NCBI GenBank assembly: GCA_002633005.1 | Contig: NMRA01000686.1 | Location: forward strand, 141,552 to 205,551 | Reading direction: 5' to 3' | DNA: 64,000 nt | Source of the DNA: Phoronis australis | Lineage: Eukaryota; Animalia; Phoronida | In this document: positions 1 through 64,000 of the stretch, piece after piece | Position numbering within the stretch: the first letter of the stretch is position 1 | Layout: every line of letters begins with the position of its first letter | Position numbers and translations under genes: made by a program | The notes under the pieces: generated by a model | What the model saw: only the letters and a program-made list of their open reading frames with translations | The model's database searches: none | What the model was told of the DNA's origin: nothing

Positions 1-985
1 TTTATGATTGTCTGCACTATCGTTGAACGTTTGTCTGATCGTTGTTCCGGGCCCTAGAGATATTTGCCCAAGCTAGTGGAATGAAAATAGAATGTTCGGC
101 TTATTAATTTTGATGGTGCAACAGAGGGGAGAAGTAAAAAATTTGTAGTGACAAAGAATTTCCCTTTTAACGATACCATCACTTCTACAAAATACGACCA
201 AATAATACAAAACATTAAAATTGTGAACAAAGTTGCATAAGTAATACATTTCAAATTTTGATGTTCTATCACGAATGGTCAACTACTGCTTGGACCCCAT
301 GGTTAGATAGAATCCATGCTTACTTAAGATAACGTCAAAACACAACGAGTGATGACATAATAAAATGAAAAATATCGCAATGACATCGATCGATGAAATA
401 ATAATCCATGTCTGTCGTGTGAAGTAATTGTTTGAATGACAACGACCAAGACAATTGTTTAAAGCTAGTAGTTCTGTATTGAATTATACTCAAGTAATTT
501 GTAAAACTTATGCAAATTTAAATGACCTTCATTTTTGATTCCCTGATTTAGAGAACGTTCAAAGACACGCCTAATAACAGAGTCTCAGAGTGAACAAATT
601 ACAACAGCTACTAAACTCCAAGTTCTTGCGGCAAACAGCACTGAGGTAAAACAGCTTAGATTCCGGTGGGTGATTCTCGAATTATGAATGTTCTATGCCG
701 TATTCTTGTAGTGCACATTCACTCAAATGTCATGTGATGTGAGCTACTAAAGCGACGCCCAGACGCCAGATTTTCTTTCACAGTATCAACGGTCCAGAAA
801 CTAAAGTAGAAAGGGGCAGTGACCGTGACTAAAAATGGAGCACGTGCCTTTGGAAATCCATTTAAGTCTACTCAAGCGGCATTAAACCCTTTCATCATGG
901 CAAAAACAGTTTTGATTAAAGGCATGTAGGCTACCAATACGAAGTTGATCTAGATCTAAAAAAATCTATGGCCAAGTCAAATAAC

Positions 986-1113
986 TTGAGGCGCTGTAGT
1001 TTCTTCAGAATGACGTTAGAACTGCATACGTGTCTCAAACTGTCGTGAAATCACGGCAGTTTGAGACACGTATGCAGTTCTAACGTCATTCTGAGGAAAC
1101 TACAGCGCCTCAA
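986..1113. repeat. Near-perfect palindrome: 63-bp arms, 2-nt loop
   Basis: 986-1048 is the reverse complement of 1051-1113 with 2 mismatches. Confidence 0.97.
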
Positions 1114-1466
1114 TATTACATACATGTACACTTTGACTAGGTCTCACTCCCCTAAACAAAATCAAGTTCTGGCACACTGTAATTGTAAAACAGCTAAGTC
1201 ATATACCGAAAGAATATCACTACGGATGCTTTGAAAAAGTGCACACCTGCTTTGCAAAGACAAAAGTTTCATTCAGCTGATTGGATGACAGTTTGATCAG
1301 AATTCTCGTGAGCCCTTCTAAGCTATGACAAATATAAGATTTTAACAGTGCTATCATAAAAATATTCAACATAAAACATATAAAGAAACGGTTGCAATGG
1401 AAACGTTTTTAAAGGTGCACTTCATGCCAGTGAGGATCAGGTGAGTGTTCATGCGTGGAGACTTAC

Positions 1467-4400
1467 ATTCGTATCCAGTGGTTGGTTGACGTTCCATCCG
1501 CAATCTAAATATTTCACTAAATGTGTACAATTGCCATGTTTCACAGCTGTTCTAACCTGAAAAAATACATACATATACATGCACTTTAATTCAATAACAA
1601 ACAGGCATACTCATCTTCTGATCGTCCCCAATACACTACATGTAGTATTACAGGGTGTATATGTAGTGTATTGGGACGATCAGAAGCTGAGGATGCCTGT
1701 GATCCAAACACGCCTTCCATGGGCTTTGTACACTCGGCAACTGTATGTATTCACAGTCACAATTTGTGTGATAATAACTAAGACAGGTGATACTTGGAGA
1801 ACCCTTAAAAACCTCTGTACATGTACATGTACAGAGTCAGCGATTGTTAATGGTAGGTTAACCCTTCTGCCAGTTGATCTTGTAGGAATTTATTGAGGTT
1901 CATTCCATTTTTACTCGGTTTCAAATAACGAATTTTCCAGGGGCATGGCTTAGTTAATTGGTAATGGTTAATTGACAAGGGTTTGGTGAAGACGTAACTT
2001 GTATTGAATACTGTGGTGAACAAACACGAAAACCGAAGTAGCGCTGCGTGTTTTTTGAAAAAAATGAAGCCTCACTGTTACCGGAAACGGGGTACTCACT
2101 GCAAGTGTGGCACGGAACCGAGGGTGACATTTCCACAGCAAGATTCCCAACTAATGGGAACCTGTGCCCTTTCTGAGCAATTCCCTTTGGAAAGATGATT
2201 TTTGACATTCATTTATACGAAAGTGAACTGTGTCAAGTTCGAAACTCCAACTGGAAAAAAGCTGCCAGTGTGCTCCCTTTCCACCTTCAAAACTCTATGG
2301 AAATGACATTTCAACAAGGTTTCATTAAAACACCAGTGTTGACTTAAAAAAGTCTAGGCTTAAAAAGCAGCTGTCCTTGAGTTCTTGCGAAATGGTAGTA
2401 TCATTGCTCTAACCTCTCTGGCCCAACGAATCTCTAGAATGGGTGAGTTTTCATGGAAGCTTTCCTGCAAATTGTTCCCCTTTTTGGGCCCACTCTCTAA
2501 ATTGGTGTGTATCCTAACTTTCCAGTAACGTGAATTGCATCCCGTCATTCGAGTACTGCCCTCCCGCATTTTGATCGATAATCAGACGGATTTCGTTATG
2601 GCAAATAGCGGATAGCACAACAGTAGGCTATCACCCAAAGTGTTGAATGTCCTGTAGGTTAATATTTATGTTCTGTATCATATAACTCACAAGTATTAAG
2701 TAATACGGCTTGTCATACGCAGTGTCAAATGTTGATAACAAAAGACCTAAGCAAAATGTACAAATCTGGCTAACCTTGGAGCATCAAATATGAATCTCAC
2801 AAACGCCGATAGGAATGTTTCAATTCTTTCCTATCATGCTTTATGTACTATTCTCCAAAATACTTTTAGGAGATCTTTCAAAAATGTTCCACATTGTATG
2901 AGTGGTAAGAGTAGGACTACTGTGATTTCTATAGAAAAACTCTGAAGTTGCGTGACACAAAAGAATTCGGATCGTTTCAGGCAGAACGTATTGAAATCTC
3001 CTTTTGAACATTGATATCAAACTAGCTCCCGGCTCGGTCGAAAAAGGCTCCTTGGACTTGATGCACTCCCCGTCGGTAGCTGTGTGACCGCCCCTTTCCC
3101 ATACCCAGCCTNNNNNNNNNNNNNNNNNNNNNNNNNNNNNNNNNNNNNNNNNNNNNNNNNNNNNNNNNNNNNNNNNNNNNNNNNNNNNNNNNNNNNNNNN
3201 NNNNNNNNNNNNNNNNNNNNNNNNNNNNNNNNNNNNNNNNNNNNNNNNNNNNGATCCATTTTCTGAACACAAGAGACGTGGAAAAATTTTCGAGAAACAA
3301 CATGAAATTTGGATCAGCAACCTCTGAGTACTCCTGGTAGTCACCTAGGCTATCGGCAAATCCGATGGCAAAATAGTCAGCCACAAACTTGACTTCAAAA
3401 TGAGCTATGCGCTCAAATAGTGGCTTCCGGACGATCGTTAACATAGGCCTGAACGGGGTAACCTTCAAACTTCAAGAGACGTGGAAAAATTTTCACCATT
3501 GGCGCTGTTATTTGGCGGTAACATGTCTTAACATACACTCTATGTGACAGGCTATCGGCAAATTGTGTAGTTATCTCCCCTTGCTTATAAATTCCTGATT
3601 TTTGCCTGCTCTTGTGTATTTCTTATGGAGGGCTGCTGGCAAGATTTAGCGCATGCGCAGTAGTGCATGTTACAAATTTCTGGCGTTGACCCCTTCAGCA
3701 GCGCCTGGAAGCAGCTGCCTTTATCTGGCACCCACTTGCTACGCCACTGATCGCGTGTGAGTCAAGAAAAGCCAATTTCAACCAATATACTAACCAGGAC
3801 ACAAAGCCACTGACAGCATCACTCAAGCTATAATGGACTATTCCTTGAATCAAGGGGTCAAAGGGTGTGATCAAAAGGCTAACACTAAATATGGGGCTTG
3901 ACATGGTGTAATCGACGTTGCGAATACACAACGTACACAAAGGCACCTAGATAGGCAGGCAGTTTTATGACTCTTAGTCGAACAACGCAAAACACCTAGT
4001 GGAGCCTCCACGACAAAAAATCGTTCCTAACTCAAAATGCTCGGTTACCGAAAGAAAGTAAATAGCGACTTCAATTAACAAAACGAAGGCGGTTGCATAA
4101 TGCTGACTGACTGTATCCAAACGTTCCGGAGGTAGACTTTATACACCGCTTTCAAAACAGTGGAGTTCGGTCTCAAAACTACGCCCCTCGTGACGTTGGA
4201 AAATTTCCAGCTCAAGCCATTTTGACCGTACGAGGTCATTGTAAGAGTATATGGATCAGTAATAAAAATTGGTTTCATAACACGACCTGCGACTGGATCT
4301 CAATGATGTACATGCCGTAATTTATCTAATCACCCATCTTCACAAATCGTGCACAGTCGCTTGTGATGTAATGACAGACACATTGTGACTTTAGCACCTG

Positions 4401-4573
4401 AGGTCAAACATTCAAACTTAGATCAACAAATTCAACATAAAACAAGTAAAGGACGTGGAACTGAACATGTCACAAGGATGGAGGAAAGACTTCTTTGAGA
4501 CAATTTGGATCCTCACCTTTTTTAATTCTTCCTCACCGAGAAGAATTCCTCCGGATTGTGTGCTCTCAGCCAT
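1467..4573 (-). CDS. 5' part (exons 1-2) of a tandem paralog of the ankyrin-FAM111-like gene; remainder is left of the window
   Basis: Exon 4573-4517 is MAESTQSGGILLGEEELKK|gtgagg. Exon 1556-1467 is VRTAVKHGNCTHLVKYLDCGWNVNQPLDTN|gtaagt. Flanking introns align to 34250-46190. Confidence 0.8.
1601..1700. repeat. Inverted repeat / small foldback element with ~40-bp arms
   Basis: acaggcatactcatcttctgatcgtccccaatacactacat ... atgtagtgtattgggacgatcagaagctgaggatgcctgt. Confidence 0.9.
3112..3252. other. Assembly gap (141 N)
   Basis: Run of n. Confidence 1.
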
Positions 4574-4739
4574 GTTGTAAGTCAGGTCTTGCTACTAGGC
4601 CTACACCGTCTTAAATCAGAGCCTAATGATAACACGGTACTTTCTGTATCTATAGGATTTACCACAAGTTTCGATGCGTCATCAGTTGCTGATAAATAGG
4701 TCGCCAACCCACACGATAGATGGCCGGTAAAGTGGTAGC

Positions 4740-4880
4740 CGTCACGGCCGTAGGAAGCGCGGGGAAGAGTGGAAGGGGAGATGGCAAGTTCCTCCCAATA
4801 ACTTGCAGATGTCAGGGTAAAACCGCGGTAACCACGTCATAGATGTGGGGCCGGGGACAATTCAAGAAAAATACAAACCG
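4740..4880 (+). repeat. Dispersed repeat fragment, second copy at ~54850-54985
   Basis: gtcacgg.cgtaggaagcg...aagttcctcc...ttgcaga..cagg.taaaaccg.gg is shared by both sites. Confidence 0.7.
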
Positions 4881-5679
4881 AATCATATTGAGAACATTCA
4901 AGAAAATATTTCAGTGTATTAACTACCGGTGCTTGATTTCGACTTTAATTGTGGATTCTGACCATGACATCTTCATAGGGTGACCCAATTTTGCAGCAAA
5001 TGTGGTCTAAACGCACTCGAAAACGTTTACTTCAACTTTCATAATTGCATTTTGGAAAAGGCGATAAAACTTGTAAACGCAACTTCTGCAGAGAAATCGT
5101 ACAACATTTAGGTTAAGCAATGTCACTTTATGGACAGTCACACGATGATGTAACAGACTGCGACTTTTTCCGGGCATTTAGCCTTCCATAGTAAAATGTC
5201 ACCTTTCAGACTGGGCAATCTGTTGGATAGGTGGCCAGGGCAATTGCCTCCTTGCCTCTCTGTAAATCACGCACTTTATTCCAAATTCAATATAATTCGT
5301 GCAAATCACAGCAGTATCAAAGAATCCGACCCAAACAACATAAAACCATGGGATTGGAAAATTCCATTGAATAGAATTTGAGGAACAATGAGTTTAAATA
5401 TCTTAAAAGGAATATTTACGATAGTTTTCATAACGATAACATGTCCATACATTTTCCCGTAATATGAGAATATTTGTTTTACAGTGAACTTGCACCAGTA
5501 TTGTCGGGAGCTTTATTGGGGGACTGTAAAAAAACCTGACCCATCTTACACAGGTTTCTTAAAGCAACGTGAACGTGAATTATCTAATGTACATGTATGT
5601 TATTGCATATATAATTACGCGTGGCGATTCCCGTTATAGTAAGAAAACTGAGCACGTTTAGCAACAGTGATTTTTTTGC

Positions 5680-5770
5680 GTGAACGTGAATATAAACGTG
5701 AACTGGATAATTGAGCTCAGGGTGTCCAGTTATTGTAGGCCGAGTACATGTCAGCTAGTTTACAGAAACT
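5680..5770. repeat. Dispersed repeat with (CGTGAA) subrepeats, inverted copy at ~27925-28015
   Basis: ctcagggtgtccag..tgtaggcc.agtacatgtcagctagtttaca matches the reverse complement of 27925-28015. aaagc.acgtgaacgtgaa also occurs at 5561 and 27541. Confidence 0.7.
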
Positions 5771-8700
5771 CTGCCAATGCAAATTCTTTTACTCACAAAA
5801 AGTAGTTTGTAAGACCTCCTTCTCCAAATGGTTAACTTTTAAAATGCGGAATTTGTTTGCAGTTTAATTTAAATAGATGCATGTATTAGCAATTTCATTG
5901 ATTGATTATACATTTTACTCACCAACACCAAACATCGCCTCCGAGACGGTCCGTTGCGTGTTCCGTGACAATTTTTCGGTTTTCCCACTTCTGTTTCACT
6001 TCACTAGGATTCTCTGGTTAGAACATATACGGCGCGAATCCATCCAAACGTTGTTTCTGCATTTCCTGAATCTTCCATTTCGCATTAACATTTCATTGAA
6101 CTCTTGCGCTGTCACAGCGTTACGGTAACGTCTGTCCATGGCAAGGTATTAAGCTTTTCTGACCCAAGTGCGAAATGTCTCGGGTCCGGCATTCTTTTTT
6201 ATCATGCTTGGGCGTAATAATCACGGAGCGACTATAAACAGATTAGTTCTCTGGTACACGCAGGATGTCGCCCTGGGTCCGACGAATCTCCATTCATTGC
6301 CAACCGGTCCCCCAATGCACGCAGGGACCCTGTATTTTAATTGGTTCGTTAGACCCCGACGTCTTTGTGAATAAGCGTTGTTAGACTGAGAAAGTGGTCC
6401 CCACCGAGAACGCGCTACTGACTTCGGCGACGCTAGACAATCGAGACACATATTACATGCACGTTGATGTGTCGAGATAAGTGTCCTATACTATTGTTTT
6501 AACTTAGGTGTGTCTAACAGATGTAATTTTGAAAATCTGTGATTTGAAACATGCACCCGTCACCGTAAGGTAAGTTTCCTGTGGCAACGGACTGTACAGT
6601 ATGTCTTGGGTCACATCTAGATGATGTCATTTACGTCGTTTAGAACGTGCCCCATTTAAAAGGGAACTGTATTTTATTCTGAATAAATTCTGGATAGTTT
6701 TCTAAGAATTGTAGATTAATTTCACAAATAATTCAACACCAAAAATTAAACTTATATTCTCTAACGAAGCTCAAAAAGATACCGGCTTGGAGCGCTGCTT
6801 AGTCTCGTGACGTATTTGGCGGGGGCCAAGTCACTGTCCTGTGTTAGCGTGCAATCAAGTAGCGTTTTTCATATTGTCGGAATAAGAAATTTTAGTGTGA
6901 AATGTCGTGTCACAAGGGATACCTGTTTGAGCCGAGGCAACACAAAGTGATACCCAGTCATAGTCATCGTCAGACGAAAATTTGCCGGTGCAACTGGTGT
7001 CAGTGACTGTGCCGATCGAGGGCAATGTGGACTCTAGCCATCCAGTCAGCCAGCTGTCAGCCAATGCTCAGCTCTGTAAACTTAAAGGGTTGGTAAGTTA
7101 CCGACTGTAGCTGTATGAAGACTATCGTACCACTGTGTGTTGAGCTCCATTGACCCCGAAATTTCAGACAGCCGTTGACTACCAGGGTATAGTTGACTCA
7201 GTTATGCTCGTCACCTCGTCGTAAAACTTACGCTACTGTTCAACATATAAAGCTAACGGACCGGCGGGGGCGCATGGTAAAGGTCAGATGACGTAATCGC
7301 AAAAAGCCGAGGCAAGAGAACACATCACAATTTTACTAGCAGCAGTCGATGAACGATCGCTAAAATTTCCAACACCGGTAAATACAGAAGTTAGTTTACT
7401 CTAGGAACCTGATTCCTAGGTTTACTCAAGGATGACTTAGTTTTCAAAATGACATTTATTTGAGTCAGATTTTATTTTTACATTTTTACCCATATCGGCT
7501 TAAACCTGTAGGCCTATATCTACACAGAGCTTTGGGCCAAGGCTTGGGTAACCCGGCGACGGTATGCGATGACCATCCCTTTAGAAGACGCCTTTTTCGA
7601 AGACTTTGAGCCACCGGGTGCCATACAAAAAGGCATAGCGAACCTTTTACAGCACTGTGGCAAACAATAAAAATTAAGGACGATTGATACAATGATAAAT
7701 TACGATGTAAACTCTTCAAATATGACATAAGCAATGAATGTGTAAAGCAGCCGATACCCCGCCGTTCACGTCACTGACACATCAGCCAATCAGCGATCGC
7801 TTTCAGAATTCAGTGTTTTGGCCATGAATTCGAATTGGCTTTTGTTTGACACGCAAGTCAGGCAAATGTGAGTTTTATTTGTATGTTAGAACCGATTAAC
7901 TGCAACATTATTTTGACTACAGTCCCCTTTTAAAGTTTTTTTTTCGGCGCTAAATGGGATTCCTGATGGGGTCGTACGTCAGTAATTGGCGTAATTATCT
8001 AATGTCAGGAGTAAAGGAAGGTATCATATGTTTGTGTCGATCAAGGATACATATATTTAACATGTTTTAAAGTCATTTGGCCGTTATATGGGGTCTTTAA
8101 GTTTAGTCCCTGTTTGGGACTGTTTTGTGCAGCGCAGCACTGAAAACCTAGCCAAGCTCTGTGGACACGCAAGTTTACCGTTATGTAACCAAAAACTGTG
8201 AGGAGCCGTGTTTCCTGGACTTAGCCGCATAAAGCTTCAAAAGTTTTCCGCTGGATAGGTTTGATTGTTGTATGACGTCAAGTGCATTGTTTAACAATAA
8301 CAACGTGACGCGTGATAATGCGACGTCATTGTTGTTATACGGCGCCAGATGTTGAAATAGTCTAGCCTCAAAAATAATATGCAAGTCATGATCACTCATA
8401 CATGTATTACTGAGATTGTTGTCCATAACTTTCTGGTACGATTTAATTCAATGGCTGTTTAAAAATGTGAATTATTCCGTCGTCCACAATGTTTTCTTCA
8501 ATAGAAATGTTTAGTTTACGCATTTGTTTTTGCGACAAATTTGCTAAAATACTTTCAAAATGAAAAATTAATTTATATGTCGAAAATCTTGAATGTGAAA
8601 AAGAGACGATTCTCTTTTTCTCTTCCGTTCCTGTTATTATTAGCAAAACCTTAACTTTAGCGCGTGGTCTTGAAGTCTGCATGTGGGCGCCTGCGTGTGT

Positions 8701-9409
8701 GTCAAATAACCACACTCTCCTTTACATGTATTTGCCCATATTAGTGTCAATAAAGTAGCTGTGAAAAGTAGAATTTTGACAAGTTTACTCCCACAAAATT
8801 AATATTGCTTTTTTTCAGCGACTTCATCTTATTTATGTTGGTGTTGGCCGGGCAACTCTAGAATTGTGGAATTCAAAATTGCACTTTTCTCACTAAGATC
8901 AGTTAAGCGTGCTGTTTTTTAAAAGCGCTTGGGTTAAGACTTTGACAAATTGCAGTGTCGTAGACAAAGTAAACCGGAAATACAAATTTAAGGCCAGAAA
9001 ATTACAAAGAATGTGTCACGACTGAAAGTGGACATATAAGAACAACACACGAGTCATTAAATAAATTCCCTGTATTACTGAAATATTTCAGCATTCAGAC
9101 ACCATGTAACACGAGCAGCCAATAAAACAGGATTGAAGTATTGATCACACGGAAATCTTGAGAACTGTATACACATTACAGACTGCTGCGAAGATCTTTT
9201 ATGGCTTCACAGCAGCTATACAATGTATCCCAAAATGTTCAAATTAATATTCTGAAATAAAATTAACAATGCACGGTATTGCTGTGCATCCGTGCTTTAA
9301 CAGTAACAAAATTTAAGATTACTATAGATTGTTTGATGAGGGTCAAGTCAGGTTCTGATTCTGCTGAGGTGGTTGAGGTTGCTGGCCTAATGTGTCTGCA
9401 CTTAGCTCA

Positions 9410-9721
9410 CTACTTGGGGCGTCCTCCGGGGAAGATATGTTGACACAAGTTGGCGTCATGCTGATGAATAAAGTCATAGATGCACTCTACTCTGACTCCT
9501 TGCTCAACGGTATTCAGATGGAATTGACCTTGTGGCAACACTATATTATGTCCACTCGTGTGCATGACAGCCAAACACGCCTCCTGTTGGTCGTCAGCTA
9601 CAAACCCTGGGCTTCCTGAGCTGCCGGGTCCGAACCTTGAGCTAGATTGGTAAAGCACTCGACGTCTGTCAGCTAATGTGTTGTACGTTTCGTTGTTAGA
9701 TTGTGTGTAAAGTTGAAGAAG
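9410..9721 (-). CDS. Exon 12 (terminal), catalytic Ser (GSSGSPGF) and AVMHTSG
   Basis: Phase-0 acceptor ttgcag|CTT, stop ending at 9410. Same frame as track ORF 9410-9727. The acceptor is slightly uncertain because another AG lies 16 nt upstream. Confidence 0.85.
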   Translation of the reverse strand, partial: LLQLYTQSNNETYNTLADRRRVLYQSSSRFGPGSSGSPGFVADDQQEACLAVMHTSGHNIVLPQGQFHLNTVEQGVRVECIYDFIHQHDANLCQHIFPGGRPK

Positions 9722-12700
9722 CTGCAATTGTAATAAGCTGAATCAAAAAAACGGTGTCTTATACTAATGAATAGTTACTGCCACCCATCCATTGCCACGT
9801 TATGAACACACTAGCTCATGCACTGATATACAAGCTGTACCCGTCTCGTGTCAAACTTTTCTAAAACCTACTTACTGGTATGAAAACTGGTCTCAAATGG
9901 ATTCCTACTCAAATTTGAAGTGATTTTGGACTTATATGAGTTAATTATTTAATGTCACTTCCAAAGCGCAAATCACGTGAATTTGAGCTTACCCAATACA
10001 CAGCACTTATCGATACAACTGGACTTATACCTCACATAAAATGGGCAGTCCTGTCAAGTCATCGTGTTGTGAGCTTAGGGAATTAAATTGCAGGCACTTA
10101 AAACAAAAATTTGTCTAAAGTTTGTTTCACTGAAGAAAGACGTCGTAAGTTTGTATGTTTTTGTCTTAATTTTGACTAATTTACCGGATGTCGAAGTCCC
10201 GAAGTTGAGAAAAATCTTAGACTTAAGGGAGAAAGGAACTTGAGTCGTTTTCTTGGAAGGGGTCGTCTGGCTGGTTGTATGAAACAGTCTGAAATAGGGA
10301 CTCAACTAAGGTCCCTAAGTCTTTTTGCGTATTTGTGTCTCTATGGATAATACATGTATAACTAAAATCTGAGCCCAGAGTCCTTTGAAAATAAATAGGG
10401 ACTCGGCCCTTTACTTGGAGGTGTTGCTTGAAAAGATCCCCAATTATTTTTGATACTGACAATTCAGCGTAGAGTTTACTCTGGATTTGCAGCGAAAGTT
10501 GACTTAGTAATGAAACTTAAACAATTTAAGAAAAAGTAATAGGTATTTTCACAAGTCCAACATTACCCAGTAGATTTGGGGAGCATAGTTGAGTCCCCAT
10601 TTGGTACTGTTTCAAGCTACAGGGTGCTGGTCTCTAACAAGCTCAGTTCTTGGTGAGATCCTAACAGTGTGAGAGGTAATAACCGGATGAACGGGTCTAA
10701 GTCAGAACTTGATATTCACAGTTTATCAAAGAAACTTTATACAGGGTTTTGTTTTGTAAATGTGTTGCCCTCGTTTATAAGTGCACTGTGGGCTTTAATA
10801 CTTTATATTTCACAGATACTGTAGTTGTGTTAGACATCGGTAGTTTGCTGCACGACTTAAAAACAAGTGCAACACATTTTGTTTGACCAAATAATAGAGT
10901 GACGTAACGTGTACCTGTGCTCTATGCATGTCGGATAAGTGCTCAATTTTACATTGAGTATCCAAAACCTTCTCGTGGCCGTCAGGATGGCCCGCAAAGT
11001 GCAGGTATTGCTGTCCCACGATAACTTTAAAACTAGTCAGTGGTGTCGGCAGCGAATGATGGTCTAGCCTCTGACACTGATTGAAGGCTGCCGGAAGTGT
11101 AGCGTTGAAATCTAGATCCACGATAGCCACGTCGAGGTCATCGTCACAAGCTAAGACTGAGAGGATGGGCGCTGCTTGGACTGAGCTCATACATTGCATT
11201 AGTGCCTTGTTAAAGTGAAAGAGAACAGCGTTGCTTCCAACTGAAACAGAGAGACAAAATACATGTAAATGATAAAGTGATCTGTAGAAATCGGGAGCCA
11301 CACAGTGGCGCTACATGTGCATGTAATGGCCATCTCGGTGACAAAAGTAATTTTCTGAATATAGTAGCGCAAAATCGAATCCACCAGCTCCGCGGAGCAG
11401 CCTAACGCTCTACTGCAAGGCGAAATTCCGCACGTTTACTAGCTGTAAAAATAGATTATAGAGTATTTAAATGGTAAAGATACCCGCTGATTTCTGCCAA
11501 TGTCTTGCAGACAACAGCGAGAATTGGCAAATCGTAAGGTCAAAAACAAATCAAAGGATGTTGTTTTTTTATAGCTATGATCCAAATTAATAACTTCAAG
11601 GTATCAATCCAACCCAACAACAATCCTAAGGAGGCCGTCGTAGAACCGGCAATGAGGTGATTTACAAATCAAATCCAACTTGAATCGTTCAGTTAGTCCA
11701 TATTTTTGCAAAATATAAAAAGCTATGAGTGTAGGGATATTCAAACTAGACGACTGCAGTCTTGAAGTAATTTTTAAGTCCACTTCATCAGAGGTGATGT
11801 GGAGCCGGGAACTACATGGCACTGGTTGAAATGTTTGGTTTGAAGGGTCATCTGGAGGTGACGATCACTACAAAAATTATATATACTCGAACAGTCGATA
11901 CTCCGAAAGGCAGTTATATCATACCAATTCTGTGCGGTACAGGCCAAGTAGTCTTACCTTTACTGGTTTTGAGTATGATCTAATTTTAAAGTATAGAACT
12001 TGAAGGATAATAGAGAGATTAAACTGCCACACCCAACCGCACATGGACCCATGCTAGGATGTCACCAGGGAATGACGTAACAAGAGGAATTAACGCAGCG
12101 TTCAATTTCAAGCCGTGTTTTCGGTCACCATTTTCTAATTGAGGTCACGTGATGTTCTGATGCTGGCATGATACTGTTCTTTGGCCAAAATAGGGATGGT
12201 GGGTGGGATCGCACAGAACTCAGACATTATTTATTCAGATCGGCCAACGAGTGACCTCAGATCTTAGGAGCTTTCGTTGGAATGAGGAATCAAGATTAAA
12301 GAATCAAGAATTAAGAATCTTTATTTAACGTCGTTCAAAGAACATATTGATGTTAGCCGGTAGGGCTAATTCTACGACATTAACTTTAACAGAAATATGA
12401 AGAAAATAGGACTTAATTTAAAGATGGATAATAACACATAGATACAGGTGTGAATAAAAGTGAAGTTGCCATAATCGCTAAAGTCTAGTCTAGGAAATGA
12501 GGTAGTAATTCCTAAACTTTATTTTTTTGTGTTTAACGTTAGGATTATGCCTTTAAATTTCCAGTTAGCCTGGGATAGAACACTTAGCGAGTTATTGCTA
12601 GTAAACTTGTATTATAAAAATACATTTCGTCAGCTTTGGGGCCTCCTTGAAGTAACAGTAAGCATGTTGTAAACAGCGCCCGAGGCAGTTTAAGTTTTGT

Positions 12701-15700
12701 AATGGAAAGTTAGAAGTCAATGTTTGTAAACAAAGTTCGACATGCGTTGCGTTTTGTAAAACTACCGATAACTAACGCAGGAAGTTATTTTAATGACACA
12801 GTTTGTAAGAATGAGCGCCTTTTTACAAATAGACTTGTACTCAATGCATTTTGTTTCAAGGGTGATAATACATGTATATGTAAAACGCAACATATTTTTG
12901 CCAAAATTGACCCCGTGTAGGGTAAACACGGCAACGAAACTGGACGGTACTATGGGAACCCAACTATGAAGTGTGAGGCAAAATCACCAGAATGAAATTA
13001 TGTCCACTAGAAAACATTTTTTCCAATTCGGAAACTTGATTTGAAAACCTAGCCTGTTGAAGACCAATCATTTTCATGTTCAACTAAATGATTTTGTGAA
13101 GTGCCCACTTGGGAAACCCCGTTCCAGAAGAGAGAGTCTCCGACTAGATGACGTGGATGTGGTACGAGGTCGCAGTGCGTATTCAGAGTTCGGATAGGGG
13201 GCTAAAGAAAGTTAGAAGGGGCTGCATTTAATAACATAAATGTACTAAAAATGGTGCCATTTGGCGTGGTAACCCTCAGTCCGAATCACCAACCCTTTCC
13301 CGTTCAACTTGCTAAAAACTCAGTTTTGTCTTTCTTACAATTTATTGACTCTAGATCCGCCTCTGCAGCAAATACCGAGGCAAAGCAGACAGACTTTATA
13401 TTTACACAGCTGGTCACAACAACATGTTTCGGTGTTCACAGCACATATCATCGCGATAGATGTCGATGTTGACGTAATATAGGGTGACAATATGTGTCCA
13501 GTTCAACAACGTGGCTTCTGCTTGTCGCAAAGCTCAGCACTTCCAAGTCAAATAATTCACAAATCTATGTACATGTAGTAGGCTCCACCGAATTTTCCTT
13601 ACATGATTGAGGAAACAGTCAATCCTGCATTGACCAGGTCGTCATAATTATTTGTCACTTAGAAAAATGACATTGCTCCCAGAACGATACGCAAAATCAG
13701 ATAGTGAAAATAAGACAACGGGGGCATAAACTACGCAACGCCTTAAATTCTGAAGAGTTTATGAAAAACAACGTTTTCAAGAGGTCTGTGTTGATTCTCC
13801 GACACATACATCTGTACATGTACAGTTAACATGTACATGGACATGTAGCAGCAGTATCATCAAGGTAGGAATTGTGAATGACAATGGTACTGGATACCTG
13901 TATGCCACTGCATATCATGCGTGCACCCAGGGGGGGGACTCGGGAGTTCGAACGAGCCCCTCCCCCAATTTGGCGAAGTGGGCAAAAAGGTCCGCCTCAG
14001 AAAAACAAAAACTCCGAAAAAAGAGGCAAAAGTCCATTGAAAACACGCAGACGCTCAATTTACAATTTCCAAGGTAGTACCCTCATTTTTTGTTTAGTCC
14101 TACCGATATTTTGTCGGCAAAAGGTCCGCACCGACAGAAATTCGAGCCATCCCACATTGAAGGCTGGGTGCGTGCATGCATACACAGAAAAGTGGACTTC
14201 AAACCGAGATTTCAAGTGGCGAGCTGATTTAACCGGCATCAGCTTGTACTTACGCGGGACACTGAGCTCTTTTACAACGTGGCAATTTGTCATAACGTAG
14301 GTTGGACCAACGCGGAACCCAGATCCCAATCCATATCCATCCGACCTTGCAAGTAGAACGACAGACGGGAGCGCACGTGCTAAAGACTCGTGTAAGTGCG
14401 CCAACATCACCTTCTTATTAACATCATGGAACAGTGTGGTAGAGGCTGTGGGCGGTGGAGGAGGCTGTATGAGTGGAAAGTAATCTGAAACACATACACC
14501 TAATGCATGTTACAATAGTGTACTCGACAAGGAACAAAAGTGACACTTTCAAGATTTCCATTGAAACAGGCAATTGGCTATCAACTTAAATTCCTCCTTG
14601 GAATTAATCATTTACCCGACAGCCTTGTATTCACACCCAATATGTCCAATATGCCGTCGTTTCTCCTCTTTACTTTTAGGTTGACGTCTGCTTCTCCGTC
14701 GGGGATAAATTTGCCTTCAGATTTGGTAAATTCTTCGAGTACTGCACCAAACTGCTCCTCAACCGGAGGAGCACACGCTCCTAAAGTTTGGTCGGATGCA
14801 CGTTCAGTAGCTCCTCTGGCCCCACGCAATCGAACTTCAATTGTATGCCCGTGCTTTTTTTCCAGTTTCGTTATATCTCTTTGAAGTTCCATTTGCTTCT
14901 GAAAATGACATTGGAATATCTTTTAATCCCAGTGGCTGTTCAGGATAACTTTCTAACACACTAAAAATCAACAACGAGCCATCTTGCGTCATGAAATTTT
15001 CCTTCGTAAATTTAAAGACGGGATTTTGAAGAACTGAGAGTTTGTTATCGCTTTAGATCCGGCTCAACATGCTGGTTTATATCGACGTGTCACTTTAAGC
15101 GCCGAACGTGGTCTCTTCAAACAGCATATATTCACAATTATGCAGAACGAGGTTCACATCAAAAGTTCGCCTCTTGTGCTAAGTATGCTCAAGTGGACCA
15201 TTTGACTGCAGGTGGCTCGAGATCGTATTACAGCTAGTGTGGCCTGATAATTACACCATAGTAACAAGTATATGTATATGGACCATTGTTATTTGTTGAG
15301 TACCTTAAGGATAGTTTTCGTTTTCTTGACCTCATCTTTGTCTGCATAACCGTATATACCGCAAACGTCCAGGGCTGTTTTATTTTCCTGTAAATATAGA
15401 AATGCACGAATCTATGATGGACTATTGCGAACACCAAGAGGCGAAAGGGAAAGAAAACTGGTTGTTGAATCGTATTTAACGAGACACAATAAGAACAAAA
15501 ACGACAATAGTATGTTGAACATATAGGATCTGACGAACGAAGTTTATGTTTCGAAATAATTTGAAGGTGTGCTTCACAATGACGTGGAGATAAATTTGCA
15601 ATCTTAAGTTCATCACTTGTTTACGCAGAGTCTAAGAACTTCCCCATCACTGAAATAACATGACCACAATCCGCTTTGCAAAACATTTTCTGAACTCATC

Positions 15701-18700
15701 CTTTTAGACGATCAGCCAGTTTTCTTTTGTTTTACACTTAAGTTGTATGCTTATCTGAGACCAGGATCATTATGCTCATGGGCATTAGACTGAATGTGCG
15801 CAATTTCACGTGGTTAAGAATCCGCCAGCGCGCTAAAGAAGGCGTCTAATTTTATCGGGTGTCGACAATTGAAAGGCTCGAAATCAGATAACCATGCAGG
15901 ACAAAGTTGAAATCATCTCAGACAAGTCATTGTTCTTATTTACGTGTAGGTTTCAGGAAGTTTCTTTAAGTGGTTACGAAATATAATGAGAATTGGACTT
16001 GTAAGATGGATTGGATATTTGTCACCTACAGTAGCTAGTTAAGGTGACACCTTAAGAAGCCAGCATGGGAACAGAGTTTAGACAACATCAAAAGACAAAC
16101 GAGTTCCCACGTGACCTGAGTTCCCGCCACTAGGAGTTTATACCGACACATCGGAGGAGACGCGAGGTCTCCCAGGTACTAGTCATATTGTAAATATCCA
16201 GTCTAGAACATAAGTCTGTTTCTGAGTTGCTCAAGCTCTGCATTGTATTAATAGGTAAGAAGAGAGATATCCTATTATAGATTAATCCATTTTAAAACAT
16301 CAGTCCACGGAATTACACAACCACGACACTATGTAGTCGACACGTGTATTTGAGGTGTACTATTAACTCCAAGGAACATTCACAACAAAATATGAATAAA
16401 GACATGGCTGTATAATTTCATTTGATCTTTAAACACGAAATTATTAGATCGTACATGTAACCTGCGTTGATACCGTGCGTACTTGAACGGTCGATTGCCG
16501 ACAATAACTAAAGAATACGTTACATCAAATCTTAACGAACTGTTGTTGATTTTAACACATGCGATCATCTACATGTATGGATCGTTTTATTTAACACAGG
16601 TAATTTCTAATAACTTACTGAAAATTAGACCATTTTTGTCAAAACATAGCTTTCTACGCATGGCTGATGTAACCAAAGACACTGAGAGCTTGCTCGTTTT
16701 GAAATAATCTGGTGTAGACGGCAGGCGCATACCAAAAATGTAAGTGCCACAAAAACTTTTAAGTTTTGGAAGATGAGCCTATGAAAGTTGAAATGGTATA
16801 CCGTAATTTTTAATTCAAAACACATCCGAGAAAACCATTTTGCCTGGAACTTAGAACCTATTGAATTTACGGGCTCTTCTTTTTCTGAGTTGTTGTAAGT
16901 TTGTGGGAATTTGAAGTGTACATGTACAATATTTGAGATCTACTTCGGACAAAATACTGTAAACCAATTGACCAGTCTGGTACAGGACACCAACTCTTGT
17001 CAATAAAAATATGAGCACTTCCAACATGTATCGTTGTTAACTGAGCACTCCTTGCACGGGGGAGAAAGGCAAGCAAACATTGATATTGAAACTTCAAGAC
17101 AAATGTCAAAATGTGTCTTCGGAACATCATACATTGTACTGTACGCAGGCTACCTCTGAAGTGGATTCATACAAAAAAGGTCTGATGATATTTTATGCCC
17201 TCTTATAGTAAACGCCGTTTGCGTTGGTTTTAAAATGTTCCATTTTTGTACGAGGAGCTACCTATTTTACAGTAGCATAAGGAATACCCTGATATCATAA
17301 CGTTTAGTGACCTAAGTCCAACGACAATCTTGTGAAGGAAGGTGGGTTTAATGCCGCTCTATTATCGGGGTTGGATCAAACTGGCGTGATTACTTCAGCA
17401 GGACATGAATCAGAAATGTTTAATTCCTGTGCTAGTGTGATCCACTTAAAGGTGGCTGAGACATAAGCAGGGTGTAATTCTTGTTCCACCCTACCAAAAA
17501 TGAAACTTATAAAACAAATTACTCTATGACACAAGCGATGTCCTCAACCTAATCAGGTCTTTCACTCAAATAAAATTGGTCTCAAAGTATTTCTTACAAC
17601 AGTAGGATTCTATTTCCGTTACCAAAAAGAACGCAATGACCAAAAATCAACTCAAAGAAATGACCCAGTGTTCATTGAGGTTTGCAATCTCTAAAATTGC
17701 ATTATCTGAACTGGCGCTTGTACGCATGGCGTTTGACTTAGAGAGTTCCAACCATGACCGTAAATCTCAAAAGCAATTTTATTCGTACATCTTAAGAGAT
17801 TTAATGCCTTTAGTATGCCTGTTGTAAACAAACAAGCCAAAAGTTTTATTTTTTTTTCTGTAACCGGGGTTGTACGTAACTCGTGGGAAGACCGACTCCG
17901 CCGTTGTCGTGTAGGCCAGTGCGATTTTGAGGAGTTGCGAGGAAAGTCCGCGGAGAGCCGCCCTTTTCAGAAAAGAAATGTTGGAGGCCGTACTAACAGC
18001 AACTTGACTGAGAAAGTCTCAAATTTCCGAAACACGTGAAACTTGCATAGAAATGGCATCAGTTTGAGCGGCCGCCGGTACGAGAGTGTAGAACGTCGTT
18101 AGGCACATGTTTTGACCACTCACAAAAACGACGTTACGATAAACTACTTGCCGCCTTTTAAGTGTATTTGCAATTTTATAGATAACGAACACACTGTTTC
18201 CATTCTGGGGCGAGTGAGGCCAGGCCCTCGATCCCAGGGGTCCAGACCGTTTGCTACGGCACGTAGGCTTATGCATTGTGTATAACGTGCTTATTAGATC
18301 ATTGCCGTGACCCAGGTTTACTGTGCCCTTTGTCAGTAATTTTAAGGATCTATTTCGCGAATATTGACCACCCCTTGCCTCAGTTGGTTGTGGCTTGCAT
18401 GTGTCTGCAGTATTTCTCGTGGAAGTTGGTGGAGTTCATTAAGGCCTGAAAATCGGGAAATCGACTTCACAAGTTCATTGTATGATTCTTCAAGTACTTG
18501 AGTGTGAGGTCCATAGCCTGTCTGTATAACCGTTGTCCAGTTCTCAATCAAAATCGTCCTCGTATTCTGATCTGATTTGTTCCGCCATTGAAATTGATTG
18601 TCAAGTGACCAATAGTCTTCCAACCATTACACCATTTGGCGGGAAACTTGGAAATAACTAATTTTTCTTCACAGTTATACCATTCGCGACTTTTTAGATA

Positions 18701-21700
18701 AAAAGTGCTTAATTTGTTAGATTTCGACATCCGTTTCATATTAGCTAAATAAAAACTCAAAAACTAAAAAATGCACGGTGAGATGTCTACATGTAGGTTG
18801 ATCACTGACTGAAATACACTCCCATGGAGGTAAAGAATATATACGAGACTGATTTTTACGAGAATATTGTGTCACTTGAGTTTCGTTTTGCCTAGCTAAA
18901 AAGAGCGAAACATAGCTCAAAGTTTCAAATTCGAATCTTATTAGAGCCTAATTCTTTAAATTAGATTTTCTGGGCACAGGGTGCTTTACTCAAAAAGTTG
19001 TGAATGGCAAAAATTCTTTGAATTTCGTTTGGACAAAATTTATTGATCTATAAAAATCTTCGTAACCAGCGGGCGCAACCCGTGTTCACGAATGTCCATG
19101 TCCGACTTGTTACATAAGAGAAATCAAAAATTATCATGGGTTGAAAAACATTGTCGTGCCTCTACATTTCAGCCAAGACTCCCTGCACTCTATCCACGGA
19201 CCATCAGACACAAACTCGCGGTATAACTCGTCAGACGAGCGCACCTAATCCTCACATACCCGGTAACTGTATCTCATGCAATATGACAAAACGCAATTTT
19301 TGCTGATCTAGGACAGGGTTTAGAGGATCGTAACTGGAAATTAGTGGAATAACAAAGGAACCATTTCCATCTACATGCACAAACCATGTGCGTTTTTTCT
19401 AAACCTGCACTTATTAACGGATCACTTGTAACTTATATAAACCGACCCGGTAGCTTCTCGCTAACTGAGTCAAGTTAGAACGCTAAATTATATTTTTTTG
19501 GTAAGTAAGTGATGAGCAAGTAAGAAACATTTTTTTCCTCTCTGAATAAAACCGTGTTGAAACCGTGTATACCAGGTAGACATTGTTCTTGAAATCATGC
19601 AGGCGTGTTCCTATTGTTCAATCTCGTAATTACTTACCAAGTTGCGCTGGGTAAAAAGATACCTTTCGTCATGTTATATTTCTGTTGAAGACAATCTTAT
19701 TAAATCTAAAGAGTACCTTGAATATGTGCCTTAAAGTACGTTGCTTTGTTAAAAAAATAGGCTAAAAGTCCATGAGCACAATACATTGCAAAATGTAGTT
19801 AAAGTTGTTATGTTCCAAAAGAAGCTGGACTGTGAAAACAAGCAATGTATCACTAATGGTTACTAAGAGACAACGTTCTTTCCAAGACCTGTTGAAAGGT
19901 TGTCAACATTTGCCGAGAATTGAAAAACGGGACAGCCAGATTTGAAGAACGAGGCACAATAATAAAAAGCCATAGACTTGTGTATACACCAAACCAAGCG
20001 GTGAAATAATCCCTGCAACAAACAAAACTGAATCCGAACGGAAGACCCCCGACGGTTTTTTGCTTTTAGGGAATGGGAAGTTGGAGGGTTCGGCAGAAAA
20101 TTTGGAACTTTTCATTTATCTTTGATAAAAGGAAAAATAGGACAAGACACGTGGTGGTAAGTTAAACAGGCCTTGCGTCAAAAACATTTTGAAAGCTTGC
20201 GAGACTCCGCCAAGAGCAGGTCACTTAGCAGGTACACTGGGTAAGGAAAGGTAGGCTATTACATTTTACACGCAAACATTCCATTGCTTGCATTTAATTC
20301 ATGGACATAGGTAAATGCCGTAAACACACCATAACTGCTACCCGGAAATCTAGATTGCGTTCCAATCGCAGGACTTGAATACAATGTATGTTTATTCCAA
20401 TTTCTCCAGTTAAATTTGGTGGGCCAATTGCTCACTGAACAAACAGAACATTCCGTTGAGCTGTTGATTGCAAGAAACAATGCATGTTTTCTGGGAAAAC
20501 GAAAATTTCACACTATGTCGATCTCAAGTTGACCATTTTTGCATTACCAGTATCGTGGTTTTTAACTTGGGTATTGAAGACTCAGTTCCTCATCCTACCG
20601 ATATAGTGTTTACAAGTACAACAAACCTCACCGCCACACGTACACAATCAAAACACGCACACATCGAAATCTTTAGCCTAAACAACGAGGCAAAAAATGG
20701 CATCAAACTGGCATTTTATTGCAAAAATTACCAATGACATGTAAGCGCGTTTCGGCCAATTTCAATTTTTATAGACGGCAGACACATAAAATCAATGCAA
20801 TATTTTAGGCGTAAAGATATGCCGACATAAGTTTGAAGTCTTTCAGATTGAAGTTGGCGAATTTTGGTAATTGTATTTACTATATATGTACGGGCTTGAA
20901 CGATATATAAAACAAGAGGCCAGAATGGCTCCATTCACAAGTGTATGGTGTAATAGTGATGACGTCTGGTTTCAGTTTTGCCAATTTACCATTAAAAACG
21001 GTGCGTGGTGCACACGGAACAGTATCAATATAACTGGCATGAACCAAAGCGTTTTACGATTACGAGGCCTAAAGTAAGAATAAATAAGCTGTAATAAAGC
21101 AAAATAAATTTGCACCAAAGTGATTTTAAGAGCAAGAAGTGTGCCATATTGATGAAATGGTTATGTTGAATGAATGAATCCTAAAACTCAAGGTATTATG
21201 TGACTACTGTTCACAAAAATTCCATTAAAAGAAGACGTTATTACCACAAAATCAAAAATAGGATATCTTTGAACCAAGTGAAGGACTCGAAAGTCGAAAA
21301 CGTGAGACTGTACGTTTCCTACACCTATATTCACCTTACAATCATGAACAAATCAGTCCGTTAACACATTTTCAAGAATCTAAACCCAGACCTCATATTT
21401 GCAGTGGAAAGGAAAAAAGATCATCGCTCTTTACAAGTATTGCACAGTTCTTCTTTTTCTAGGCTTTTGCACATTCAGGCTTCTGGGACTGTGAAAAAGG
21501 GGGTTGCCCTTTCGAATGGCTGGGCTTTGCCCAATTCACACAATACATACATCTAGGCATAAAAGAATTAATACTAAGCCACTGGGCTACGCCACTGTGG
21601 GAAATTGATTACTAAATATTCTTTCTGTTAGAGTAAACATGATTAAAACCTTCTTAAACGAGGTGAGAAAATTATATGTGCCCGTTGTCGACCATTTATG

Positions 21701-24700
21701 GAGAGGTTGGTATGTCTTTAGTTTGTGCCAAAATATTACAGACAAGAGGCTTTGATTTACTGAGTGTTCTAGTGAAGGTACATGCAGTGAAGAAGTGGCT
21801 CTTTGTTTGACTCCAGGCAAGAAGCAGGTCATTTTCGATGATATATTTGTTATAAATGAATAATTCCACGAACTCAATGTTCGTTTAAAACACATTTAAT
21901 GCAGTCTCAACTAAACAACGAGTAGAACACTCTTGCGATACCTTGTTGACGGTATTGACGTCGCATCCGCTTTCCCTGCACAGTAGTTTCACTACCTCTG
22001 TACGTCCACGTTCAGATGCGTTGTGCAGCGGTGTGTCACCCGACTACAGTAAGTGAACAAAAATAGATAATGTTGATCAGCATTATACAGTAGTGATGTG
22101 GGTGGGTGAACAGGTCGCCAACTTAAAGACTTTTTAAGTTCAAAACTTCACCATCACTTGTCATACTTATGAAGTGAGTGACTCAAAATGACGAGAGTAA
22201 AAACTGACCTTTAAACTCAGACATAATCTGCCCCGGAATTTTTAAAGGTCAGTCTGATTAGATGTTATCCGATTGAAAAGAGTACTATTCTAAAATATGA
22301 CATCAGGATTTTATATATAACAACAGAGTGACATTCATGCATATAGTGAGTGCTGTGGAAATACAAGAACCAAGTCACCGTGCAAGTCTCAGTGAACTGA
22401 TTGTACAGAGCGACGGTTTTTTAATTATTTAAAGTCGCGTGCACGTCACGTCACGTGCGGTGGAATGCAAGGAAAAATGTCAAAGTTTGCAACTAAATCA
22501 TAATGGTGATTTATTAATGAAATCACCGAAAGGTTCAATCTAGTCGCGCGTTGTGTGTTCAACTAAACAACCTGTGTGTCATTACTTACCAACATATCAC
22601 GTACATCTACACTGGCCTTGTGGGCCAACATCACCTTCACTGTTTCTGTATGACCACCCTCTGCTGCCATGTGCAGCGGTGTCACGCCCATCTATGTAAT
22701 ACATAATGGAGATGTGTGAATGGACGATCAACGTTTAGAGCTAATTAACATACACAGGGGAAAGTGAACTTATAAGGTGACATAATGAAACATTACTGAC
22801 CCCTCTAAGACGCTACAATACTTGTAATGATTTCAAGAACCAAGCGTTACAGATTTTAAAACGTTACAGAACATGTTACAACTCTACGCAGCTTTGGTTC
22901 TTCACCAATCAAAAGCAGACGACATATAACTTGTCATTGTTTTAGGACAATAAATTGTGAAAAATATCAACAAAATTTGTTCCTAAACAGTTTTAATCAT
23001 CGTGTGTGTAAACAACTAGTTCAACTAAACAACCTGTGTGTCATTACTTACCACATCACGTACATCTACACTGGCCTTGTTGGCCAACATCGCCTTCACT
23101 ACGTCTGTATGACCACACTCTGCTGCCCTGTGCAGCGGTGTCCGGCCCTCCTATGTAATAAATAATGGAGATGTGTGAATGGACGATCAACGTTTAGAGC
23201 TAATTAACATACACGGGGGAAAGTGAACTTGTAAGGTGACACAAATGAAACATAAGTGACCCCTCTAAGACGCTACAATACTTGTAATGATTTTAAGAAT
23301 CAAGTGTTAAAGATTTTAAAACGTTACAGAACATGTTACAACTCTACGCAGCTTTGGTTCTTCACCAATCAAAAGCAGATGACATTTAATATGATATTGT
23401 TTTAAGGACATTAAATTGTAGAAATATCAACAAAATTTGTTCCTAAACAGTTTTAGCCATCTTTATGTGAAACAACTAGTTCAACTAAACAACCTGTGTG
23501 TCATTACTTACCACATAATCACGTACATCTACACTGGCCTTGTTGGCCAACAATACCTTCACTGTGTCTGTATGACCCCACAGTGCTGCCATGTGCAGCG
23601 GTGTCCCGCCCAACTATGTAATATATAATGGAGATGTGTGAATGGAAGATCAACGTTTAGAGCTAATTAACATACAAGGGGGAAAGTGAACTTGTAAGAT
23701 GACATAAATGAAACATTACTGACCCCTCTAAGACGCTACAATACTTGTAATGATTTCAAGAAGCAAGTGTTGCAGATTTTAAAACGTTGCTGTAACAACA
23801 GAACATGTTGTAGACGTCGACTGCAAGAAATTACAGAGTTCCTCCATAACTTGACAGCGATCCCGCCATGTTGTATTTCTTCACTGGTTTAATTGCTTCG
23901 TGTTTAATATAAAGTTGTAATGTTGAATGGACGATTGTCATTAAGAATAGAAAAGTGGACGTTATTAAAGTCGCTAAATGTGTTGGTGACATGATTCAAA
24001 CTTCAGTTTCTTAAGATGATTGTGCCCCTGCAAGTTGAAAAATACATGTCAAAATATTGAGAAACAAAACGTGCATTTACAAACAAAATATTTAGTTGAA
24101 CTTCAAAGTCTACAGCTTTTGTAATAAAGATAACATTGTCTTAATTCTAATGTCGTCTCAAGTAGTTTCTATTACCTCGTCTCGCACGTCTACATCGGCC
24201 CCACCCTGCACCAGCACCCTCACCAACTCCGTCCTGCCCTCCTCCGTTGCTATGTGAAGTGCTGTCTGGCCCTGCAGAAACAATGAACAATTTATAGCAA
24301 ACTTCACAATCATTAACTTCACTGTGAATCTTAATTACTCATCATGCAAACGTTCAAATAACTCATTTCCACACAAAATTACCAAATCTACTCTATGTTT
24401 ACCTGTTAATTAACAGTCGTGGTTGGAATATATCATCGTGTCAGTGTCAATAGTAATTCTTTCAGTGTAGACATGAGATATTCCTTAAAAGTATGCAACA
24501 TTTATGAAATTACGCACACCTGGTTGTAGCTAACACGAGCTATCACTGTTATTGGAGAAAACCTGTCCTTGATATTCGCACTAATAATCACCTCTAAGAG
24601 CACAATGTCATGAGAATAAAATGTTCAATCCCATTTTTGTTTTTAGGGGCATAACCAGCTAAACAGGGGGAAAAGCAACTTGCTGGAAAATCAATTCCTT

Positions 24701-27700
24701 GATGAAAAAAGGAGGCAATAGACGACAATGCGCGGCACATGTACTTTATCGGCTATACGCGGAAGTTGCGAATATATTGGTAAAATCGTCGTACTCATGC
24801 GGTTTGCTTTTATTAGTGGGTCTACCTGAAACCAACACTTACTGGACGCATCGATTCAAAAGCATGCTTAAACTTATGAATTCTAGACTCTAACAATAGG
24901 GATATGAGACTATTTTCTTTGGCAAGAAATTATTTCTAAATTTGCGTAAGGAAGAAATGGAATAGTGGGACGAGAGAACACAATGATACAGCTTTACAAG
25001 GTCAATGTGACATCAGGATGGGATAATACTGGGACTGAAATATTAAATAGTTTCAGGAAAAAACGGTTGGAGTGTATTGTTGATTAGGAACCACAGGCAC
25101 GGGGAAACATGTTCAAGAGGTCAACACGACAACAGCATCGAACAAAATGCCAAATGGCAAAATCACTTCGCCAAAATGTGCTGGCAAAGACTAAACCCTT
25201 GTATAAATTTTGAACACGTTGAAACACATGTTACCAAAACCTTTTTCCGATGTGTAAAATCAATTACGCGAATGTTACCATTCCAACGCACATCCAAACA
25301 GTTATAAAATTATTCTCTTGTGCAGACTTCAAACGACGACGTCCAGACAGGCGAAGAGTTGCCTTCAAAATGCAGCACTTAGTCAGACAGTTTTCACGTG
25401 TACACGCGATAAATTGATACAACAGCCTCTTGCTGGGTAGGAACAGGAGAAGAATTGCTTTTAAAATGTAGCACTTTGCCTGCCAGTTTTCACGTGTATA
25501 CGCGATGAAATGATACACTTGCCTTATCTTGATTATATTTAAAGGAACATTTCCTGATGATAGGGAAGTGATTAAAGATACAATGCAGCATGACCAATCT
25601 CAAGAAAAATGATCGCAGTTTGAACTTTTGATAGTCGTGTTGATCCCATTTTCAACACAGACGTTCTGAAAGATGCGTTAGCGCAATTATACCTCGTTAC
25701 TGACAGTTTTAGACAATCAGCTTGTTCAACACTTCGTTTAAACAGATGGTGCGATAGGTTTAAGTGATATCAGAAATATGCGGTGCCAAGTAATTTCATT
25801 TGTAACGGTATGATCTCGACAGCTTTTACTGATGGCAAGCAACAAACGTGTACGGAAAATTAAACGTCAGCCTCAATTTGATGTTCTGTCACTAGACTAA
25901 ACTAGCCGACTGATCTTGAACCCCACTTCGACACAAACAGATAAAAGAATTTACAATTTGTACACATTAGGACGAGTAATATAAAAGGGAAATGAAAAAT
26001 ACCTTACTGAATAATAGCATTGGCCCCTTAAAGAATAGAAATATTATGCTGTACCTTAAGCCATTTATCGTTTAAAAACTAAATAAATAAAATCTTTAAA
26101 ACGTCATTGGTTTTTAAAAAATCACCGCCGTGGTAACAATGAGTTGCGCTTACGTCGGTCCATCTACATGTAATTATAGAAGAAAATTTGGAAATCAATC
26201 AGTAGACATTTATTTGTACGTGAACACTGTACTTCACGTGACTAAAATGTTCAAAATGAGATGGGTGGACTTTTGTGTGAAAAATGGCCCCTGATGAGAA
26301 TGAAGCACTCATTGTGTCCATTCTAATAGGTTTGAGAAGCTTATCTTGGGTTGGCAATATAAGAGTGACGTTTACAGTAGTGCATTGATTTTATTTATTT
26401 ATTTATTTATTATTGTGATATTTACATGTAAAATGAGGGTGGCCTCTTCAGTGATAGCACTGCTTTCCAAGAGGGCCCTCAACAAGAAAAACAGTAATAT
26501 AATACAATGAAGTAATAAAACAACAATGAAATATACGTAACAAAGATACAATTAAAACAGGTAGAGAATTAAGACAATAACTAAATGACAAATAATGGTA
26601 AAAATTAACTAAGACAGATGAAATATATTAGAGATGATTCTAGACAGTGAGAGTATTTACGACAAGGAAAAAATGACATGATTAAGACAGGCAGGGTATA
26701 AAAGGTCAAGTAAATTACAGCCACTTTTAATATTTACTTTAAAGGTAGTAATTGAATTGGCCCGTTTAATTTCTGGGCTAAAAGAATTCCACATTACAGC
26801 AGCTGCATAGATAAAAGACCTCTTGCCCGTCTCGGGTTTAATTTTTTTAGAAGAAACATTGCCAGAGATATACTGAAGCCAAGCCATTGATACATCTGTA
26901 CATACAACAGGCAGAGAGATATTTATTTCTTTGATTTACTTTCATAAATCCCAGCTTGGAATACAAGTCGTCAACCCTGGTGTCCCCAATTCTAGTACCC
27001 AGGATAGCCCTGGCGGCTCTATCTTGGATTACTTGGACTTTGTTTACAAGTGTGTCACTAGTGTGCCCCCAAACCGGTAAACAATAATCAATATGAGGCT
27101 GAATAATAGAATGGTAAAGTGTCTTAAGAGTACTGACATTAAGAAATTTGTCTAGACGTTTAAGTACACCGATTTTCTTTGATAATTTCTTTGTGATATG
27201 ATCTATGTGCATATTAAATTTAAGATTGGGATCTAAAGTAAGGCCCAAGTACTTAAAGTTGTCAACATTCTCGATGGGAGAACCGTTGATAGAAAGGGAT
27301 AGTTTTAAAGAACAAGATTACGTCGCCATTGGTACCAATTCCCAAACACGACTGATTCCTGTAACTTACAGTTCACTCGTAGTGGTTAATTGGATAACCA
27401 ACTCTCATCGATTGTACCTCTGTGAACATCTAAAATATGTCTTAGGTAAGACCGGCCGCATGGCCATGACTAAAATCTTCCTAATTTACTAACAAGGTTA
27501 CGTCGTTCCTGTAAACTGACGTCTAATAGAGACGTTTTGAAAAGCGACGTGAACGTGAACTATCACGCAATTTCTGTATAATACCGAGTCATACATGCCA
27601 CTGTTGGATGTGGCACAATCCCGGTAGTGTCCGAGTATTTTACGCGAATACGGAGAGATTCGCGTCGTTTTCATCGCGAAACCTGGTCACATTTTTTAAT

Positions 27701-30700
27701 TCTTGTTTGGTAAGACATCGAGATAATTTCATTTTGATGGGGTTCTCATCCTTTCTAACTTGCTTCAATTTAAAATGAACACATCTCTTTTGTCTATAAA
27801 TGTTCTTAAAGTTTCTTTGCATGTAAGGTCCTTTTAATTTCGCATTCTACATAGCTGACGTTTTTTCGAATGAACTCGTAGAAACGATTTTGTTCACCTA
27901 AAAGAAGTTGTATTGGAAGATTGACTTTGTAAACTAGCTGACATGTACTAGGCCTACATAGCTGGACACCCTGAGTTCAGATATTCAGTTCACGCTTTTT
28001 TACACGTTCACGTAAATATTTAGATGTTGCAAAGCTCACTTTTGTTACCGTAACGTGAATCGACAGAGTAATTAAGTATGCTTTGCGAAGTCTCTCTATG
28101 ATAACATATAACCAGTGTGATATGTGTAACGTTCAAACATTGTTTTAGTTTCGAGAGCGATATTTGAGCTTTCAAATCTATAGGTCTACAATCTTTTGGA
28201 TTAAACCCTTCTTCCGTTACATTAAACAGCATTGGCGTACATTCGATTTCATTTGACGGTTTCCAAACACCTTTTTCTGAATATCTTCCCATAGTTCTAT
28301 TTTCGGGTATTCTCGGCAAGTCGTGCTTGGTCCTACAAGTGCTGAAAGCATGTCTTATTTAACCTTATTGATGCTGAGCCCGCTTTTGGCCTGTACTACA
28401 TTACACATCTATTAACAACGACTTCTCATCCAGAACTCAAGAACGAAATAATGCTCAGTTGGGCAAGACAGCAAGAGCCCTTATACCCATTCTGTGACCC
28501 GGTGATTACAGTATGTGTATTTTAGTATAATAGTGGTTGTATCACCCAAGTAAGACGTGGGTTATATGGCAGTAGTCCGAAGGTGCACTAGTCCGAATAT
28601 AGTCAAGATTTCGGACTGGCGGATGTTTTTCACATTTTTGTACATTCAACTATTCAGAAACTTCCGAAAGCACCAGCCCGCCGGGCACCAAAAAGACCCT
28701 GCATGCAGAAAATTCGGATTTCCATGCAACACACTGTGTTATTACAGCGCAATGTTCATGAAACCAATGCAATTCAAGAGCAGTGCTACACTTGCTCCAA
28801 TGTATCAGTACGCATGTCTCAAAAATTTCTCTTAAGTGGTTTATGGTGTATTTCCCACTTATTAGTGAGAAGCCTTTAGGACCATTGCACATTCAGACTA
28901 GTGAGCTGCTTTCAAGAGGAGAATGAATGTTACCAGGAGACAGAAAGGTGATCGGTGGAAATCACCAAAATAGGAATCCAATTGACTTTGTCTGCTAAAA
29001 GTACTTTTTAATTCACAATTTTCTAAATCATGACACGTGTATCTTCCACTGATTTTTTTAAGAAATGCAAGCTCTCCCTTACTAACGACATTCAGCCATG
29101 TTACGAAGTGTTCACAGCTGGCCAGTGAAAGGGAATTCGCATCCAAAGGATAACATGATTTGAGGAACACCTCATAAACCCCGAAAATAAGGACTTATAT
29201 ATTTGCATGAGGATACAATGAGTAAAACTTTTGTGATGTCATTTCTGTTGCTAGTTTTGGAAGGGTAGTTGCGAAACTCCGTTTACGTAATCGCCTTACA
29301 ATCGTGTAACTACCCAAAAAAGTTGACTTCCAAGAATTTCAATAATCTAGCCCAACTCACACGTGTAGCCGTTGTGATTCGTAAGATATCGGATCCAAGT
29401 CAATACTCTGTTATATGTTATGTGACGTTTTACACCCATAAAAACATGGACACTAGAAAAACATTTGCATTTATCTTACATTTCATTTTGAAGTACCTTC
29501 AATGGTCTATAGTACATGGGTTATCGTATTGCCTGGAAGACAAGGTCTTGGTATTACAGAGTAGTCAAACAAAACGTTTTAGAACACGTTTCAATGGTAT
29601 AAACAATGCTTTCGCTCACACCAGAATGAAAATGAATCAGACTGTAAGACTACTTCCTTATCTTCGAATATGAGAACATACTTCTCATTACTTATAATTT
29701 TTGTAACAGAGCAAGTCTCCACTGAGCATTAAAAATGTGTATTTCACCTCATCAGGCATACGTTCAGTTCAGTTACACATGATAACGATCAATTTCATGT
29801 AGGTAAATGAAGGAAAAACCCTTCTCCTAAGCCTGTCGCTAGCGAAGTGCCCGACACCTACAGTCGCGCCCGCATGCCCACGTAACAAAGGCGCACTGAG
29901 ACGCAACAAAGACATAAGCATTAGAATAACTGAACATTTGCAACCAACTAAGAACAACCATAAGCGTAAAGTTCCGGACGTCCCGTCACATTTTCATCAC
30001 TTAAGAATGTAGATGTGGTATCTATAAACATAAATAACACATGCGTGGAAATGTAACAAGCAAGGAAGATCACAAGATACAACAAGGAGACAAAAGGAAA
30101 CAGAAAAATTAATTGGATAAAACTGACTCAAAATCTCTCAAAAGCTGTAATTATACATGTACATGTGTTGCATTCTCATAGATTTATCTATCTCACATTA
30201 TTTAGTATTTTGTGAAAGACAAACTGTAGAATGCTACCTTCTCGTTTTTGTTGAAACATGGAAAGTCTAGTTTAGTAAAAATCTTGTTTTATACCACTGC
30301 CTTTTTAGGAAAAAAACAAACAGAACTACTACAATTCATACATGGTTTCAACAATTCGGTAATCTAATCCACAAGGGTTGTATAACACTCCAAGCCCTAA
30401 CAAAACACATATATCAGATTCAGGGACGTCATAACAGAAAGATAAAAATCGACATTTTTTAATAAACAGTGGGTGAGGATAAGTTTGTGAATCAATCACA
30501 AATTAAAACCATATCATGAGACCTTATAGAAAATATTCGATGCAATAACTGATTCCTAATAAATATTCTGATAAGTCATGCAAAGGTTCCTTAGTATTTT
30601 CACAAAAGGTCGAGTGTATGCACTACAAATACACATACATCTGCAAATATATGATATCAAAATCATGAACGCATTTCCGTGATCATTTGATTAATACAAT

Positions 30701-33700
30701 ATGAATTTTGCTTGGTTGGCTATCACCACGAATAAAACAATTGAAATCTTACCTTATGAAATTTCTTCAAACTAAACAAACATCATACAAAAGTTATTTC
30801 AAAAAGTGCTTCTAATTTGAAGGGAAAGATAGATCATAATAAACGGCTTAAACCGCAAACTTCATAAATCAAAAAAGTGTAATGGAAAGTGGTCTAACAT
30901 AAATTTAGCGCACGAGACTTGATCAACTTGGCTTAAAGTTTTCCTTATCCCACAACATTTTCAACTTGCTCATAAAAAACGGTATATGGGTCATCTTCAA
31001 CCCTCCCAAGGCTTTATTTTCAACAATAACTTGACAATTCCCGTTATAAATGTTACGGTTCCGGACAAAACAATGTTTTCCAACTAAGCAGCGACTGGAC
31101 GAAGGAATGCTGAGGAAAACATGTATATTTTAAATAACAACCCAACCAGGTACAATTGGCAGTATTGTAGCCCAATGTGTATTTTTTAAGAATACTGGAA
31201 CTTTTTATCAATATAATTTAACTTCAAAGTATTTTCCAGGCTTGTTGTAAAACTTATATCCAAAAAAAGAAAAATTCTTACTTCCCCAAGTTACGTTTAT
31301 ATCTTGACAAAATAACGTTTTCATAGAGCTAAAATCACACAAACATTTTGTTTATTAGGGGCGGATCCAAGGCACAGTATTAGCCAGGATTTTGCCTGTG
31401 AGACATACGCCTCCCAAAATGCCAAATGTAATCTGGGAGACCTTTAAGGGGCATAGCCCCCTTGACCCCCTTTTTAAATCTGCCACTAAGGACGAGAATA
31501 CTGCATCGAAAAATTTTAAAAATTGATTAGAACCAGTAGTCAAAGGACATCTTGTTCAATAGTGTATAATGTCATACAAAAGGGTATATTTCATCACGTA
31601 AAAAGTCCAGCTAAACTGTTTGATTACCATGGGTTAATTCAAGATTATTTTAGCAGTTTTGTAGCATGAAAGGAGAAATTGTAATGTGTGTTAAGCAAAG
31701 ACAGGAGTCCCCAATCACGAGGAATAACGGTTCTTATGATTAGACTTGTTGATTCAATGAATCTGAAGCTAGATACAAATATTTTCCGAAACACTGAAAT
31801 TTTGATGAACCACCTTCGGACTAGGAACAATTGTCGTTTTTGATAAATACATGCTTCTTCGTACGTACTACTTATTCCACGATTCAAAATTGTTACATGC
31901 AGCTAGCATCATATAATTTTGGAATGACAATTGCATTGCTTATGGGGGTGCCTTCGCTACTGTCGCACACCCTTGGCTACAACCATGGTTCTGGCTCGAA
32001 GTTACACGTACACTGTATCAGTAGGCCTAACCCAGACCAGTCCATGTTCGACGCAAAGGCCTAATCATTTTATAAATAGATCACAAAAAATCACGAAGCC
32101 CATAACTTAGCAAGCTATACCAAACTTCTCCAAACCACTTCTGAAAACACCCCGAGCGAAGTTGTTGAAAGTTCAAAACGTAACGGAAAGGTTTAAAGAT
32201 CAAAACGTAATGGAGAGGGATAGGGAGCATCAAAACAGAGTGAATACGAAATTGGACGATATCAAAATAGGTTATTGGCTGAAGATTAAAGTTGTTAGAG
32301 GTGAATGTCTGTTAGAAAACCTTTCGTATGGGGTACATTTAAGGATGCACTTACGAAGAAATCTTTCAACAAGTAACGACGTCGAACAAAATGCAAGCCT
32401 GTAAAGCGTACTTTTGAAACACTTTTCTTACAAAACCTCGTTGAAAGAGCTTTTTCCAAATTGTTCCTCTTTATTTTCGAGATCTCTGCCCAGTCAATGA
32501 ATCAATGATGGGGTTATAAGTAGACCTACCGTTTCGACGTCAATCTCATCCAAACTGAACTGTACGATGAACTGTGCTTTTAAAAAGGCAGAGCTCAGCT
32601 GGGCAGTTTCCACGCGCACACGCACCAAACGATACATTTTGTTGTTAAAAATATTTTAAAGGACAATTCCTGATCGCGGAAAAAAGGCGGTTTATCATCC
32701 ATAAACAAGATGTGAACAAGACTACCTTGTTCTTAAATCAACAGATGGAATTCCCAAGCACAGTCCATGTGCTCCTTTCTTGGATTACTTCACACACAAA
32801 GCAAAATACGTGCAAAATTTGAATACCCACATTTGTTTGCAAGCAGTCTAGATCTACTATCAAATTTCCATGTGCCCAATATATAAGACATTTACTGGAA
32901 AATACTATTGTAAACTAAAGTGGCTGCACCAACTATACAACAAATAGTATTTCTAAATTAACCATAAAAATATTTCTCTGGTAGCCACTCATTTATTCAA
33001 CAAAATACTCTTCCATTTGAAAGCTGGAATTACGGTACCCAAATTAGAAAAAAATCACTATCACTTATTTGTAATTTCAGCCCTATAACACTTCAAAAAT
33101 CTTGCTCCAAATTTGACATGGAGTAAAATGTACATTTTTACTTTACTTGTTTTTAAAGTTACCAACATCAATTTGGTTTCATGAGTTGAAAAAGTACCAT
33201 ATCTCACCTGGATGAAATTGTTCACGAAACAAACTAAAAATTAAATGTTAGATAAATAATTTTAGATGTGGCATCCGCGTTTGAGGCGGTTCTACAAGAC
33301 CTACTCATGCACGAACGTGTCCCGTATGAAATGTCAGAACGCCCTATTCACTTGGTAGTACAACTACACGGTGTGCTTCCAAAACCCTCACTGCCAGGCT
33401 TTGTTTAGGTAGGTGTAATGCAAGTTAGTGTCCTCGAACTCTGTTTTTTTCTGCTGTATAACAAAGACTTTCCTTCAGACGTCAGCTCCAAAATCATTTA
33501 TATTAGGTACCTCACATGTAATCCATATCTCAAGAACCTTTCCATCCACCTAGAATTGAATATTATTTCCAGAGCTTGTAAATAGCTCATGAACTTCAAG
33601 GTTGACATAAAGTGTTGATTTTGCATTTCCAAAAAGCCCCTGACCCACTTTATATCTGAACCTGAATGGTGGAGTTATTCTCATAATTATAGACGTCTAT

Positions 33701-36700
33701 GCATTGTATTGGCCGATGAACTGTCACTTGATCGCACCATCGAGTCTCTGGCAGTAAAATCAATTTCTAATCAACCTACGGAAACATGTATCGCATCTTC
33801 GTTGCATGTTTTCAAATCGTTTGCATACACCTACTTTGACTATTATGACGTAATCTACTAAGCAGAACTTCATGTAAGCAGATGGTGTAGGACCTTAACT
33901 TTGTTTGACACGAACAGAATACAGTACCAGGCTGCAGTAAACATTACCGGGCGGTGTCACGAAAGGATCGAACACAATCGAAAGTCTTTAATGGTCCAAG
34001 TTGTCATTGTGTTGAAAGCCGCATTCAAGTGTTAACACATCAAGTTCTCAACAAATTAAAAAATATACCCAAAAAAAAGTTCGAAAATCATCTATTACAA
34101 AAACCTAGATGTGGGTATAATTCAACAGCATTAGAATCTCGCCAGGACCTTTGCGAGATTCTGTACGCCTGTGATCTGATAAATATCTTCTTTAATGTTC
34201 CCCTGTTGTTCATGTTAATTCGATTCCCGAACTTAATTTTACATATTGCAATTGCCCAATCTAGAGAATTGGAAATGACATACCTTATTCAGCATATTAA
34301 TTTCGACGGTGCGTGAGAGGGAAAAACTAAAAATTTGCGGTGACGTGACAAAGAATTTCCCGTATAAGAGTACGATTACTTTTACTACATACGACAAAAG
34401 CATACAAAAAATTAACATTGTGAACAAGTTGCGTAAATAATACATTTCAAATTGTGATGTTCAATCACGACTTCACAACTGCTTCTTGGACCCCGTGGTT
34501 AACAAAAATTGATAGCCGTAGTACTAGAACGTCAAAAAATTGATAACCTCCATTCATTAAAATAACGCCAAAGAGCAACCAGTGGTACCAAAATAAATAA
34601 AGAACGTCACTATAACATCTATAGATGAAATAATAATAATTGTCTTTTGTGCGACTTATTTGTTTGAATGTCAACGGCTTAAGTAAATGTTGAAAACCTG
34701 GTACATGTACTTTTGTATTCAATTTAAGTATAATTATTATAATCGAGTAATTTGCAAAACTCCTGCAAAATCAAATGACCATCTGATTTAGCAAACGCTA
34801 AAACACACGCCTAAAAACCAGTTGCGGATTTAAGGGGGGGGGGGCAAGGGAGTCATGAGCCCCCTAAAATTCTCCCAGGTACCATGAACAAACCCCGTTT
34901 TCGGCTAAATCACAATCAAGGTCCATATTCGAGAGTTGACAGTGTTACGGTCTAAAATAATTTTTTTGGTCACTTACCAAATGCCAATTAAATCTGATAT
35001 GCAAATAGTTATTCAGTTGTGCAAATTAAAAAAAGAATCATCAAAATCGGACAATGTTTGAGAAACTTATGCATGTTTTTGTCTATGAATTTCTTGCATT
35101 TTTAGCGTTACGAGTGGCCATTTTAAAAATAACAAATTTCAACTGACACCAGTAGTAAATAAATTTATTTTATCAAGCAAGCAAATGCTTGGATATGGCT
35201 GGGAACAACTTGGGTCACTTTCAAGGTTAATTAGATGAAGTTGTTCTTAATCACTGAGAAATGGTAGGGTTCATCGTAAAACTGGAACTCGTTACAAAAT
35301 TTGTAAATTCTGTGTTTCTAACCCTCACCTACTGTAAAGAAGGTTAAAAACTAAAGTTCACACCCTGTAATGAAAAGAACTGCAAAATATGTCAGCCTAA
35401 GCAACACAGCAAACTATTCACTATCTAAACAAACCAAAAGTTTGGATATTGACTGGGTTCTGCTATGTTGAAAATGGGCCAAAAGGGCTAACAAAATGTA
35501 GTGTACGTACCCCCTAGTGGAATTCAGTAACACAAATGGACATTGCAAATGAAATTATTGCCCTTTAAATAAGAACATAGTGCTTATTATCACCAAAGAA
35601 AAATAAATGTCCATACAACATTATGTTACCATGTGATGCAGAAACAGTGATGTAGTGTACGTACCCCCTTTTGTAGTGTACGTATCCCCATATTTACAAA
35701 TGCCATGAAATTAAAATAACACTCGGTAAGTTAGCAACATTGTTCATAGACAGTTTCCTTCCTTAAAAGTATTAGGTTAAAAGAGTGTTTATTGCCAATG
35801 CATTTGTTTTGAGTGAAATATTAGCGGTTGTGTAGTGTACGTACCTCCATATTTTAATTTGTGCCTATTTTCAAAGTATGGCAGATATGCCTATGAATGT
35901 TGTGCTTTTATTGTTTCTCTTTGAATTGATTTAGTAAATCAACTAACTCTCAGTCGATTCTTAATATTTAGTTACAAACCTGACATGTCATTGAAATGCA
36001 GTGTACGTACTCCTGTGTAATGTGCGTACCTTCAACCTCTGTGCTATAAACTATTGCTCATTAGAGGTTTTACATACTGCTGTTCTCATGAACAATACTG
36101 ATATTTCCAAAATGAATACAGTCTGACAAAAAAAACAATGGACATTATCAAATTTGTAGACAATAAAATGCCACAAAGGACTTGGCTAGTACTCAAAATC
36201 CTAGAAGACACGTCATGTGATAACTGATACTGCAGAGGCAGGTTCTCTATCTCCCAAGACAACTTTAACTTGCAATAAGCCAACAAGTAGAGGAGGCACA
36301 AAACTCAAGACCATTCCATACAGTTGTAACTTAGTCAAAATTTGACGCTGATTGACTTTTCGTAGTGTACGTCACCCATCAACCAGTAACATTTTTACTG
36401 TTTACAAGTGGAACACTGGCACTAGCATTGCTTAAAACTATTTAAACCAACTAGTGAATTTATTGAAAACTAGGCAAATAGCACCAATAAAGTTTTTGAA
36501 AAAAGTAGTTACTTGTCATTTTCTTTTTGTAAGTATCATATTGCAAGAGAAGAAGTTATCATTATACTGTGTTAAGATAAGCAATGTAATGATCATCTAG
36601 AACAACTGGATCAGCACGGTAACGGCTTTTCTTACCTTACTATGTGACACTTCTTCAAATTGATCAAGAACTTATTAAATTAACAGCTACCTTATGAGTT

Positions 36701-39700
36701 TTTGCATGATAGAAGTGTGCTGTGACCACAAGTTGTAGTGTACGTACCCTTTTATACAGATGTGATGCATTAGGCCATAAAACTTTATTCGGTGGTTCTT
36801 GTGCAAATATATTTTAGATTGCAAACCTGGAATGATGGTACTTTATAATAACCTAGCTTTTATAGTTATATGACAACCTTAAGTTTTCACCAAAAGTGGC
36901 CACCGAATAAGGACCTTGATTGTGATTTGCCCGTTACCGTTTTTTGTAATAAGGTCTACAAACCCCAAGATTCGAGACCCCTGCATCCCTACATTTTAGG
37001 CTGGGCGCTCTCGTGGCAATATTCTGGTTATTCCTGTGCCTTGGCCCCTCCTAACTCAAAATCCTGGATCTGCCCCTGACAACAGTGTCTCGGAATCACA
37101 AAATCACAACATGGTCATCTACTAAACTCCAAGCACTTGCGGCTAACAGCACTTCGGGTAAAATAGCTTAGATTCTGGTCTGTATTTCTCGAAATATGAA
37201 GTCCTACACCGTATTCTAGTAGTGCACCTTCACTCAAAAGTCATGTAATATAACCTAAATTGACGCTTTGACACCACCAACGGTCCAGTAACTGAAGTCG
37301 AAAGGGGCTGTGACTGTGACCAAAAATGGAACACTTGGCTTTGGAAATGCATATAAGTCAAAAGAAGCGGCATTAATCCCTTTCATCATGGCAAAACAGT
37401 TTTCTTTGTGGACATGTCGATTACTAATACGAAATTGACCTCGGTCAAAAAAGGTAATTTCATAGTATTTTAAAAAATGTATGCAGTTCCAATTTCATTC
37501 TGAAGAAATGACTGCGCCTCACTATTATTAATCATCCACTAAGTCCATTCCCCTAAGCAAAATCCGAAGTAATTGTACAACAGCTACGTGGATGCTTTGC
37601 AAAAGTGCACACCTGCTTGACAAAGACAACTCCTTCATTCACTTAACTTTACCTAAATGTTTGACCGAAATTCTCGTGAGCTCTGTTAGCAAAGATAAAA
37701 ATGGTTAACAGTTACAGTGCAGATATCAAATAGATTCGACCTATAAGGCAACACTTGTACAGAAACTTTCTTTTAAAGGTGCACTTCAAGCCCGTGATGA
37801 CGAAAATAGTGTTCATGAGTGAATACTTACTAAAAGATTATTCAGTTGCTGGTTTACGTCCCATCCGCTCTTTAAATACTTCTCCAGAGTAGTACAATCA
37901 CCATTCCACGCGGCTCTTTCAACCTGAAAATATTAATAAGTAAATATGGATTATACATGACACAGCGTATGTGCACTATAATTATGGAGTCAACTTTACA
38001 AGCCGGGAGCTCTTTAGATGATATGAAAATTCCAAATACATGATTTTCTATTTAACATTTTGCTTCTACTAGCTAAACAGTACGTTTACAAAGAGAGATG
38101 TCACAAAAGTATACCTAATTTTCTCAAGTTCGATAAAAAAACTTATGAATACTATAATGCTGAAAAATTAAATGCACATAAAAACCTTGTAGATGACAGA
38201 TTCTCTGCAAAATGGGAAAAATTTATTGTTCATGTTAACTTCATGTAGAAGATACTTACTTTAAACGAGATATGAGAATGGTCTTCCTGAGGTGTGCATG
38301 CGTGTACTTATTTGTTTTGTTTTGTTTGTTTTTGTAATTGTTTGTAAACGATAATAAATACATAAAAACATGGAAAAAAATTCCAAAAGGGTCGGGTTGC
38401 CGCTGGGTTTTGATAATTGAAACAACGTGAACACGATCAATGTATTTGGTAGACTTCTTCCTCCAGAGAATCCTTCGTGATTGGACCATTTTATTGTCAT
38501 TTTCATTTCAATGTATTATGTTTAATTTCAGTTTCCCCACAAGATGCCAACTGGGGTTGGTATCCTGCCCTCTCAAACAATGTTTGGATAGGTACATGTA
38601 GTTGGCCCTTAGGTATATCTAGAGGACATTTATCCATTTAGGCCCAGTCTCGAGTTGGAATACATTGACTCATGCATTGTCCAGGTGCATCTCCTAGTGT
38701 CTTTGTCCGTTGAGGTTACGGTTCCTTTAGGTATTCAAGGTTTTGGTGGCATCATCTTGAGAATGTGCGGAAACGAGGATGTTAAGTGGGTGGGAAGGAC
38801 GAAACAGATGCGTTTCAGAAATCATCTTTTATCGATGCCTACGGTACGCATTTCACACTAGCCAAAACATTAGATTGGTCTGGAATATGGCTGTGTGCAG
38901 TCACCGACTAGAATCTTGATTCAGGCAACATGACAATTTTTATGTGTTTGCACTGCATTATTCTAGAATCTGAACGTTAATCATAAAAAGGACTGTGATG
39001 CGCGAGAATTAAATCAGTGCAAGATAAGCGCAAATAATTGCAATTGTGCCAATGTTATATTTACCCCCCCCCCTCTTTCTCACGCTCACCTGTTCCGTGT
39101 TCTCATAACCCCTATTTAGGGAACTTTGGCGCACACAATCACTTTTATATTTGGTTGTTTGTACTTCATTCTAGCCCGGATTAACCCTATCCAATATTAC
39201 ATGTTTCTTTAGTATTATTTTTTTGTATTGCTACATATCATTTCCATGATCAACTATCGTTATTGAATAATAGCATTTACCAAACTTGCCTAGTATTCTT
39301 GTACAGCGAACCAACTGGAGTTGATATAACGTGCTACTATGAACGACATTAGTGATGCACCGTATTTGAATCATGTCCAAATTTCTCGGTCAAACTAACA
39401 ATCGCTGGATACACGACGAATAAATTCGTCAGTGGCCTTGTGTTCGTGTAGTGAATTGCCTCTTATTCGCACACAGAACTTGTCGGGACAAAGAATATGA
39501 ACTTGACACTATAAAAATGCTCAGGGTGGAAAACCTGATATTGTACACGTAGTTTATTGTTGGATTTGAAAAGAACTTTTAGTAGTGTATATATTGTTCA
39601 TTGACGTGGGCTCAATACGCGAACTTGCTTATGGTTCGCGCCGGCATCATTTTAATACCGCACATCACAGCTAAAAGGCATCTGCTGCATCACTTTTACA

Positions 39701-42700
39701 AAGTATGTTTTCGTCTATTAAAAAAAACTATTGATTATGCATATATGAAAAAACAAACCTGTTATAACTTTAAGTATCTTTGCTTTGAATATAAGCATGT
39801 ATAGTCAAGTGGCCGAAAGTCACATATTTGACATTTTAACCCATAGCATTAGCCGTCAAACTTTTGTTTTCTGTGCACGTGACCAGAGAATAACCTTTTG
39901 GACAGCTCCTCTGGCATGTGACACGGTTATAAAACGGCCGCACAGAGACCTCTACGGCATGAATTAATATAAAATTTCACCCAATGAGGGATTGTCTTCT
40001 TAGCAATAATTTCTTAAAATGACTTTGAATACCTGTGAAATTTATCAACTATCGGGCAAATCACAGTCAAGATCCATATTCCGTTGCCACTTTTGGTGAA
40101 AAAATGAATTTTGACACATGACTGTAAAAGCTGGATTATTTTAAAGTAACATCATTCGAGGTTAGTGATCTAAATATTTTCGCACAAGAACCACCGGATA
40201 AAAGTCATGGCCTTATGCATCACGGTTGTATAAAAAGGTTCCGTACACTACAACTTGTGGGCACTGCCCACTTCTATCATGCAAAAATTCATAAGATAGA
40301 TGTTAATTTAATAAGTTCTTCGTCAAATCGTTGAAGTATGACATACTAAAGTAAGAAAAGTTATTACCTTACTGATCAAGTTGCTCTATATGATGATATA
40401 TTGCATATCTTGTCACAGTATAACAATAACCTCCTCTCTTGCAATATGATTCTTACAAAAAGAAAATGACCAGTAACTCCTTTTTTCGAAAACTATATTG
40501 GTGCTATTTGCCTAGTTTTCAATACATTCACCAGCTGGTCAAAATAGTTAAAGCAATGCTAGGCCCAGTGTTCCAATTGTAAACAGTAAAAAATGGTACA
40601 GCTTGGGGGGTACGTACACTGCGCATAATCAATCAAAATCAAATTTGACTAAGTTAAAAGTCTAAAGGATGCATGGTCTCGAGTTTTGTGCTGCCACTGG
40701 TAGGTTTGTTGTAAGTTGTCATGAGAGATAGAAAACCTGCCTCTGCAAATTTAGATGTCACATGACGTGTCTTCTAGGATGTTATTAGCCAAGTCCTTTG
40801 TGGCATTTTATTGCCCACAAATTTTATCATACGCATTGTTTTTTTTGTCAGACTGGATGCATTTTCGAAATATCAGTATTGTTCATGAGAACAGCAGTAT
40901 GTAAAAATACTTGTGAGAAATACTTTATAGGTCGAAGGTACGTAAACTGCACAGGGGTACGTACCCTACACTTCAATGACTTCTCAGGTTTATAAAAAAT
41001 ATTTAGAATGTACTGAAAGTTAGTTCATTTACCAAATGTAGTCAAAGGGAACAAATAAAAAGTACAGCAAGCATATGCATATCTGTATGTCATTCTCTGA
41101 AAAAGCCACAAGTTAAAATATAGGGTTAGGTACACAAAATGCTAATAATTCACTCAAAACAAATGTATGTGCAATTAACACCCATTTAACCTAGCATTTT
41201 AATGGAGAAAACTGTATGTGTCAAATGTTGCTTACTTATCGCGTAGTATTTTTGTTTCATGGTATTTGTTCACATCGGGGTACGTACACTACACAGGGGT
41301 ACGTACATTACATTACAATGACATGTCAGATGCGTAACTGAATATCAAGAATCTCCTGAAAGTTAGTTGATTTAATAAATCAATTCAAAGAGAGAACAAA
41401 TAAAAACCACAGCATTCATGTGCATATCTGCCATACTTTAAAAATAGGCACAAATTGAAATACATGTATAGGGTACGTACTATACACAAATACTAAAATT
41501 TCACTCAAAACAAATGTATTTGCAACAAACACCCTTTTAACGTAACAGCTTTAAGGAAGGAAACTGCCTATGATATGTTGCTAACTTACCAATTGATATT
41601 TTAATTTCATGGCATTTGTATACATGGGGGTACGTACACTACAAAAGGGAGTGATAATAAGCACCTTGTTGTTATTTAAAAAGCAATAAGTTCATTTGCA
41701 GCAAATTCTTACTTAGTAAAATATATTTCTTTTCTAAATTTGACAGTTGAAACTTGTAATTTTTAAAATGGCCACTCATTAAGCTAAAAATGCGTAGAAT
41801 TTATAGACAAAAACATGCATAAATTTCTCAAACGTTGTCTGGTTTTGATGGTTCTTTTTTAACATGCACAACTAAATAATACTTTGCATGTGAGAATATG
41901 GACCTTGACTGTCATTTAGCCGTATGTTGAAAATGCATCACGACCCCCCCCCCCATAAACATCGCAATATAATCCTCGTGTCTCCTAATTTTGGCAAAAT
42001 TGCTTCGAGAGAAAAAATGCTGAACGAGTCAGTGAGGTTTTTGAGTCTAATGAAGTCATGTTATTTATAAGCAGCAGTTTGCACAAACTACGATTTAAAG
42101 TACTGGTTCAACAGGTTTCACAACCCCACGCACCCGGAGAACAATGGTCTTCACTCACCGGGCAACACAGTCTAAAATAAAGAATTAATGAGGAAGTCCT
42201 CATCATAATAACATTGGTATGAATGACAGGGTTCCCGTCAGTGACCACCACAACAGGCTCAGCTACAAACGAGAAAGCCAAACAATCATTTCCCGTCCAA
42301 TGAATACTAGAACAATGTTGGTGTGCAAAACGACTGGACTCGTATGACAAGAGAGAAATGATTCAACGCAAATCATTTTACAACCAAAAAAACACCTCTA
42401 ATATTCGTGTATCCTAATTGTCCTCGTCATCTTGTCACGTGTTCCTCCCCAAATAAAGCTTCAATATTTCTTTACAGTCCGGTGTAAGGGAAGAAAGCAT
42501 GACAAATAAATGAACAACAGTAAGAAAGAAGAATACAGTGAACATCACTGACTCTTCACTAAGCAGATAATATCCTTCTGAACCAGTAAAACATCAATAC
42601 CCGGTATTACATTTTTGATAGTTTAATCCGATGATTTCTTTCGTTCACGGCGAAGCAATAAATGATGCCGAGATAAGTATATTGAGTATTGGTCCATTTT

Positions 42701-45700
42701 ACTTTCCAATCTGAAAACATTAAATCGTGTATCACTCTATTTTATTTCCCAAGGTTGTCATTGAATGTTGTTTATTTAGTTTAGAACATTATCCAAGACC
42801 CTCGAGTTATTCTGGTGTAGATGAAATTGCAGCGATCTACTTAATAGTTTTGGACGAAATTCCAGTCCCACCATATTTCAATTCAAAAATAAATTTATCT
42901 ATATTCATGTGAAAATGTGAAGTGTCTTTATTCGGCCACTGAACATGAATAACAATCTCCAGGATAAGCTTCCAACAAATACATGCACTTCAATGGCTGT
43001 AAGCTGCCCTGCACAGTCACATTTCTCTGACCCAAATTTATAGTCAATATCACTCTTCAAGATTCGTGTACACACCCCTCTAGAATAGGAACTACCACAG
43101 CTCATAAACAATCAACGCCCCATTAAACATACATTGTTTTAAGATTGTTTCCACAAATATGTATCCCGCGAGCAGTATCTGAAAACAATGTATATATCAT
43201 TGCTTACATATTTTCTTTTTCTGTGTCCTTCACTACACTACATAAACAGTTAATTAATTTACACTTAAGTGACCTTGGCCATCAACACTTCAATCGCATA
43301 CGTGTACACACAGAAGACGAGATAGTTGAAAACAAATAGTCTATAGACTACACATATCTTTCCATTTTCTGAAATAATCAATGACAAATCGGTAATACAT
43401 GCACATTTCACTTCTTTTTCAAAAAATAATTCACATGTGAACTTAAACTACAGAACGCCTGTCATAGAAATCTATAGATACAAAGAAAACAGATAAGACC
43501 TGAGTTATCGTTGAAACGAGAATAAATCACCCAACTTATGATAATAACTTTCAAACAATAATGAAACGATAAATAATGTTGGCTATAACACACTCAAACA
43601 AGCCTTCCGTGGGCTTTGAACACTCGACAGTGGTTAGCCATTGGACTCGTGCAAAATAAACGCGAAGCCCATATTATTCAGATAACAAAACCGTTGCTCA
43701 TTTGCTGAGGTAGGTTAATCGAGTCCACTCTGTGCAGAGTAACCAGGTTCCAGGAAACGAATTTTCTCCGGGTCATGGCTCTGTTCAATAGGGTTTGACG
43801 ACGCTGTACATTACCTGTATTGAATACAGTTGTGAACAAACACGAAAAGCAAACTAAGGAGCGTTGCGTGTTCTTTGAAAGAGTAAATTGACATCGTTAC
43901 CAGAAGCTAGTTACTCACGGCATGTGTGGCTCAGAACTGAGGGTGACATTTCCACAGTAAGTTTCCCACCGAATGGGAACCGTTGTAATTTCTGACCCAA
44001 TACCCTTTGAAAGGATGTGACATTCATTTCTACAAAAGTGAACCTTTTCCGAATTGATTCGACACAAAAAGGCTCACCGTGTCTAGTTCGAAACACCAAC
44101 TGGAAAAAAGCTGTCAGCTTGTTCTTTTTTTATCTTCGTAATTCTGTAGAAATGATATTTTAATAAACTGTCGTTAAAACACTGGTGCTGAGTTTAGAAA
44201 AGACGGGTTTAAAAGGCAGTTGTCCTTGAATTTTTGCAAAAGTGTAGTATCATTTATTTAATCTATCTGGCTGAACGCATCTCCAGAATGGGTGACCTTT
44301 TCATGCCTGGGAGTTTTCCTGCAATTTGTTCCCCTTTTGGGGCAACCTCTCTAATGGGTGTGTATCATGACCCTAATTTTACACTGAGTAAAATGGCATC
44401 CCGTACTGCCCTCCCCCATTTTGATCGATAAGAGGACGGAATTTGTTATGAAAAACAGAAGGCACAACTGTCAGTATCACCGTTAAAAGTGCTGACTGTC
44501 CAGCCTGGTTGTGTTTGTGTCAGGTATCATAAAAATCCCAAGAGTTAATTAAGTAATACCGCTCGGCAGTACGCAGTACGTGTCAAATCTTGATAACAAA
44601 AGACCCATGCAAAATGTCAAAATCTGGCAAATTTTGGAGCATCTTAAATGAATCTTACAAAAGTAGATCGGAATTGTTCGCTTCTCCCCCATACTATGCT
44701 TTATGTACTATTCTCCAAAACACTTTTAGGGGATATTTTATAAAAGTTACACATTGTACGAGTGGGGTATAAAAGTAGGACTTCTGAAGTTGCATGACAC
44801 GAACAGGAATTGCTATTTCAGAACGCATTGAAATCCCCCGTTTTGAACATTGATATCAAACTAGCGCTAACTCGTGAGGTGAAGAGTGCGCCCCCCGGCG
44901 GCCGGTTGACACTGCCTAGGCGCCCAGCTCGGTCTACTATAAGGGTTCCGTGGATTGATGCACCAATGGTCGATAGCAGTGTGATTGCCACTCCCCCCCC
45001 CCCCCCCNGGCCCCTCCCCCTTTGTCGACACCTCTTTGCCCTCCCTGTCGACGGTTCTATTTGGCGCCCTCATATTGATCGGGTTTCGACCTGCTTGGTG
45101 CCCCCCCTGGCGCCCATCAGGTGTCCTCTCGGCCTCCCCTTCTGCAGGCACTTGGGAGCTGCAAGCCTTCCCTGAACCCCACTTGCTACGCTACCCCTAT
45201 CATGTGAGTCAAGGAAAGTCAAGTGTGCGCAACACCAACCAGGACCCAAAGCCCACAGACTAATCACCCTTCAACCTATAATGGACTATTCCGTGAAGCA
45301 AGGGGTCAACGGGAGTGTTCAAAGGTCAACTGCATTAAAAAAACACAAGGGCTTGCCATGGTGAAAACGACCTTACGAATACAATTGTTCACAACAGCAC
45401 CTGGATAGGCAGGCAGTTTTATGACGCTTAGTCGCACAACACAAAACACTCAGTGGAGCCTCCACGGCCAAAAATCGTGTTTAACTAAAAAGCATGCAAA
45501 TAGTGTCTTTGCTTTGGTCGGTTTCAAAATGCAAGTAAATAGTGACTTCACTTGACGTAACGAAGGGGGTTGCATAATGTTGCCTGTCTAAAAGTTTGGC
45601 TGCATCTAAAATTGCCGGAAGTAGTCCTTTTACACTGGACCACTCCGAAGCTCCGCCCCTCGTTTGCTGTGACGCTGGAAAATTCCCAGCTCACGCCATA

Positions 45701-46065
45701 TTTTGTGACTGCACAAGGCCATTGCAAGGGTAAATGGGGGACTAATTTAAAACTGTTGTTTTTTAATGTGACCCGAGTTTGGATCTCAAACTGTACATGC
45801 TGTAATATCTAATCAAAATATCTTTACAAATTCATAAAACTTAGGTTGTGATGTTATAATTATAATGTCAGCTAGACCGGTTGTGAATATAGCGCCTAGG
45901 CGGATTAAACAATCAAATTTCGATAAACATATTCAGCATAAAACAAATAAAAGACGAGGACCCAAACATGTTTCAAGGACGACGAAATGAGGGAGTTTAG
46001 ACTCTCACCTCTAGCAGTTCTTCCCTACTGAGACGAACGCCGCCTGATTTTTTGCTCTCAGCCAT
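9410..46065 (-). CDS. Spliced 12-exon gene: ankyrin-repeat + FAM111-like trypsin-fold serine protease, 628 aa
   Basis: Exons 46065-46009, 37923-37831, 24271-24176, 23613-23512, 23150-23052, 22691-22590, 22043-21942, 15387-15304, 14898-14616, 14484-14254, 11240-10915, 9721-9410. All introns are GT-AG with matching phases. The total is 1887 nt, one uninterrupted frame from ATG to stop. Contains ankyrin TPLH/TALH motifs and protease motifs GSGFRVG..MTNCHVV, LDVAIV, GHPDG.K..D, GSSGSP and MHTSG. Confidence 0.88.
10915..11240 (-). CDS. Exon 11, protease core with catalytic Asp (DDLDVAIV) and FAM111-type GHPDGHEKVLD
   Basis: ctgtttcag|TT acceptor and CAG|gtacac donor, phase 1-0. Same frame as track ORF 10810-11301. 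Confidence 0.9.
13916..14178. mobile_element. MITE in intron 10, 15-bp TIRs, imperfect 5-bp TSD
   Basis: TIRs catgcgtgcacccag / ctgggtgcgtgcatg. Flanks catat / catac. Confidence 0.75.
14254..14484 (-). CDS. Exon 10, poly-Pro linker and start of protease domain with catalytic His (MTNCHVV)
   Basis: tttcag|AT acceptor and CCG C|gtaagt donor, phase 1-1. Contains PSVVLL..GLGSGFRVGPTYVMTNCHVV. Confidence 0.9.
14616..14898 (-). CDS. Exon 9, linker (KQMELQRDITKLEKKHG...GVNTRLS)
   Basis: ttttcag|AAG acceptor and TCG G|gtaaat donor, phase 0-1. Same frame as track ORF 14608-14892. Confidence 0.8.
15304..15387 (-). CDS. Exon 8, C-cap ankyrin repeat: ENKTALDVCGIYGYADKDEVKKTKTILK
   Basis: tttacag|GAA acceptor and AAG|gtactc donor. 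TALD capping-repeat motif, phase 0-0. Confidence 0.8.
21942..22043 (-). CDS. Exon 7, ankyrin repeat: SGDTPLHNASERGRTEVVKLLCRESGCDVNTVNK
   Basis: ctgtag|TCG acceptor and AAG|gtatcg donor. 102 nt, phase 0-0. Confidence 0.92.
22590..22691 (-). CDS. Exon 6, ankyrin repeat: MGVTPLHMAAEGGHTETVKVMLAHKASVDVRDML
   Basis: tag|ATG acceptor and TTG|gtaagt donor. 102 nt, phase 0-0. Confidence 0.92.
23052..23150 (-). CDS. Exon 5, ankyrin repeat: EGRTPLHRAAECGHTDVVKAMLANKASVDVRDV
   Basis: tag|GAG acceptor and GTG|gtaagt donor. 99 nt, phase 0-0. Confidence 0.92.
23512..23613 (-). CDS. Exon 4, ankyrin repeat: LGGTPLHMAALWGHTDTVKVLLANKASVDVRDYV
   Basis: tag|TTG acceptor and GTG|gtaagt donor. 102 nt, phase 0-0. 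Confidence 0.92.
24176..24271 (-). CDS. Exon 3, ankyrin repeat: GQTALHIATEEGRTELVRVLVQGGADVDVRDE
   Basis: ttctgcag|GGC acceptor and GAG|gtaata donor. Canonical ankyrin consensus, phase 0-0. Confidence 0.92.
25350..25516. repeat. Local degenerate duplication (~107-bp period)
   Basis: gaag..ttgc.tt.aaaatg.agcactt..c.g.cagttttcacgtgta.acgcgat.aa.tgataca occurs twice. Confidence 0.75.
26388..27310 (-). mobile_element. 5'-truncated L2/CR1-group LINE (RT C-terminus, 3' UTR, microsatellite tail), frameshifted
   Basis: FKYLGLTLDPNLKFNMHIDHITKKLSKKIGVLKRL..TLKTLYHSIIQPHIDYCLPVWG, then a frameshift to KRSFIYAAAVMWNSF. (AATA)n tail at ~26388-26414. Confidence 0.9.
31356..31488. mobile_element. Short MITE of the (C/T)AG(T/G)GGCGGAT family
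   Basis: taggggcggatcca ... aaatctgccacta termini. Interior resembles the reverse complement of 60922-61083. Confidence 0.65.
34819..37078. mobile_element. hAT5-like MITE (CAG..CTG ends, ~5-bp TSD) interrupted by a nested 2-kb TIR element
   Basis: Termini cagttgcggattt and aatcctggatctgcccctg. Flanks aaaac / acaac. The paralog has the empty site (cacgcctaataacagagtctc, ~566-586). Confidence 0.8.
34902..36933 (+). mobile_element. Non-autonomous ~2-kb TIR DNA transposon, copy 1
   Basis: TIRs cggctaaatcacaatcaaggtccatattc / gaataaggaccttgattgtgatttgcccg. About 8 internal GTAGTGTACGTACCCC-like motifs. No ORF of note. Confidence 0.88.
37831..37923 (-). CDS. Exon 2, N-cap ankyrin repeat: VERAAWNGDCTTLEKYLKSGWDVNQQLNNLL
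   Basis: tttcag|GTT acceptor and TTA|gtaagt donor, phase 0-0. Has AAxxG..L..G.DVN ankyrin pattern. Joins to GQTALH of the next exon. Homologous exon at 1556-1467. Confidence 0.85.
38030..38370 (+). mobile_element. 3' end fragment of an L1/Tx1-like LINE ORF2
   Basis: ILLLAKQYVYKERC..P.F..F...E...A......RFSAKWEKF resembles the L1/Tx1 ORF2 C-terminus. It is followed by a T-rich 3' UTR and aataaa. Confidence 0.6.
40053..41922 (-). mobile_element. Non-autonomous ~2-kb TIR DNA transposon, copy 2 (inverted relative to copy 1), TSD TAT
   Basis: Termini cgggcaaatcacagtcaagatccatatt and aatatggaccttgactgtcatttagccg. Flanks tat / tat. Has an internal ~340-bp duplication and an internal deletion. Confidence 0.88.
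46009..46065 (-). CDS. Exon 1 (start): MAESKKSGGVRLSREELLE
   Basis: ATG at 46065, donor GAG|gtgaga, phase 0. The same 57-nt exon with ATG and donor is conserved in the paralog at 4573-4517. Confidence 0.8.
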
Positions 46066-46615
46066 ATCCAAGTCTGGTCTTGTCGGTAGCTGTCGTTAAT
46101 CTGCGCCGAAAGATAACACAGTAGTTTCTGTTTGAATGGGTTTTTCCAAGTTTCGATGCGTCACATGCCAACCAACACAATAGATGTAGGCGTTCACGAG
46201 TATAAGGTCGCTAAACAAATTCACAAACTAGTACTTGTGAATCTGATTTTAATAGCCAAATTTGGTCGAGTAACAATCAAAGATTCCTCCATCGAACTCC
46301 TGGTTTTTCTATGAAAATTTTCGGATTAAACTTAGAACTATATTTTTGCGATATTTTATTGCGCGCGTAGATTATGACCAAGTTACTGCCAGATTTTGGA
46401 ACTCTTTCGTTTAGTGAAATAAGAATTTGGAGCATTGTCTGCCAACCAAAACAAATTATATTTCACGAGCCACGGCACTATTGTGTATTTCCGTGGGATG
46501 CTAGTGAATACTGTAGTAAGTGCATCGGAATATTAGAAGCATGTGATTGTGACACTGGCCGATAAGACATTTTATTGTTATTTTCCCGTGTTTTTAACTC
46601 CATAATATCCGCCTA

Positions 46616-49093
46616 AGGTGGCGGATCTACGGGGTGGGGTTCTGGGGGCAAAATCCCGGAGATCAATTGTGCGCGCGCTTCCGTCGACACTTCTGAAGTA
46701 GCCAAGCATTTTAGATGGATCCACCGCTGAAAGAGCAGCTCTATAGCTGATTCTTTAGGTTACTAGTTTCTTTACTCTAAGATATGTTTTTGATTTGATT
46801 AGGGTAAATACTGTGGTGCCGATACACTGATATTCAACCTTTTTTACCTCATCTGTCATGCCATGTCATCCTATTACACCTCACACGTTTGTAACTCGAA
46901 TTTGTATAGTCAAAGTTGTCTTGCGCAATATCACACAGTGTACATGTACATGTAAATGTAATACTTTTGAAAATAATTCGTTTTCCGAAGAATTGCTATT
47001 GTAGCGGGTGCCGTGGTCTGGTCGCCAGTCTGTTTGAAGATGCACTGTAACAAGTTATGTCTGTACAAGGAATGAGCAAGGGGGCACCCACATTGACAAA
47101 TTTTCCGCATTCGCGAACAGTGCACAGTACCAGAAATTGCGGTGAGGCTGTATTTTCACAACAGTCTTGCGGGACTTGTGCGATGTTCAATAGGCCCCCT
47201 AAGGAGCCCTAGTGCCGACCTCAACAAATACCGTCTCTCTACCTGCAATAAGCACCACTGCCGTTTTTTATACTGGGAATTTCCGCAGAAAGGCCCACCC
47301 GCCCATGGGCATTTATTTGACTTTAGTACTTTGGGTTTCAAGCGTTCAGACATTGGGACGTTTATTTTGAAAATTGCAAGAGATGCAAATGGGTCCTGGG
47401 ATACATCGTCAAGGTTTGAAGTAGTAGATGATGAACGGATCACATTTAGTTGCGCATGCTGTAAGTCTTTTGAATGGACTTGCCAACCTCAGGGGTCTTC
47501 AGTAGTGACAACTGAGCTGCGAAACGAGATGCTGACATTGTAGAGGCGTGCATGTACAACCTCATTGACACAGCAGTTCACAAAGTGCAAGTGTTAGGAA
47601 CAAACGTCGAAGAGGTCTGGGTAGAATGGTTCCAAGAGGAGCAAACCATTGGATCCGATGTACAGTTTCCTCGGCAGTCTAGACAACAGAAAGATAGGAC
47701 CAACGTTCCAGGAGAAACACCCAGGTAAAAAGTTATAATTCTACACAGTTTGTAATAATGTCGGTTTTGTATGTTGAGTACAATGAAAACGAAATAGAAA
47801 TTATTTTTGGACATGCCAAATTTACCCAGTACAGCAGAGGGTCTACGAGTGCACAGAAACTGATTCTGGTTTGTAATTCTACTTGAGTTTATCTGCTTCA
47901 TATCCAAAATCTATTTCACGTAGTGCGTAGTTAAATCTGTACTCAATATTTGTTTCTTCCAGTGAGTACTACAGAACGGTGCGAAAACCCTTCCTAGACC
48001 TCTCGCAGCAGTTGACCACCAGATGTGTAAACTACACGTACATGAGCAAACACTGGGGATTAAAAAGTGTCTAGAGAGAAGTTTTCAATTCAATTTTTTT
48101 GCAAAGTACGTTTTAGGTCTCGCGACGGACCAGGCCAGCTTGATTTGTGTAGATATCGAGTTTCAGTTTAGTTCTGGTCCCTCTGAGAACTAGTGTGGTG
48201 ATGTTTTTTACCAAAGCGTGCTTTGTAAAACTATTTATTTCAGCTGTTTGGTCCCGCAACAGATTGACTATTATATAGGGATAATAAGCCCAGGTGTACT
48301 TTTGGTATCGTGACGGACCAGGTCAGAGTTTTTGTGTACTCTCAGTGTACATCTGGTCTCTCTGCGAACTGCTACTGTATATCTTTTCACCACTGTGTAA
48401 AGAATGTTTTGATTTCGTGAAACTGTTTTCAGATGATTTGTTTCATGATACATTTGACGTTTTTCAATTGTTGTCAACGTGATTCAGTTTAATAAAGTGA
48501 TAATTATTTATTGTCGTTTTGATAATAGACTCTGAGCTGAGAGCAGCATCGTTCGCCAGTTTTTCACGTAACGAGACAGAACACATGTTTATTTACGGAC
48601 TAACAGTCTTCGTTCTTAAACAGCTTGAGGCTGTTGCGATCATCTGATATTCAAGTTTTTACGCCCCGTCGGTGCTCCTTATGCTCTTGAATATTTGGTA
48701 GTTGTCTAACCACTGTATACACACCACACTTTTTCGTATGCTAAAAAGGTGTGTGTAAGCAGATGTTCCAACAAAAATTTTTGCTGGTGATGTGACTCAT
48801 ACCCAGATGTGCAAAAATATGGTTTCACAAAACTTATGAGCCAAGTTCATGTGACGAAATAGAGAAGGGTTTTTATTTATCTTAAGAAAAACTCCAGGGA
48901 CATGTTAAGTGCCAGAAACGTACCAGGATACATGTAAATTTCACTGTTTGGCTACAAAAACAAAACAAGTTGTTTTAAACGGGAGGGGGGTTTACCCCGA
49001 CCTCCTCCCCCCCCCGCTCGGCGTCATGCGCCACGGATTCGACCGTTGCGGGAACTCCTGAACCCCCCTTACTGAAAACGTAGATCCGCCATT
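46616..49093. mobile_element. ~2.5-kb repeat bounded by TGGCGGATCTACG / CGTAGATCCGCCA termini, with a decayed coding-like interior
   Basis: 46840-48930 aligns to 61800-63470. Homology with the second copy ends exactly at aaaacgtagatccgcca(t/c)tg. No clean TSD. Confidence 0.6.
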
Positions 49094-50559
49094 GACCCTC
49101 GATCTGGTTATTGTGACACATTGCTCTCACTGTCTCTGGACTGGTTTAGTCGAATTATTGACTCATGACAGCGTTTTCCCGTTCAGTGACTTTACCAGAC
49201 GTAGGGGGTTCTGAGCGTGTGATAACATCTAGCTTCTTTGTTAACTGCCAACACAGTCTTATTTGTCTGTTATGGCAACAGGCAGGCCAATCAGTTTATT
49301 ACAGACCACGTGCGAACACTGTCAAACCCTGAGTGAATTGATACATTCCGAAAGAATAGATTATCGTAACTTCGGTTGCAGTTGGGCTATTTTAGCGATT
49401 CAAAAACTAAACATGACCACCATTTGACGACGATTTCAGAAATCCTATTGGTATATGTTCAAATATGCCATAACTCAACTTATATTTTTAACAGCACAAC
49501 CCAGTCAGGCTAGATACGATCTTATTGAAGATTAGAGCTGGCCCTTCAACAATGAATGTCAGAATGGAGTTAATCAGTGGTGTAAGATATTGGCTACAGG
49601 GGTAAACTTCCCAACTTGTTGTTGGGCTATAGAATCGAACAAGTTGGGAGCAACGGGAACTAACGCCGTAATGGGCACTGCCAAATGCAGAGGCCGGCGG
49701 GAACTTTAGTTTAGTTGGTTGTACCTTTCGCTGTGTGATGAAACTTTGAACCATCAAAGTTGTGACGTGCTTAATATTGAGTGTTATGCCCAGTAACCTC
49801 TGAGTTGAATCTGCCATTTATTGAGTTCTGTGGATCTCTTAATGTTTCGCGCCATTGGCATTGTGCCTGGGTTGTGTTTACGCGTGTTTTGTGACTGCAT
49901 CTGCCATCCTTTGTTAGAACATTACTGGATATTTGATCGTCATGCCATGTACTTGACCCATGCACTACATGTACAGTAGATACTTTGGGGACGGTGAATG
50001 GGCCGCATAACCAGAAATTAATGACGGTCAATGCTTTTGCATTCTCTGTCGACAACCGCCGAAAAATCAGATGACCACATGTACAGTGGGAAAGGTTACA
50101 AATGTGCAAGTGCGCACGAAGGGGGGGGGGGGGTCGNGGGGTCGAACGCGTGCTTGATGTCTGCTGCAGAGTGGATTGAGTTTAGATGCAGAGAGTGCAT
50201 TGGCTGCAGTTATTTTGTGTAAAGAATCCATGGAGAAGAAATGTATTGCAACTGCTCGTTAGTGATTTCAAGATACACGGTCGATGGTTGGTGTCGATGA
50301 ATCGGGCCAATGAAGTAGTTTTCTGCCTAAAAAAGCTAACAATTGATATAACAAGCTGGAATCACTAAGCCAGCGCTCTTGAGTGAGTGTTTTCTTTTAT
50401 TGTAGCTCTCAGTTGTTTAGAACAGTGTTTGCTGGACTGTGCAGGTGGCTGGTCTGATCCTGAATCCAGGTTCGACTACTGGACTGTGATTTGAGTTGAT
50501 AATTTGAATCCACGGTGGGGCATAATATCCCACCTCCCTTCGTGGATCCTACCACCAGA

Positions 50560-51030
50560 TGTCAGATAGTGGTGTCCAAGAAATCAAAATCTACAGCCCA
50601 CGGCAATGGTTGCATGCCCTCACAATGGAAGACGTTTTTATCTTCAAATTCCAACAGGGAAACCTTTACATTTTCCTGTAATATGTGGCAACATATTGAC
50701 CTTTCAAACGTTGGACGAGACCTTTGCTTCACTCATGGGGAAAAGTGCTACTTGCTAGGATTCCAGAATGTTAGACAACTGGCCTCTGACCGTGAAGAAG
50801 CTGACACCAGAATGCATGTTCATGCTTTTCAAGCATGTCTTTCACATGATAACGTCACCATTTGAAGACCGGACTCAGATGGGGGAGTAATAGTTGTGTA
50901 TCTTGAAGACAAGTATTGCTTCAGTACATCAGACTAACTGCAGGGTAACTGTTGTTGAGAAAGCGGTTGACAGTTTCTCATCACACGTCTGCTCAGCTCT
51001 GATTGGCTGACATGTTTCTACTGGTAAGGC
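50560..51030 (+). mobile_element. Decayed Academ-like (XPG/FEN nuclease domain) transposase fragment
   Basis: PSQWKTFLSSNSNR..REEADTRMHVHA..TI*RPDSD..CSALIG*HVSTG matches the EEADTR / DxD / LIGxHxxTG motifs of AcademX XPG domains. In-frame stops are present. Confidence 0.65.
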
Positions 51031-51169
51031 TTATTGCTCAGCTCTGATTGGCTGGCATGTCTCTACTAGTAAGGCTTATTGCTCAGCTCTGATTGGCTGG
51101 CATGTCTCTACAGGTAAGGCTTATTGCTCAGCTCTGATTGACTGGCATGTCTCCACAGGTAAGGCTTAT
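50990..51169 (+). repeat. Minisatellite, 4 x 45 bp
   Basis: tgctcagctctgattggctggcatgtctctac(t/a)ggtaaggcttat starts at 50990, 51035, 51080 and 51125. Confidence 0.97.
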
Positions 51170-52037
51170 TCTAATCTCAGTAAAATCCATATGACATATA
51201 AATTGGGTTTGGTAGAATAACAATTGAAAGGATGAAAATTTACTGCAGACTTGTTAATTACTTGTCATCGGCTGTTTAATCAGTAACAATAACACAATGC
51301 TTCGACTTATGCAGATAAAAAATTATGCACAATAGATTTTATTGTAAAAAAAGTATTTAAAAGGGCACTAAAGTCAATCTTGCCGATGAAAATTTTTTAA
51401 GGATATCTCAACCCAAGAATTAGCTATTTTACAATATTTCACGTGTGTCTAGCAAAATACCTTATATTCATTCTAGGGGAGCTTCAAATACTAGATATGA
51501 AGAGCGTAGCGGGAAAAAAGATTTAGCAGAATCACCTAAGGACTGAACAACCCCGTGCCACTGGATATTTATTTACTACTTACCCGAGGTAAAAGGTTAA
51601 AGGGCGGTCACTGAAATCGAATCTTCCGCCAGGTACTCTACACTGCCGCTTTGTATACCCTCAGTGCTATCATTCACCAAGTCGCTATAACATTGAGTCG
51701 TTTTGCGTTAGAAATCGAACGAGCAGACTAATCAAAAATTCCTAACAGCGTTTTTGAGGTAACTGGTGAAGTTTTCGTTTAAAAAAAAGTTTCGTTAAAA
51801 TCAACCGAGGGGTTATTTTGCTATGAATGTACCTTCGCACGTGATAATCAAAAGTGTTTGAACGAGGGCGAAGCACATCATGAATCAGATGTAACATGAT
51901 AACACACAGGTATAAACACGTGCGTTGTAGAACATATCCTATGCGCCCCACGGAATATTCTTTACTCGGATTGCTCCGCTTGTTTTGGTGTCGCTTATCA
52001 ATGATGATCGCAGATCGCCTCACACGACTGACGTATA

Positions 52038-52204
52038 CAGTGGCGGATTTAGAGGGGGCCAAGGGGGCCATGACCCCCTAAAACTCTCCCGGATTCCATT
52101 TGGAAACTCGGGGATGGGACGTTCTGACGGGCAAAATCTCTGCTAATACTCTGCTCTGCCCCCCCCCCCCTCCCCCCTAACTCAAAATCCTGGATGCGCC
52201 CCTG
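52038..52204. mobile_element. hAT5-like MITE with perfect 5-bp TSD GTATA
   Basis: gtata|cagtggcggattt ... aatcctggatgcgcccctg|gtata. Confidence 0.85.
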
Positions 52205-52599
52205 GTATACATGTACGTGCACAACATATTTTGTATGAATAATTTTGCAGCGTGCATGACACGGCAGTTCAAGTTGTATTTTACAGCAGCTACAGGCTTG
52301 GGGTGCATATCTGCTATTTTCAGTATTTTCCTCAACCTATTTCTAAATCGAAGTTTGCTTAATAAATTTCTGACAATTTTTCTTTACTATCTATGAGCAA
52401 TATCTGCAGGACACCCGTTGCAGACGTTGTGGCTGATGCACGTTAATTCAGACTCTCCTTGCTCCTTGAGCGCGGTTCTTATCCTTTTAAGGTAGAAAGA
52501 ATTCCGAAATTTTGTCATCAAATTGAAAAAATACAGTGTTTACTGCAATTGCAATTTTCCTTTTGGGCCTTACGTATTTTGATTGTTTTGAGAACGAAT

Positions 52600-54602
52600 T
52601 TAAAAAAGAAAATGACAAATAACTGCTTTTTCAAACACTTTAATGGTGCTATTTGCCTAGTTGTCAATACATTCACCAGTTGGTCAAAATAGTTAAAGCA
52701 ATGCTAGGCCCAGTATTCCACTTGTAAATAGTAAAAATGATAGTAGTTGGGGGTTACGTACACTACGCACAGACAATCAACGTCAATTTTTGACTAAGTT
52801 ACAAGTGTATGGGATAGCCCCGAGTGATGCGCTGCCTCTTGTTGCCTCAAGTTGTCTTGAGCGATACATGTAAACAATCTAACTCAGCAACATCAGTTTT
52901 CACGTGACATGTCTTCTAGGATGTTAAGTACTAGCCAAGTCCTGTGTGGCATTTTATTGCCCTCAAATTTAATAATGTCCAATGTTTTTGTCATATTGGA
53001 TTCATTTTGGAAATATCAGTATTGCTCATGAGAACAGCAGTATGTAAAAATACTTGTGGGCAATACTTTATAGCACACAGGTTAAAGGTACGCACACTAC
53101 ACAGGGGTACGTACACTGCATTTCAATGACTTGTCAGGTTTATAAAAAATACTTAGAATGTACTGAGAGTTAGTTTATTTACCAAATACATTCAAGGAGA
53201 ACAAATAAAAGGTACAGCATACATGTGCAAATATGTCTGTCAATCTTTGAAAAAAGCACATGTTTAAACATAGGGGTACGTACACTACACAAATGCTAAT
53301 ATTTCACTAAAAATGCATTTGTAATTAACAGTCACCCTTTTAACTTAGCATTTTTTAATGAAGGAAACTGTCTGTGACAAATGTACCTTACTTACCGTGT
53401 AATAATTTTATTACATGGTATTTGTTTCGGGGTACGTACACTACGAAGGGGTACGTGCACTACATTTCAATGACATGTCAGGTGTGTAACTAAATACTAA
53501 GAATATGCTGAATGTTAGTTGATTTAATAAATCAATTCAAAGGGAAATTATAAAAAGCGCAACTATCATGTGCATATCTGCCAGACTTTGAAAATAGGCA
53601 TAAATTAAAATGTAGGGCTACGTACACTACACAGTCAAATGCTAAAATTTCACTCAAAACAAATGCATTTGAAATAAGCACCCTTTTAACCTGACATTTT
53701 TAAGGAAGGAAATGTATAGGACAAATGTTGCGCAAATGCCAATTGATATTTTAATTTCATGGCATTTGTAAACATGGGGGTACGTACACTAGAAAAAGGG
53801 TTAAATGTACGTACACTAGAAAAGGGGTACGTATACTACGTTACTGTTTCTGCGTTCACAAGGTATCATAATGTTGTATGGCCATTTAGTTTTCTTTGAT
53901 GATAATCAGCACCATCTTGTTATTTAGATGGCAATATTTTCATTTGCAATGAGCATTTGTGTTACTGAAGTCATCATGGGGATACGTACTCTACATTTTC
54001 TTAGCCTTTTGGCCCATCTTCGACATGGCAAAACCCAGCCAATATCCAAACTTTTGGTTTGTTTAGATATTGAATAATTTGCTGTGTTGCCAAGGCTAAC
54101 ATCTTGCGCAGTTGTTTTTATTACAGTGTGTGAACTTTAGTATTTAACGTTCTTTACATCAGGTGAGAGTGAGAAACACAGAATTTACAGATTTCATGAC
54201 GAGTGCCTGTTTTATGATGAACCCTACTATTTCTCAATGATTAAGCACAACTTCATCTACAAGTAAGTGATTCTGAAAGTGAGTCAAGTAATTCCCAGTC
54301 ATTTCTAAGCAATTGCTTGCTTGATAAAAAAATTCTCATATAATGTTGGCAGTGGAAAATTGTAATTTTTAAAATGGCCACTCGTAACGCTAAAAATGCA
54401 TAAAATTCATAGACAAAAACATGCATAAATTTCTCTAACATTGTCCGATTTTGATAATTCCTTTCTTAATTTGCGCAACTAAATAACCATTTTTGCATAC
54501 GAGATTCAGTTGGCATTAGGTATGTGACCAAAAAAAAAAAAAAATATTTTAGATCGTAACACAGTCAATTGACAAATGTTGACCTTGATTGGGATTTAAC
54601 CG
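52600..54602 (-). mobile_element. Non-autonomous ~2-kb TIR DNA transposon, copy 3 (one end missing)
   Basis: Collinear with 40460-41922 and with the reverse complement of 34902-36530. Ends gaccttgattgggatttaaccg. Confidence 0.85.
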
Positions 54603-57600
54603 ACTGCAATAAACGGGAAGAAGGCCGACTTTTCACTTTTTGGCAATAGGGATGTACCGTAAACATGCCGTAACTGGAAAAAGAAAAAAGGTCACGTGTA
54701 GAACTTTTAGCACAGTGTGCCAGTGGCAAAGTTTAGGGTACTAGAAAGTGGTTTCAAAATTTGTGCAACGGAATTTGATTTCTACGGATCTTTTAGATTA
54801 GACGTGAGGGCCTAATGGCCGTTACGGTAGTCTGAAAAGAATTGCATGACGTCACGGTCGTAGGAAGCGGGAAGAGCCGAGGACCGGAGGGAAGTTCCTC
54901 CGAAAAAATTGCAGACACCAGGCTAAAACCGAGGCAATCGTCAAAGCCGCTGGGCCGGGAGCAGCCAAGAAAATATACACCAAACCACTGTACAGGGCCC
55001 TAGGGCGCAGTGGCACAGCCATTGTTTAGAGCCCGTCGAAAACACTATTTGTCATGGCCACCAGGTGACGCAGAATATACCAAATCCATCACAACTTTGA
55101 AAGATGCCGTCATCTCCACAATATAGAATTTGACGAGCTCAGGAGGAAACGAAGCTAAGTTAAACAATACACGTGATACTAGTGGGGGGCATATTGGTAG
55201 TTGGAACTCTCCGGAAATCATTTGTAACAATTGCCGCATGAGGACACAACTGCCGGAAAAATTCTGTCGGACTTCTTAAGGGTTGAGTAGGAACTTATTG
55301 ACAAACCTGTACAATATGATTTAGTCAAATACCTACGAAGACAAATTATTTTAGCTGAGCAATATATATTTTCTGAAAAGTGAAGTTCCGTAAAATTTGA
55401 TTTTTTGACTGTTCACCATTCTGCCACTAATAAGGCCTTGCATTTTAGGAAAATTTAGAAAAAAGAGAAATTTGTAGCAAAACAACAAGGACAGTGACCC
55501 GAACAATTATCAAATGATTCAGCTTAAAATCTCAAATTCGCCAAAACACTTTTCTAAATTATCGTTTCGTTTTCGTTCTATGAAACTTGGTTTTTCACAA
55601 AAATCATACACATTCTATTTTTGGTAGCCCCTCGTGAAAAATGGAACACTTTAAAAACAAAACCTAATTAAAAATCGTTCAAAGCGAATTATCTGAAGGG
55701 TTCATGTATCCGATCACCTTTTTGTGAGACACGATGTTCCCAAAAGGACCAAACTTGAAAGTTTTACTGGGGATTTTCAGCTACAAGTAGAATATGTATA
55801 GGAAGTTATAAGCTGCCGGAACATTTGATTGGGTACCGTCTGGTTTCATTAATTTATCCAATATTTAATTAACTTGTGATAACTTAATGGTAACCTTGTG
55901 AATAAAATCTAACTCTCCTCGAGCTCGTATGTATGGCACATTATATTCAAGGACTGTCATAAATTGACAGTTCGAGGTCGTGACCAGGATGAAGCCAATG
56001 TACACCTACATGTATGGCGGATCTCCTACTCATATTACTGTATTACAATATGCATTATTTGTTTGTCAAAATGTCTAATCAAGTACTTAGTTGAACACTT
56101 TTATTGAAACACGGTTTTTATAACGTTTCCACTTTCCGCAAAATACGTTTTAACTTGCACTGCGTAGACTAATATATTTGTGACTGAGTGTGATGTACGT
56201 AGATCACCCGCAAATAGTAGTTTACCCCAAAATTGCTGTCTTGGATCTTATGCTATCAGTAGTTAGGAAACAATCCGTCAGTGAGGAATTAACTGAGAAA
56301 AAATGAGACGAAAAAACAGTAAAAGAATAGCTGCGGATTCCATCCTGCCGCTGGGACGCGTCCATATTATGGACACTAAACTGGGTACGACTTTGGAATA
56401 AGAGGGAGTTACCAGTTCTTGAAATCACAGGCATTGTACAGATGCCTTTGCCACTTTTTTCGAGTAGCCAACAACCATACATTCTGAAACCGTGTCGCGC
56501 TCTCGGTAGTAAAGTCTTATCAGGATTTTTTACATTTTTCATTTTTAGATCTATTGCCCAGACAATGATATAAAGCCAGTCTGAGGTTGAGCGCCTCAGA
56601 TCAGGCTTTAACAAAAGTGTATAATATTATAATATTAACTAATAAATTTATACGGCAATAAAATGCAACTGAAACGGGTATTGAGGACCGGGGGCAGGAC
56701 TTCCACGCGCCACTCACTCACACTGTGCTCATATGATGTCTGATGTGGTATATAAATACATACGTATAAAATAAATAATAACAGTAGAACCTTGTTCATG
56801 TCTGGAATAACAATTAAAATCATGCGTAAAGACCTCTCCATTTATCAACATTTGTTTCCGAAGTATCTATTAAAATTGTGTTTATAAACCTTTGTAACTT
56901 AACTTGAAATCGTTAAAAAGGAGAGGCTTTTTTACCGTTGTCGTCTGATACAGGTACATGAAGTAAAGTGCAAGTGTATAAATGGTGTTGCAAATTAATT
57001 TGTGATTTTATTTAGAGTTTTGAACGAAATCTAATATGTCCCAAATCGTAAAAATGTGCTGAGCCTTTAGGGTTCTATGTAAGAGTGCTTGGACTGATTC
57101 CCGGAAAGTCCTGACACAGCTAGGTGCAATAATAAAACATATGGAGTAAACTCAGTAACGCCTGTAACTCATCACAATACTGGCACATACACCTGTATCA
57201 GTTTGGACCACCTATATTTTGGAGAAAGTGATATTTGTAAATAATATTCTATGGTTAACGAGGCACCTGAAGTTCTTTAATTCAGGAATTATGGGATGGC
57301 TAAAGAGTAAAAAATAAATTTCTCTTATCAGCTTAGACTCTGTGAATATAAACAGTCAAAATAGGACTTTTGAGGAAAACAACCAAACAGGGCAGTTTGC
57401 AGGTTAAATTAGCGACAGATTTACGTTCAAAGATGATCACTTTCACGAGCGGTTCGAGATCCCCCGGCAGACGGTTAGCATACGCCATGCAAGATTGGTG
57501 ACTTCACTGCCTGTTGCTCGAGATTATATCGCGATCATTGCCAGTCGCATACACACGCTCATTCAACACAGTGTCATCGATCGAACATCAGTGTGCCCCC

Positions 57601-59589
57601 TTCCTGCTTTTACGAGAGCATTCGGTCGCTGGGGCGGCTTGACCGTGGATATCAGACTGTCCGTCTTAGTCTTGGAATGAATTTGTCCCGGCGGCGCCTT
57701 GAGGCAGGTGAATGCCTACCACTATATTGAATTCCCGGCTGCAAAAGGCCACTGCTACGTTCGAGGTGAAGGGTAAATATGAAACCAGACCATAACGCAT
57801 TCAGCAGGTTCCCCAGCATATGTCGATTTAAATGGAAACTATAGGGCGGAGCAGGCTGGCGAGCGGACCACGGCCGGGACGTGCAGGGGCCGCGAAAAGG
57901 CTGACCTGGGATCACCCCGTGATGATTTCGATCACGGATACTGCGCCAGAAACAATGTCACACAGTAGTGTTCATTTGTTTCATTGAATATATTTCGCAC
58001 CACAAGCTAAAGAAAAGTTGTGATTCCTTGTTGCATCCAGAATAAACCCGCCAACGATGAGATGGACGGAAGATCGTGACGTCCGAGTCAGTGTACCCAT
58101 CTGTCAGGTATCCTCATGGCTCAGGCAGGAGACGCCATCTTAGATCTGAGAAAGTAAAAATGTTTGGAAGTAAATCCAAATCCTTGGTAGAACGATCATC
58201 CATCGTACGTCTGACACGTATACACCCACAATGCACCATTTTAACCTAATTTCAATATGGCGTCGCTGCAAATCCGCTATTGCCAGCCGGCGGCAGCGGA
58301 TTTGCGGCACCTGACTCAGTGACTGAGCCCGGTAACACCTAAGTCACCCCTAAAGTGTTCAGGCTCTCATCCGCGATACGCGAAAGGCGGTCTGCCTTCA
58401 ATTGTCGTCATATCAGCAGTGGCTAGCCAATGTTTACATGGTCCAGCTCACTTATTGTCTGCCTTTCATGACGCTCACGTAATGCAGCAATTGTAATCAG
58501 CGAGCATGACGCGCTAACCGATATATTCATAAAAATACAATTTGCAAACTATTTTCAACATATATGTCGAGAAGTAAAATGCTATCACCAATTCGAACGG
58601 AGCGGAAAAAAAACAGTTGACTTTCAGAGAAATTAAGTATCAGTCCACGGATCCACCGACCACTGTACAGCCAACAAGCGGCAAGGTGGGGGGTCAGCCA
58701 TTCAGATCCATGTTTAGTCTGATAAATCACATTAGGGATGAGAGAAATTGGGTGAAGTATGACCCCACAAAGTTTGGTGGTTTAGGAGATACAAGGGAAG
58801 TGTTCTTGGGGGCAAAATGAGGCAATTTCTTGTTGTGGAATGAGTCATTTTTGACCAAATTTTCTACTCCAGTTTCTGCTTCAAACAGAATCGTTTCTGA
58901 ACAATTTTGATATCACACGATAGGTTCATGACCAATGTCAGTAAAAACGGCACCGACACTGCAATATCTGTTACCATGGTAACACTGGAACTGTTTCCGT
59001 GGAGGTACCTTTCCTTCTTGTGAAAAACCAGCAGTAAGTTGTACCCTTATAGCGAAGCTGCCCCCGCGAGAAAACTAAAAATAATAACATGGACATGTAG
59101 AAGACTCCATGCCCTTGAAATTAATACAATAAAAACTTTGTCAGCCCTTCAGGCAGGCTTGGTAATAGGTGTCTGAATTTCACTATTTTCAGACCGCGTA
59201 TGTGTATTTGTCATGTTAAACCAGTCACTAGTTGTGCGCCGTTTCTACGCATTAATATGCCGTGGTATAATACAACAATTAAAAGAATTGGTTTGCTTAA
59301 ATGTTTTTAATTAATTTTAAAGACACTAGCATTTCCCACTAAAATATGAAATTATACTAAATTTGTTCATCCAACTCGTCTGAATACCAAACTAAAGCTT
59401 ACAATGCGTTAGTTGAATGATGGCTGACCTAAAGTGCGGGTTTGCGAATTTATCTATTTATCTGGCACTGCCAGTCGCATCGAATGTGGTATTTCTACAA
59501 ATTGCGGAGAGAAACAACTTTGGAAACTCTTGGGAAATGCACAAGGTATAGAGCGAGACATTTGAGCACCTTATAAGAGTACGTGGAGC

Positions 59590-60660
59590 TGATGTGGAGG
59601 TGGAACGTGTCCTCCTGAGTCCTGAGAAGTAGTCTGTCTCAGTGTCTGCCTCGGAGGCAGGTGTGGAGCAGGAGCTACATAATCTACCTTATTAGATTCA
59701 CTTGCCCGAATCATCGTTACAACACTCGAGATATATTGCTGTCGCCAAAGACACTGAGAACATCCACTGCACACTAGAGGAGAAATCTGATAGAGCCTGA
59801 TAGAGGTCTGAAAAATGACCAAAGACGTTAAGTCAAGGTTCAACGTCCTGCTTCGTGTGAGCTCAGGTAGGAATCACTAAACTCCAGGGTCTGACCCTGA
59901 GGAATATTTTTAGAAGCACGTCATTCATGCAAAAATACTTTTATTGTCACACCGTGATTGCTTATAACTTGGGCCTTATTGCTTAATCATATCTTATTCA
60001 AATGTGTTGATGTTTATGCAACTACATGTATACATTGGCATAGAAAATAGGTAGTCATCATAACTTTTCATAACAACCACCAAATGTGTAACATGACTTC
60101 TGCCCATGAACTACTTTTAGAGACTAGGGAGTATGTTATGTCTGCCAATGAATTTCTGCGATTATGAAGTTAATTAAACATGCTAAAGCCGTCAAAAATA
60201 TTGGCGCCTTCACTTTAGCTTGGTATTCATATTTTCTGAGCCGAAATGGCCACATTAAATTTAGTATGTTTAATTTTTTCATTAATACAATTTTAGGAAT
60301 AAGGAGAGGCTTATGCTGAAGAAGTGGCTTCTGCTGAAGTTGCCGTGGAGACTTGCCAATTATTAGTAAAGGTTGGGTATGGAAAAGTTCACAACCAGCA
60401 AGAAGGTACCCTTCTGGACAACTAAGTGAGGGGGCTAGAGAGAGGCCGTAAAGTCTACTGCCAGAAGATATGTCAAAGAGAATTTGTAGCTTGAGGAACG
60501 AGTCGGGGGGAAAAGTATTTGCCAAAGATTACTGGCTTATACCACAACAGGTCCAAAGTAATTTCTTGAGATAGACCACTCTCAGCAAATGTGGGGAAAC
60601 TGGGACAGAGGAAGTAGAGTATGTATTGAAAGAGGCAGTCTGCGATTGTCAAGGATGTAG
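59590..60660 (+). pseudogene. Highly decayed transposase-like C-terminal remnant (superfamily uncertain, Sola3-like suspected)
   Basis: KGWVWKS....RY....G.RE..*SLLPEDMSKRICSLRNESGGKVFAKDYWLIPQQVQSNFLR* resembles a GWALK..G...F...WLT.QQV.S.FSR motif I recall from large invertebrate transposon ORFs. Several stops are present. Confidence 0.35.
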
Positions 60661-60917
60661 CATTGTAAAAATTCAAAGGGAGGAAACAGTACAGTGGCTG
60701 GACCTGTAAATACTCNAGAATTAAAGATTAGGATGATATGAAAATGTAAAAAACAGTCAAAATTAATTTTTTTGTGTATCCACCTACCTTTAACACTGAG
60801 GAAAATGATACGTACCGGTGTAATGTAAAAATGTAAACTACACTATCGAATAAAAATGTTAAATCGGAAATTTCCTCAACGGTATCGCCATTTTATCTGT
60901 CGGCTATGCGTGATACT

Positions 60918-61083
60918 CAGTCAGTGGCGGATCGAGTTCTAAGGGGNGGCATGCATTGGGGCACCCCGTGAGTATTTTCCAGGATTTTGCCAGTCACACA
61001 TTTGCACCACCGAACTGCTAAATGGAATCTGGGAGGATTTAAGGGGGGGGGGGCCTCTTGAACCCATTCTAAATCCGCTACTG
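60918..61083. mobile_element. hAT5-like MITE, TSD ATACT
   Basis: atact|cagtcagtggcggatc ... aaatccgctactg|atact. Confidence 0.7.
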
Positions 61084-61794
61084 ATACTAATCTCAATAGG
61101 CTTTAAGTGAAGAACCCGTGATTAGTCAATCAAGTAGGTTACTAGTGTTCGACTCCACACATTGATAGCGCCATATGTCTTACCAAGAGATGTCGCTCAG
61201 TATTCTCCTGTTCACTAGTTAATGCTGTTACGCACTGTTGTAATGTCCAACTTAGAATCTTGGAGGAATTGTCCAAATAGGGACAGTTTTAATCGCTGTT
61301 TCACAAAAACAATACACGAATTGGATTTTTTACACATTCCAGATAGAAACATGTTTTCTAGCTTGCCAAATATTTTGGCGTATGAATATTTCAGAACGCA
61401 ACACAGTCAACTTCCTTTTTGTGCGGTACTACATTCGAAGGTAGCTGTGGATTTCACGTGTTGGTCAAAAAAGATTAAGTCATCGAACTTGTTCGATGGA
61501 TTTGGTCGCAGATGGCCATTTTTGACGCATAATGTGCAGTTTTGGTTTTTGTCGTAACCTATTCCTTTCATGTTTTGCTGATGAAGTGGATTAAGCGGTT
61601 ATTTGTGACACACCGTCGTCGCGGTTCGTTCGGTCATGCCGATGTGATGGCGACAGACACTGCCACTTGGCCCCGATTTAGAGAACCTGTTTCATCCACT
61701 AAATAACGGGCCCTTCAGTAATTTGCCTGGTTCTCAAAATCAGGTACCGCTATATACAATCAGTGCCGTGGCATATGGCGGGAATTGACGTGCA

Positions 61795-63523
61795 ACGTTT
61801 TTACCCCATCTGTCATGCCGTGTCATCCTATTACACCCCACACGAGTGTAACTGGTGTACAGTAAAGTTGTCTTGGGCAATATCATACAGTGTACATGTA
61901 TATGTAATACTTTTGAAAAACTCGCTTTCCGAAGAATTGCTATTGTGGCAGTCGCCGTGGTCTGGTCGCGAGTCTGTTTGAAGATGCACTCTAACAAGTT
62001 ATGTCTATACAAGGAATGACCAAGAGGGCACTCACATTGACAAAGTGACCGCATTCGCGAACAGTGTACAGTACCAGAAATTGCAGGGAGGCTATACTTA
62101 CTTAACAAAGTCTTGAGGGACTCGTGCGATGTTCAATAAGGAGCCCGAAGTGTCGTCCACAACACATACCGTCTTTCTACCTGCAATAAGCACCACTACC
62201 ATTTTCTATACTGGGAATTTCCGCAGAAAGGACCACCCCTCGAAACGCCCATACCCATTGGCATTTATTTGATGTTAGTACTACGGGATTCAAGCGTTCA
62301 GACATTGGGACGTTTATTTCGAAAATTGCAAGAGATGCAAATGGGTCGTGGGATACATTGTCAAGGTTTGAAGTAGTCCGTGATGAACGCATCAAATTTA
62401 GTTGCACATGCTGTAAGTGTTTTGAATGGACTTGGTAACCTCAGGGGGCTTAGTGCCAACTGAGCTGCGAAACGAGATGCTGACATTGTAAAGGCGTACA
62501 AGCTCATCGACAGAGCAATTGACGAAGTGTAAGTGTTGGGAACAAACGTCAAAGATGTCTGGGTAGAATGGTTCCAAGACGGCCAAACCATTGGATCCGA
62601 TATACAGATTCCTCGGCAGTCTAGACAACAGAAAGATAGGACAAACGTTCCTGGAGAAACACCCAGGTAAAAAAGTTATAATTCTACACAGTTTGTAATA
62701 ATGTCAGTGTTTTCTGCTTGTGTACAATGAAAACGAAATAGAAATTATTTTTGGACATGCCAAATTTACCCAGTACAGCAGAGGGTTTACGAGCGCACAG
62801 AAACTGATTCTGGTTTGTATTTCCACTTGAGTCTATCTCCTTCATATCCAAAATCTATTTCACATAGTGCGTAGCTAAATCTGTACTCAATACTTGTTTC
62901 TTTTCAGTGTACATCTGGTCCCTCTGCAAACTAGTCCAGTATATCTTTTCACCACAGTGCACACGATGTTTTGGTTTCGTGAAACTGTTTTCAGATGATT
63001 TGTTTCCTTATACATTTGACGTTTTTCAATTGTTGTCGATGTGATTCAGCTTAATAAAGTTATACTTAATTGTTTATTGTCGCTTTTAATAATAGACTAT
63101 GAGCTAAGAGCACCGTCGTTCGCCAGTTTTTCTCGTAACGAGACAGAATACATGTTTATTTTCGGACTAACTCTACAGGTCTTCGTTGCGATCATCTGAT
63201 ATTCAAGTTTTTACGCCCCGTAGGTGCTCCTTATGCTCTTGAATATTTGGTTGTTGTCTAATCCCCTGTATACACACCACACTTTTTCGTATGCTAAAAA
63301 AGGTGTGTGTAAGCCGATGTTCCAACAAAAATTTTTGTTGGTGGCGTGACTCATACTCAGATGTGCAGAAATATGGTTTCACGAAACTTATGAGCCAAGT
63401 TCATGTGACGAAAGTGAGATTTAAGAAAAATTCCAGGGACATGTTAAGTGCCAGAAACGTACCAGGGTGTAAAACAAAAAGNGAATCCTAACCCCCCTTA
63501 CTGAAAACGTAGATCCGCCACTG
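61795..63523. mobile_element. Second, left-truncated copy of the 46.6-49.1 kb repeat
   Basis: Direct alignment over ~1.7 kb with the same right terminus. Confidence 0.75.
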
Positions 63524-63865
63524 AAAATGCAGAAGGCCAATATGCCTCAGACTGATTTCTTCCAAAGAGCACGCTACCCAGATAACACGTGATACCCATG
63601 AACAAGACTAACGGAACTGTAACCTGTCTTAAGTGTTTCGTCACTTTTAATCAAACCGACCGCAGCAATCACTTAGTAAGTAATGAATAAACTTAAGTTG
63701 GTGGTCTCATTCAACAATTCGTGACAGAAGGCGTTTTTAGTAAATTTAAACGGCTTATTCCATCTTACTCACCCGGATTTTTCTGTTCAGCTCAAAGTCA
63801 CCATCACCACTTGGTTTGCAGTCATCAATCCACTCTGTCCAGTATTTTTCTGCAAGAAGCAACAT

Positions 63866-64000
63866 TCTTACATGTTGCGTCCTTAAGACTACACGCTGCT
63901 GTCGGACTTCAATTAGCAACAATCAAAATGTCTTACACGTTGCGTCCTTAGGCCTACACGCTGCTGTCGGACTCTTCAATTAGCAACAACCAAAATGTCT
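63866..64000 (+). repeat. Minisatellite, ~65-bp unit, at least 2 copies, runs off the window
   Basis: tcttaca.gttgcgtcctta.g.ctacacgctgctgtcggac..caattagcaacaa.caaaatg at 63866 and 63931. Confidence 0.9.

Follow-up and report, generated by a model that had tools for sequence, protein, structure and literature searches.

Do the small exons scattered over the minus strand of this stretch of DNA (the 64-kb window, in whose coordinates all positions below are given) form a single gene that joins ankyrin repeats to a protease, and if so, what might such a fusion do? An earlier note on the same DNA had proposed 12 phase-compatible exons with a product of 628 amino acids, and this model was rebuilt exactly: the 12 minus-strand exons, running from 46065 down to 9410, constitute one gene, which is intact and transcribed and has its ankyrin and protease exons joined in RNA.

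Gene structure and transcripts

The joined exons measure 1887 nt, corresponding to 628 codons and a single stop. The frame stays open through all 12 of them, the borders of all 11 introns follow the GT..AG rule, and an in-frame stop is situated 12 codons upstream of the exon 1 ATG. Exon 1 (46065-46009, start codon at 46065) encodes 19 hydrophilic residues (aa 1-19) and ends with a GT donor, its end apparently opening the N-cap ankyrin repeat that exon 2 (37923-37831; 31 aa, aa 20-50) continues with a helix pair ending in GWDVNQQ. Ankyrin repeats encoded by one exon each follow in exon 3 (24271-24176; 32 aa, aa 51-82; AG/GT borders, phase 0), exon 4 (23613-23512; 34 aa, aa 83-116), exon 5 (23150-23052; 33 aa, aa 117-149), exon 6 (22691-22590; 34 aa, aa 150-183) and exon 7 (22043-21942; 34 aa, aa 184-217). 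An intron of 6554 nt separates the last of these from exon 8 (15387-15304; 28 aa, aa 218-245), where a degenerate repeat containing NKTALDVC seems to cap the C-terminal end. Exon 9 (14898-14616) encodes a 94-aa linker (aa 246-339) of no recognisable family. The protease domain starts in exon 10 (14484-14254) with F358, a conserved aromatic residue that precedes the predicted first helix, followed by this helix and H408 in the motif TNCHVV, continues in exon 11 (11240-10915) with D453 in LDVAIV and an invariant GHP motif, and ends in exon 12 (9721-9410) with S560 in GSSGSPGF, MHTSG, VEQGV and the stop codon at 9412-9410.

As previously claimed, no signal peptide is apparent in the 628-aa product, nor is a membrane helix, because the N-terminus is hydrophilic and the highest Kyte-Doolittle mean over a 19-residue window is only 1.45. 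The remark that the ankyrin exons escape the ORF track was likewise borne out, in that stop-to-stop ORFs of at least 70 aa cover none of them. On the minus strand AATAAA is absent between the stop codon and 9150, and scans of the 64-kb window gave no Rfam and no tRNA matches.

Splicing was followed in public RNA data carrying the same species label, namely a set of contigs (X1) plus three RNA-seq runs from stranded libraries (X2-X4). The earlier note had called for all 11 junctions to be confirmed in this way; with the ten junctions from exon 2 to exon 12 looked at, seven of the 11 were seen in reads or contigs, including the continuous series from exon 7 to exon 12. The joints between exons 12 and 11, 11 and 10, and 10 and 9 each occurred in all four data sets, as did the exon 9-exon 8 joint at 90% likeness (an X1 contig and 11, 1 and 17 reads), so that spliced reads do link exon 8 to exons 9 and 10. 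The exon 8-exon 7 joint was present in two of the four, supported by an X1 contig with a shorter side of 69 letters and by 11 X4 reads with nine start places, and a variant form of it was carried by 16 further X4 reads; at this locus it was found in neither X2 nor X3. The exon 6-exon 5 joint (22691 to 23052) was represented by one X1 contig, and the exon 3-exon 2 joint by the overhang of an X1 contig at 24271, the 30 printed letters of which match 37860-37831 exactly. For exons 7-6, 5-4 and 4-3 no clean joints of this locus were among those listed for X1-X4. Several odd joints were also recorded, linking exon 6 to an exon 4-like exon, exon 7 to exon 4 and exon 5 to exon 3, along with joints that go back, and many of the reads come from paralogs. 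Taken in sequence, the RNA chain runs from the ankyrin exon 7 through exons 8, 9, 10 and 11 to exon 12 and so connects ankyrin repeats with protease. Reads over the exons were almost all of one orientation (24.4 versus 0 in the bin 9167-9833 of X4), as expected if a transcript of the minus strand is sequenced from a stranded library of the standard kind, and an X1 contig spanning 9337-9723 shows that the transcript runs on past the stop codon to at least 9337.

Ankyrin exons, their duplication and paralogs

When 11 exons were run singly against Pfam, five of the seven repeat exons (exons 2 to 8) passed the Ank cutoff (PF00023, 21.1 bits) with 37.1-40.5 bits: exon 3 (E 1.4e-09, 38.1 bits), exon 4 (E 9e-10), exon 5 (E 2.5e-10), exon 6 (E 3e-09) and exon 7 (E 2e-09). 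Exons 2 and 8 gave no Pfam match when scanned alone, and from their sequence look like capping repeats. The about seven ankyrin repeats announced for aa 20-245 therefore resolve into five canonical and two cap-like ones. The exon 9 linker that follows is the fastest-changing part of the gene among the transcripts, with 10 non-synonymous and three synonymous changes among the listed variants; its AlphaFold2 single-sequence model (94 aa) had a mean pLDDT of 48 and is unreliable.

Exons 4 to 6 lie within a tandem array (22557-23788; period 463 bp, 2.7 copies, 91% matches), the units of which each consist of an exon plus its intron, exon 4 belonging to the first of three. On a star tree of the three recently duplicated copies, 16 non-synonymous changes and one synonymous change were counted in 93 nt of coding sequence. 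This gives a dN of 0.227 and a dS of 0.044, compared with 0.079 for the flanking intron (16 changes in 202 columns). The difference between non-synonymous sites and intron was significant by Fisher test (p=0.002), a result that is based on 93 nt in three copies and a contrast that gene conversion confined to the intron could partly mimic. Repeat positions 1, 3 and 12 each hold three different residues across exons 4, 5 and 6, and position 11 holds two. All four adjoin the GxTPLH turn and the end of helix 1, where ankyrin repeats usually make their binding contacts.

A tandem paralog in the same orientation starts 4.8 kb downstream of the ankyrin-protease gene, and its first two exons are found at 1467-4573 on the minus strand (exon 1' at 4573-4517, exon 2' at 1556-1467), with the remainder lying beyond the window start. 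Exon 1' has the same length as exon 1, splice sites and frames are present, and tblastn with the model aligned the two exons at 60% identity (20 aa) and 48% identity (31 aa, E 5e-4). Diverged paralogs are expressed: 741 of 1006 X2 reads were only 90-95% alike to the locus. The ankyrin-exon overhang of X3 reads does not occur in the window and was accordingly assigned to a paralog. Among 1.84 billion cluster representatives, no close relative (at least 50% identity) of this real, expressed gene was found.

Relationship of the protease domain to FAM111A

By sequence, the protease domain is of FAM111 type and not of HtrA type, as had been suggested, and its link to human FAM111A is transitive via amphioxus proteins. 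FAM111-like serine proteases belong to MEROPS S1, with no subfamily assigned, and to Pfam Trypsin_2. In an exhaustive phmmer search of the 1.84 billion representatives (E<=0.001) exon 12 had three matches, one of which was the amphioxus protein P0003 (47% identity, E 9.7e-5); the other two, proteins with internal repeats that matched in 15 and 13 stretches, were taken as artefacts. Searched against solved structures, P0003 had the human FAM111A protease domain as its only significant match (E 3e-14). A profile of length 270 built from 15 FAM111A-like relatives of amphioxus and fish was then scored against the spliced model and matched aa 358-623 over profile positions 12-261 (112 bits, E 2e-36). 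Against solved structures, the same profile had FAM111A as its sole strong match (176 bits, E 1e-50), the scores of exfoliative toxin B (38 bits), of staphylococcal S1B proteases (at most 38 bits) and of HtrA (about 23 bits) being far lower; NAL1 was not among the best 60 of 94 matches with E<=1. The membership features of the HtrA/DegP family (S1C) were not found, as there is no Pfam match to a PDZ domain, the protein ends five residues beyond the protease match, and HtrA reaches about 23 bits versus 112 bits for the window gene.

The three catalytic residues stand at the predicted positions of the spliced frame, with TNCHVV starting at aa 405 (H408), LDVAIV at aa 452 (D453) and GSSGSP at aa 558 (S560); they follow this order on one chain and coincide in the alignment with the H, D and S that all 15 relatives share. 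Of the 18 columns invariant in the relatives, 17 are kept in the window protease (one Thr is replaced by Ser), as are 22 of the 29 columns conserved to at least 90%. The family-invariant residues tested outside the triad belong to T-N-x-H, G-H-P, Y, G-S-S-G-S-P-x-F, H-x-x-G and I. In BLASTP, alignments of 230-290 aa between the window protease and amphioxus proteins showed 26-31% identity (E down to 1e-21), and identity to a fish FAM111A-like protein was 23% (E 3e-5).

Phmmer of single exons against solved structures returned nothing significant and no direct match to FAM111A (8S9K), and the only Pfam signal from single protease exons was that of exon 10 to Trypsin_2 (E 0.0017, below cutoff). 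A feature search with exons 11 and 12 retrieved generic PA-clan peptidase clusters only (for exon 11 Trypsin/Trypsin_2 clusters, best score 0.91), which are uninformative as to architecture, and a word-index search with the same two exons found no longer proteins, which is weak evidence. In the protease-domain tree the branch of the window protein is very long (2.72 changes per column) and none of the groupings next to it is supported, indicating a divergent relative of FAM111A and not an ortholog.

Human FAM111A (8S9K/8S9L; PMC10920703) is likewise an intracellular S1-type protease of trypsin fold, the window protein being intracellular by prediction. Triad spacing is similar in the two (H-D 45 and D-S 107 in the window protein; 54 and 102 in FAM111A, H385/D439/S541), and via the amphioxus bridge they have in common the motifs T-x-x-H-V, L-D-[YV]-[AS], G-H-P-x-G, F-G-x-S-G-S-P-x-F and M-H-x-x-G. 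Also common to both are a helix ahead of the first barrel, predicted in the window protein from a segment that aligns to this first helix, and a conserved aromatic residue near the autocleavage site, which in human FAM111A is F334 (PMC10920703). The column of F358 holds F or Y in all 15 relatives and falls within one residue of F334, a placement extrapolated by ungapped extension of the P0003-FAM111A alignment and one residue off.

The N-terminal halves differ, as the earlier note had stated: instead of the two ubiquitin-like domains of human FAM111A the window protein has seven ankyrin repeats, placed at aa 20-245, and the 94-aa linker. The PIP box is described in PMC9798293 as a feature of mammalian FAM111A only, and a PIP-like motif (Q-x-x-[LIVM]-x-x-[aromatic]-[aromatic]) is absent from the 628 aa. 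The nearest sequence relatives found, the amphioxus 'serine protease FAM111A-like' proteins P0003-P0015 (Branchiostoma floridae, B. belcheri and B. lanceolatum; 26-31% identity), form a multi-copy family in an invertebrate, as here, but have unrelated N-termini, and the window protease is set apart from them on its long branch. A profile of the N-terminal regions of the FAM111A-like relatives revealed no similarity to the model. Invertebrate FAM111A-like proteins lacking ubiquitin-like domains have been noted (PMC9798293). Within the searches made, the view that the architecture is uncharacterised held up: ankyrin repeats were seen in 0 of 17 and 0 of 15 fetched FAM111A-like relatives in two checks, of the 15 papers listed among 35 that touch on both subjects none described an ankyrin-FAM111 fusion in its title or abstract, and no literature was found joining Trypsin_2 with ankyrin or NAL1 with FAM111.

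Alternative readings and candidate function

Three alternatives concern what the gene is. That ankyrin and protease parts are two separate genes, the 628-aa model being a read-through product or a chimera of paralog reads, is a reading already disfavoured and exceedingly improbable. It could draw on the exon 8-exon 7 joint being absent from X2 and X3 and on 18 X3 reads that go from exon 7 into an ankyrin exon outside the window, but the splice sites of this joint are canonical and it is carried by the X1 contig, the 11 X4 reads and the 16 reads of variant form, exon 8 is spliced to exon 9 in all four data sets, the frame is open through all 12 exons, and an alternative first exon that would let the protease part start at an ATG of its own was not observed. 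It is also very unlikely that the protease comes from another S1 lineage (HtrA/DegP, staphylococcal S1B or NAL1-like) and that the FAM111 label is wrong. The sub-cutoff, generic Trypsin_2 signal of exon 10, the failure of single exons to match 8S9K and the long branch would allow such an origin; the only real library match of exon 12 is nonetheless a FAM111A-like protein, and the full-domain score of 112 bits, the far lower values of HtrA and S1B and the lack of NAL1 among the best 60 of 94 matches on the same profile, the 17 of 18 retained invariant residues and the missing PDZ domain all speak for FAM111 kinship. A decaying or catalytically dead family member, transcribed without function, is about equally unlikely: the long branch and the abundance of non-synonymous variants in linker and exon 8 could be read in this way, but the frame is open with canonical splice sites throughout, the triad is preserved along with 17 of 18 invariant residues, stops are absent from the 43 listed transcript variants, and the protease core varies mostly synonymously (four synonymous changes and one non-synonymous among the listed variants of exon 10).

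The remaining alternative concerns what the gene does. An ankyrin-protease fusion can also serve ordinary substrate targeting, and the protein may thus be a regulatory protease with no defence role that processes one or a few host proteins, its ankyrin repeats forming a fixed adaptor for substrate or localisation; we regard this as possible, if rather doubtful. The architecture by itself fits equally well, with ankyrin-bearing ubiquitin-ligase receptors as a parallel, transcripts are present in all four data sets, for which we know of no challenge on record, and the mostly synonymous variants of the protease core would agree with such a role. Against it stand the excess of non-synonymous changes that the duplicated repeats show at positions of binding type, the tandem paralog together with diverged expressed paralogs, and the lack of any close relative among the 1.84 billion representatives, unlike a conserved housekeeping gene.

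For the ankyrin-FAM111 protease fusion we consider a mechanism, held to be somewhat more likely than not, in which the ankyrin surface selects the protein to be cut or an activating ligand. The surface is likely to aim or switch the protease, and possibly does so for defence. Indirect signs of a putative one-component receptor-effector or immune protein are the non-synonymous excess in the duplicated ankyrin exons, the tandem paralog and the diverged paralogs that are expressed. The protein would be a cytosolic or nuclear, active protease, and the concave face of its ankyrin stack would bind a protein partner, whether a factor of a pathogen or one of the host's own proteins. Once bound, this partner, or else a further enzyme molecule, would be brought to the active site, and activity would depend on dimer formation by way of the helix that precedes the first beta-barrel, as in human FAM111A. 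Self-cleavage after the conserved aromatic F358 might free the protease from the ankyrin module. In the end either the bound target would be destroyed or proteolysis would surge to a toxic level. Within the gene family, recognition would diversify as exons of one repeat each are duplicated and altered. The protease activity of FAM111A is cytotoxic (PMC7534640), and FAM111A degrades vaccinia I3 and is blocked by the viral SPI-1 (PMC13245274). Vertebrate FAM111A acts at replication forks and against viruses; any such role of the window protein would be hypothetical.

More tentatively, the gene may represent a family of intracellular immune receptors in marine invertebrates, each receptor being one chain that unites a killer protease of FAM111 type with an ankyrin sensor of its own; the repertoire would arise by exon duplication, swapping and skipping together with positive selection on the binding face. 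Since each repeat is a separate phase-0 exon, duplicating, swapping and skipping exons would create specificities under this immune-receptor reading. If it is true, the antiviral role of FAM111 would be ancestral and the target-recognition module exchangeable; how FAM111A finds its targets, and whether the antiviral or the replication role came first, are open questions (PMC9798293). A FAM111 relative in which a classical protein-binding module with signs of diversifying selection takes the place of the entire N-terminal half suggests a portable protease cassette to which evolution attaches varied recognition domains, and makes the gene a simple testable system for ligand-dependent cleavage.

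Conflict systems of fungi and bacteria, which include trypsin-like effectors (PMC8195603), generally contain STAND/NLR NTPase or adaptor domains, whereas the window protein has no such domain: neither the 11 exons nor 72 further ORFs of the window gave a Pfam match to a NACHT or NB-ARC NTPase. With the fungal and bacterial proteins that combine a repeat sensor with a protease or caspase, the gene shares the pairing of a repeat recognition module with a protease effector as well as rapid diversification.

Structure and expression of the ankyrin-protease gene

Within the window, eukaryotic DNA with a G+C content of about 39%, the minus-strand gene was rebuilt from the sequence as 12 exons running from 46065 down to 9410 and separated exclusively by GT..AG introns. 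Joined by coordinates, these exons comprise 1887 nt (628 codons and one stop), an in-frame stop precedes the ATG, and the catalytic triad lies in the spliced frame as H408 (TNCHVV), D453 (LDVAIV) and S560 (GSSGSP), exactly as an earlier note based on the sequence alone had proposed. As claimed there, no signal peptide is apparent: the N-terminus is hydrophilic, and the 19-residue Kyte-Doolittle mean never exceeded 1.45 along the protein. The same note had counted about seven ankyrin repeats. Exons 3 to 7 (24271-24176, 23613-23512, 23150-23052, 22691-22590 and 22043-21942) were found to encode one repeat each with phase-0 borders, and each passed the Pfam Ank threshold by itself (E 2.5e-10 to 3e-9). 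Exon 2 (37923-37831) and the last codons of exon 1 (46065-46009) jointly resemble an N-terminal capping repeat and exon 8 (15387-15304) a degenerate C-terminal cap, with exons 2 and 8 remaining below the Pfam Ank threshold when scanned singly. A spacer of 112 aa (aa 246-357) lies between the ankyrin stack and the protease; the 94-aa linker encoded by exon 9 (14898-14616) had no family match in Pfam and its predicted fold was uninformative (pLDDT 48). The product is an intact, signal-less protein composed of a seven-repeat ankyrin stack, a spacer and a complete FAM111-type protease.

Contigs (set X1) and the reads of three stranded RNA-seq runs (X2-X4), all labelled as the same species, were mapped to 8500-28499 at 95% likeness and to 14240-24400 at 90%. 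Seven of the 11 junctions were seen, while exons 7-6, 5-4 and 4-3 were not listed as joints of this locus among the mapped reads and contigs of X1-X4, and the junction of exons 2 and 1 is outside the mapped range. The junctions connecting exons 12 (9721-9410), 11 (11240-10915), 10 (14484-14254) and 9 were present in all four RNA sources. The claimed splice link between ankyrin and protease exons was confirmed, with exons 9 and 8 (14898->15304) joined in an X1 contig and by 11 reads in X2, 1 in X3 and 17 in X4. The junction of greatest importance for the model, exon 8 to exon 7 (15386/7->21941/2), spans an intron of 6554 nt with canonical ends and was covered by an X1 contig (shorter side 69 letters) as well as, in X4, by 11 reads from nine start places and a further 16 reads showing a variant form; the joint was absent from X2 and X3. 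X1 contigs also joined exon 6 to exon 5 and left exon 3 at 24271 to continue as the end of exon 2 (37860-37831) with an exact match. Read coverage was nearly all in one orientation, and the 43 transcript variants listed (16 synonymous, 27 non-synonymous) included none creating a stop. Variants in the protease core were mostly synonymous, those in the linker and exon 8 mostly non-synonymous (synonymous to non-synonymous 3:10 and 2:5, respectively). The fusion exists and is expressed.

Kinship of the protease domain

Single protease exons were too short for Pfam or solved-structure searches, and whole-domain comparisons (profile, BLASTP and tree) were run on the spliced model against retrieved relatives. 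When 1.84 billion cluster representatives were searched exhaustively with exon 12 by phmmer, three proteins reached E<=0.001; two of them, highly repetitive and matched in 13-15 stretches, were taken as artefacts. The remaining match (aa 11-98, 47% identity) was P0003, a Branchiostoma floridae protein. A word-index search gave 16 relatives of it: three unnamed proteins, a FAM111A-like protein from a fish, and otherwise amphioxus proteins, several of which carry the name "serine protease FAM111A-like". Among solved structures, P0003 significantly matched only the protease domain of human FAM111A (8S9L/8S9K; E 3e-14 over the whole domain). A profile built from the protease regions of 15 relatives matched aa 358-623 of the model with 112 bits (E 2e-36) over positions 12-261 of 270, spanning exons 10 to 12. 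Against solved structures this profile gave 176 bits for FAM111A (E 1e-50), followed by exfoliative toxin B (38 bits), V8-type proteases (about 35) and HtrA (about 23), in agreement with the claim of a FAM111-type rather than HtrA domain; no NAL1 entry was among the best 60 of its 94 matches (E<=1). The model retains 17 of 18 invariant columns of the relatives' alignment and 22 of the 29 conserved to at least 90%. By BLASTP, the amphioxus proteins were 26-31% identical to it over 230-290 aa, and the fish protein was 23% identical (E 3e-5). Sequence comparison thus assigns the protease domain to the FAM111-like family. Since it occupied a very long branch with no supported sister in the maximum-likelihood tree, it is best described as a divergent FAM111-type domain and not as a FAM111A ortholog.

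UBL domains mark vertebrate FAM111A/B, and a PIP box mammalian FAM111A. Upstream of aa 358 the model had no similarity to FAM111A-like relatives, and a motif search of the protein yielded no PIP-like motif; because neither feature was found, the product does not qualify as a vertebrate-type FAM111A/B. Invertebrate FAM111A-like proteins without UBLs are known from a soft coral and amphioxus, and ankyrin fusions go unmentioned in the available excerpt of the review describing them (PMC9798293). Ankyrins were present in none of 17 relatives by precomputed Pfam annotation and none of 15 scanned, and a literature search for FAM111/trypsin-type proteases combined with ankyrins found nothing relevant.

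The F358 column is aromatic (F or Y) in all 15 relatives and lies 21-22 residues ahead of the invariant serine after the first helix. Extrapolation by ungapped extension of the P0003-FAM111A alignment places it no more than one residue from human F334. F334 is reported as the autocleavage site of human FAM111A, and the helix following it (V347, V351) as a dimer interface required for activity (PMC10920703).

Apparent diversification, related copies and possible role

Exons 4 to 6 belong to a tandem array with a period of 463 bp (2.7 copies, 91% matches). The three copies of the flanking intron differ by 16 changes in 202 gap-free columns (0.079 per site), and the first 31 codons of these exons by 16 non-synonymous and one synonymous change (dN 0.227, dS 0.044). 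Non-synonymous sites differed from the intron with p=0.002 and from synonymous sites with p=0.06 (Fisher's test), in a small sample to which intron-limited gene conversion could contribute. Variable repeat positions were 1, 3, 8, 11, 12, 16, 17, 20, 21 and 24; of these, 1, 3 and 12 (three different residues each) and 11 (two) lie beside the GxTPLH turn and at the end of helix 1, the places where ligands are usually contacted by ankyrin repeats.

A tandem paralog of the same design starts 4.8 kb downstream in the same orientation. Its minus-strand exons 1' (4573-4517) and 2' (1556-1467) encode 19 and 30 aa, with 60% and 48% identity to exons 1 and 2, respectively. They flank an intron containing an assembly gap (N run, 3112-3252), and the remainder of the paralog lies beyond the window. 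Of the reads mapped at 90% likeness, most fell in the 90-95% band (741 of the 1006 reads from X2), and many RNA joints connected ankyrin exons in other combinations. In X3, 18 reads left exon 7 at 21945 for another ankyrin exon (translated start ENGNTPLHGA) that is absent from the window at up to three mismatches; an expressed paralog or allele with an extra repeat therefore exists. Together, these reads and joints indicate expression of diverged family members whose repeat arrays differ from this one.

Judging from the families involved, the concave face of the ankyrin stack would bind a protein and either present it to the active site or alter self-association of the enzyme. Activity may require pairing via the first helix, as in FAM111A, with possible self-cleavage near F358; either the bound target would then be removed or a toxic burst of proteolysis would follow. 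The activity of human FAM111A is reported to be cytotoxic (PMC7534640). The protein is also reported to degrade vaccinia I3 and to be inhibited by SPI-1, a viral serpin (PMC13245274), and a 2026 preprint describes its direct inhibition by SV40 large T. We infer a sensor-effector function, for which the diversification signals lead us to favour, tentatively and at somewhat below even chances, a defence-type role within the overall reading. The main rival, a non-immune substrate-adaptor role for the same protein, seems less likely. The observation in the earlier note is confirmed and its interpretation partly supported, in that the joining of the two modules, their transcription as one gene and the relationship to FAM111 are shown.

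Additional observations in the window

Among the ankyrin exons between 21941 and 24271, RNA joints in other orders or with exons skipped were observed, including exon 6 to an exon 4-like exon (15 reads in X2, 17 in X3), exon 7 to 4, exon 5 to 3, and joints going back (23149->21941, 23578->23122). Such joints could stem from paralogs, from alleles differing in repeat number, from exon skipping or from circular RNA.

Outside the exons, 72 stop-to-stop ORFs of at least 75 aa, including those in 46100-64000 and 4600-9400, contained no Pfam families, and the model had no additional match in these two regions; by this crude ORF/Pfam test, the 18-kb stretch upstream of exon 1 looks gene-poor. About 60 nt in intron 10 (about 13962-14023) attracted many reads on both strands that diverge on both sides (e.g. 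50-88 per run). No Rfam family matched this stretch, which is probably part of a repeat or of some abundant transcript originating elsewhere. An ORF at 26850-27317 (156 aa), which we take to resemble a retrotransposon reverse-transcriptase tail, had no Pfam match at E<=0.01. Short islands with both-strand reads and overhangs on both sides in intron 7 (17931-17966, 18474-18507) and intron 2 (26429-27320) are likely mobile-element fragments.

Follow-up and report, generated by a model that had tools for sequence, protein, structure and literature searches.

Can an animal gene acquire new binding specificities by copying a single small exon? The question is raised by a locus of Phoronis australis in which near-identical exons, each encoding one ankyrin repeat, stand in tandem with their introns, on the same strand as exons for a serine protease. 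Throughout, the window denotes the whole stretch of DNA that was analysed (64,000 nucleotides of contig NMRA01000686.1), and positions count from its first letter. We regard it as fairly probable that the exons are recent copies of a one-repeat cassette differing mainly at the binding face, that they are likely spliced to a FAM111A-like protease, and that the product is likely a fast-evolving intracellular defence sensor.

Structure of the gene and its cassette array

The array is made of exon-plus-intron units of 462 and 460 bases and a partial unit of 331 bases (Table 1); Tandem Repeats Finder places it at 22557-23788, with a period of 463 bases and 91% matches. The original prediction had described three units of about 461 bp with near-identical introns; the repeat array is real, but it amounts to 2.7 units, and a comparison of its two full introns shows mismatches at 22 of 358 aligned letters (6.1%) as well as a few one-base indels. 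Each of the exons ANK2, ANK3 and ANK4 holds one ankyrin repeat between an AG acceptor and a GT donor, in phase 0, and each has a Pfam Ank match (E 2.5e-10 to 3e-9); framework and introns of the three cassettes are about 94% identical. Re-alignment returned exactly the codon differences first listed (codons 1, 3, 8, 11, 12, 16, 17, 20, 21, 24, 33 and 34; 12 of 34), with GTA/GTG at codon 20 again the sole plain silent change among the three exons. Weak ankyrin-HMM matches at 39655-39714 and 19043-19123 were rejected as exons, having no open exon-length frame.

Table 1. Features of the predicted ankyrin-protease gene and its tandem paralogue in the window
Feature	Position	Strand	Properties	Evidence
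Tandem array, exon+intron units	22557..23809	.	2.7 copies, period ~461, ~90% identity	Tandem Repeats Finder
Cassette exon ANK2	23512..23613	-	34 codons	Codon alignment, Pfam Ank; expressed, spliced to like exons
Cassette exon ANK3	23052..23150	-	33 codons	Codon alignment, Pfam Ank
Cassette exon ANK4	22590..22691	-	34 codons	Codon alignment, Pfam Ank
First coding exon (predicted)	46009..46065	-	19 codons, ATG, phase 0	Kept in paralogue at 4517-4573, pS 0.40 > pN 0.22
N-cap-like ankyrin exon (predicted)	37831..37923	-	31 codons, AG/GT, phase 0	Paralogue copy near 1467-1556, pS 0.51 > pN 0.29
ANK1 exon	24176..24271	-	Older, diverged repeat	Pfam Ank E 1.4e-9; RNA depth in its bin
ANK5 exon	21942..22043	-	Older repeat	Pfam Ank E 2e-9; tandemly doubled in RNA, 2 of 3 runs
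Linker exon	14616..14898	-	94 residues	Low-confidence fold, pLDDT 47; spliced to next exon
Protease exon 1	14254..14484	-	FAM111 alpha1 helix-region match, catalytic His (TNCHVV)	FAM111-like HMM E 7e-7
Protease exon 2	10915..11240	-	Catalytic Asp (DLDVA)	FAM111-like HMM E 1.3e-5
Protease exon 3	9410..9721	-	Catalytic Ser (GSSGSPG), stop	FAM111-like HMM E 9e-14
First coding exon of tandem paralogue	4517..4573	-		Homology blocks 3690-4681 with 45136-46163, 1070-1566 with 37479-37933

The gene model comprises 11 exons on the minus strand, running from 46065 to 9410, with an open frame of 600 aa and GT/AG at every intron. The predicted protein begins with the products of a short first exon and of an N-cap-like exon, continues with five ankyrin repeats, each encoded by one phase-0 exon, and after the linker ends in a FAM111A-like serine protease. 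Five of the six candidate ankyrin exons score 37-40 bits against the PF00023 cut-off of 21.1, while neither the N-cap exon nor the linker exon has a Pfam match. The 600-aa model contains no NACHT or NB-ARC domain, placing it outside the NLR/STAND class, and reading it by eye showed neither a signal peptide nor a membrane segment.

The tandem paralogue, on the minus strand from 4573 to 1, shares with the main gene, at 65-75% identity, exon 1, the exon for the N-cap and long blocks of intron; it leaves the window at the left end, and its ankyrin array and C-terminus lie beyond. Judging from pS above pN (Table 1), the two shared exons are under purifying selection. An intron of the paralogue holds a near-perfect 63-base inverted repeat with a 2-base loop (986-1113); the corresponding intron in the main gene lacks it.

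Splicing was read from RNA reads of three runs (X6, X7 and X8), whose coverage of the exons has a single orientation, in keeping with transcription from the minus strand. The joint 14484-14616 (CT..AC), between linker and protease, occurs in all three runs (51, 39 and 12 reads), and joints 11238-14254 and 9723-10920 are listed for X8. Neither an ANK5-to-linker nor any other ankyrin-to-protease junction is found among the joints listed, beside which 168 more were recorded. That observation fits an alternative, in our judgement very improbable, in which the ankyrin exons sit on a different transcript from the protease and the three copies are a mosaic that assembly produced from a longer or multi-locus repeat. 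Its first half is opposed by the 7-kb ANK5-to-linker intron, most of which is tiled by long DNA contigs (15147-17958, 17933-18607 and 18642-21955, with 0-1 other letters), and where RNA depth is low outside one high-copy repeat and the exon phases fit. Strand, phase, contiguous contigs over most of the intron and the fact that no other expressed exon is seen in it thus argue that the ankyrin exons likely splice onto the FAM111-type protease.

Several other elements lie in the window. Three copies of a ~2-kb element (34901-36936 on the minus strand, 40050-41895 and 52603-54603) are about 80% identical and contain internal tandem units of 345-350 bases; two of them sit in introns of the ankyrin-protease gene, and the element is likely a non-autonomous transposon. 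A fragment at 26660-27317 (minus strand), which has no Pfam match, we take to resemble the 3' end of an L2/CR1-type LINE reverse transcriptase. Duplicated blocks of 86-87% identity lie about 15 kb apart (46841-48927 and 61798-63466), and a Pfam search of their longest open reading frames found no protein family. Sixteen other long open reading frames in the window gave no meaningful Pfam match.

The protease

The protease named in the original prediction is real, and both HMM and structure-profile comparison place it as FAM111A-like. The three protease exons match consecutive parts of an HMM built from 14 FAM111-like proteins, keep His, Asp and Ser in register, and so carry the intact catalytic triad of a Trypsin-2 fold domain that marks FAM111-like proteases. 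Protease exon 1 matches Pfam Trypsin_2 at E 0.0017, under the Pfam cut-off, as all single exons stay; searched directly against the PDB, single protease exons matched nothing significantly, 8s9k included. Among relatives with a name, lancelet FAM111A-like proteins stand closest (35-44% identity in protease exon 3, the best exon), and the relatives' profile matches the human FAM111A structure PDB 8s9k at E 1e-30. By sequence alignment only, the stretch preceding the first strand corresponds to that part of the profile which matches FAM111A alpha1.

A word-based search with the Ser exon gave no relative at E<=0.001 among 36 candidates, which is weak evidence. An HMMER search of representatives returned three matches, one of them a lancelet Trypsin_2 protein; a HYR protein and a Giardia VSP were dropped as repeat-driven false matches. 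Ankyrin repeats occur in none of the 17 protease relatives found, and no ankyrin-FAM111 fusion was present among 140 proteins compared. Searched in the other direction, the cassette retrieved 226 generic ankyrin proteins, and among the 120 listed none was close or fused to a FAM111 domain.

Divergence among the cassette exons

The original prediction proposed pairwise dN/dS among the three exons, and by the Nei-Gojobori method the outcome is mixed: dN exceeds dS in every pair (0.164, 0.180 and 0.179 against 0.042, 0.065 and 0), but the excess is significant in one of the three (Fisher tests of N against S, p 0.16, 0.31 and 0.034). Taken alone, classical pairwise N/S statistics on three exons are weak. 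With the proposed intron baseline, N against intron gives p 0.015, 0.009 and 0.007 in pairs that share sequences and so are not independent; dS among the cassettes (0-0.065) equals the intron rate. When 21 changes were placed at random on the exon with the transition share of the intron, a mean of 6.1 were silent, and at most one was silent in 0.7% of 20,000 runs (at most two in 3.2%).

Variable sites were located by alignment to DARPin sequences, not on a structural model. In DARPin libraries positions 2, 3, 5, 13, 14 and 33 are randomised (PMC8248824), and by alignment to DARPin chains these correspond to exon codons 33/34, 1, 3, 11, 12 and 31. The signal by position is stronger: of the 20 variable columns, 12 lie in these codons, which make up 21 of 102 letters (p 1e-5); once codons 33-34, affected by an indel, are set aside, the share is 8 of 16 columns in 15 of 96 letters (p 3e-4). 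To this set we added codon 8 (position 10) after seeing the data; it appears to be the target-contacting L86Q of DARPin D5, going by the printed construct sequence. Over the enlarged binding-face set the three pairs differ at 7/21, 10/24 and 7/21 letters (33-42%), and over the remaining exon letters at 5/78, 4/78 and 5/78 (5-6%), against 6% in the intron, so that the framework diverges like intron and the binding face five to seven times faster.

The predicted likeness to DARPins accordingly holds in its main feature, the concentration of variation at DARPin-type positions, and falls short in detail. Five of the 12 variable codons (16, 17, 20, 21 and 24) lie outside the DARPin set, show conservative changes and vary only at the intron rate, and codon 31 (DARPin position 33) is constant in the three copies; the resemblance is therefore close, not exact. 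A mutational hotspot was thought unlikely, as variable codons alternate with constant ones.

Variation in reads from other individuals

The RNA runs carry the same species label, and their 151-base reads span at most two cassettes; a further run, X5, was left out (3 contigs on the exon, depth about 2). On one cassette 456 and 627 RNA reads and 149 DNA contigs (on 169 bases) could be placed. Among the 40 pooled variants listed of 58 rows, 34 are non-synonymous, 4 synonymous and 2 stop-if-alone, the last two both in codons with several changes; the silent share compares with 25% expected (p 0.015). The pooled table mixes alleles, paralogues and a second cassette subfamily, and its 18 unlisted rows could hold more silent changes. 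Twenty-one of the 40 fall in the 7 DARPin codons (p 8e-6), 27 in the 8 codons obtained by adding codon 8, and third-position variants occur at only 2 of 19 four-fold codons, again in the 40 listed of 58 rows. Position 10 is the most variable in the cassette pool, and position 33 is nearly constant.

Could relaxed constraint after recent duplication account for this, with folding holding the framework, the surface drifting and conversion from older repeats supplying variation in the absence of positive selection? The numbers are small, the dS of the cassettes equals the intron rate, the older repeats ANK1 and ANK5 share some of the variant residues, and the protease exons vary mostly non-synonymously as well: the 16 variants listed, of more than 1600 rows in all, comprise 11 N and 5 S, which does not differ significantly from the cassette (p 0.10), and the whole gene may thus be loosely constrained. 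Drift, however, cannot exceed the neutral rate, which the binding-face codons do (33-42% against 6% in introns), and conversion from the older repeats, at pS 0.41-0.58 to the cassette, should carry silent changes, of which 17 of 19 four-fold codons have none in the listed rows. We hold relaxed constraint to be unlikely. The claim of diversifying selection at the binding face is upheld both by the five- to sevenfold excess over the intron rate and by the same pattern in other individuals' reads, and counting and simulation tests, rather than a codon-model likelihood, point to positive selection at ligand-face positions. As a separate observation, amino-acid changes in 11 of the 16 listed variants of the protease exons (9410-14484) suggest that the protease may itself evolve fast.

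The same diversifying selection could be driven by a ligand from the same species, the gene being a self/non-self sensor or one of gamete or cell incompatibility, in the manner of the fungal het NLRs, and the protease would be the death effector. The fungal NLR ANK, TPR and WD repeats that bear this signature include allorecognition genes (PMC4986451), and residue frequencies differ between the RNA samples (the third letter of codon 16 stands at 26% in one and 75% in another). Speaking against such a role are the lack of a NOD domain in the model, a nearest characterised protease relative that is antiviral, and the model's lack of an apparent signal peptide or membrane segment; we think it improbable, and prefer the reading of a defence sensor directed at foreign proteins.

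In RNA reads the cassettes are spliced head-to-tail in frame, and all 10 cassette-to-cassette joints with listed linking letters have periods of 93, 99 or 102 bases. An ANK5-type exon is likewise joined to another ANK5-type exon (22041 to 21945, in frame, period 102) by 41 reads in X6, 30 in X7 and 0 in X8.

Three further features of the reads may be recorded. In X6, 31 reads (23523 and 23612) show a 31-codon repeat period with a shortened beta-hairpin, beside the 33- and 34-codon forms. At 23557, 64 and 283 RNA reads that agree with the cassette's first 19 codons continue in register as C-L-V-E-H-N-A-T-V-D (hand translation); they may represent either a second cassette subfamily or a chimera with a common binding half. 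Finally, the intron upstream of the cassette acceptor (23614-23900) has sense-strand RNA depth of about 100-145 in X8 and 32-57 in X6, against 7-17 in the donor-side intron, and may reflect a retained intron, an intronic start or another transcript type.

Cassette copy number

The DNA run X1 agrees almost letter for letter with the window in its single-copy parts and may be the source of the window. Most single-copy pieces have depth 40-54 in it (two have 24-30) and the protease-exon bins 82-115, while the cassette reaches 1620-1940 in its variable part and 1669 at the donor flank. Expressed as summed contig depth, which is not copy number as such, the cassette thus stands at about 30-40 times and the protease exons at about twice the single-copy level. 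Two contigs share a depth of 1296 at one site, so that at least one of them exceeds about 13 single copies; a summed depth of 17,000-21,000 at 23614-23643 was rejected as copy number, short overlapping contigs being counted many times there. We infer dozens of cassettes per genome, more than there are protease exons at 85% likeness.

Given this depth, the array as assembled, with three copies, may be a short or a collapsed one. Either the true arrays extend beyond what was assembled, or homogenisation of cassettes takes place across paralogues that have diverged or across other genes. The contrast in depth between cassette and protease exons, together with one N gap and single Ns in the window, is what the assembly-mosaic half of the alternative raised above draws upon; the variation, on the other hand, stands in raw RNA reads of other samples and was therefore not made by the assembler. 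Turnover of repeats is supported indirectly by the high cassette depth, the in-frame cassette-to-cassette splicing and the tandem ANK5-type exon in 2 of 3 RNA runs, with the depth and ANK5 reads not assignable to this locus as against its paralogues. One DNA contig of depth 358 (22470-23005) joins the donor-side intron of the cassette to the ANK5-side intron, which suggests several loci or haplotypes with another array end.

Proposed mechanism and its significance

Under the defence-sensor reading, unequal crossing-over and gene conversion would hold the framework constant throughout a pool that likely comprises dozens of cassettes and would change their number, while selection would preserve differences at the contact residues of beta-turn and inner helix. 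Gain, loss or exchange of a frame-neutral cassette would then change the binding groove and leave the frame intact. The putative groove would bind a foreign intracellular protein, viral or parasitic, and either bring the protease to its target or cluster it; clustering would activate the enzyme if dimerisation is needed as in human FAM111A, which dimerises via its alpha1 helix (PMC10920703). FAM111A is a host restriction factor, the human protein limiting SV40 and orthopoxvirus host-range mutants (PMC9798293).

A bolder version is conceivable, though we advance it only tentatively and doubt it more than we credit it: dozens of interchangeable ankyrin cassettes would make up a library spread over the genome, move between several genes and perhaps be combined by exon skipping, and would retarget a FAM111-type antiviral protease, forming a natural 'DARPin-protease' repertoire that differs between individuals and recognises and cuts the proteins of intracellular invaders.

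If the proposal is true, an invertebrate obtains new specificities for intracellular binding through the copying of frame-neutral ankyrin exons, with selection acting on a DARPin-type surface, and it links these specificities to the protease family which in mammals restricts SV40 and poxvirus mutants. An animal ankyrin case would be added to a strategy described in fungi and brown algae, an antiviral origin of FAM111 proteases would gain support, and protein engineers would have a natural sample of the ankyrin positions worth varying, here also position 10 and hairpin length.

Comparison with known systems

Fungal NLR repeats and brown-algal LRR exons already exemplify the mechanism; we found no report in the open-access literature of ankyrin exon cassettes on a FAM111-like protease, an architecture that supplements could list.

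In brown algae, candidate receptors of the LRR-ROCO and NB-ARC-TPR types carry one repeat per exon, and their exons are duplicated and shuffled within and between loci (PMC3341825; PMC11378527). One repeat per exon, exon copying and diversifying selection on the repeats are thus common to those receptors and to this gene (Zambounis 2012, PMC3341825; Teng 2024, PMC11378527). Repeat number varies at the algal loci, to which the tandem ANK5 exon in 2 of 3 RNA runs, in reads not assignable to a locus, may be the counterpart here. The algal proteins use LRR or TPR repeats with a GTPase or NB-ARC switch, whereas the present gene would join ankyrin repeats to a serine protease, in an animal; it also differs in that an HMM scan of the window's introns found no inverted or dead cassettes.

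NLRs of Podospora have repeats of high internal identity, concerted evolution, repeat-number polymorphism and positive selection on ANK inner helices and beta-hairpins (Dyrka 2014, PMC4986451), and only 0.8% of the ANK, TPR and WD repeats of metazoans show high internal conservation (PMC4986451). High internal identity and a selection signal on ankyrin contact positions are found both there and here; unlike the fungal proteins, this gene has no NACHT or NB-ARC domain, its N-terminal repeats are copied together with their introns, and its putative effector is a FAM111-like protease.

With the FAM111A and FAM111B proteases (Pfam PF13365; PDB 8s9k) and their lancelet relatives the gene shares the His-Asp-Ser triad in FAM111-type motifs, GHP..K.D.C, the alpha1-region segment and a C-terminal VEQG. 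Vertebrate FAM111A/B have two UBL domains and, in mammals, a PIP box, in whose place stand the N-terminal ankyrin array and the 94-residue linker; invertebrate FAM111-like proteins are also described as having no UBLs (PMC9798293).

DARPins, finally, resemble the array in their constant framework, in variation at positions 2, 3, 5, 13 and 14, and in a capping-like N-terminal repeat. The array differs from them in being natural, in having position 10 as its most variable and position 33 nearly constant, and in a hairpin whose length varies, giving 31, 33 or 34 codons per repeat.
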